From Ascidiella aspersa (taxonomy: Eukaryota): a stretch of 64,000 nt of DNA. Below are positions 1-64,000 of this stretch, in pieces (position 1 is the stretch's first letter; each line of letters opens with the position of its first letter). Under the pieces are notes generated by a model. That model ran no database searches. It had not been told where the DNA came from and saw only the letters and a program-made list of their open reading frames with translations. The DNA is taken from NCBI GenBank assembly GCA_963924565.1, contig OZ004612.1, positions 7,130,001-7,194,000 on the forward strand. The letters are read 5' to 3'. Position numbers and translations under genes: made by a program.

Positions 1-1128
1 CTTGTAAACCAGCCAATGTTCTTTTATTTCTTTTAACTGAGGCGTCAAACATTCTCGCTTCGTTTATTAAATCCAGCCTTATAGTGTGGGCGTATATGTT
101 ACCGAGATGTTTACATGTTTCGTCATATGCCATGCTGCTGTTTTTTTATTACTATAACCTTTGTCGGACCGCCGTGACGAATTCGAACGCAGTAACGAAA
201 TCTTATTCTAAATTAGGCGATTTGCACAACAAAACAGACTACAGCCATACCTTATTGGCAAAGCTCCCGGCCCCGTTTTAAACTTAAAATCGTTGCCAAA
301 GTGTCTGTTAAAATTATGGTTGGTTTGAAGTTGTCCAAATGGTTTACGCTATTATGATTTGATGTAATTCTTGTTATTTTTTAAATTACTTATCGAATAA
401 ATCCAAATGCTCGTGTTTGCCATCAAAATCAAAACTTACAGACAATTAGAGTAAATAATAACGGTAAGTGTTGTAATGCATATCTATTGCGATAAATGCG
501 TTTAAACCAATGTAAAATTTTATTTTCGCAGAATAAATAATTTATATCAAAGATGCCCGAAACAATGTTACTGCTCCAATTCGATGTGCAAAAAACATTA
601 AAGGCTACAATATTTCTTGGCTAGAATTTTAGGGCTCGAGATAATAAGGATATTGTTACTACAATAATATTAAAGCGAATTGTTACCACATGTTGGAAAA
701 TGTCACTTAGACCCATGGGTGAACCATGGTAGGCTATTGAGGGGTCAACTTTTTTAGGAATGATGTAACTTTTTCACGTGACGTCTTAAAGCACCTAATC
801 TTTAAATAACATTTTGTTGTCCAGCGAATTCAATATTTTTTGAATAACAGCGTTTGTAGTTTAATTTAGTATAAACTTCAGTGTTTATGAATTCACAAGT
901 ATAACATCTTTGGGCTGAATTAATAACAGACAAAAGCGAAGTAAAATGCATGGAAGCTGAGTATTTTTGTAAAAAAAGTTTACATTTACATAATAAAAGT
1001 TTATATAGATTGAAAAGGAAGCATGGTCTTATGATTTTCTGTATCCTCCCGTGCATATATGTCTCAGTACTTACACTAAGCAAAAGTGCACCTGTTCCAA
1101 TCGGACACTACTCGGAGATCAGTTTTAC

Positions 1129-1401
1129 CTTAGCTGGATACGGTATGACGACAGCTTCCACGGTTAGCATGACAGCAAAGATGGTGGCGTGGTTCGAAGC
1201 GCAGGCGACTTTTCCCTGCTCCATCCCGACCAGCGTCATTCCAGTAGCCTCAAAGTCGCCCGTACTGGTGTTGTAGAACACGCAGCGAAGTTTGGCACTT
1301 CGCAGAATTAAGGTTCCAGTCTCGTTGCCTTTGTAGCTTTTCACCGAGTAGATTGAGTTGATTATGTCAGTCATGTTGCTTGTCCGAACTTCGTAACTTA
1401 A
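1129..1401 (-). CDS. Receptor A exon encoding the GAIN C-terminus and GPS motif
   Basis: Acceptor AG at 1403-1402, donor GTAAAA after 1129; LSYEVRTSNMTDIINS...LRCVFYNTSTGDFEATGMTLVGMEQGKVACASNHATIFAVMLTVEAVVIPYPAK; matches ORF 1108..1374. Confidence 0.8.
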
Positions 1402-4400
1402 CTTAAAGGGTAAATGTTAAGTCACAACATTATTTGACAACAGCAACTTTAAAGTATAGCACGGAGTCGCACAAAAAAATAATAAAACATATCATGCAGG
1501 ACTTCGGCTTCTTTAGGAAGCATAAAGAGAAGATCGATATTCAAAGTCAAATATAGTTATTTTAAGTATAGGCCTACTGTAGTTATTTGTGTCCCAGTTG
1601 TTGATGGGAAAAACAAGATAAAAAATAATATAATGTACAAAAATAAGGCACGAACATTACAACCTTTTTTAGTGCATAAAAAAAATGAATTTTTAATTTC
1701 CCAACTATTGATCATTATGATTTTTTTAATAGTATATCATTTTCATAAGGAGTAAAGTAAATTATAGTGGAATGGCCAACAGGCAGTGCATTTAAGCGAA
1801 CGATTTAATTTAAGTGTACGTAAGTTACTGGTTTTAATTTAATTAACTTAACCTATAAGTCTTTTGGACAAAATCGCTTAACTTTACCAAACCCTTTCGG
1901 ACAAATAAATTCATTTCACATAAGCGTGTTCTTCAATAATTAATTTTTGGTACAATTTATTTAGTCTTACCGCAAAGTCTGTTAGTAATAATGCTTGATA
2001 GCTACATATTACGTTTTGTTATTCGCGAATTAAAACATCTTCCGGATCGGATAAATTTACCAATTATAATAATTTACCATTTTATTTATACTTTTGTAAA
2101 TGACATGCCCAGCCTCTACTTGCTATAAAAATTACTTAGACTGAGCCTTGACTTCATGTGTTTAGTAAATGATTTGACTTTTAGTTGTTTTTCTGCAAAT
2201 GATTTAACTTTCAATTAAAAATGACTGGTTTGCAACACAGTAAAAATTTACTTAAATAAAAAAAAATCTGCATACCGTAACATTTCCCGTCAATTTTGCG
2301 GGTGTAACTCCCAGTAGGGTTCCCATCAAAAAGTTGCCTTCAAGAGTTCCGTCTTCCTTCAAAGATTTGTTGGCAACCCATTGGTTGGTCGGTGGGGTAA
2401 AATTGATCAATTCCAGTGCCACCGCCTTTGGTGTAATAAATGACGTCAGAGCTACGTCATCGAATTGGTAAGTGGTCGAGTTTCCTGGCTCGTGCATCAG
2501 GTATTCTACTTTGGCGTCGTTTTCTGAACAAGGCTTGCCTTTGGTGTCGGTTTCTGAACAAGGCTTGTGCTTTAACAAAATGGGTTTAGTTCCTTGTGTT
2601 TAGTAAAAGAAGATAACATTTCGGCAACGTGGACACAAACCAATATACGTTTGATTTCGTTAAGTCACCGAGAACATCATTTCACATTTTCGGATTTTTT
2701 GAGGTTGGTTCTAAGCACGATTTTTTTAGAATTCAAAATACTGTAGGGCGGATAAAAAGACATGCTCATTTTTATTAAATTCGTGCTTTGCTCACTTAAA
2801 AAAGTTGAAAGGAATTGGGTCGCCAAATATTCGCTGTTAGCTACCCTTGGCATTTAGGCAGGGAGTCTAACCGGAACCGAAGTGGAACTTTATGAACCGG
2901 TTTTGGGTCAATTTTTTTCGAACCGTAACCGAACCTGTACCGTTTTTTAAACGACTTTAAGTAGCCGAAGCGGAACTGAACCAAATAATTTGAACGAACA
3001 TGAACTTTAAACGAACCCGAACCTGAGCGGTTTGCTCCAGCATGACGTCACAACTTGTATTTTAAAGACTCAAATTATGTCATGTTTAAAATTTTATAAA
3101 CAAATTTGAATATTGATTAAAAAACGTTGATTTTTTTTATTTTTTAGATATTTAAATAATGAGTTGCTGTTTTCTTAATACGTCACGTAACTTTAACTGA
3201 ATGACTTACTATTCATAGATTATTCTCTACATTTGTTGACCTACATTTTTAGATTTAACGCAATTTATATAATATCCGAACCGGAACTTTATCAACCGGT
3301 TTTGAAATAACGATGGTCGGACCGGAGCTGAACCGTAACTTTTGATTTGCTCCGAACCGAAACCGAAACTGAAACTGAACCATATTCCGAAAATATCCTT
3401 AAACCCGAACCGAACCTGAACCGGAAAAGGCAAACGGTTCGACTCCCTGTATTTAGGTCGTAGTCCCATCGAAAAGGAATGGTAGCCCATAATAAAATAT
3501 ATTTTATGCACAGGCTATGATAAACGAATTTACACTGCTGGGCATTTAGATATTGACTTAGCCAAAACAAATTGGTTTGGTGGCTTTAAGGTTAAGACTT
3601 TCTTACAAATCGTAATTTGAATCGCCCGCAACTTGATTCAGTAATTACTCATTATGCTTCAGGGTAAGTAGACCAGTTTGTGTAAAAACAAACAAATTGA
3701 TAAACTTTTTAAAGGTTCACTTTTAGTTTTCGCTTTTTAACCAATACTGATCTAACGCTGAACTTACCGAATTTAGAGCAGATGTCGTTTTGAGAATCAT
3801 CGCTTTTAATGCGATAAAATGTTGCTGTAAATAAAAAGGTTGATTTAATATGATTTAAGTTTGCTAGATTTTGTGTAGTTGGATTTTTAAAAAGCAGGAC
3901 ATAGGCCTGTACACATTAATGATGTAACAATTTGTTGCATTTATATTATGCAATACGCTAACTTATACATTAAATTCATCTTATTGTTCTGAACTTTGAT
4001 CTAAATGCTTTTCAATATACTAGAGCCGTCGTCGCAATAGATATTAAATTATTTATTCTAAACTAAAAAAATAATTCTCGAAAAACACCACCAAAGCTCC
4101 CGAGAAAAAACGAAATCGCAAATATGGAAAATCAATACCAAACATTAGCATTATATCTTGGTAGAATATCTCTCCAATTTCGCAAAATCATTTATTTTTT
4201 TTACCTAGCGGGGGCGCGCGGCAAACAATGCTTCAGGGTATAAGCGTTGATGAAATTGTTTATAAGCCTGGTGGGTTAAAAATTACACTTACCATTGAAG
4301 TAACACACATAAGAGTTTTTTTCGTCCCCGTCTATGTTGTCCCACTTAGTTGAATCTCTCATCATAATCACGCATTTTTGATCTGGATCAGACGAAGGCT

Positions 4401-6405
4401 GACATGTATTCCAACTGTCGTGATATGTAACGCTGCTTCCATCCGTCCAACGATAAGAATTTTTTTGATCTATATTTGTTTCAGAGCGTGCTCCTGCGAA
4501 GTTCAAATTTATAAGAACAAAATTTAATTTCTAATTATATACTTCGTCAAACCATTATATAACCTGTGTGTAGCAGGACAGCAAGAGCCTAGTATGACGT
4601 TGTAGTGGAAAATACAGTATGGTGGTCGTATTTTGTTTTACAATAAGGTCTTAAAACCAAGTTACCAAAGTCGAAGAGGTTCAAAATTGGTCAGGGTGAA
4701 CATTATTGTAGTTTAAATAAAAAAAAAAATTTAGTGTCGACAATGTTTTTTTTTTAATAAGTAAACGCCTACAAAAAGTACAACAGCCTTGAAGTTATTG
4801 CAGCTGTCTTAGGATGAATTGTGGTAAACCAGTCGTTTTATAATGTGGTCATAAGTGGTTCATATTGGGCACGAATGCTTTAATATGTTCTAACTGACTT
4901 CCTCATTTAATATTGAGCAATACCCGAAAAGCTAACACAAACAATGCAGCACAAAAACAAACCACTAGTTTTGTTAGAATTACCGCCTGATTTGTTAAAA
5001 AATATATTCAAAGTAAAACATTTCTAAAAAAACTGTGACTTTTAAATAAGGGTTACTCGGCTACTCGCCCATTGATATCATTACAAAATTGTGTCGCCGA
5101 CGGCACTAGTTCTCGTGATTAAATTTATTGGAAGTGGTTTTAAACCTAGGTAAGATTTTCAAAAATTTGATAAAAATTGCGGAAAAACTACGAAGAAATG
5201 GCTCATATTGATGAAATTGTAAATTATTGTTGCTATTTTCTTGTTTGTGATGTCTTGCTTATTACCAATCTACTTAAGAAAGTTGAGTTGACAAAATTTC
5301 GCTATTATACTTTAAGTTTGGTGTTTGGGTTGCCGCCTAAAATGTTAATAAACACTGTTTAAGCAAAATAAAGCCGTTTTACACCTCTTCTGTATATTGA
5401 AAATTTGTTCACCTGAGTATAGATATTTATGTGAGATCACAAACTTTCTTACCGATCCACATGTCGACACCAGGATTGTATTTTCTACCAATACAAGAAA
5501 CGAGTCCGTTTTCGTGTTCGTCTTCGATTTTAGCCAGTTGGCCTGCTTTGTTAGAGCATATAACTTTGGCTTGATTAAATATTTTTCGATTGTTTTCCTT
5601 TTTCCCGAAAATTCCATATATCTTTACGCTAGTGCCATCTAAAATAAATAGAAATATATATGTCTATATATATCAAATTCAATTATAAAAATATCTAAGT
5701 CAATTATACCTTTTGTCATTCCTACTGAGAATCTATTCTTGGAAAGCACATCCCAAAAACAAATTATGTCCATATTAAGATTCGGTATTATTTTCTTTAT
5801 TGGAGTACAAAAGTACAAAATAAAAATTATTGCTGTGCATAACATACCTGTCAGTTCCAGTTTGCTTGCGATATCCAGGTCTTTAAAGCAAGATTTATAT
5901 GCATTTCGCTGACCAGGACCATTTAAACCTACAAACATCCATTGCTTTATTCGCAACAAAGTCTGGACTCGTCTCAACAGATTTACGAGGGGTAAAATCA
6001 TTTACGGGAGCAAAAGATAAGAACTAATTCTGCTTTTCTTACAATTAGCTCTGAGAAAGCATTCCTCAATTTTATTCAGTGGTTTGTTATAACAAGGCCT
6101 TAACAATTCAAAAACCATCTTTCGCGTGCTCTTTATACTTTGCGTTTTGCGGCCGGGTTTTAGCACAGTAGAAAATATAGTTATACCATCACAATTGCAA
6201 TAAGACGTTTTACCGTTTAAAAAGTTTTCTTCACACCTTGAATCCATTTTTACCCGTTGTACAACTTACCTCTCATCCGCACTTCATCGTTCACTTCGAT
6301 GACCATTCTTTGCCTGAAAGCTGTTAGTTGGTTAGACGCCAGATGAGAAAACAAGCAAAAGACGACAAAAGAAAACTGCCGCAATCCTTTCCGAAAACCA
6401 GCCAT
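1129..6405 (-). CDS. Receptor A (partial, probably continues beyond the window start): signal peptide + C-type lectin domain + short GAIN region + divergent GPS; adhesion-GPCR-like (polycystin-like not excluded)
   Basis: Seven phase-compatible GT-AG exons: 6405-6270 (MAGFRKGLRQFSFVVFCLFSHLAS...), 5928-5848, 5638-5453 (CTLD part 1, ...QAKVICSNKAGQLAKIEDEHENGLVSC...MWIG), 4493-4293 (CTLD part 2, YRWTDGS...WNTCQPS...KCV...KWDN...YVC), 3824-3768, 2553(or 2523)-2276, 1401-1129 (CVFYNTSTGDFEATGM...VACASNHATIFAVML). 404 codons, no stop. CTLD exon sizes (186, 201 nt) equal those of gene B. No TM exon found in 1-1128. Confidence 0.78.
2859..3449. mobile_element. hAT-like MITE with internal (AACCG/GAACC)n arrays
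   Basis: TIRs CAGGGAGTCTAACCG / CGGTTCGACTCCCTG; 8-bp flanks CATTTAGG (2851-2858) and TATTTAGG (3450-3457), 7/8 identical; two blocks of aaccga repeats; no ORF of note. Confidence 0.8.
4293..5638 (-). CDS. Receptor A C-type lectin domain (two exons, 5638-5453 and 4493-4293)
   Basis: A..IC....GQLA.I, WIG split by a phase-1 intron, YRWTDGS, QPS, CV, WDN, YVC. The first exon is not in the ORF track frame and was translated by hand. Confidence 0.85.
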
Positions 6406-7675
6406 GTGTTGTACTGATAAATACTTAAACCTGAACAAAACACGTCCAAATTACTATTGGCTTCGCTTTAACAACCACATTCCAACATGCTACAACGCAA
6501 ATTGCGATGAACGCTACTTTCAAATAAAAAATATTAAGCAAACAAACGATAGAGCGTCAAAATATAAATTGTTTCACGGTAACTAAATATTTGGAGCGGT
6601 CACAGTCATGCGTCCTAATTAGTGATTGCTAATATGTGTAACACGTTTTGTTCTTGTAGAAATAACCTCATTGTGGAAGAAATAGGCTTTAAGTCTAGCA
6701 TTGTGGACTTCAATGCAAACTTTATTCTCACACAACCTATTCAATTGGTGTCATAACCATCATAATAATCCCGCTATTTGCATCTTTGGTGCTTCGTGAC
6801 CCGTGTTGCAAAATACAAAAACTATAGAGAAATCTAATGAACTGACAACGAGATGCGGTTGAGCTTAGCCAGAACGGAAATCATTTCAATCCTGTTCACT
6901 GCTAAACATAATTGCAAAAGTTTGCATTGAAATGCAAATCAATTTGTTTAGACCACTTTACGAACTGGTTAAGTTTGAGAACATCTGGTGTTAAAGATTG
7001 CGAAATTAACAATTGATCCATTGCATTGCTATGCGGGCAACACTCGTGCTATCAATGCTAACAATATTTCATCCAGAACGGCGTCTATTTTGCTGTGACG
7101 CGATGTACAATAACGTTAACTTCCGAGGAAAATCCTAGAAAAAAAAACGATTGTACCTTCTTCGTATTGTGCTGTATAGCAATAATCCAATTACACTTTG
7201 TCAGATTCTTTGTGTCCATTAATTTGTTCAAAATTTTATTTTGTGCTGTCGGACAATAAAATTTGTTTCCGACTTAGAAAGCAAATGTACACTTTTGGTC
7301 AGTTAGCACTGTGGTCAGCAAATAATATATCTCTAAACTAAAACAAACCTCTTTTGTGAAGATATAAACATGTCGATTGTCGAATGACTTTGGCAACAAT
7401 TTTACAAATGCCAATGCGACAACTTGGTATTTTCAATGTAGAGGATTTCAAATAGCGTATGCTGCTTATTTATTTTTTAGCGCATTAAATTCAAATCTAA
7501 ATTTCTGTATAATTTGTTATAGGATTTTACATTTACAGAGTCAATTAGGTATTAAACTATCTTGGGTAGCCTATGTTATTTTCCTAGATTAAATTTAATC
7601 ATGTTGAAACTTATCACGTCTAACTTATTCAAATAGATTTAAATTAACCATGCGTGTTGAACCGTTAATGACCAG

Positions 7676-7912
7676 CAGGGGGAGATTTAGGAAAGGAGAG
7701 GGGCATTAGGCATTATAAATACCAGATGCATATTTTCTATCCTTTCTTCAAATGATTTTGGCCGTTTTAAGTAATTTAATAAGAATAAAGACGCTGTGCA
7801 TGCTTTGGCATGTTGCGTCGTGTAACTAATTTGACGTCTTGTTGTTACATAACTTTATAACTTCATTCCTATAAAATGTAGGCCCCAAACAAAAATCCTA
7901 GGTCCGCCACTG
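7676..7912. mobile_element. Old degenerate MITE
   Basis: Imperfect inverted ends CAGGGGGAGATTTAGG / CCTAGGTCCGCCACTG; TSD not recognisable. Confidence 0.45.
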
Positions 7913-8773
7913 AAATCAAGCATAGATGTGAGACAATATATTGGATTATATACCCGATGCCCCCATGTTACAAAACCATTTTGTTTTCTAATAATAAATA
8001 AAATAGAATATAATTCATAGGTTTCCAATTGCTAAGCAATTTGCTAGCCTGTCGACTTGGTAAATATGCCGTTTGTAGGTTTCTATTTCATCAATTGTCC
8101 TTTTTTTACCATAGTAAGGTCATATGGTAATATCGGATCTGTGTTATTTTTACCCCAAATCCATATAAACAAACCTTACACATATATGCTTGGTACTAAT
8201 CGATACCTTGACTTTTACTACTGACATGGTAATGTAGGGACGAACTGTTAGTATTTATTGGTAAGACTTAAAAACCTTACACCTTAAAATAGCTTAAAGT
8301 TACAAACAGGCTAAAAACAACCTACAAATTATAGAGACTGATAATATTTTAGCTTTAATTTTTTGTATTATTTTCGTTTGTAAGCATGAAACACTTTTGA
8401 GCGGGAAGCATATCAATACAAAGTGAAACACTTCGGGGAAAATAACAACGAACAACGACAAAAAGTAAATATAATAAACATAGAAAAAATCAACGAACCT
8501 ATCAAATGATAGTCTAAATGTCCACGGGAATGCTTATACATCGAAAAGCATTGGCCCAATGTTAAAATGATCACATATAGGTTTCCACGAACAGAATAAA
8601 AGTTCAACAAAAGAAAATAAGTCAGTGTTCTACCTTACAGGAGTGCCGGAGTGCAACTCCAGGTGTTGTTCGCTTAAATAAAGGAATAAAAGAATAAAGG
8701 GGGTTGTCCGCGCGAAAAGAGCGCATCGCGAAAATTAAAAAAAGTACGCCGGAAATCGAGGCCCGAAATCCCG

Positions 8774-21872
<13,099 letters not shown>

Positions 21873-23884
21873 TTGGAAGAGTTAAAACTCTTAGGTGGCT
21901 TTCGCTGGCAAAACGGACTTTACCGGCAATATGCACTTATCAGCTTAATTATGATATTCGATTAGTTCACGCGGCCTATTCGCAACTCCCGAAACCGTCG
22001 TAATTGGTTTGACCTACACAGGATGCAAAGAAGGGTTATCGATCGTCGCTTAAAACCAGCCCCGGGTTCGTATCACATCGCGTTGCGCGCCGCAATTTCG
22101 AACTTGCCCTTTCGCTGATGATATGCGAGCCGAAATCAAAGTGTATCGATTTGACTGGCGCACGTGGAACGAAGCCACTGACCCTGTCATTTGCGCCTAA
22201 TGGCCTCTCCCCTCGATCGCTTGTTTGTTTTTCGGGAACGCGTTTGTTCGACCTGTCCCGTGTTCAATTCGCTGGAGAATAATATATCGACAGCATGCAG
22301 CTTCAGCAACCGTCTACAGCGTAAAAAGGCCTGGTTGACAGCGCGATTTTTATGAATATAAGTTAAATGCATATGGAGCTACTCCGGGCCTGTGATTCGC
22401 AAGGACACGATTGTAGATCTACACATTTATATTAAAGCTTTTGTTGCTATATAGAAACGATTACTTTATCTGTTCACCCACACATAGGGAACACCAAGCT
22501 CACTCAAAAAGCTCACAAAACTTGGTTTAGTTCAATAGTTAAGCTAGCAGGATCATAAACTATACCAAAATATAGTTAAGTGTTATAAGCAAAAACATAT
22601 TCTCTCTGAACAGGCATAACTAAAGCTAACATGTTATCCACTTTTTTCGTAACTGGCGAGACTTTCAGTAATCCCATCTTATATATGCACTGCACACAGG
22701 CAGCTTTACGTAAGAGTTGTAACCTTGCGTATGACAAACCACGGACCCACAAACTTCTATCCATAAAACTGGCGCGCCGTCAAAGAACGAACACAAACCT
22801 ACGCATTACCCCAACATGACACGCGTGCAACATTGCAAGTTACAACCGGCCCTTTCTCAAACGGCGGCCGGACGAACTGGTCATAACACCGCGTCCTGCT
22901 TAGAAGCGAAACCACGCCGCTTGCAAAAGCGCCAGACGCCCAGGGGATTAGGCCGGATTAAAGGGGAGTTGAATGGCAAGAGCCCCTGCCCAGTCGCTGC
23001 AAACAATCGCGAGTAATCGTGCCGCGATTCGACACACCTCGCCCAAAAGTGTCACGCGAAAAGGAAATGTTTAATGACTTTTTTGCAGTTGCTGCTGTCC
23101 AGCGGTGAACGGCCGCTCTACTTTTTGATGTACATCAGATCCAGCATACCCAAGTCGTATTTTCTTATTTAACTAAAATAAGTTACCTTTAGGAAGTCAT
23201 CTTGTTTGCAAACGATAACCAACACACTTAACCTACCTCTAAAACGTGTATATTTGGCTATCTATCTTCTATATATTTAAAGCGATACTTACATAAGGCC
23301 TGTAGATTTATAATGGGACAAAGCTCTGAATTTCAATCGATAGACTTCCGCACAACTATAAAATTAATGTGCATCTGTCGCGCCTCATTTTTCTGTTTCT
23401 GAGTTAAAAATCTGAGCCTTGCACTTTATGTAAATCAAATCAAATCTTTAGATTCCTGATAGTTTGCAAGAGTTACCTATTGCTGACAGGGCTTTGAAAA
23501 CAAATGTGGCAGCTATAGGAGGTCGCATATAATGCAGAACACGTGAATGTTCAGCACGTGTCTGTTCTCCACTTATAAAAGCGTCCAGACCCTATTCGCT
23601 TGGGAAGGCCCTCGGTGCAATAATACAAACCAAGAGTGGCGTTTCATTGGGGGAAAGGGCAAACGGGTTCGTTCTGGAGTTTCTCGGCCTTTCCTGACTT
23701 TTGGCTTGCCGCAGTAAACAACCCTTTGCAGAGGCTGCTGCCTGGTATTTGGCCTCATTTGGGAAAAGCACTATTCAAAACTACTGGTCGAGGGGCATTG
23801 CTTATACTAAGTTTCACTGCAAAGTACTCGCTCAAAATAGCGCTAACCCGTCGGTCTTAACACATGCATTGGAGCTTTTAAGAT

Positions 23885-23932
23885 ACACACAAAGCTCTGT
23901 TTACGAAACACACAAAGCTCTGTTTACGGAAA
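23885..23932. repeat. Tandem duplication of about 23 nt
   Basis: ACACACAAAGCTCTGTTTACG occurs twice head-to-tail. Confidence 0.8.
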
Positions 23933-25990
23933 CTGAAAATAGCACGCATTTTGCAAAGTAACACTAAAAAAATTGCAGTCTCTCTAGCTTGTAGTCTCTG
24001 CAAGGTGTTTTCGCTGGCCCTGTCCATATAGCTAACTTTATTAAGCCTATACTCTCTTTAATTGTTTAGACGCTTCAGAATTAAACGGATTCTGAATCTG
24101 AATGCAGCCGCCACATCGACAACTGATTCCAGACTGAGTTTCACGCGAACTATATACCTGACCCTATTCCAGAGTCTCTTCTTCGCTCAGTCGGCAAATT
24201 TTATTGGGCGCCAGGCGGAATTGGACAAACACTGCCAATTAACCGCGGCCTCGGCGCCTTGTAAACAGGATATTGTTTATCGCGATGCGTCCTAGCTCTC
24301 TGTCAGAACAAACATAGCCCCTTTGACTGCAATATTGGCTCGCGCATTAGCAAGGTAAACTTGACAGAAGACAAAAGGATGTATTTGCTTATAACACTGA
24401 TTAGTTCCCCCGACCACTTGGTATACACGTTTGAAAGGTGACGTAGGATTTCGTGTTTATTTTAACGCGAACTCAATTAACGGCCCTTTTAGAAACACGC
24501 AATGTTGTGAACCTGACATTGCACCAACCTTGCTTTAAACAATTCGCAATATAAAACGCATCTTACGAAACTACGCTACATCAAAAGGTGTAATTTACCC
24601 CCATCCGATTCCCCTCTAGTATTTAAGTTGGTAAATTTAACAGCAAAACAGAGTAAATCGAACTGCACTAATCCCTTTACTGGCGTTGGCTTAACTTTCA
24701 AACTTTATTAGATGGAATTAAACAAGGCTGAAATACAAATAGTTGTGCTTTTAATGCAGGTTGACCCACTAGCGCCCATACACTTGCTGTTGCGAGAGGC
24801 GACGTCGAGTAAAACACCGAAAGACCTGAACTTTGCCCTTTGCTGCTGCAAGCGCGATTCTGTTCCTATGCTACAGTGTCATGAGATTGTTTAATAATTC
24901 AACCAAAGTAAATACCGCTTCAAACTGGGGCGCGAATTGGCTACTTGTAGTCCTAAATGTTAAATATAGGAGAAGGCTTCGTTTTGACCTTCATACGCGT
25001 GAGAGTATTTGCCGATGCGCGTAACTAACGTAAATATGTAATTGTGAATTTGGCGTTGGCATCGTACGGCTTTTTCGAATTATAAATTCGAATGAAAGCT
25101 TTTCTTCCGAAAACGTAGGTTTAGCTTTTCAGACAGAGATGTATAGTTCGACATTCTAAACATAGAAACCATTTCAATGCACAGATTCGGCGCTTAGCTT
25201 GAAAGCCAGACTTTCGCTACGAACAAAACGCCCTAAAAATTTAATTTCCTGTTGCCGAATAAAAAAAAACGGCCTTCAAACGTGAAAATCGTCCGAAAAC
25301 TGAGAAAAACCGGACGGTGAAAACGGTCGAAAGTCTGTGGCAAAGAGCGAGAGGGTTCTAAAACGGGGAAGTATTTACGGGCACATCCCGCACACCGTCG
25401 CTGCAGTTCCTCCCCCAGGCTTCGGCGAAATGCAAGCGCGTCGAACAATAACAAAAGGCAGTGCGTTGCCCTTGCCACACACGTTTTTAGCTTTCGACTA
25501 CTTTTGAAACACCTGCTTGTACACCGTGCGTTTAGTTGTTACTTGTTCTTTTAAATTTGCTGTTTCGAAAATGGAAACTTTCCAAACGCTGTACGCAAAA
25601 CAAAGGGGATAACCCCTTAATACCATGTAGGCTTATAGGTTACTAGCTAAGGAAAAATCTCTGGAACACCTACTACGCCAGTCCACAAACACACTGTTTT
25701 TGCTTTTGTTAGTTATTTTTTTAAACTTTCATTGTGGCCTTCCATTTTGCAGAACCTTTTCAGGCGCTGTCAAATTACAAAAAGTCGCACGTGCACTATC
25801 CTACGCAAGTTTTAGAAACGTTTCAAAGCACCTGCTCACACACTTTTCCCTGCATTTGATCATTGTCTTTAGTTATCCGTTTAAACTCAGCTTGTGTGTT
25901 TTTTTTTTACAATAGAATCCCTTTAGGTGCCGGCGACTGACGGTTATGCTTCGCTGTGGCCGACGTCCTACTTTCCACGCAGGCGGTCGT

Positions 25991-26308
25991 TGTACTTGCT
26001 GCACGTGACGTCATGCATGTTGAGCCGCACGTAAGCTTTATGATTTGTTTCCATCCTGACACAGTGAGTCTCTATTGACTGAGTTCGATTCACACCTTCG
26101 TGTACTGTTGCTCACTGCTAGTTCTGCGCTATTGGTACCTCTTTATGATCTTTCTGCTGTATGTACAGTGTATAAAGATTTACTTATGTTGTAATGCTAC
26201 ATATTTCTGCTGTTGCATCTTTACTATTACTTTTGTACTACTCCAATAAAATATAGGTGTTTCGTTTTATCCATTTAATCCAATGCATTATTGCTAACCA
26301 TATACACA
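25991..26308 (+). mobile_element. Solo LTR of an LTR retrotransposon (318 bp)
   Basis: Starts TGTA, ends CACA; flanked by perfect 5-bp direct repeat GTCGT (25986-25990, 26309-26313); internal TATAAA (26171) and AATAAA (26245); no internal coding sequence. Confidence 0.72.
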
Positions 26309-29300
26309 GTCGTTCAACTTTGGTTATCTTTGAAAAGCTTAGCATCTCGAACCCTATATTATCCAAGAAGCTCCAATAAACCTTCATATACGCGGCCTAA
26401 AGAACGCACTCATGCAACCAAGTCTCCGAATTCTAGCCTCCGCCCTAGTTTTCTAATCCCTCTTCAAATCAAGTAACACCAATGATCGACGCGGCCAATC
26501 TCGAGCTGCAACTTTCCAATTCTCAACGGCGTTATGCCAATCTCGCTCTTCGTCCGACCTCTCGTCAATAACTCATCTCCACGCGTGCACGAACTTGCGC
26601 AAAACCAATCAACAACCTGGGCGACTCGGGTTCGAACTTATCGGCTTCCAGCGTTCCCAGCGGTTTAATAAGCACTCAAAACGGCCTGTATTCTGGGCTA
26701 CTCGAAAAACAGTCGGCTACCTTTTTACCATATGCCACTACTTAAGTGTTAAAGGGTTATAAATGTGTTGTGGATAGAGGGACTTTAAAACGGCCACGAA
26801 AACTGGCCAGGGGGTTAAGTACAGACATAAGAGTAAGGTTGAAACCCATCGCAAAGGATCGGCCAATTGGGTATGGCCATAAATATGACGTGGAACATTT
26901 GCGGTCGAGCCACGAGCCCTATGCGACTTTCCTATTCTCTAGAGGTCTAGGACCTACACTCAACTTCCAGAACCTATCGTCACTTGAAACCGCGAACGTG
27001 CGCAATGTATTCGGGTGCAAGATGAAATCACATTTGTTTATATGACTTGTATTAATCTTTGACCGACGGCAAATTCTCCATCGCATCTAAAACACACACC
27101 TTCCATAAGCTGATCATGGTTTAAACTATCAGCTGTACAAACTGCCATTAGTGCTTCAGGTGAAGGTAGATAGACACCGCTCTTACTCGTCTCTTTCAAG
27201 GCCGAATAGCACAATGGGCGAAACCGAAAGACGCCCTAATTATCTGGTCGGACCGCTGCATTTAACTGCCACGAACAATGCACTTTTCCTAATGGAATCA
27301 ATAACGGCGAGCAAGCGATCGCAATAAACCGGTTAATGACCATCCATAGCTGGGCTATTGAACAATTGGCCTTTACACTGCTGCCTAATAAATTAAGCCT
27401 CTTTTACATGTACTTAAATCTATTTCTCATTGCTAACTTGATATACTGCATCACGGTATTGCGCTTGGAGTCCAATGATAAAGTAACACCTGCACACAAG
27501 TTCAATATTAGAGCTGTTTAACCGTACTGTTAGGATCCATCTATAATAGCGCTTGGGAACAAGCCCGCCTATTCAACAGCGGCTTACTCACTCCCTCGTG
27601 AAACAGCATACAGTCGACCACCCGAAATGCGTGTGGTCTTACTCACTATACGGCCTTGAATGTAGTTCAGCCGCTGACCCCATTTCGATTCGATGCAAGC
27701 TCTCAACTGTTTCGCGATCCAACACATCAGTGGCACAAATCTGCTTGCCGTCACTCTGCGCCAGCGACTATTTCAACTTTCCCCTCTCTTACTTTCTTTC
27801 TCTATGCAGCTCTCTTCCCCCCTTGCTCTGCCCTCTAATCACTATCGCCGACCCCCCGATCACATGACTTCTAAATAGTTCAATTCAGTCGTAAAGCAAA
27901 TGAATTGTGACGGCCGCCACGCTGCCATACTTTTACGTAATACGTTATAGCCCTTATACGTTCGATAAGGTCTGCACTAGCCGAAAACAGCTTCATTGGA
28001 ATGCCCCTTAATTTTGCTTGATTGGCAAGGGGTTAAATTGTAAAAGACCCCAATCTGCCTTGTGTATTTAGAACAATAGGTTTAGTAGGAAACTCCGTGA
28101 CTATATTGTTTTAAAAGATTTCCAAACAAGTGAATACCATTAGAACTGCAACGCGTTTTGCTATTGAATTAAATGGGAGTTGGATTTTTTATCATACTAT
28201 ACATCTGCGTTATTCTGCAACGTTACTTCAGACTATAGCTTCCATAACTTTACAATCTGTCATTATTACAAACAAATGGACGAATACTTCATTTCAATCA
28301 ACGCACTGATAGCAAATTCGTCAAAGTTTAAAGCAAATTACTTTGGTCATGTGTTACTTACGTAATTGAAACCATTCAATTGCATAAGCTCACCGAAAAA
28401 AGAACGCATTACATCACGAATTTAGTTTGTGCGACGGCTCGGTTTTATGAAGCGAGATAAACCCTACGTGAATGTTTGTGTTCGCTTTATACGTTTTAAA
28501 ACGTTCGTTTTTGACTGTATAAAGATTAATTCGTCACTTTTGCTGCCGTAGAACTCCGAATATCGTCGACACATCGAAAATAATAAATTTGCTCGTGACA
28601 ACTAGTTGCAGTTTCGTTCGTCACGATTGCGATAAAATAAATGTTTCGTTGATTGAAAAACAATCTTTGTAATGTTGTACGTACCTGATCTTGTGACCTT
28701 GTCGAAGTTTAAAGCTTTTATATAAGCAAAATAATTACCCTTTAAAGTGGCTAAGAACGTTTAAATCTCTCATATTTTCAATAGTATTGCCTTAAAACGA
28801 CGTGATTTTCTATTGGTAACCAGTTCTGTTTCGTTTCTCTTACGCTTAAACCCGCTTCGAGCCGTTGGATCGTTTGATTTTAACAGCTTTATAGGAATTG
28901 CGACTTGAATAACACTGTGAAAAGAACCGTTCAGAAAAAGTACTCGAGCAGCGAAAGCGAACTAGATTGGTTAAACTGCTAAGTGCTGTCATTACAGCTT
29001 CCTTCCAAACCGCACAAGCAAGTGAGTAATAACGTCACGGCATTCAATTGGTTGTCGGAAACAAGGGAAACACGACGACGTGCAACCGCAACTCTGCGCA
29101 CTTGGCACATTACAACTGCTACCAGCAGCACCGGGTAAACAAATCCCGGGAACAGAACCTTCTAGAAACCTGCTTCTCAGAGTCCTGTTTGCTCAGGAAC
29201 GAAACTAACAATGCAAGGATTAAACAGGTCCGATACTTGGCTTTCAGGATTCACCTAAATCTCAGTTTGTTTTAGGAACAAAAATAGGCAATGCCTGATA

Positions 29301-32300
29301 TCACAAAGGTCCTGCTCGGCAGGGACCTTGGTAACACAGCGCTTGCAGCTCAAACAGAAACAGGAGACCGGGTTAATATCGTGTAGTTACAATAACGGCA
29401 TTAGCTACGGCAGGAGTGTTGTTATGACTCGTTCTCGATTCTTTTTCATTTCTCCCGTTCGAAACACACTTTGTTTTACCTTGTTTAAATCACGCTATAA
29501 ACATTTGATAAAGTAAAACGCAGTCAGAATTACACAATACATTTTAGGAAACTAGTATGAGCTTGGAGTAATGTTAAATGCCATTAGAATCGAAACACTT
29601 AACCTAATCTCATTCCAGTCTACCCGATTTTAGTTAGGAGATACAAACATTATTTGTTCGCAGTCAGCAGTAGGCTGCAAAGCGCAATGACAATTTCAAA
29701 CGTAACTTTTTATGGTCCGTATACAAACATTCGTACACCGACCTGGCGACCTATATTGTAATTCCTCGAACAAACAGCAAGTTATTATTACAGCTCAAGC
29801 GTCACGACCAATCCGACTCAATTAGCTTGACCATTGCTTGTATTTGGGCTCGACGAACTCCAAACCTGTAGCTGGTCAATTAGTGGCCGTCAGTCTAAGT
29901 GCCGCCACGTTTAACTATTGATTCTAGCATTGGCACTTCGCCATTCTAATTCGCACGCAAGCGTCAAACCATTTGCGCCCCATCACCCGGTATCGAAACG
30001 AACTGATGACCCAAGCTTGTAGGCTTATACGCTGCTGCTATAGACTAACCAATAGGATTGATTGGGCTCCATTTGAGCCTAGTTGCCATGTTTGCCAATG
30101 CCTTTTTCCCGACAAACGCCGCGCAATTATGAAAGGCCCTAGCCACACAGGGTTGAACAGTGACCTAGGCCCCATGTAAGCTAAGCTATACCCGAGGCTG
30201 CGCTTTCTGTTTGCAGAGAGCCCGCGGAAAGCTTTATAATCGCTGGTGGCCATGACAGCACCGGCCTTTTGAAGCGATAAGCGCAAGGGTCGGGCAAGGG
30301 AAACAGCACTTCCAATGCTATTTACACTGCAGCCCGCTTATCGCGATTAAAGCCTAATGGTGGGTGTGGGACGAGGGCTTATCAGGCTCGTTGCACTTCG
30401 CTTTCGAAACCAGCCCGCGTTCCAACTCACTTGCCCTTCCTCAGTAGATTGCAATTCGCGTCCCGATAAAGCGAACTAAAAATCGCGCTGGAGAAAGGGC
30501 GAAATTAGAGCGGATGTCTTAACGCGTATCTTAACTTCGCGAAAAATCGGCGACCTTCAGACAGTTGGCCGTCGGAAGTCGCTCCTCACGATTACAACAG
30601 TAACCTGCGTTTCGTTTTTAGTGAAGCGAGAGCAACTGTATAATGGCAATCCTTGGGTTGTGAGAATGTTGAATACGGATACCTTTATCGATGTCTAGGT
30701 TACTCGGTTAGAAAAATAAACTGACAAAACTTATTTTGTAGATCCATTGGTATTCATAATGCTATAAATCTGGCTTAGTAGTTGTGTTGTTGAAAAATAA
30801 ATAGCCAGATAATCGCATTTTAAAAGTTTTCCGGATAACAAGAAGAAGAGCAAGATAAATATTGCCCATAATTTCAACCTATGTAATGTTAAAAAAAAAG
30901 CGTTCGCTATTATTAGTTCGTGTTAGCCTCTCAAAGCAAATTTGTATGTCGCTCTATACACATTTGTAAATAAATCGAGCTACGCGCACATTTTGCGCTT
31001 CCGCACATATAGCCACTGTTAGTCAACTCAATAGCAACCTGGCTCGTCACGATATCAAACATGTGTTGTACAAAAGTTGAAAATCCGATGTTCGGCACCG
31101 GCTCGGGTACAACTGGTGGAGATTGTTCGCTAAATATAGACGCGAAAGCGGCGCGAACTCTTTAAGCGTACTCATTTAGCAGAAAAAGCTAAATCGGGAA
31201 AAATATTAAATTAAACTTTTACTGTAGGATACCATAATTTCGACTGTTTGTTTACCAAACCAGGCCTTTATTTGCGAATTAAGTTTCCGTACATCTCCGA
31301 ACAGACACTAAATGTAGGAAACTATGCCTTAAAAATAATAATGTCTGTCTGACCATTTAACTACATCTGAACTTTATGTAAAATTTTCGTTTTTTACGAT
31401 GAAAACCGACAACTATATATATATATACTTACATTTGCAGTTTGTAAGGTTGCAGTGACCAAACTACGAAATATTGTCAAATTAGTAAGTAGAAACTTTT
31501 TAAATTGATTACCAAGTTTTAAACACAGTACAGCATTTGAGGAAACATAATTTAAACTGAAGCAAGGCCATACTTTATATTTCCAAATATTATTTTTTCA
31601 ATCTAAGTTTATTTAAATAAATTTTTTTCAAAACATATAGTCGCTGTGCTTTTCAAACCTCTCAAGCAGTCCTGTACTGTCGACAAATTAGCAGCCAAAC
31701 GAATTATTGCACTCCAGTAACTCACTATGGTATATTTATGTTATTTCTGTGGTTCACATATTCGACAGACGAAAATGAAATCACGTACACCACAGTGAAT
31801 CACAACCACAAAAATCAGTAGGCTACTGTTAAAGTTAAGTTGTGAATCCACAGAAGGTTGAAATATTTCTCCCGATCACCAAACGATCATTTAACATTTC
31901 CTTAACGCGTAAAACATCAATTTTTTTTAAATATAGCGACATATCAATAAACTGAATCACTGTTGGTGCGAACAAGGAATAGCCTGCGTTCCAAAACTTA
32001 TATGCTGGCCAACATTATCAGTGTGGTTCATATGAAACAGGTAACTGAACGCAAACCGAACGGAAAAGCCAGCAGGAGAGAACTGTAACATGATTTTCGT
32101 TGTCTGTATGATGTAAACGCATACATCGCTTCCATTGCAATATCAAACTGACATAGATTTTTGTCGTGGGCTGCGACACAACGAAGCGCTGTCAAAATAT
32201 AGCATATAGGTTCACAAATCGAAATAAGTATAGTTTTTAACGCTAAATAAAATGCTTGTCTTAAAACTTAACAAAAAAAATTTTTTAACATTTAAATTTT

Positions 32301-32567
32301 AACTATATGTTTGTTTTTTTAAGCATAGTAGGCTAAACACGGTATTTTGTTATTGGATCAAATCTATACATTTGTTGTCGAAAATATTGCTATCGGAACA
32401 TCATATCAAGTATCGACATTCGGTAATTAGCGGTCTCATCCGTGTGCAATCTTCATGTGCTTAATTCCGCCTTTTACACGTGTTCCGCTATACACGAACC
32501 AGGACAACCTCTTTCCGGAGTCAATATTACAACACGAACGATTCGAAATAAAGAGAAAATGATGAGG

Positions 32568-35500
32568 CTAACTGCCGGTCGCATTGCTTGTTGCCCTTGT
32601 TGTTAAAGGAGTACCGGGTGATGCCTCCGTGGTTAACGTGCTCTTCTGTTGCTGTTGGGGTTTTGTCTTGCGCTGGGGCACTTCCTTTTTGGCGGGCGAC
32701 TTCGAACCGCACATGACGTCACGAATCGGCGGCCACCACGTCAGTTTGACTTCACCGTGACGCACGCACGTCAGGAAGAAAATGCACACGCCCTGCAAAG
32801 CGAGTTTTTGAAAGGGTGGTAAGAACTTTCACAGCAAATATGTGATAAAAAAAATATATGAATGCAAAGCTATATAAGCATATAACTTATAAACGTATAC
32901 ATCTCAAAATATGAAGTTCGTTGTGACATAGTTAAAGTTAATTAAACAGGAAGTAAAATAATTAATCAATGAGATGCAATACAGCTTTTAAATGTTACTT
33001 CGTAACATATTTATAGATCACTTTTGCATAATTAAAGTTAAATATAACTAAAGTCATCAATAACAAGTCAATTAAAACATCATTGTCTGTCGAGGCGAAA
33101 CCATAAATACAACGGATATTTGTTAACAATAATTAACCTGCCAAAAGAAGTAGAAATAGATAATGGGAAATATAGTCATCAAAACGAATAGTAGGAAATG
33201 TAAAACAATTCAAAGCATGAAAAACAAGGTGCTCTCATCTATTTCAATCGCTTTATTCAAGGTTAAAAAAGGTAATTCAATTCGTTTATGTGTATAACTT
33301 TCTTACAGCTTGGTTGTATTGTTTTTCTTTTTAATCGTTTTAAGGGAGCTGAAACTCAACATAACCTGAAACAACTAAACCGTTTAGGGTTTCCTTATTG
33401 CACCTTATAGTGGAGAAAGAGAGAAAATAACTTTTATAAAAATCAAAACGTTTAATTTTTTCTGTCCTGGTGTACCAGTGATAATAATTGTTTAAATACG
33501 TGTTAAAAACAAAGTTTCACTTTCGAATAAAGCCCATTGATCAGGGGTTTTTAACATTTTTATCCCGGACCCCTAAAGAATTTTTTAGCCTTGCATGATC
33601 CAGGATGACATGAGTTTACGTCATAATACAAATAGATGTCAGAAATCTGCTGTTTCCGGCCCAAAAATTTAAAAGTCAAATGAAGTCTTAACTGTATTGA
33701 GTGTAAAAACGTTTTATTTTTATTAAAACTATTTTCTTTGAAAATTTCCTTTTAAAAAAACACTAATATTTCGATTAGGCTTTCATGGACCCCCTAAAAC
33801 TAGTTCACGGACCCCCACAAAGGGTCCATGGACCCCAGTTTAAGAACCTCTATCCTTTCTCATATTCCTACCTGAACCCCAGCCAGGATAGCAAACAGCC
33901 AGCTCATGATCTTAAGGTAGGTCAGATCGGGCGAAAACATCATGAAGTAGGCAAATATCCACACCAGACCAAGTGTACTTGCAATGGTGGCCGCCGTTAC
34001 CACGTGATCTATGTGCCGTGGAGCCTTGGCCGTTGACTTAACCTGTGACAAATCGATAAGCTTGCGTTTGATTGGGGTAAATATTTTTGCGTTTTACTTG
34101 TGATTAATCCTAATGGTAACCCATTAGGCTGGGCTAAACATACAATAATTATTTCAACAAAACCTATAACAATTGTGGATGAATTTTCAAAGCTATAACA
34201 GTAAGTTTATAACAGGTAACTTTAAAAAATCTGAATTTAAAGTTTGATGTCGTGCAAACATGTGCAACTGGAATGTTAGTCGAAAGACATTTAAATACAA
34301 GGCAAGATTGCCTAATGAAAAAAAAACAAAAAACAGTGTTGGATATCGGCAATAAGTCTTTTACAGGAATAGTTCGTTGGTGTTCAGTTACCAAATTTTC
34401 AATTTGTGGTACGGTATTTTGCACTCAGTGTCACTAATCATGATTTCTTGTTCAACGCAAAACATTTGCCATAGTCAATTTCCTCAAGAATTTATTTCGC
34501 ACTTTTAACAATTGTTTTTCAGGCTTTGAGGCATAAAAAAGTACAAATCCCATAGCAAGTAATGGTATTGCCTGCATCAAAAGTCCGTTTGTATTTTGAA
34601 CGTTTTGCGGCACATTTGTATTCAGTAAGTTTGTGTTTCCTTTATCCTTTTTTCTTGTCAGTAATCGTTTAACTGCTTACCTTCTTTTTCTTGAACCATA
34701 GACTCCAGATTACAGCAATAAACAGCGCAGTATTAAAAAGTAGAATGAGTCCACACGGAAGAAGAAATCCGATGTAGAGGTAATAACCCTCGATCCAACA
34801 CATATTCGAGGCTAGCATGTTGACTGGAAACAACGACCATTGACCTAACAGAATCAGTCAAAATATGAGTTTTTTCATTAAAAGTTGTATCTTTAAAAAT
34901 TGTTTTTAAACTTTACTGAAACATTATTGTTTACCTTCCACTGCTTTGGCCACCCCTAAGGTCAATGCAATTACCACCGCAGGACTTCCGTAGGCAAATA
35001 GAGTGGCAAGATATATGTAAGTGGTCCCGAATACATTGAAGACCTTAAAAATGTAACTCCGACAGATAAATATCGAATGTGAAGAGCATAGAAAATGTTG
35101 AACGACATACCAAATCACGAAAACTATATAGAACTAACATTTATAAACTGTTTTTTTTAGTGACATGAAATAAAAGTGTTGTAATGAGGTCAGTTAACCA
35201 CTAAAGTGAATGATTTGGGATTTTTCAAATTGGACTATTTTATCGTACTATTTGTACATAAAACCATTTGATTGCGATACGTTGCGTTTATAACATCTTT
35301 TAGTTGAGTTATTGCTTATAATTGTACGAGTTTATCAGCTAACGTTTTATTTTTATGACAAGGTTTTGCATTGAAGTGGTTTTGCTCTACTTATGGCTGT
35401 GACTTAACTTGGGCAACCGATAACTTGATATGTTAATATGACTCGTTTAAAACACTGTAAAATAATCAATACTATACTCCTCAAGTGAAACGATGTGACG

Positions 35501-38500
35501 TTTAAATTGTAGTTTTATGTAACCTAATCAATTGGGAAATATATGGTAACAAAGTCGCTATCAGTTTCTAACGACATAAAAATCGGAATATTTCCCTCGA
35601 CTCGTTGTTTAACACCTACCTGAACAATAGAACGAAAGAGAAAGAATATGTATACCGCCATCCAGCACCAAGCGACCAGAAGCAAGTACTGCAACAAGGT
35701 GGCGCTAACAACGCATGCGATTTTTTGTTCTCGATTCTCGATTCCACAGAGGAAGGTGAGATAAGTAGCGGCAAGGTTGAGGCAAATGTGAACCAAAACC
35801 TGCATCGGCCCTCTGTTTCGAAGTTTCCTTAAAAGGATTGAATTACAATGTTTATTCATAACAGCAGCAGCAATGAATGTACAGTAGTCGAAAATCACAA
35901 AAAATATTTGGGTTATGAAGCAAGGGGCAATATGTGAAATGCCTCAAATCTTTCGGCTCTTAAAGTTGTCATTTTGTATGTAATTTTATATAAATTTTAT
36001 ACGTAACACAATATCATTTAATCGTTTTATTTTAAAGAAATAAATTACCAATGCCGGCTTAACGCTTTATTTAGATTGCTGAATATACGTAGATCAAACT
36101 ACAGTGCCTTACTTGGATTTGAGTATGATAAACGAAGTAAGAAGCAAACATACACTTGAAATTCCACAAAGTGTTTTGCTTGCCATGTCCAACGGAATGT
36201 CAGGTGCCACCGAGTAGATATTCTGCACAAAACACACCATGTTCAAGTAGGACAGTGTTAAAGAAACATATCGTAGTATAATACAAAAAATCCTAGACAA
36301 AACAATTGAAGTTAATTGAACTTTCGTGTGTCCAACCACATTTCGGTTTATTGGTATCTAAAAGAAATGGTTTAAGCCCCTTGATTTAAAAACAAATGGC
36401 TACCAATCCTAATAAATTTGTTTATTACTTGCTGTTAGCCTACCACAAGCAGTGCAAAGTTTGTCATATGGTCGCATTTGCAGATTGGCGGATTGGAATG
36501 CTCGACTAAGTAGCAGCCTTGACTTGACCAAGATTGAGTGCTATAGTTCCAAGATACGCAAGTCTGGTTCACGTAAACAGCCTGCAAGAAAACATGCAAA
36601 TATGAAAGCTGGTCATTCAAGTCAACTTATAGTTGTTGTGTTAATTTGTAAATCAAGGTGGCAGTTCAGGGTAAAAATTGCATGTAAGTGTATATTACAT
36701 CCACATTGCAACTTGTCAGGGCTACCTTCGAATAATATACTGTGGATCAATCAATTTTATTAGGAATAAAGTGCAAGCAAGGCAAAGGTAGAAAAACAAC
36801 TATAGCTTGCGGTGAGGTTAGAAATACCGGAACATACTGGGACCGTCGCACCAACAACTAAGCTATTCAGCATTGGTGTAGATTCATGTTTTAGTTGTTT
36901 AACTAGTGATCTCTCGGCTTCTACTGATGCTTTCAATCCATCAGAACTGTTTCATTTTGAAGTCCGTGATAACCAATCACTCAAGCCAATAATGAATAGT
37001 TGCGTGGTTTGATCACCAATAATGAAATGTATGAATACGTATGGGAATTTCAAGCTAGAAGATATCGCAGTTGATGCGAGCTATAATCAAGTCAGTTCTT
37101 TTTAATAGACCGTGCCTTTCATTTTGGTTGATGGATGTCACGAGGCTATACCCATCCAAACTATATTTTTTGCCAACATTTATAATATTTATTCAAGTTT
37201 TTCGTATTTGGCGACTTCTATCTGTTTATACTAATTTTTGGTCTATTTTAAGGTAATCTACTTAGCCCGAAGATGCGTTGTATATTTCGTTAGATGTTAC
37301 TCTGTGTGACGCATAAGCCATTTGAAATGCAATTTCTGGTATAGTTTAGACTATAAATGCGGTTCTTCATGCAATATGCGAATCTATTTTATGCGCCTAA
37401 TGCGTAACTTACGATTAAAAAATTGAAAAAACCTACCATTTGAATGAATTAAAAGTTTTGCTAATTTGAAACTGATAAAGAAGTGTTTCGTGGGTCGAGC
37501 GATTAAACTGGATTTTAGCTGCATATAGGTGTTTAGAAGTAGTTGTTTTATGACGTCACGTTGTGTAGTCATACTTGAAAATTACCATGCTCCGCTTCCA
37601 ATACAAATATTCTCGATCCACCCCTTTTGTCAAATCAAAAATATCCCACCTTTAGTGTAGAGTCGTTCTGTTTTTTTCCAGCACTTGTATTGACGTAGGA
37701 GTAAACAATTTCCACCGCTGTCTTCAGGTTATTGACTCGTTTTATTGTTGTTGTGTTTCCAACGCTTGCTGAGACGACCTATGAATTTAAACAAAAAAAA
37801 TATATTTAGGAAAAGTAAGTCATTCATTAACTGTTTAGAGGAAATAAGTAATTCAATGAGACTTATGTAAAGCCATTAGCTTGGTTTGTGACAACCGAAG
37901 CGGTTTTAGCATATTGAATTTAATGGCAAATTGTTTAGTTTAGCGTTAAATAAAGATTTGATAAACGAACATTGCTGTTAATTTATCCAGAACCAAGCAA
38001 TTATTTAAACTATTTTAACTATTTAACAGCGAGTAGAGTTAGAAGTTGTTCTATACGACTTTAATTATATAACGACAAAAAATATAAGAGCAGTTGTTAA
38101 AATCAGACATTTTGCCAGGGTATTTAAATATTCCCAGATTATGCTGACTCAGTATGAAACACGGTTGTGGGATATCGTGCCCAAATTAAAATACAACTCG
38201 TTCCATTTGCCCTTTAGTTATAAATAGGACGTTTAAAATGTGTCTTACTGTGGCCTGAAGAAGCACAGTTGTGCGAAAGCTCGTCAATTAAAAATACAAT
38301 TTGTCAACAGTGCCACTTTTTTCAGTTTAAAGACAAGTTCGGCTATCAACCAAGGTTAAAATATGTTAATCAAATCCTTACCAATTCGAAAACGCTTGCG
38401 TCTGTGCTGTTGGAAGGAAACAGCGTGGTGTTTCGATAGAGCACGAACACAGTTCGCACTTGACAGTCACTGACGTTCTGACACTTGTTGTGCAAAAGAG

Positions 38501-41500
38501 CTTCCAGCGGAACTGTGACCGACACTGGGTGTCGCACTGTAGCGTTGTGTACCCTAGGCTTGAAGGTTGCATTTGCAGTGGGTTGAGCTTGGTCAATAAT
38601 CTAAAAAAATCTTGTTTTATATTTTTTTAAGAAATGTATCTGGTTTAAAAAACAAACAAACTGGTGATCAAAAGTAGCATTTGTGTTCGAAAAATAGCAA
38701 GCCAGGTAACAGTTATTGTCTTTCCCAGTGTATAAATTATAAAATGGCTTAGCCTACCTAACAAAATATTCAATTATTATCCTTATTTGTCAATAATAAC
38801 AGACAAAATTAAACCTGTCACTTTGAAAAAACATTTTATAGATCAAATTGAAACTGATGTACACAAGCAAGGCAGACTATAGAAAAACAACTAGCCTGCC
38901 TTGAGGTTCAAACTCATGACCTCATGCCGGGACCGTCGCTCTACTAACTGAGCTACACAGGCTCAGAGGGGAGCCATTAGAGAAACAACCATAATGCCCA
39001 TAGCACATAAGTGTGTTTATCTTTCATTTAAGTTGATGCATTAAGATTTGTGTATCTGGTTGAAAAATGCAGCTTAAGAATACCAATAAAGAAAGCATAC
39101 GACTACAGTGACCTGCAGTCGTTTTGCCTGTATGATAAGTTATAGCTTGTTCCCCTAAATTGTGGTGTGCATTCAGAACAATTCACTGAAAACCACACCA
39201 AGGCAAGTCCTGTTGTTTAAACGAAATCAGTGTTACCTCGACATCCACGTTCGTCGTGTTGAAGCTTGTGGAGGTTTGGTTTGGCTTTAAAACCACTTTG
39301 TACGCCAGGGTCTCAAGACTGCTGGTGAGCACTTGGGTTGTTCTGGTGGGCGCCGGGACTGGGGCGTTGTTTACCACGTCCGCTATCGAAACCAACTTCT
39401 CGTAGGAAAAAGCGGACAACTAAAATCGGTAAAACAACAAGTTGGTTTACAGCATAAAGGCTGGAGTTTGTTATAATACGTCTTAAGAATATCAAAGCCC
39501 ATTTTTAGAATCAGTGTCTTCTCACTGTGTTGCAAAAATTGAAGAGATTATTTCTCTATGGGATTTAATATTCTTACAATAAGATGATTGTTCTGATAAA
39601 TTCTATATACGTTATGACCCTTTCTAGGTGAACTAAGGCGGCTTTCAAACACCGACGCCCACTAATGTTAGGAGCAAAAACTAGACGGATCATCAATGCT
39701 GCAAGTTTTTTCGAACAAATTTAGACAAAAAAAAAAGGCTAAGAAAATGAACAGAACGAGGAAACACAATGCTAAAAATGTATCCGTTAGTATTTGATTC
39801 ACTGAAAGTTAAACAAGGAGACTGGTGCATACAAAAGTTGTTTGAAGCGACTTAACGCAGAAGCAGTTTTATTCAAAGGACGAGATATGGTTTATAAGCA
39901 GGTCGAAATTACTTATGACTCGTTATGAGCATATACAATTAGAAATCAATCTAGATGAAGCCCTTTGAATACCAAATAAGTAAGTATTTCAATTTTGTTT
40001 TTTCGCTTAGACAATGAGTTCTTTCGATAGATTGATAAATATTATCGAAAATTGCTCGTATAATTCTCACTTTAGTGTTATTGGCCACATGTTGAGTGAT
40101 AGTGTTCACCAGATTGCCCACGCCCGCCATATCTGTTTCATTCCGCGTTGCTACAAACACAACTCCTTTTGCCCATTGGAGAAGTTGATCCACATCGGAT
40201 ATGTTCTGCGAAACATTGTGGGATGAAACAAATATTACTAGTATTTTTTAGATTGTCTATATTAACTTAATCTTTGTAAAGAATTTTTCACGATTATAGG
40301 CCAACCCAAAACGCTTTCCTTGTTTTTGCAAAGTGAGTATACTGGCACCGTTAATTAAGTAAAATGAGATACCGATGGAAAAGTGCAAATATTCTTAGAG
40401 TAACAGAAAATGCAGCTAGTTACAAACATCTATTTTACCTGTTGTTCAACTGTGGGTTGTGATGGATTGTTAAAGCACGGGGTTAGGATTACCAACGAGT
40501 TCAATTGGCTGAAAATATCATTACAGAGCAGTGAGCCTTGAAAACAAAATTCATACGATAACATGTAGGCTATCCCTTTTCGAATTGCGTCGAATTTAGA
40601 AAATAACAAGCCGGGCCCACAATCAACACTTTTGTTATTTTGTAGAATTAAAATGTTAAGACGCTTATTTGACTAATGTTAATTAATGAAAAGTCCCACG
40701 TGGACTTTAAGCCTTATAACTTTAATTAATCGTTTAACATCAATAAAAAATATTCGATTCTATAGCCAAATTCTTCCTACTTATGTATGGGATTTATTTA
40801 ATATTCATTCCAAGTACTATAGATAACTTTTCAAAATTCATTTTAGTTTTTACTTTTATTTTAGGACACATCTAAATCATATCTATACTATCGTATGCAA
40901 ACGTACGTGTTCACCAAGTTTACTGTAGGTTTCTTAAGTACTGTTGACTTATCACTTCACAGATTATACGCAAAATTACAACTTTACAAGTTACGGTATT
41001 TGCAAATACAATTGGCTTCCTAAAACCTTTTGTTCAAATGGGTAATACACTTAGTTATGTTGCCCAGCAAAGATAAAATTATCGTTGATGGAATTACCAA
41101 CTGTGGCATAAGTCGTCGTTATTGTAGTAGTAGTTGTAGATGTGGTTGTAGGTGTTGTTGTAGGAGTTGTTGAACGAGTTGTTTTAGTTTCTGTTGTAGG
41201 GGTTGTTGTAAGATATGTTGTAGTTGCAGTTGTAGTTGTTGGAGTTCTTGTAGGAGTTGGTGTAGGAGTTGTTGTAGGGGCTTTTGTTGTTGTTGTTGTA
41301 GTAGTTGATGTAGGAGCTGTGGTAGGAGTTATTGTACGAGTTGTTGTTGGTTTAGGAGTTGTTGTAGAAGTTGATTTAGGAGTTGTTGTAGAAGTTGGTT
41401 TAGGAGTTGTTGTAGAAGTTGGTTTAGGAGTTGTTGTAGAAGTTGGTTTAGGAGTTGTTGTAGAAGTTGGTTTAGGAGTTGTTGTAGACGTTGGTTTAAG

Positions 41501-44500
41501 AGTTGTTGTAGATGTTGGTTTAGGAGTTATTGTACGAGTTGTTGTTGTTGTTGATGGTTTAGGAGTTGTTGTAGAAGTTGGTTTAGGAGTTGTTGTAGAA
41601 GTTGGTTTAGGAGTTGTTGTAGACGTTGGTTTAAGAGTTGTTGTAGATGTTGGTTTAGGAGTTATTGTACGAGTTGTTGTTGTTGTTGATGGTTTAGGAG
41701 TTGTTGTAGAAGTTGGTTTAGGAGTTGTTGTAGGAGTTGTTTCTGGAGTTGGCGTAGGGGCAGTTGTTGTAGCAGTTGTTGCAGTAGTTGTTGTAGGATT
41801 TGTTGTAGTTGATGTACGAGTTGTTGTAGGAGTTGTTTCTGGAGTAGGGGTGGGTGCTGCAGCTGTTGTAGGAGTTGTAGCAGAAGTTGTAGTAGTTGAT
41901 GGAGTAGTTGATGTAGTAGCTGATGTAGGAGTTGTTGTAGGAGTTGTTATAGTTGTTGTAGGAGTTGTTGTAGCAGTTGTTTCTGGAGTAGGCGTAGGGG
42001 GTGTTGCAGCTGTTGTTGGAGTTGTTGTGCGAGTTGTTGTTGGTGCAGTTGGGTTAGAGTTATTTACTGACGTTGAACGATTGTAGGTGATGTACGTTGC
42101 TGAAGTAAACAGATTCAATATCGTCTTTATCAATTTAATAAAAAGCATTATAAAAGGTGGCTTTAAATAATGTGAACTGAGTTAAACCTTGTCGACCCGC
42201 CTTAACAAATATTAATTAAGTTTAGATCTATTTAAACACAACCTAAAACGTTTTACCTATCGTTTTATCTGCTGAAAAATCAACACAATACACTGACCAT
42301 TAAAAGAGCAGGCGAAGTGTTGATTGAAAGTGCACCGCTGGTTGTTCCACTTCCACTTAAAGCCGTACCTCATTGCAACGCAAACCTCGCCACTCAATGT
42401 AGAAGGCTTGCCGTTGGCCCAGTCGGTAAAGGTTGGATGCGAACCGTCTAACCAACGATATTTGGTTGGATCCCCAGGGCTGAATCTGGTATGCAAGCCT
42501 GATGAAATACAAGTGGGTGCGCATGGTTAGCGGTTGTATATTGAGTTTACAAGTTTAACACGCCATCGTTGTACGTCGAATATCGGAGGAAATTGAAGTG
42601 TATCCTTCCAGCTTATGGGGCACATAATTTCATGCAAAATGTAGTTTACATAAAATTGTAATTATTAGAAAGAATTATTTAGCACCGAAACAATTTAGGA
42701 GAATTTTTTTAGGGTTAGACCCTTGGAAACAAAATGTGGCAAACAAAATTTCCCACTTTAAAAAACACTTTTTACTTAATAAATATTTACTTATAGGTAT
42801 GAGTGAGCAAAAAGAAATATTTCATCCTAAACTTGTTATGCTGCGAATAGCACTTTTCAAACTATAATTTATACATTGCTTACTGGGTAGCCCTTTTTGT
42901 TCGTGACAGGAGCTGCCCACCTAATATTAATAAATCGTAATAAGTTCACCTATCCAGCCTGAAGCGTACGACGGTGTGGGCTTGCTTATTGACTTGTCGA
43001 TCACGCATTTAAGGTTTTCTCCCTCTCGACTTGTTCTGACCACTGCCAGTTGACCGTTCATCAATGCACAAGCCCACCCTGCATCCGCAAAGTTTTTTCC
43101 GTAACGAATGGCGTACAATGTAATTGGGTCTTGATCTACAAGACAACAAAATGTACTGTTCACCTTGGACACTGTATAACAAGGAATAATATCTACCACT
43201 AACGACACTTTGAATTAAATTCAACCTAAAAAACGGCTTAACGATGTTTATATAAAGTGGTGGTTTCACCTGTCATCTTATATTTCTTAAAGTAAAACAT
43301 ATAATGGCCTAAAGACAATTTAAAATACAAACAAACGATAATTTGACAGATTTTTAATAGTGAATTGTATAGCAAATGTAAACTCTTTTTCAAACAACAA
43401 ATACTTTTATCATTAGTTATATTTAGTCACCGTTTTTCGTGTCTAATTAATTGCAGAGACAATTTGAACATATGACACATTTAAATTTATCTTTATTTTT
43501 TGCCGTTTTGCGAAAACACATATAAATTGTCACAGCGTTGTCCTAAAAATATGTATTATAGTATTCAATTATACCGGAATAATTCGAACTTCCATATTTT
43601 CCGCAAACAATAATCTTCCATCGGTCGATATGGTGAAAAGGTCCTGTTCGGAAAATCAAACTAAAATATAACTTGTGAAAAAATGCATAATCAAAAGGGC
43701 TTCTTTTTCAAAACAAAAAATCAAATAAAAATATATATTGCTTACATGACAGTTTTGTGGTTAGTGTTTAAAAGCATATATCTTGTTGACACGATCATCG
43801 TAATAATAGCAACGTACCTCCATTTACAACGAAAGTTCCGTTGGCCAGTTCGTTCACAGATATCCCGGTTGGGGAGTTGACTGTTTCTTAATCAAATAAG
43901 CATTGTGATAAGATTACATGTGATAAGTTCACGTACATCGGCACTCTATATACAAGTGCTTTAATAACTTAATTTCTTAAGTAACTGCTTTCAAATGAAT
44001 TTGCACAACTGTAGTCTTTTCGGCAAAATGACTTGATTTTGACTCCACTGAACTTTAGGCGAATTACTTATAAATATTCTTAGGTTTTTATTTAAATCAT
44101 TTTTGTTAAAAAATGGTTTGTTCAGTTTGTAGACGTAAAAAGTTGCTTGCTATTAGTTATACGTTTTTGTTGTGCTTGCTATGTAAAATAATTCTTGGAA
44201 AGAGTGAATTTTATAGGTTTAATACTTCAACGTTTATTTGATGTCAATGACTTGACTTGCAATTGAATTGTTATTAAAATGACTTTGACTTTGACTTGAC
44301 ATGTGCAACTAATAGCTTGGACTGGGACTTGACTTTATTAAAAAGGACTTGATTTGAACTTAAGTTAATTTTCAAATAACTTCGCTGATATTTTAAATAT
44401 TTTGAAATTAATTCTCACAACTATACAGGCCGGCATAAAAAATCTCGAAATGCCACAACTCAAAAGCCTCTATGGTAATAAAGTATCAATGTATTACAAA

Positions 44501-44661
44501 TAAAAATGCAGATTTATTCTCACGAACATAGAATACGGCTAATAGTATAATCATTTATCATGACTAATTGCAACAGAATCACCTGTATTTGCAGTACTTC
44601 CATTGATAGCCGACGTTAGACAGAACAGAGCAAATAAAACAGCTTTGTAACTAAACATCAT
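32568..44661 (-). CDS. Adhesion GPCR B: signal peptide - CTLD - long mucin stalk - GAIN/GPS - 7TM (ADGRG-like TM region), about 1135 aa
   Basis: 18 phase-compatible exons: 44661-44583 (MMFSYKAVLFALFCLTSAING), 43880-43818, 43135-42950, 42498-42298, 42099-41098, 40922(or 40940)-40907, 40508-40439, 40205-40071, 39419-39237, 38600-38382, 37778-37650, 36581-36444 (GPS CVSWNYSTQSWSSQGC...CKCDHMTNFALLV), 36222-36113 (TM1), 35827-35620 (TM2-3), 35043-34935 (TM4), 34844-34681 (CWI, TM5), 34042-33872 (TM6-7), 32792-32568 (stop). 3408 nt, no internal stop. Confidence 0.88.
33542..33851. mobile_element. hAT-like MITE, family 1 (CAGGGGTTCTTAAAC TIR)
   Basis: Ends CAGGGGTTTTTAACA / AGTTTAAGAACCTCT; 3' part GGACCCC...GGTCCATGGACCCCAGTTTAAGAACC shared with copies at 45999 and 62303. 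Confidence 0.7.
36444..36581 (-). CDS. aGPCR B GPS exon (predicted HM|T autoproteolysis site and tethered-agonist start TNFALLV)
   Basis: Canonical four-Cys, two-Trp GPS pattern. Confidence 0.93.
36789..36870 (-). mobile_element. tRNA-derived SINE-like copy (degenerate)
   Basis: Aligns by eye with 38879-38960 (AGAAAAACAACTA...GAGGTT.AA...GGGACCGTCGC...AACT.AGCTA..CAG). Confidence 0.55.
38879..38960 (-). mobile_element. tRNA-derived SINE-like element or tRNA pseudogene
   Basis: Minus strand TGTAGCTCAGTTAGTAGAGCGACGGTCCC...GAGTTTGAACCTC shows Pol III A-box and B-box-like motifs followed by a T-rich tract; no proper anticodon arm. Confidence 0.62.
41098..42099 (-). CDS. aGPCR B mucin-like Thr/Pro stalk exon (1002 nt)
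   Basis: Phase 1-1 exon inside ORF 41051..42148; PKPTSTTT repeats. Confidence 0.9.
41349..41730. repeat. Coding 24-nt tandem repeat (PKPTSTTT) containing a 135-nt higher-order duplication
   Basis: GGTTTAGGAGTTGTTGTAGAAGTT units; the 45-aa block PKPSTTTTTRTIT-PKPTSTTT-LKPTSTTT-PKPTSTTT-PKPTSTTT occurs twice. Confidence 0.9.
42298..43135 (-). CDS. aGPCR B C-type lectin domain (exons 43135-42950 and 42498-42298)
   Basis: NFADAGWAC...GQLAVV...WIGL...YRWLDGS...WANGKPS...VCV...WNNQRC...FAC. Confidence 0.9.
44012..44365. repeat. Old GACTT-repeat-rich dispersed element
   Basis: Clusters of GACTT/GACTTGACTT; similar tracts at about 2135-2240 and, inverted (AAGTC), at about 50777-50993. Confidence 0.5.
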
Positions 44662-45998
44662 GAGCGATGTATAACCTACACTTATTACAAATAGTTTACC
44701 CTATCGCAGGTTATTAACTGACTAGCTCAATATAAAAATCGCACATTAACCAATAAGTAAAAAATTGTATAAATTTTATAGATAAACAGAAACAATCACA
44801 CAAATGATTTGACTATTAAAATTTGAATTTATTCTCTGTGCAACGTTGGTCTATAATAATCCTTCTCGACCTATTTTAACATTGTTAATGCTGGTAGGCC
44901 ACACTTGTGTGATATGCTCACATAACAACTTGGATATTTGGTACTAATTTCTCCTTTATACAGCCCAACTTAATTTCGAAATACAGCACTGGGTTATCCG
45001 CGATTATAGAGTTTACAAAATTATAAGATTATGGTTTATATAGCCCTACGTCATTTCAACCCAAACTAAATTCAATCAAACTATGAGTTTATTGCTGACT
45101 AAATACGTAACAAAGTTAAAGACTCAATCAACCTGCGCTTGACAAATAACTGAGCGCGATTTTAGTTCGACTTCCTAAAACCATTCTTTAATGACAGGAT
45201 TGATACATTAGATACTTCCTCTAAGCGTACAACCCAATAACAAGCAGATTTACGTGGTTTTCGTTAAATTATGAACTGCTCACCACAACTAACATTTCAG
45301 CCATAACGTTGACGTAAATATACGAAGAATGTTTTTATCTTTGTAATTTACGTATTTAAGGGGATCTTTGTCATTTAAACAGGAACAGATTGTGAAACAA
45401 AATCAACGAAATCGTATAATGGCAAAATATATTGATGAAATTACATCACGTCACAATATTATCGTTTTGGCTGTAACGTATCACAATTCCATATGTAAGA
45501 ATTGACGATTAGAATTCAACAAATTCAAAGTCTAAAACTATATTTTTCAAATACATTTCAACAAATTATTTTAAACTTGCATTAAACATTTTGTTATATA
45601 TTTTATCATGGTATATGTAATATCAGGCAGATATCATTGGAAATAATAAGCCACATCAATGAGACGTATTGAAAAACTAAATATTCGGAAATAAAACTGT
45701 CTCTTAGCGTTGTGGAAATGAGACAAATATACTGGTCGATTAATTATAATTAACAAATAAACTTTTATGTAAACATATATAATACATTTATAAGGTGCAT
45801 CTTAAAAATTTGAAGAAAACATTAGTAGTGGTATTAGTATTATTGACGTTGACATACGTCGTGCAAGATCTGGACGGCATAAAAAGGGGCCTTAAGCTTT
45901 TCTAATTACATTTTCTTTTCTAGTGGCTTAAAAGGGCCAAATAAAGCACTACCAATTAGGCATTTAAAAAAATGAAATATGTTGTTATTGACCTAAAG

Positions 45999-46281
45999 CA
46001 GGGGTTGTCAATTATTTTAAACGCGCACCTCTAAAAACATATTTCGTCACACATTGACGTCATAAACCAAGGAATCTGGTGTTATCGGTTCTAATAATAG
46101 AATATTAAAATAAGGTCTAAATGAATTCAAGGAGAAGGTGTCGTTGCGTTTTGGTTAATATCTATTCTTGCGAAAATGCATTCCATCTTTTCAATATTAT
46201 ACTAATGTATCAACTAGGCCTTCGTTGTCCCCTAAAACTAGCCTGCCAAGTGGTCCACCGACCCCAGTTTAAGAACCCCTG
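45999..46281. mobile_element. hAT-like MITE related to family 1
   Basis: Ends CAGGGGTTGTCAA / TTAAGAACCCCTG; lies about 140 nt downstream of the gene C stop codon. Confidence 0.6.
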
Positions 46282-46420
46282 ATCTGGATGTCTAGAAGGT
46301 GGGGATGTTTGCCCTGGTAACTTCGAACCCGAATAAAAACCAAATGTCCAACCCGATTAGCTGCAAGGTATATGACTTTTGTTGGTCAACATTTTTGCCC
46401 ATCGAGCCTGGCTGTGTTCA

Positions 46421-49400
46421 TTAGGCCGGAGTCAAGAGTGTCCCACTTTTTATGTCGGATGTTCCTTTTCCCGTCTCTTGGGGAGTGCCGGAGGTTGCTG
46501 TTCTTTCGCCGATCGCCTTTCTCCGGTTTGCACAACATATGACGTCACGAATAGGTGGCCACCACGTCAGTTTGACGTCACCTCGACGGACACAGGTCAG
46601 CACGAATATGCACAAACCCTAGGTTGAAAAAACAAAGTTAAAAACTTTAATTCTAACTTACATCCCTTTTACACTGTGTATATCTATAGATTTGTTCACA
46701 TTCATTAAGCACCGTATCAATTAGTTTACAGTGCCCTAAGAACATACACTGATCTGTTGGAAAATATTTCACTTCCAAAAGCACAATGGGACTCAATTGT
46801 CGTTTCGATATTAGCAATCCAGTTCAACTTCAGTAAACTTTTGAAAAATCTCAAGGAATAGTATGTTGTGTTCGTGCAAGTAGTCAATAACAGTTAGCAG
46901 TAGGCCTATAGAGCCGAAATGGTTAAAGTGTGATGGTGTTTTGAATAGCGAGGTTTCAGTTTTGTCCTAACTAGAGAATTAAGCTTATCATAGCGTTACC
47001 ACGTTGTGTTTTTGTCGTTTCTCAAATGTGTTCGCGTCAATTACTCAAACCTTTTGTACAAAACAAAAGTTGTCCGCCAGTTGTGTACACAATTGCTCCC
47101 AAGAATATGCAACTCAGTCAGCAGAGCGACGGACCCAAAATGGTCGAGACCCTGAGTTCGAATCTTAACGCAAGATCTCTTTTTTAAGATCCCTTACTTG
47201 CATATAAATCGTATATGCCAAACTGATTTCGACTCTAACCCTACTTTACGATGCGGTATTATTTTGTATTACAATCAGAATACTTCCCAAAATATGTTCG
47301 ACGACCAGTCACGTAATCGGTATACCGAAGTAAAAGGATGTCCATTTATGAAAATCAAAGAGCAAGCGTAATCTAATATGGTTACCTGCGTGCCAGCCAG
47401 TATAGCGAAAATCCAACTCATTGCTCTGAGATAAGTTGGATCTTTCGAAAGCATCATCAAATATGCGAATATCCACACCAGACCAAGGGTGCTTGCAATG
47501 GTAGCCGCAATGGCCAAGTGATCTCTATTTCGAGGCCTTTTCGTTGTAGAACGAACCTGACAAAACAAACCGGCTCAATACCCTTTCCCATATTTTAGTT
47601 AGCATTGGAACACCAAATTCAACGATTGGTTGGTTAAGGAAGTTTTCGCCAATGACATTTTCACATGATATAATCGATTGTATGTCGGTCTCTCGTCACT
47701 TAATCTAAAACAAGTCATTGAAAAATTGGGACTTAAGTCAAGTAATAGGACACATATTGATATGACAAACCTATGCTTGAAAAAAAAATGAAATACCCAT
47801 TCACAGGGGTACGGTATAAACAAAATCTAACATTGCACTTGAATTTTGTAAAGCAAACATGTTTTTCAGTGGCTTTAGAAATAATTATTTGCCGTAATCA
47901 TTCCGAGTTAACCCATAGTAATTGATTTAAACCTAAAACTGTGTGACCGAAAATAAACCAGTAGGGTTTAATTACATTTGTAATTACTTTAAAAAATTAA
48001 ATTTGGTTCAGCTAAATGTGACAGAAACATTTTATTTTGGTTCTCTACATAGCTTATACGATACGGGAAAATATCCACAAAAAACAGGGATGTAACAGGC
48101 ATAGATCTTTATCATCACAAAAAACTCGTAAAAAAAAAGCTTAGCGAAGCCGAGAGTTTGTTGTATATCCATATACAGAGATAGATAAATCTTACCTTCT
48201 CCGACTTGGATAGCAAACTTCTGAAAACCAGGCCAAACATGACTATGTTAAAAAGAAGCATCAGCCCAATTGGAAGCAAGAAGCCAACGTAGAGGTAATT
48301 TCCTTCGATCCAGCACATGTTGGAAGCCAAAAGATTACGAGGAAAAGGAACAAAAGGATCTTTAAAGACAAAGGATACTTTCTATGGACTTTGTGATAAT
48401 ACACACACTCATTAGTTATCTTCAGGGAGTTCTGATAATATCAGATTGGAGCTGATGGGAGATGCCATATGGTATAATATTGGTATATTGGTGCTATCGT
48501 TGCCGTTTTGATAGAAAATTGTGATTTTCAGCCATGATTAGCGATTCCACCTTGAAAGGTTAATTTATCAAAACACAACTTGTTATCAACTAAATGTAAC
48601 TAAAGTCTAGCGCCAAAACAAGTTTTAGCATAATAAACTTTTTGACGTTTTGATTTCCTCTAGTGTTATTTTTGGGGTATACTTCTGACATATTTAACTA
48701 AACCACGTGTATAGAGCTGGTTGTTTTTTGAACTTTCAAATTAAAGGACTTATGTGCTGTATACAGTTGACTGGTGCTTGTGGTATTTTTACAATAAGAT
48801 ATTGAAACGATTGTTCAGTGCTAACCAAAATCATACGCTGATTAGATTGTAAAGCAGACAGAAACCAATTTTAACCTAGTCTATATAGTGCGTAAGTACA
48901 CGCCGTGATAAACTAGGACTGCAACTCTAACTTACAAATGTAAAGAATGTGGAAAGTGTTTTAGCCGGACGTCAAATCTTAATCTACACAAAAAACTCAC
49001 TCTCATGAAGAAACACTTTAAATCAAATCTTGTGATTATACCTTGTATCGATATCGGAATGAATCTATTGGACATCCCTATTCACGGTGTCCTCTACCTA
49101 CCTTCTAACCCTTTGGCCACTCCAAGCGTTAAGACCACCACTAAAGCTGGACATCCGTACGAGAATAAGTAGGCCAGACGCAGATACATGCTTCCAAACA
49201 CGTTAAATACCTGTTGATTAAAACAAGTTCGATTGGGTTAACTTTTTTCTCTTTTTCTAAAGAACGATTAGTTTGAGCAATCGCAAAACACAGCAACGAT
49301 TCAAAAGTAGGTGGAAACTTATGAACAAAATTACCTTGACACGAAATTGGTGATATTTTAAACAACAATGAAAGAAAAGTTAGTATCGAACCAAATTCAG

Positions 49401-52400
49401 AGAGTTTCTCTTGTTACAAAATATGGGAAACAGATACTTTTTCTGATGGGATTTTTAATTACAATAAAGTTATTCCAGTTTTCTTCCGCGCTAAAAAACA
49501 CCAGCTTTATTAGAAACTTAAAATGTACGGATGACGCAGTATTGTCAATTAAAAAGCATGTTTAGGTTTACTTACCTGAACTATGGACCGAAAGAGAAAG
49601 TAGATGTATACCGCCATCCAGCACCAGGTGACCAGAAGAAAGTACTGCAGCAAGGTGGCGCCAAAGACGCACGCGATCGCTTGTGTTCGATGCTCGACCC
49701 CACAAAGAAAAACGATGTACGAAGCGGCGAGATTTAAACAAATGTTTATCAGGACTTTCATTGGTCCACGATGCCGGATACTTCTGCAAACCAAACGGAC
49801 GGTTTCTATTTTAAAAATTGTTTTAAATTCGCATTTTAATGACTTTTTTTTCTGCGCTTTATCAATCTTACAAAGACAAAGAACTTTCAAGACACATCAT
49901 TTTAAAAAAGTGTTCGACTCGTGTACAGAAATATCATATGAATAGATATATATATATTCATATTATTATCAGTTATATAAATCATATTGATAAAAAAACA
50001 AACTACATGGTGTTCTGAAGGTTACTTATTTATGACGTCACATTAAGCTGTAACTTTGTGACGTCACAGTTAAAAAACATTTCATGGCCTCCAACCAAAA
50101 AATCCTCTATCAGCGCCTTCCTGTGAGTTAGTATTTCAAGTTAACCTCTTGTAGATGGTTAAAGTTTGAGCGCCCACCCGCATTTATAACATCGCAGGTT
50201 TTTTGTTTCCTTACCGCGACTTTAGAAGAATGATTACGTTCAGCAGAAGACAGAAGACCGATAGAGAGCACAGAACAACGCTTGCTTTATCCAGTGCAAT
50301 GTCCGGTGCCACTTCGTACACCATCTGCAAGAAAAATACTAATGTTGGATGTTTGAAAAATAATCTTAAAGTGTGTTGTATAACCTAAGCATTTCGCCGA
50401 AGTTCACAGGTTTTTGCCTAAAGCGTAACTCGGTTACAAAGTCACCTTACTCGTAAAGGCACATGTGGTACATGAGGAAAATGCTAAATGAAATTATACG
50501 GATTAAACGTCATGCTAGTTATTTTTTCATATTAAACTGAAATGTATATTTGACAATTTGAAAGCGAATGGCGTAGTATTTAATTAAAATGGCGCAGCGT
50601 TCAATTAAGACCATTACATGGCCAATATCAAGTTAAAATTGCGCATTTAAATTCTTGGCTTGGGTAAAACTAAATCACTTACTCAAATAGAATATAATCC
50701 TTGACATTATTAAAAATCGTTTCTTATTACCACGCATATTTTAAACAGAGAAATGCTTTTTGGAAACGAGATAATCAGTGTTTGTTTGTAAAGACTCAAT
50801 CAAGTCATTTGCAAAATAACTATGGGTGCCAAGTCAAGTGTAAAAAAAGTCCAAAGTCAAGTCTAAGCTAAATCAGGAATAACTCAACAAGAAAATAACA
50901 GAAACCAAACAAAGAACGAAATATCTTAGTGACTGAGGTCCAAGGCAAGTTATTTATAAAGACTTCAGTCAAAAAGTCGTTTTACCGAAACTAAATACGT
51001 CACGACAAGTTATTTGATAAGAGCGACTTAAGCGCACTTTAATCAATTTAAGTAATTTACGTGTGTCAGGACAACAAAGGACATGGTCGACTTCGTAGAA
51101 CGTAATGCCTGCTAATTATTAAGTCTTACCATTAGCATGGCAAAGTTCGTCATATGGTTACATTTGCAGACAGGAGGGTTGGAATTTTCCACCAAGTGGC
51201 AGCCTTGTCCTGACCAAGACCCAGTGCTGTAGTTCCAAGCTACGCAAGTCTGGTTCACGTAAACAGCCTGAAAAAAATTTGGTTTGTGGAACACGCACTT
51301 TTAAAAAGTAATGTTTACCAAACCCATTGCCTGTATATTCTACTGTATTTTTCAGGGCGCTACAAGTTAAACAGAAAATAAAGTAAGTCATCATGGTCAC
51401 GGTATGAATACGCCCTTTGGGGTCTATGTGTCCCTTTTTTGCAGGATTTATTACTTACATTTTCAGGGGGGAATTCGGTCAATATATGTTTTTACATCTA
51501 AACATCAAGTTAGTTTAAGGCTATACATACATAACAAATTAAAATAAAAATTGACGCACAATTATACGAAAAAGTAATATGTTATTGCTATTAAACTATG
51601 GCAATCCTACTTTCAAAGTTGAGTCGTTTTGTTTCTTTCCAGCGCTTGTATTAATGTAGGAGTGAACAACCGTTACAGGTGTCTTCAGGTTGCTGACATG
51701 TTTGATGCCTGATTTCTTTCCAACGCTTGCTGAGACAACCTACACGAATTGAGGATGTGGTTTACCGGTTCAATAACATCATGTTAATTGAAAACTTTGA
51801 AATCGTTTACTTTGGTAGAGTTTTTTTACTAAAAAGTAAAATAATATATATATATATATATATATATAATTATCACGTATCTGTACTAAGTAAAAGGTCT
51901 CGCAATTTCGACCTGTCGGTAAAAACTTAATACCAAAGAAAATCATCCGATGAATAAATGTTAAAGCTAGACTGCTTTTTAAATCCTAAAAGACTTGCCG
52001 TTCATGAAAAGCATTAGACGCAAAGAAGTGCTTGTGAAACTTACAAATTCCATTGCAGTCTTTTTTTGAGATCGAAACATGGTTGTATTTTGATACAGGA
52101 CAAACACAGTTCTAGCAAGGCACTGGCCAGTGATGCCGTTTTGACAATTAGCGCCTTCTACTTGCTTAAGTGCTTCCAGGGGAACTACAACTGTGACTGG
52201 GTTAGGTTGCATTGTGTGGTTGATAAGTGGCCTGTAGACCAAGCTTGAGTTTGGGCTCATTTCATCCTTGATCTATCAATGTAAATGTACCACAAAAATG
52301 ATCTTTAAACTGCATTATACACTGTGGAGTTTTGATAGGTAAATGGTATATTGTCGTAACCCTTATAACTTATGTAACATCAATTAACAAATCAATAACA

Positions 52401-55400
52401 TGTAATTTAAATTTATTTACTAGACAAGCACACATGGGAAATTGTGTATAGGCATTACAGGAAATGATGTTCGTTATTTTGTAACTGATTGAGATATCCA
52501 GAAAAGAGAAATCCAGAAAACTCTGAAGCACCTGTATTTGAATGTCCCCAGAACTTGTAGCGTATTGACTGTTTTGTAGTATAACCTTATAAGCTAACTC
52601 TTCTAAATTTCTTGTGAGCATTTCTTTAGTATCAAACGTGGCCTCAGTTGTACCATTATTTACCATATTTGCCAAAGAGACGATTTCCTGGTAGAAGAAG
52701 GGGGATATCTGAAGAAAATAGAAAAGTGTCAATGTGAGAAAGCCTTGGTTTGTGTTACTAGAGCTTTTAAGTTTATATTATATGGTAATCCGTTGTTTTG
52801 ATTTCTTATTTTACCTCATTAGCTATTTGGTTCACATTCTGAACGAATCTTGCAATCCTAGAAAAACTTTGAGCCGATGATTGGTTTGCTCTCATAGCTT
52901 TTAATAGCAAACTCATACATTTGTCCAAAGGTGGTATGCTGGGTGGATGCGTCTATAAAACCAAAGGCATATTACAATCTCATTATATTCCCGATTTTAT
53001 TGTAAAACGAAACGTTACAGTGAGCTCATTAGCATAGTTGTTGTGTATACTTTTAACTGATAGTAATAGGTGAGTTTATGAGACATGTGTCCACGTACAA
53101 ATGCCACTAAACGACAGCAAAAAGTTATGCACAAATACCTTGGTGAAAGAACAGTTTGTTGTGTTATCTACAGTTTTCGAAGAATCTGAAAGAACAACGT
53201 AAAGTGATGAAACAATGTAAAACAAAAACGATATTTATAAATAAAAATCTGATCGTTCATACCTGTATTTGGGGAAAGTTGAGTTGGCGTAACTTTTGTT
53301 TTTGTTGTTGTTGATATTGTAGTTGTACGAGATACAGTTACTCTATTCGTTGTAGATCTTGCAGGTACTATGCTTGTAGTTGTAGCTACTGTTGATGTAG
53401 CTGTCGATGTTTCTGGAGTTTTTGTCGTTGTCGTTAAAGCTGTAGTGCTTGTTTCCGACACTGTTGTTTTTGTTGGTGGTGGTGGTCGATTGTGGTAAGT
53501 GTACCGCACTTAAAATCAGAAAAAACAACGGAAACACTATAGTGGCAATGTATGAGGTAAACAATAGCAGTAGCACGTTGGATTGAATATCTTGAAATGG
53601 CTGCCACAATTTACTTGCAAGAAACAAGTTCTGCGCAGATAGCAAGGCCATTTAATTACGACAAAAATATAATACGCTTCATAAATAGTATGCTTTAAAA
53701 GTATCATATTTACTCCAAATCGCTTACTAGAAAAAGTGCCTTTATCCACAGAGGATCCAGTAAATATTGTAGCCAGGCACTAAACATTATTTTCTGGAGT
53801 TCTATTAGATTATTTTAAGAATGTTTATAAAAACAGATATGCAACATAAAATTGTTTCTTACAATTTAACAGAAATATATATTTCACGTAAAGGGCATCG
53901 TCAGTTTCTTTTCAATAGAATCTTTTGCATTGATTTTGCTTTGTTATTCCTACATTTTACATACTTTTTAGAGAGCACACGAAATACTGGATCTTGAAAC
54001 AAAGCGAGTTGTGCCATTTCAGGCCGTGCTGAATTAACTTTCCGACGCAAGTATGCTGCGGCAGATTGTTGGGTTCGACCATTTTTGCCGTTTTAATCCA
54101 GTTGGTGTACGAAGGAGTTGAACCATCTTCCCATCGATAAGACGTGTTGTCACCCGGTTTGCCAAACGTCCGCAATCCTACAAAAAAAACAGTGCAATTT
54201 ACAATAAATCATACACAAACTTATATATATATATATATTCATCAACTTTAATTTAGCTCTTAAGTTCATTGTAAGATTATATGGTACTGTAAATCCCCTT
54301 CAATGCGAAATTTCAAGCATTTGCGTATGGTTGTTTCTCTATTCGCTTCTCTCTGAGGCTGTGTAGCTTAGTTGTAAGAGCAGGGGTCGGCAACCTACGG
54401 CCCGCGGGCCGGATGAAATTCATCCGGCCCGCCGCCTCTTTGATAAATTAGGCACGATTCCATTTTAAATACTTTTTAACAATTTTAACTACGTAAGCGC
54501 GAATGATCCTTCTCCATTCGGTTTGTTTACGTTTTGACATTGTCTTTTGAAATATAGATTAGCGCTTCTTAACCGTTGCGCCGTGGAAGGCTGCCAAGTG
54601 CATTGCGGACAAACGGAAAACGTATTTCCAAATATTGGATATATATTTTTTAGCACTTTTTTATTGTCGGCAATGTACGCTAATGAAAACTTGCAAGAAA
54701 TGGCGTTATACTAAAATAAAATCTCGCTCGCTTCGCTCGCCAGGTGTGCCCGGCTTTAAAAGGTTGACAAACACTCAACTAGATTAACTAATGTTATTGC
54801 GTTTCCTCAAAGTAGTTTTATTACACTTTTCATTAGTAGTATGGATGACGATTTGTGGACTCGGATTTTAAACCAAACAAACGCATTTTATTCGCGCTTG
54901 GCGCCAACACTTTATTACTGCCTCCTTAAATGTAATTAAACACGTTTTTAGGCGCAAAAAGGTTCCTTAACTAAAGGTGTATTAAAGGCGGGCTCTGATT
55001 TAAAGTTTTTTATTGGTGAATGGTAAATAACTTAAAATATACAATCTGACCACTTGGTATCAAAAAATCGATCATTGATTTTATAAATGCATTTTTAACC
55101 ATTCCGTCAGTCTTTTATTGTTCTACTGTAACGTGATTTACATGTCACCATTAGTTTTTTTTTTTTTATAATAGGTGAAGATTGGAATGCAGTGTATTAG
55201 GACGAATATTGCCAAGAAAACAATTCGCGTCTTATCCTTGCAACGGAGTCAAGGACCAATTTGAAATTCAAACTCAATTTCGTTTGCCCACCTATCCAAA
55301 ATGCAGTGTATTCATAATCCAGATACAACGCCGTGTTTCTTATAGCGCAGTTAAGATGACTTTCATCGTGGGCCGATCGGGTGATGGCTAGGGTCCCACC

Positions 55401-57484
55401 CAAATCATTGCATGCCATTTTTGAAGCACTGTAGTTGGCTGTTCCTTGAACCATGTAGAACGATAGATCTGAAATAGAAGATCCGACGTTAAAATCGATC
55501 TACTTGTACTTACAATATATTTTTTATGTTAAACTGATAGATATTTTTCATGTAAACCTTTTGATTGTTATATTGGCATCGCTATTTCTGTACAAAATAG
55601 GTCCCCGTGTAACAAAATTGGGCATTAAACGTTTGAGTCAAACCTTACAAAATAGAAAATTGCGATGTTGCAAGTAATTCGACGCCGTGGCGTAAACAAA
55701 AAAAATAACTGCAAAGCCGTGCCTCCTTTTGCATCATCGTAAACAATGGTTTAGAACCGTGGTGGCCATTTTAGATTATTTTAATCTAGATTTAGATGTT
55801 TTGGTTTGAATCTAGATGTAGGATTATACAATCAAGATGTTAGATGTTTTTTTAGATTATTATAAAAAATATTGTATAATCTAAATTAGTGACAGATTCG
55901 CTATTGACGATAAATATTTCAGTAATTTCAAAAGTTTTTTTTTTTGCAAATTGAAAAAAAAAATGATGAGATATAAAATCGAAATTTCAGTAACTCGTCA
56001 TGTTCAGTAAAATGTTTTATAAAGCAGAAGTCTTAAATCTAAACCATCAAGCAAGTCCCTTTATGCAACTTTATACGGCATTAAGCTTTTAATGTTGATT
56101 TTTTGTCCAAAAGTATTGAATATTTTTCAAAAATCATTTTTAGATTATTTTTTAGATTTCTTCATAAAAATCTAGATGCTTTTAGATTATTTTTTTTGGT
56201 AAATCTAGATGATTACTGTGAGAAAAAAATGGCAACTATGTTTAGAACAGGGTTTGCCAAACTGTGGTCCGCGACGACTGCACAGGTGGTCAGTGGCGAT
56301 ATGACAAGAAGTTAAAAAGTCACACAATACGTTGTGCAGTACGTATACCCTTTCAAAGATAATTGCCTTAGTTATTTACAACCTAATAATTTGAAAGCTT
56401 TTGCTATCCAGTATCGTAAATCTTACTTGTTGGGCCTTCGTTGAAGTCAAAAAGTTGTTTACGAAAAATTCTCGTATTCCTCGTCTATGACGTAATAATA
56501 TATGCTTATCGCCATTCGAAAAATACAGGTGTAACACAAATAGCGAATTGATTATTTATGCAGAAAGAAGCAATCGCATCCGTCCCATTGATGCTGTCAG
56601 TTTTTTTGTAGTATTTTTTTGCTTTGTACTGCGGCCCGCGAAATATCAGATTCATAAATAGTGGTCCGTGGTCCGAAAAAGATTGGAAAACCCTAGTTTA
56701 GAAGAATGTTTTTGTGGATCCTTAGGGTTAAGATTTCACATCTTGCCAAAATAACTATTTAGCGAAAGTTTTGAGGCTTTTCTGTTTCTTCTCCGTTTTC
56801 CACGCTACAACATTAATAGGTTCTTAATGTTAAGTCATTACCTTCGCTTTGCTTTGTGAAGTGACTGCAGTTTTGGACAATTTTCCACTGTGTCTCATTG
56901 AGCATCGTACCTTGACAAAAAACAGTACGTTTGTTGTTTGTTTTAATATACGTAGAAATAATCCACAAATGTCGTACATTTGCTTTAGAATGCTTAATTC
57001 TAAATTCCATCGTTCTGAAAGCGTCAGTTAGCAAAAACCTATCTACTTTACATTTAAGTTTGAACTAAAACGATGTTTTTAAATGAAATTTTTAATTTTA
57101 TATTATTTTGTGTTTCAAACAAATTTTTTTCGGGGGGAGGCGTTTAGTTTTAATGGCATGCTTCAAAATTCGATAGCTCAATTTCCGTACTTGTTCAACA
57201 AAGAATAGACAAGTACAGTAATTTAGAAAATTACAGACATTGCAAACAGTAAATCGAATATCATACTTTTTTAACAAAATGTTAATGTGAAACTGAGTAT
57301 TACGTTGAAATTGCTTACGCTAAAACTTGCAATCACTATAGAGACTACCTGTATGGTATATACTTCCATTCCAGAATTTGTCGACAGCAAACGATTCAGG
57401 GTAGCAAGTCGGCAAGGTCAACGCCAAGGTCAGCAACAACTTTACTCCGAAAGTCATCATAGCCGCCGCCGCAACCGATAGCAT
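46421..57484 (-). CDS. Adhesion GPCR C: signal peptide - CTLD - short mucin stalk - GAIN/GPS - 7TM, about 856 aa; tandem paralog of B
   Basis: 16 phase-compatible exons: 57484-57349 (MLSVAAAAMMTFGVKLLLTLALTLPTC...), 55468-55292, 54177-53965, 53508-53263, 53167-53139, 52952-52815, 52708-52532, 52272-52045, 51739-51611, 51267-51130 (GPS ...CKCNHMTNFAMLM), 50324-50215, 49783-49576, 49210-49102, 48359-48196, 47556-47386, 46618-46421. 2571 nt. Exon sizes 129/138/110/208/109/164/171 are identical to gene B. Confidence 0.9.
47108..47185 (+). mobile_element. tRNA-derived SINE-like copy
   Basis: GCAACTCAGTCAGCAGAGCGACGGACCC...GAGTTCGAATC...TTTTTT; same AGAGCGACGG.CCC core as 38879-38960, with a good B box. 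Confidence 0.58.
48933..49045 (+). pseudogene. Decayed C2H2 zinc-finger fragment in an intron of aGPCR C (opposite strand)
   Basis: TACAAATGTAAAGAATGTGGAAAGTGTTTTAGCCGGACGTCAAATCTTAATCTACAC = YKCKECGKCFSRTSNLNLHKK; a frameshift in the A-run precedes the second His, and a corrupted second finger follows. Confidence 0.65.
51130..51267 (-). CDS. aGPCR C GPS exon
   Basis: AVYVNQTCVAWNYSTGSWSGQGCHLVENSNPPVCKCNHMTNFAMLM. Confidence 0.93.
53965..55468 (-). CDS. aGPCR C C-type lectin domain (exons 55468-55292 and 54177-53965), EPN type
   Basis: NYSASKMACNDLGGTLAI...FWIGL...YRWEDGS...NW...EPNN...TCV...WHNSLC...FVC. Confidence 0.9.
54381..54435. mobile_element. 5' terminus of a hAT/Charlie-type non-autonomous element
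   Basis: CAGGGGTCGGCAACCTACGGCCCGCGGGCCGGATG...CATCCGGCCCGC; matching right end not identified. Confidence 0.5.
55758..56240. mobile_element. TIR element (8-bp TSD) inserted at the left edge of the adjacent hAT MITE
   Basis: Imperfect TIR CGTGGTGGCCATTTT / AAAATGGCAACTATG; flanking direct repeat TTTAGAAC (55750-55757, 56241-56248); subterminal TTAGATTATT and ATCTAGAT arrays near both ends. Confidence 0.72.
56248..56695. mobile_element. hAT-like MITE, family 2
   Basis: Ends CAGGGTTTGCCAA / TTGGAAAACCCTA; 8-bp TSD GTTTAGAA; terminal regions closely match 61053-61453. Confidence 0.85.
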
Positions 57485-59641
57485 TTTAAGTGAATTGCGT
57501 ATCTATAGCACAATCGGCAATAAATTCCAGACCAATAATCTCTATGGCCTTAAAAATATATACCCTTTCAAAAATGGTTTGAAATTCTAACGGGGTGTTT
57601 TAGTGAAATGATTTCACAATACAAATTAACAGTTTATCCTTGAACAGTTTCCATATTTCCCTGATGATGAGCTGTCACCAGACTGGGCCACTAAAGCATC
57701 TTAACCATGTTGAAATGTAGTAGACCGAACAAGTTTTGTCGCACAAACACTTTCAAAGCGGACTTTTTATTCGGTATTGACACGACAAGTTACGAAGCGC
57801 TCTTTCCCACAAGTACACAAAAAATGCCCACACCGAACGCCAGGTTAGTTTTCTATGGATGCTTTTGGGTGACGTAATGGCACGTTTTTCGGTTTAATCG
57901 TGGTATTGTGACGTTCGATACAAACGATTTTACAGCCAAATTGTGACGACCAAAATTCTGAGGTAATTCCACTGGACCGGTGTTTATAGGTAAGCGAGTT
58001 ACATGATAATGCAATACTGTCCATCGGCTGCTGACGCCTTAAAATTAAAACATAAGTGCCAATTTGCAATTCATATTAGGTTGGGTTTAGTTTTCGCCAA
58101 GAAATGCTTCTTTTCCGATTGAATTAGGTCAAGTCAAATCACGTTAACATTTTTGGGGTTGAGTTTTCCCTGCACAAGATGTATGGCTTAAATTAACTTT
58201 GGTTAACTTTACTCTCTCTATTGTAGTCTATAACTTTACCACATTTTTATATTCTTGTCATTAAATAAGACAGTAGTCTATCTGGATGTTATAGATACGG
58301 TATTGAAACCGACAGAGCGCTTACACTGCATATTACCTAACTTCAAATTTAAAAGGAAGAATATCAACTTAATGATTCTCCCTTACAACCGCGATAATTT
58401 CACTGTTTTACACCAAATGTTTTTCACCAATGTGTAGCAATGTTACTGACATTGCAGTGCGCTTATAAATCTTAATCTTATCACTTTATTCCCATTTCAT
58501 ATAAGTTATCCGAAAGTCTTAACCTTTCGTTGTCTCTGTAGTAGGACTCCATATAGTCTGTAAGAATCTAGATTTCTTCAAACAAAGCAATGCAAGTGAC
58601 TTTCGATTCCACATTTCACTTAAGAGATTAAACTTTTGAGCATATTAATCTCACAAAACCAAGCCCAAAACACTGACAAACTGGTAGCAGCACTATTTAT
58701 TTAAAAGCCTTTTTAAATGATGTGAACCCCTTGAATTCACGAGATATCGTCACGGGTTTATTACGAAAATACGAACATATGTATAAACGAAGGCTAATGA
58801 TAATGACGCTGGTTTAAAATTAGTATATGTGGGCAAAACTAGCGCACTAAAAATACACCAAAAAACAACCGGCTGTTTTTTTTGTATCTCTGCTTCTGTG
58901 TGGTGTGCACACCCAAATGCAGGTTTTGGCTCCAATCGTGGCGCAGCGGTCACGTTGGAGCGAAACGTTTATGCCATCAAAGTGTGTCGAAATACATTGC
59001 AAGATGACAAGAAATTTTTTTTAGGGTTCATGATCTGTGATGCCTCGAGACTTGAGTGTCCGTGGAGTGCGGCCGTTGCCACAAAGCACATAGCTTGTTC
59101 TGTCGCCACGTTTATGTTCAATATCGCGTGCCAGTCGCAGAACATGTGTTGTGCGTTTCTCCTGACCGGAAGCTGTGCTTTGCGTGAAAAGGGAAGATCG
59201 ACAATGAATGCATACCAACGCCTTTTTATTTCTAGAGAATCTCCGGGGTGGCTAATAAAAAAAAAATTATTAGTAATACATATGTATTTGTATTACTAAT
59301 AATGTTTTTATATGTAATGTTTTTATATATATATATTTATTATTGATTTAGCTGCAATCAGGTGGAAGTTTTACGCCCGAAGAAAACCTTTTGTCGTGAC
59401 ACTATATACAACGAGTAATAACAAATGAAATAAAAACATTATGGTACTAATAATAATAATAATTAACACACGGTGAAAGAACACAAGAGGCTGCCAGGTT
59501 AAAAAACACGATTTGTGGTACGAAAAGTGACGATAAATATCGGTAAACGAGAAAATATATTTACAACAGAGCACTATTGGCTTTAACTTTTCGATAGGAT
59601 TTTTTGATGAGACTTTTAATGAGAAAGCGGGGTCATGTGAG

Positions 59642-60044
59642 CAAATGTGTAGCCGGTTGGGGGACCTGAGGGGCAATGCCCCCCACAAAATTTATAAATA
59701 TTTCACTCGTAATAAATTGTTTTTTTTTAGCATTTATGGAAAGTACCACAACAGTTGATCACAAGCATGCACACGTTCAGTTGTCATACAGTGTTACGTC
59801 ACAAACGATGTAATTAATACAACGTTTGCTATACAATAATGTAGTTTTGCTACTTTTACACAGTTTTTGCTCTTTGACTGTTTTTTTAGTATTGCGTAAA
59901 CACTCAGTCAGTTGCTGCTCGAAGCGGTTCGCTAACAATGTTATTTGTTTTCGTTACGGCAGTTAACACAATAACAAAAGCTAAACAACAAATTCAAAAT
60001 TTTTGGCTCCCCCCAAAAAAATTTTTCGGCTGACAAGGCCACTG
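59642..60044. mobile_element. MITE with 8-bp TSD
   Basis: Flanking direct repeat CATGTGAG (59634-59641, 60045-60052); degenerate TIRs (...TGTAGCC / GGCTGACAAGGCCACTG) and GCCCCCC subterminal motifs. Confidence 0.65.
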
Positions 60045-60281
60045 CATGTGAGCAAACGCTATAGCTGTGTCGTGTTGTACAAAATAGTTCAAGGAAATTA
60101 TCCCGGACAAACAGAAACGTGCTTAGCCAAACTGTAGTTCGCAGTAGCCGTGTGTTTCGTCAATTCGCATCAAACACAATAAACAACACTCGATAGAAAG
60201 GTGCTACTCTCAGGGTGGGTATTATTTGGTCGACCTACTTAAAAAATCCGCGGCAAATATCATATAGCCGAGTATCTAGTC

Positions 60282-60762
60282 CAGCGGTTCTCAACCGCCG
60301 GTCCGCGTCAACTTTCCTGCCGGTCCGCCAAATATATTACAATTATATTTTCACCTACAAAATGCAAGATGTTGAAGGCTTGTCCATCAAATTTAGAACT
60401 TCGCCAGTTCTGTAATTTTCAGCATTGCGACGTAATATAGAGTTAGTAGTGTACTTTGAACTTTATCATATGTCACAATGCTGCAAGTGTTGTGGACAAC
60501 TTTTTACAAGAGGGCTACAACTCGTTTAAGTATTTAACTTTAAGACCAGAGAAAATTTTCAATAAAACCACGTAAAACACGTATGTTATCACAAAGACAG
60601 CAGCAAATTGTTCATTACATTGAGGTTTTCGTTCTTTGCTTTTGAGTTACATACTTTTGTCGTAAATACATTTTGGATTGATTGTAATTTTTAAGGTCCA
60701 TAGGTCCGCATAATTTGTTTTGTAATTTTACCGGTACGAGCTTAAAAGTTTGAGAACCACTG
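60282..60762. mobile_element. hAT-like MITE
   Basis: TIR CAGCGGTTCTCAA / TTGAGAACCACTG; flanks ATCTAGTC and ATCGAGTC (7/8). Confidence 0.8.
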
Positions 60763-61052
60763 ATCGAGTCAGTTCATTTCAAACTCAATACACAGCAGTT
60801 CATTAAAAGGCGTTTCTTTGTTGTTTAACAATGTGGGAAAACATGATTTCCGATTATCGTGAAAAGCAAAAAAAAAAACGCATCAAATGAAATAAAATGT
60901 ACACCTAATGAACGTGTTGCGCCACGTGAGTACAACTTTCCGGTCGAACAAAAAACGTTATTTTATTTTAAAGAATGTCTTCGCTTTGTGGTTTTCGCCA
61001 ACCTTTGGTTTGATATCACGCCAGGTGAGTGGTGACTGATGGATTTTTAGCA

Positions 61053-61453
61053 CAGGGTTTCCCAAACTGTGGTCCGCGGACCACTGGTGGTACGCTACGA
61101 CTGTACAGGTGGTCTGTGGCGATATGAAAAGAAATTAAAAAGTCACACATATTCGTTGTACAGTACGTATCCTTGCAATAATTGCCACTGTTAATTACAA
61201 CCTAATGATTTCGGAAGCTTTTGCTATCCAGTATCGCAAATCTTACATGTTACGCGAAGATTAGGGAGTAGAAAGTTTGTTGTGAGGCAGATATGAGAAA
61301 CGAAATGAAGTTATAGGACAATTTATTTGTGTAATTATACTGCCATTGAATTAGTTGTTAAGTTCAGTAACTTAACTTAAATCGTATTGCGGTCCGCGAA
61401 AAAACAGATTCACAAATAGTGGTCCGTGGTCCAAAAAAGTTTGGGAAACCCTG
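61053..61453. mobile_element. hAT-like MITE, family 2, young copy
   Basis: Perfect 16-bp TIR CAGGGTTTCCCAAACT / AGTTTGGGAAACCCTG and perfect 8-bp TSD TTTTAGCA. Confidence 0.92.
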
Positions 61454-62302
61454 TTTTAGCACACTAATGAAGATTTCACGTTATCCGTAACATTGCTTTT
61501 CTGATGCATGTTCAAATGTCACAATCATTTTTATCTAGAACACGAGAGTTCAGTAAACTTACACGGACATAAAAATAATGTAAAATCGACAATGGTCAAC
61601 TTATTGATGGAATATTTTATTTTGTTAAATGACTTAAAATTGGGTTGATTTCGCACACTATGATACTTAATGCAACGGTAATTACCCGCATCGCCTGGAA
61701 AACACCAGTAGTCTGTGAATTTCTTGTCATAGGTCAAAGGTGCCATATAAGTCACGAACAGCCATATATTTGAAGGGTTGAAATGGACTTCCATTAGTGG
61801 GAAATCATTTGAGGTCACGATTGTTCCAGGGAACGATTTTTTTTAATTAATTAGCCTACAAAGCGCTTATCATGTAAAGCCTATCAGTTGTCAATTTGGA
61901 ACAACTAAGAGGGACGTAATAAATCAGAATGTTTCACTGGTGAATTGTAAATCGGAGTCCCATAAACTTTTTTTAGAAATATTACTCCGTCACAACTTAT
62001 TTGGTCTAACAAATGTATTATAAACAGTAAAACTTACAATAGTAATCAAAAGAGTGTGATAAAACCATAACCAACCAATCTTTAGCGAGTTCCATAGAGA
62101 TTGTTATTAGATTTCCCTAAAGTTGTATAATAAGCTCCGAAGTTGACATATTGTTGAGTTTGGAGTTTTTTTTTTCAGAAGCTTCATGCTGCTGATTGCT
62201 TTCCACACATTCTCTTGACCTTGGGTGTTTACCTATATAATATAAGTCTTAATACGTTAGGGGGTCATATACGTTACGTTATAGGTCCTATATACGTTAG
62301 GG

Positions 62303-62558
62303 CAGGGGTTCTTAAACTTTTTTTACCGCGGACCCCTAATTTTTTTTTTTTTTGCTTCATATGGACCCTGTTGGCAAGAAATGTTTGAATCTAACTATAC
62401 ATTCAGTGCAAAGCCGTTTAATTTTTAATCAAACTGTTTTTTTTGAAAATTAATTACTTCCTAAATATACACTAGTATTTTAAATAGGCCTTCATGAACT
62501 CCCAAAACTATTTCACGGACCCCCAAGGGGTCCATGGACCCCAGTTTAAGAACCCCTC
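62303..62558. mobile_element. hAT-like MITE, family 1
   Basis: TIR CAGGGGTTCTTAAACT / AGTTTAAGAACCCCT; flanks CGTTAGGG and CTTTATGG (6/8); homologous to 33542-33851. Confidence 0.8.
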
Positions 62559-63377
62559 CTTTATGGCGTATACGTAAATAGTTGAGTATGACATATTCGA
62601 CTTGTGATTTTCGGTGCACTTTTGCAGCCGTCAAAACAAATAAATTCATAAAATCAATGTTAAGCGGTTTACTGTTGCTAAATACATTGTGTAAATCAGT
62701 TGTTAATTCGTTTAATTGTTTCAAAATCCGTGTATATTTTTAATTGCAATATGGGAAATTTAACAAAACACTTTGATCAAAGGAGAAAGTAACACTTATA
62801 TATTGTTGTTTGCACACGTTAGTCAATGCTGAAACCCTAATTAAACCTACTATTATTTTACCAAGACCTCTAATTTGGTAACAGCATTATATAAAAACGA
62901 CTAGGTGATGCTTGAATTATAAGGTGCAAATTTTATGTTTTACCATCACGTGCAGTGTTATGTCATTCAAAATAGGTAATTATATTTATCCTTATAATTA
63001 AACTGCTCGTAAGTTAAAACTTTGATAGTAACATAAATGACGGATAACCCTTGTAAAGAGAATTGCGTTTAAGCTTTACAGATATTTTTCGATCGCATCA
63101 CGATGTGTCAAATAATTCACAGATTATGTTACTTTTGTGGCTCACGTCAAATTTTGAGTGAGATGATAATGCTCAACTGTGACAGCATAATTACAAGGAA
63201 ATCAACCTTGATTATCGGTTTATTCCAACCTCTTGAGATCAACCTTTCGGGATTATTTTACGTCGAAGGCTATTTTAAGTAATTCTTATACGCCAAATAA
63301 TGCGAACCTCTCGTCAAGCGGCAAGTTATTTTAACTATATGTTTGGCAACGATAGATTAAATGTGTACAGTTCAAAT

Positions 63378-63611
63378 CAGTGATTTTCAAATCGAGTGCC
63401 GCGAAACTTTTTGTAATTAAAACGAATAACCTATTTGTACTTTAAAGGCATGTAGGCTACAAGACAAGAATGTACACCATACAATAAATGACTAATAATC
63501 TGCAGTTATTTGCATATACACGTTATGATAATGGTGTTTTGTAAAAGTTTGCCGCGTCTTGGTTCGGTTTTATTAGTGTGCAAACTGATTATGTATGTTG
63601 GAGAAACATTG
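63378..63611. mobile_element. Possible old hAT-type MITE
   Basis: Degenerate ends CAGTGATTTTCAA / TTGGAGAAACATTG with subterminal TGCCGCG motifs; TSD not conserved. Confidence 0.35.
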
Positions 63612-64000
63612 GTTTATGAATGTGGCGTCGAACTAATGCGCTGTGGAGAAAAACGGAAAACTTGGATCACGTAAACCTTTCTGGTAAAAAGAAATTCGTT
63701 CAGGAAACTAGCAACAATAAAAATATGGAAAACATCAAATGGATTTATTTTACGCAAGTTGGCGACTTAGTGATCACAATTGAATTACCAGAAGATGGCG
63801 CACGAGCGAAGTCACGAAACAATCTCAAATGAAAAAAGTTTAATAGTTCGATAAAAGTTGAAAAGGCGAACCTAGTATAATACACAAAGCATTTTGACTA
63901 AACGACATAAATACGCCTAAACGCAATATATTTTTAAGTAAAAATTTTGGAAAATATATAAAGAAATAAGTTTTTGCATTAAATTTTGTTACCAGTTCGC

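What the first reader, a model, noticed from the sequence alone, without database searches (positions are those of the whole stretch)
1129..57484. Cluster of C-type-lectin-tipped adhesion GPCR-like receptors: a candidate glycan-sensing receptor family
Seen: three co-oriented genes each carry one N-terminal CTLD encoded by two exons split at the same phase-1 position in WIG (186+201 nt in A and B, 177+213 in C), followed by a GAIN/GPS region; B and C have complete 7TM regions. Established: GAIN/GPS + 7TM defines adhesion GPCRs, and a lone CTLD on a mucin stalk is the layout of pattern-recognition lectins rather than of the mammalian aGPCRs I know. Inference: a lineage-specific expansion that couples carbohydrate or microbial recognition to G-protein signalling (immune, settlement or gamete sensing).
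Basis: partly seen in the sequence, partly recalled or inferred. Interest (0 to 1): 0.75.

Follow-up and report, generated by a model that had tools for sequence, protein, structure and literature searches.

The report
Sea-squirt lectin-headed adhesion GPCR genes
Three neighbouring genes in a sea-squirt-like genome each encode a cell-surface receptor with a lectin-type tip on an adhesion-GPCR body; the layout is real but already annotated in other sea squirts, and nothing in the sequence shows that the tips bind sugars.

Summary
Three minus-strand genes (A 6405-1129, B 44661-32568, C 57484-46421) each carry one C-type lectin-like domain (CTLD). B and C have all seven TM segments in the window. 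A's 7TM lies just outside it.

- These are adhesion GPCRs of a tunicate-type genome with at least 146 GPS hits.
- The CTLD+GPS+7tm_2 layout is already annotated in Ciona, Clavelina and a chiton, and was listed for amphioxus in 2008.
- None of the three CTLDs keeps the canonical sugar-site residues (EPN/QPD, E, WND).
- Only B and C have a mucin stalk.
- One RNA run gave about three reads on exons and no splice joints.

New here:
- A is the last copy of a 10-copy tandem array.
- B and C are an old pair under purifying selection (dN/dS about 0.13).
- Their signalling half groups with EGF/CUB-headed tunicate receptors. Their CTLD shares a rare intron position and an extra cysteine with A. This suggests head shuffling, but AU tests do not prove it.

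The scan has noted such arrays before on other DNA of this genome. Exons were searched one by one; no joined model was used.

The parts
57349..57484 (-). Gene C exon 1: ATG at 57484, hydrophobic signal-like start, phase-1 donor (57349; 57364 is an alternative)
   Evidence: predicted only
55292..55468 (-). Gene C CTLD exon 1 (177 nt), ends W-I-G|gt in phase 1
53965..54177 (-). Gene C CTLD exon 2 (213 nt); EPN..H..WHN at the sugar-site positions
53263..53508 (-). Gene C Thr-rich mucin-like exon (81 aa, 40% Thr), phase 1-1
52815..52897 (-). Gene C candidate short exon between mucin and G1 (unresolved; 53185-53085 is the alternative)
   Evidence: weakest part of the model
52532..52708 (-). Gene C pre-GPS exon G1 (donor 52532 chosen by match with B; 52421 is an alternative)
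52045..52272 (-). Gene C pre-GPS exon G2
51611..51739 (-). Gene C pre-GPS exon G3 (129 nt, 76% identical to B)
51130..51267 (-). Gene C GPS exon: four Cys, two Trp, C-N-H-M|T-N-F-A-M-L-M
   Evidence: (GPS 54.1 bits)
50215..50324 (-). Gene C TM1 exon (110 nt; acceptor corrected from 50384 after alignment to Clavelina relatives)
49576..49783 (-). Gene C TM2-TM3 exon (208 nt)
   Evidence: (7tm_2)
49102..49210 (-). Gene C TM4 exon (109 nt)
48196..48359 (-). Gene C TM5 exon (164 nt)
   Evidence: (7tm_2)
47386..47556 (-). Gene C TM6 and first half of TM7 (171 nt); L-G-L-V-W motif in TM6
46421..46618 (-). Gene C last coding exon: end of TM7, cytoplasmic tail, stop
44583..44661 (-). Gene B exon 1: ATG at 44661, signal-like hydrophobic start, phase-1 donor
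   Evidence: predicted only
42950..43135 (-). Gene B CTLD exon 1 (186 nt), ends W-I-G|gt in phase 1
42298..42498 (-). Gene B CTLD exon 2 (201 nt); KPS..E..WNN at the sugar-site positions
41098..42099 (-). Gene B mucin exon (1002 nt, 333 aa, 55% Thr, 17% Pro), internal 135-nt and 24-nt repeats, phase 1-1
40071..40237 (-). Gene B pre-GPS exon G0 (weak acceptor)
39237..39419 (-). Gene B pre-GPS exon G1
38382..38600 (-). Gene B pre-GPS exon G2; aligns 50-130 residues before the GPS of Clavelina P0008
37650..37778 (-). Gene B pre-GPS exon G3 (129 nt)
36444..36581 (-). Gene B GPS exon: C-D-H-M|T-N-F-A-L-L-V
   Evidence: GPS 52.4 bits; aligned to solved ADGRG3, ADGRF1, ADGRL3
36113..36222 (-). Gene B TM1 exon (110 nt)
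35620..35827 (-). Gene B TM2-TM3 exon (208 nt)
   Evidence: (7tm_2 29.4 bits)
34935..35043 (-). Gene B TM4 exon (109 nt)
34681..34844 (-). Gene B TM5 exon (164 nt)
33872..34042 (-). Gene B TM6 and first half of TM7 (171 nt)
32568..32792 (-). Gene B last coding exon with stop
6270..6405 (-). Gene A candidate first exon (ATG 6405; uncertain)
5453..5638 (-). Gene A CTLD exon 1 (186 nt), ends W-I-G|gt in phase 1
4293..4493 (-). Gene A CTLD exon 2 (201 nt); QPS..Q..WDN; lacks the Cys after the WND position
2276..2592 (-). Gene A middle exon (no Pfam match; weak acceptor)
1129..1401 (-). Gene A GPS exon: degenerate (two Cys, no Trp), S-N-H-A|T-I-F-A-V-M-L. The 7TM exons continue outside the window, at 3539-929 of locus L002 (the 4 kb that end one base before the window's first base)
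   Evidence: GPS 29.1 bits; 7tm_2 on L002 exons

Best explanation
The window holds three real adhesion-GPCR genes of a tunicate-type genome. Each has a single CTLD as its outermost domain.

B and C are old tandem duplicates. Each reads signal peptide, CTLD, Thr/Pro mucin stalk, pre-GPS (GAIN-like) region, GPS with an intact H-M|T cleavage triad and a TNFA(L/M)L tethered agonist, then a class-B2 seven-helix bundle.

Inferred mechanism, by analogy with studied adhesion GPCRs and not shown here: the GAIN domain cuts itself, and the CTLD on its stiff glycosylated stalk holds an external partner. Pulling on the N-terminal fragment, or rearranging it, lets the tethered agonist activate the 7TM and a G protein. 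The partner is unknown. On the sequence it is at least as likely to be a protein or a non-canonical ligand as a sugar.

A is a different receptor type. It has the same kind of CTLD cassette, no mucin stalk, a degenerate GPS (H-A|T) and a divergent, intron-poor 7TM. It is the last unit of a 10-copy tandem array that runs leftwards out of the window.

The CTLD cassette is two exons flanked by phase-1 introns, so the pair can be inserted or removed without changing the reading frame. It appears to have been shared between these unrelated backbones by exon shuffling.
For: - Domains per exon: Lectin_C, GPS and 7tm_2.
- Gene models: exact GT-AG, phase-consistent, stop-free 15-exon chains for B (3291 nt) and C (2487 nt). 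Seven of their exons have identical lengths in the two genes: 129, 138, 110, 208, 109, 164 and 171 nt.
- Helix count: seven hydrophobic segments in each.
- GPS: B's exon aligns to solved ADGRG3, ADGRF1 and ADGRL3 across C-x-C-x-H-L/M-T-x-F-A.
- Relatives: GPS and TM exons are colinear with Clavelina adhesion GPCRs P0003 and P0008 at 38-69% identity.
- Selection: B against C over 251 ungapped codons gives pN 0.15, pS 0.63, dN/dS about 0.13.
- Head versus body: B and C are 25-41% identical in the head and 64-80% in the GPS and TM2-TM7 exons.
- The layout recurs independently: P0068 (Ciona), P0151 (Clavelina) and P0154 (chiton) carry Lectin_C+GPS+7tm_2.
- A's array: 10 copies of the 7TM exon at 93-100% identity, 2 of them interrupted by a stop, and 10 matching GPS hits about 12.5 kb apart.
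- Shuffling hints: the four nearest in-genome relatives of the B/C body all have EGF-type exons upstream and none a CTLD. Two single-exon trees put B+C inside the EGF/CUB-headed tunicate clade. A, B, C and one neighbouring-cluster CTLD share the WIG phase-1 intron, which 5 of 6 other CTLD loci lack. A, B and C share an extra Cys in exon 1 that P0068, P0151 and P0154 lack.
Against: - No RNA proof. In the one RNA run laid (about 6% of it read), depth on C's GPS, mucin and CTLD2 exons came to only a few reads in all (my estimate from the depth table). Most of the 129 laid reads fell on an intronic repeat, and no joint was seen.
- CTLD first exons score below Pfam's cut-off on their own.
- No Pfam GAIN model matched any pre-GPS exon, and the fold could not be tested without joining exons.
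- C's G0 exon and the G1 donors are uncertain.
- The shuffling reading is not statistically secured. AU tests do not reject B, C, P0068 and P0151 as one clade (p 0.197; p 0.232). In the TM6-7 tree the Ciona/Clavelina CTLD receptors are sister to the whole EGF-headed clade.
- Only 10 kb upstream of each paralog's GPS was searched for heads.
- A's TM1 exon was not located, and its middle exon has a weak acceptor.
Confidence: 0.75

Rival explanations
1. These are pattern-recognition-type lectin receptors whose CTLD binds carbohydrate (microbial, gamete or settlement glycans) in the Ca-dependent way and passes this on to G proteins.
For: - CTLD as the outermost domain on a mucin stalk in B and C.
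- C keeps an E-P-N triplet in one alignment.
- In polycystin-1, a CTLD in a GPS-cleaved N-terminal fragment is reported to act through a glycan on PC-2 (PMC7728438, passages read).
- Large tandem expansion.
Against: - None of the three has the full EPN/QPD + E + WND set. A reads QPS/Q/WDN and lacks one canonical Cys. B reads KPS/E/WNN, and its best solved match is a mannose-receptor CTLD (residues 269-319) with SPS and WEN at those positions. C reads H and WHN at three positions, and HMMER places its EPN off the canonical column.
- In the one DNA sample laid, C's two CTLD exons show no variant while its mucin exon shows eight.
- There are no expression data under any challenge.
Confidence: 0.15
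2. Gene-model artefact. The CTLD (and mucin) exons form a separate secreted-lectin gene lying upstream of a headless GAIN-7TM gene, and are not spliced to it.
For: - No RNA joint was seen.
- Read-through past C's CTLD exon 2 donor meets a stop within two codons, so a short secreted form is possible.
- The exon after the mucin exon is the weakest in both models.
Against: - The same order, orientation and phase-compatible chain is found at three loci here.
- It is also found in the array copies, where CTLD and 7TM hits alternate at matching spacing.
- Annotated single proteins of Ciona, Clavelina and a chiton have the same order.
- The GAIN-7TM part has no signal-peptide exon of its own between the mucin and GPS exons in the frames read.
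Confidence: 0.07
3. The copies are unexpressed or decaying duplicates of an over-expanded family.
For: - Near-zero RNA depth in the single run.
- 2 of 10 A-type array copies carry a stop in the 7TM exon.
- A's GPS is degenerate.
Against: - All 30 predicted exons of B and C are open with intact splice sites.
- dN/dS between B and C is about 0.13, with synonymous sites near saturation.
- One RNA sample, of which about 6% was read, cannot show silence.
Confidence: 0.05

Closest known systems
Ciona intestinalis 'adhesion G-protein coupled receptor G6-like isoform X2' (P0068, 798 aa) and Clavelina lepadiformis 'G6-like isoform X1' (P0151, 824 aa)
   Same: One N-terminal Lectin_C domain, then GPS and 7tm_2, in tunicates. 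Their sugar-site residues are also non-canonical: PPD or EPN, with WDD.
   Different: - Only 29-40% identical to B and C in the few exons that align.
- No Thr/Pro stalk after the CTLD in the stretches printed.
- They lack the extra Cys shared by A, B and C.
- They fall outside the B/C clade in both exon trees, though the AU tests are not decisive.
- These are automatic annotations. I found no functional study.
Tunicate EGF/CUB-headed adhesion GPCRs (Clavelina CAK8690816 = P0003 and CAK8690964 = P0008; Styela clava XP_039253275 = P0011)
   Same: Closest GPS and 7TM sequences to B and C: 38-69% per exon, colinear. TM2-3 matches in the in-genome relatives span the whole exon query.
   Different: Their heads are CUB and/or EGF repeats, not a CTLD plus mucin stalk.
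Amphioxus Adhesion GPCRs with 'Lectin C-type' N-termini (Nordstrom et al. 2008, PMC2246102)
   Same: The CTLD-on-adhesion-GPCR layout was listed in a genome inventory (passages read).
   Different: Different lineage. There is no sequence comparison here and no functional work. The paper called the domain unique to amphioxus among GPCRs.
[quoted passage not shown]
   Same: Lectin_C + GAIN + GPS + 7tm_2.
   Different: It is a mollusc protein. It has a near-canonical EPN..E..ND site, and its GPS is only 38-46% identical.
Polycystin-1 and PKD1L3
   Same: A CTLD in an N-terminal fragment released by GPS autoproteolysis. A functional role for that CTLD is reported (PMC7728438, passages read).
   Different: They have an 11-TM polycystin body, not 7tm_2. 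No PLAT or PKD-channel match was seen in any exon scanned here.
Latrophilins (ADGRL) and Drosophila CIRL
   Same: A lectin-type domain (rhamnose-binding lectin) at the tip of an adhesion GPCR (passage in PMC6900090).
   Different: A different lectin fold (not a CTLD) and a different 7TM subfamily.

Membership tests
Adhesion GPCR (class B2) | Seven-helix domain of the secretin/adhesion type (Pfam 7tm_2) | tested here: met
   B and C: 7tm_2 on the TM2-3 and TM5 exons, seven hydrophobic segments, colinear with the 7tm_2 regions of P0003 and P0008. A: 7tm_2 on two exons just outside the window; its TM1 exon was not located.
Adhesion GPCR (class B2) | GPS motif directly before TM1 | tested here: met
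   Pfam GPS 54.1 (C), 52.4 (B) and 29.1 (A) bits against a cut-off of 22.5. After the acceptor correction the GPS-to-TM1 spacing matches Clavelina relatives.
Adhesion GPCR (class B2) | Autoproteolysis triad H-(L/M)-(T/S) and hydrophobic tethered-agonist core T-x-F-A-x-L | tested here: met
   B reads H-M-T-N-F-A-L-L and C reads H-M-T-N-F-A-M-L, aligned to H-L-T in solved receptors. A deviates: H-A-T-I-F-A-V-M, with only two of four Cys and no Trp. That the triad and agonist core are defining is my recollection of the field. Cleavage itself was not tested.
Adhesion GPCR (class B2) | GAIN fold (helical subdomain A plus beta subdomain B) upstream of the GPS | tested here: inconclusive
   No Pfam GAIN model matched a single exon. 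Exons G2 and G3 align to the pre-GPS region of tunicate adhesion GPCRs. A fold test needs the joined exons, and that step was left out.
C-type lectin-like domain (CTLD) | Match to Lectin_C with the WIG(L) motif and the core cysteines | tested here: met
   - Second exons score 24.3-28.0 bits, over the cut-off.
- First exons score 14-21 bits, under it when scanned alone.
- Second exons match solved CTLDs at E values down to 7e-11.
- A lacks the Cys after the WND position.
Ca-dependent carbohydrate-binding C-type lectin (sensu stricto) | EPN or QPD triplet, a downstream Glu, and WND at the Ca-2 sugar site (motif recalled; columns fixed by alignment to solved CTLDs) | tested here: not met
   A reads QPS/Q/WDN. 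B reads KPS/E/WNN. C reads EPN (placement ambiguous)/H/WHN.
Mucin-stalked receptor | Long Ser/Thr/Pro-rich segment between the tip domain and the membrane-proximal part | tested here: met
   B: 333 aa, 55% Thr, 17% Pro, tandem repeats. C: 81 aa, 40% Thr. Not met for A: no 25-residue window with at least 50% S+T+P.
Polycystin-1 family | PLAT domain and polycystin-type 11-TM channel-like body after the GPS | tested here: not met
   The exons after the GPS match 7tm_2. No PLAT or PKD_channel match appeared in any frame scanned.

The most novel reading that the evidence does not exclude
The two-exon, phase 1-1 CTLD cassette (WIG-split, with an extra cysteine) is a mobile sensor module. Within about 0.5 Mb of one chromosome it has been moved between unrelated adhesion-GPCR bodies: the A-type array, the cluster about 450 kb before the window's start (near 6.68 Mb on the same contig), and the EGF-clade body of B and C. 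Inside the A array it has diversified while the signalling half is kept uniform. Together these would give the animal a combinatorial, germline-encoded set of recognition receptors for self/non-self, microbes or settlement cues, wired to G proteins.
Probability: 0.12. Interest if true: 0.6.

Novelty: new member of a known kind. Interest (0 to 1): 0.3.

Why it matters
Tunicates are the closest living relatives of vertebrates (my recollection). They lack antibody-type immunity (also recalled) and settle permanently on surfaces, so large families of surface receptors are natural candidates for recognition tasks.

This window adds two well-preserved, old CTLD-mucin-GAIN-7TM genes and ties a third to a 10-copy array. 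It also gives a concrete example in which the sensor head and the signalling body of adhesion GPCRs seem to have separate histories.

That is useful for annotating this genome and for choosing receptors to test. B and C have textbook cleavage and tethered-agonist motifs, so they are easy to assay. It does not open a new class of receptor, and the sugar-sensing idea currently has no sequence support.

Tried and rejected
- RNA support. The run search found 2 holders of unrecorded type with genome-like even depth, plus one RNA run of the same species label. Laying that RNA run and one of the holders on 50150-56149 gave almost no exon depth and no joints.
- First exon boundaries for TM1 (50384 and 36357) implied an oddly long gap between the tethered agonist and TM1. 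Alignment to Clavelina relatives showed that the in-frame upstream part is the polypyrimidine tract. The acceptors were moved to 50324 and 36222. B's TM5 acceptor was likewise moved to 34844.
- The G1 donor could not be fixed by phase alone. I chose the pair of donors that fall at the same aligned residue in B and C. The alternative is listed in parts.
- C's G0 exon: two candidates, neither convincing.
- A phylogenetic test of independent origin of the CTLD heads came out inconclusive. Two exon trees favour it; two AU tests (p 0.197 and 0.232) do not reject a single clade. A's TM2-3 exon sits on a very long branch and could not be placed.
- A's GPS exon found nothing among solved structures at E up to 0.1. 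A's 7TM exons gave only weak matches to the proteins in hand.
- Rfam and tRNA scans of the window found nothing.
- Open frames of at least 75 aa in the spacers showed no evident coding sequence by eye. They were not scanned against Pfam.
- Literature. Four searches found no functional study of a CTLD-headed adhesion GPCR and no description of one in tunicates. The 2008 Ciona GPCR inventory reports mostly GPS-only N-termini (PMC2396169, passages read). The choanoflagellate GPCR paper has no 'lectin' in its text (PMC12716839). Supplementary files, which hold the domain tables of these inventories, were not opened and may list more such receptors.


Full report
WHAT IS THERE

The window has no N and is AT-rich, with eukaryote-style short exons. 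It is bases 7,130,001-7,194,000 of contig 6 of a 308.6 Mb assembly in 75 contigs. All genes of interest are on the minus strand.

Stop-to-stop frames scanned one by one against Pfam gave the following.
- Gene C (57.5-46.4 kb): Lectin_C on two frames, GPS at 54.1 bits, 7tm_2 on two frames.
- Gene B (44.7-32.6 kb): the same set, with GPS at 52.4 bits.
- Gene A (6.4-1.1 kb): Lectin_C on two frames and GPS at 29.1 bits.

Between A and B lies an unrelated Ser/Thr kinase gene (Pkinase, E 3e-22). Its nearest solved relatives are SIK3, MARK and SNRK.

CHECK OF THE OBSERVATION

- A: 186 + 201 nt.
- B: 186 + 201 nt.
- C: 177 + 213 nt.

Each first exon ends W-I-G|gt with the Gly codon split after its first base.

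I built full exon chains for B and C. I used B-versus-C protein matches per frame, GT-AG sites and phase, and later a correction from relatives.
- Both chains are stop-free and phase-consistent over 15 exons: B 3291 nt, C 2487 nt.
- Seven exons have identical lengths in the two genes.
- Seven hydrophobic segments are present in each.

So 'B and C have complete 7TM regions' holds.

The shared WIG split is more than chance and more than a family habit. Of six other CTLD loci of this genome that I read, five keep the (Y/F)IGL motif inside the second exon. Only one shares the split, and it belongs to the adhesion-GPCR cluster about 450 kb before the window's start on the same contig.

One thing does not hold for all three genes: the mucin stalk.
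- B has a 333-residue exon (55% Thr, 17% Pro) with 135-nt and 24-nt repeats.
- C has an 81-residue one (40% Thr).
- A has no Ser/Thr/Pro-rich frame between its CTLD and GPS exons.

WHOSE GENES ARE THEY

One exon (TM2-TM3 of B, 69 aa) was scored against 1.84 billion representative proteins. It found 256 hits at E up to 0.001, none above 56% identity.

Of the ten best long hits:
- seven are tunicate proteins (four Clavelina lepadiformis, two Styela clava, one Ciona intestinalis);
- one is a turtle fragment;
- two are unnamed.

So the organism is a tunicate whose own proteins are not in that library. My hits agree at that level and no further.

IS THE LAYOUT KNOWN

Yes.
- Of 20 long hits scanned with Pfam, one (P0068) has Lectin_C + GPS + 7tm_2.
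- A word search with P0068 returned 52 proteins. Three carry that triple: P0068 itself ('adhesion G-protein coupled receptor G6-like isoform X2', Ciona intestinalis), a Clavelina protein of the same name, and a chiton protein named L3-like.
- The 2008 amphioxus GPCR inventory lists 'Lectin C-type' among new N-terminal domains of Adhesion GPCRs (PMC2246102, passages).
- The 2008 Ciona inventory did not see such heads (PMC2396169, passages).

I found no functional study in four literature searches. The supplements of these inventories were not opened.

The scan itself has flagged several lectin-headed adhesion-GPCR arrays elsewhere in this genome.

HOW B AND C LOOK AS RECEPTORS

- The GPS exon has the four Cys, the two Trp and C-x-C-(D/N)-H-M|T-N-F-A-(L/M)-L. 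It aligns residue for residue with solved ADGRG3, ADGRF1 and ADGRL3.
- After the acceptor correction, the tethered-agonist stretch runs straight into TM1 with the spacing of the Clavelina relatives.
- TM6 keeps L-G-L-V-W. TM7 keeps Q-G followed by I-F-F (exon translations). The comparison with the usual adhesion-GPCR motifs is my recollection.
- Over 251 ungapped codons in five exons, B and C differ at 15% of non-synonymous and 63% of synonymous sites, so dN/dS is about 0.13. The pair is old and has been kept under purifying selection.
- Their heads are far more diverged (25-41% identity) than the G3, GPS and TM2-TM7 exons (64-80%).
- They are each other's closest relatives in the genome. The next TM2-3 matches are only 50-51% identical.

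GENE A IS ANOTHER KIND

- Only its second CTLD exon and its GPS are detectably similar to B or C (30-40%).
- Its GPS is degenerate: two Cys, no Trp, H-A|T.
- Its 7TM lies in the 4 kb before the window. There, TM3 to TM6 sit in one 174-residue exon, unlike the one-or-two-helix exons of B and C.
- That exon occurs 10 times at 93-100% identity, about 12.5 kb apart, over the 130 kb to the left. Two copies are interrupted by a stop. An eleventh copy is 80% identical.
- The array's second CTLD exon comes in at least two types: four copies at 97-100% and three at 63-67%. The heads vary while the bodies stay uniform.

SUGAR BINDING

Aligning the second CTLD exons to solved CTLDs (CD23, mannose receptor, PLA2 receptor, type II antifreeze) fixes the columns of the Ca-2 sugar site. 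A MAFFT alignment with the Ciona, Clavelina and chiton domains agrees.

| Gene | EPN/QPD position | Glu position | WND position | Other |
|---|---|---|---|---|
| A | QPS | Q | WDN | lacks one canonical Cys |
| B | KPS | E | WNN | |
| C | EPN in MAFFT; HMMER puts it off the canonical column | H | WHN | |

No copy has the full set, so 'glycan-sensing' is not supported by sequence. It is not excluded either, since non-canonical CTLDs can bind sugars or other ligands.

In the one DNA sample laid, C's CTLD exons carry no variant and the mucin exon carries eight. This is one sample only, and it may be the assembly's own.

HEAD AND BODY HISTORIES

The GPS/7TM half of B and C is closest to tunicate receptors with CUB and EGF heads.
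- The four nearest in-genome relatives all have EGF-type exons within 10 kb upstream of their GPS, and none has a CTLD hit.
- A tree of the TM2-3 exon puts B+C (99/99) inside a nine-row group with those EGF-headed genes (92/91), within an 18-row tunicate group (94/96). The Ciona/Clavelina CTLD receptors (100/99) lie elsewhere.
- The TM6-7 exon tree again nests B+C among EGF/CUB-headed rows, with the Ciona/Clavelina pair as sister to that whole group.
- AU tests do not reject one clade of B, C, P0068 and P0151 (p 0.197 and 0.232). Single exons have little power, and I did not concatenate them.

On the head side:
- A, B and C share the WIG phase-1 intron;
- they share an extra Cys in exon 1 that the Ciona, Clavelina and chiton domains lack;
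- the signal, CTLD and mucin exons are all bounded by phase-1 introns, the arrangement that allows in-frame shuffling.

My reading is that one CTLD cassette has been placed on at least two unrelated adhesion-GPCR bodies in this chromosomal region. I hold this at roughly 60%.

EXPRESSION

The run search listed three runs: two holders of the stretch whose type is not on record, from one study, and one RNA run of the same species label. The holder that was laid showed even, genome-like depth.

About 6% of the RNA run was read.
- 129 reads were laid, mostly on a high-copy repeat in C's first CTLD intron.
- Mean depth was 0.4-0.9 over the bins holding the GPS, mucin and CTLD2 exons. All these reads had the first mate on the plus strand, which fits a minus-strand RNA in a usual stranded library.
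- Depth of 1.4 in the opposite direction fell in the bin of the intron beside CTLD exon 2.
- No joints were seen.

This neither confirms nor refutes splicing of the CTLD exons to the GAIN/7TM exons.

LIMITS

As a result:
- no whole-protein Pfam scan, homology search or structure prediction of A, B or C was made;
- the GAIN fold is inferred from the GPS match and from colinear similarity of exons G2 and G3 to the pre-GPS region of tunicate receptors.

VERDICT

This is a real, correctly described cluster. It is a lineage-specific set of CTLD-headed adhesion GPCRs of a kind already annotated, though not studied. Its ligand class is unproven, and there is a plausible but unproven history of head shuffling.

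Noticed in passing
the 130 kb of contig 6 just before the window's start (array runs from about 128 kb before it up to gene A); locus L002 holds the last 4 kb: Gene A is the last unit of a tandem array. There are 10 copies of its 174-residue 7TM exon at 93-100% identity, about 12.5 kb apart; 2 of them are interrupted by a TAA. An 11th copy is 80% identical. The second CTLD exon falls into at least two types: 4 copies at 97-100% and 3 at 63-67%.
   Followed up: partly
window 8777-20715, minus strand: A multi-exon Ser/Thr kinase gene sits between A and B. It has Pkinase exons at 20.7, 19.0 and 11.7 kb and a 484-residue, GC-rich (50%), low-complexity last open frame at 8777-10228. Its nearest solved kinases are SIK3, MARK2/3 and SNRK.
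   Followed up: partly
window 54350-55150 and 55750-56149 (introns of gene C): A very high-copy repeat. Summed contig depth in the holder run laid is 10^4-10^5, against about 90 for the flanks, and most RNA reads land here. It contains a 30-base near-perfect palindrome at 54403-54433.
   Followed up: partly
window 53251-53421 (mucin exon of C): Eight single-base variants within about 170 bases on one alternative contig of the holder run laid. The two CTLD exons of C show none. Possibly two haplotypes of a fast-changing stalk.
   Followed up: no
window 41142-42086, plus strand: A 314-residue Val/Gly-rich open frame lies antisense to B's mucin exon. It is a by-product of the Thr-codon repeats, not a gene.
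   Followed up: yes
whole genome G000: At least 146 GPS-motif matches over the Pfam cut-off in 308.6 Mb, many in tandem runs on contigs 1, 2, 3, 6, 7 and 8. This is a very large adhesion-GPCR (or GPS-protein) complement.
   Followed up: no
window 53750-53949: RNA depth of 1.4 (about two reads, by my estimate) in the orientation opposite to gene C, in the bin of the intron next to CTLD exon 2. Unexplained; may be antisense or repeat-derived.
   Followed up: no
L002 929-2116, minus strand (just outside the window): Gene A's last exon continues into a roughly 340-residue tail of repeated K-M-A-H-E-S-(K/R)-like units with no Pfam match.
   Followed up: no
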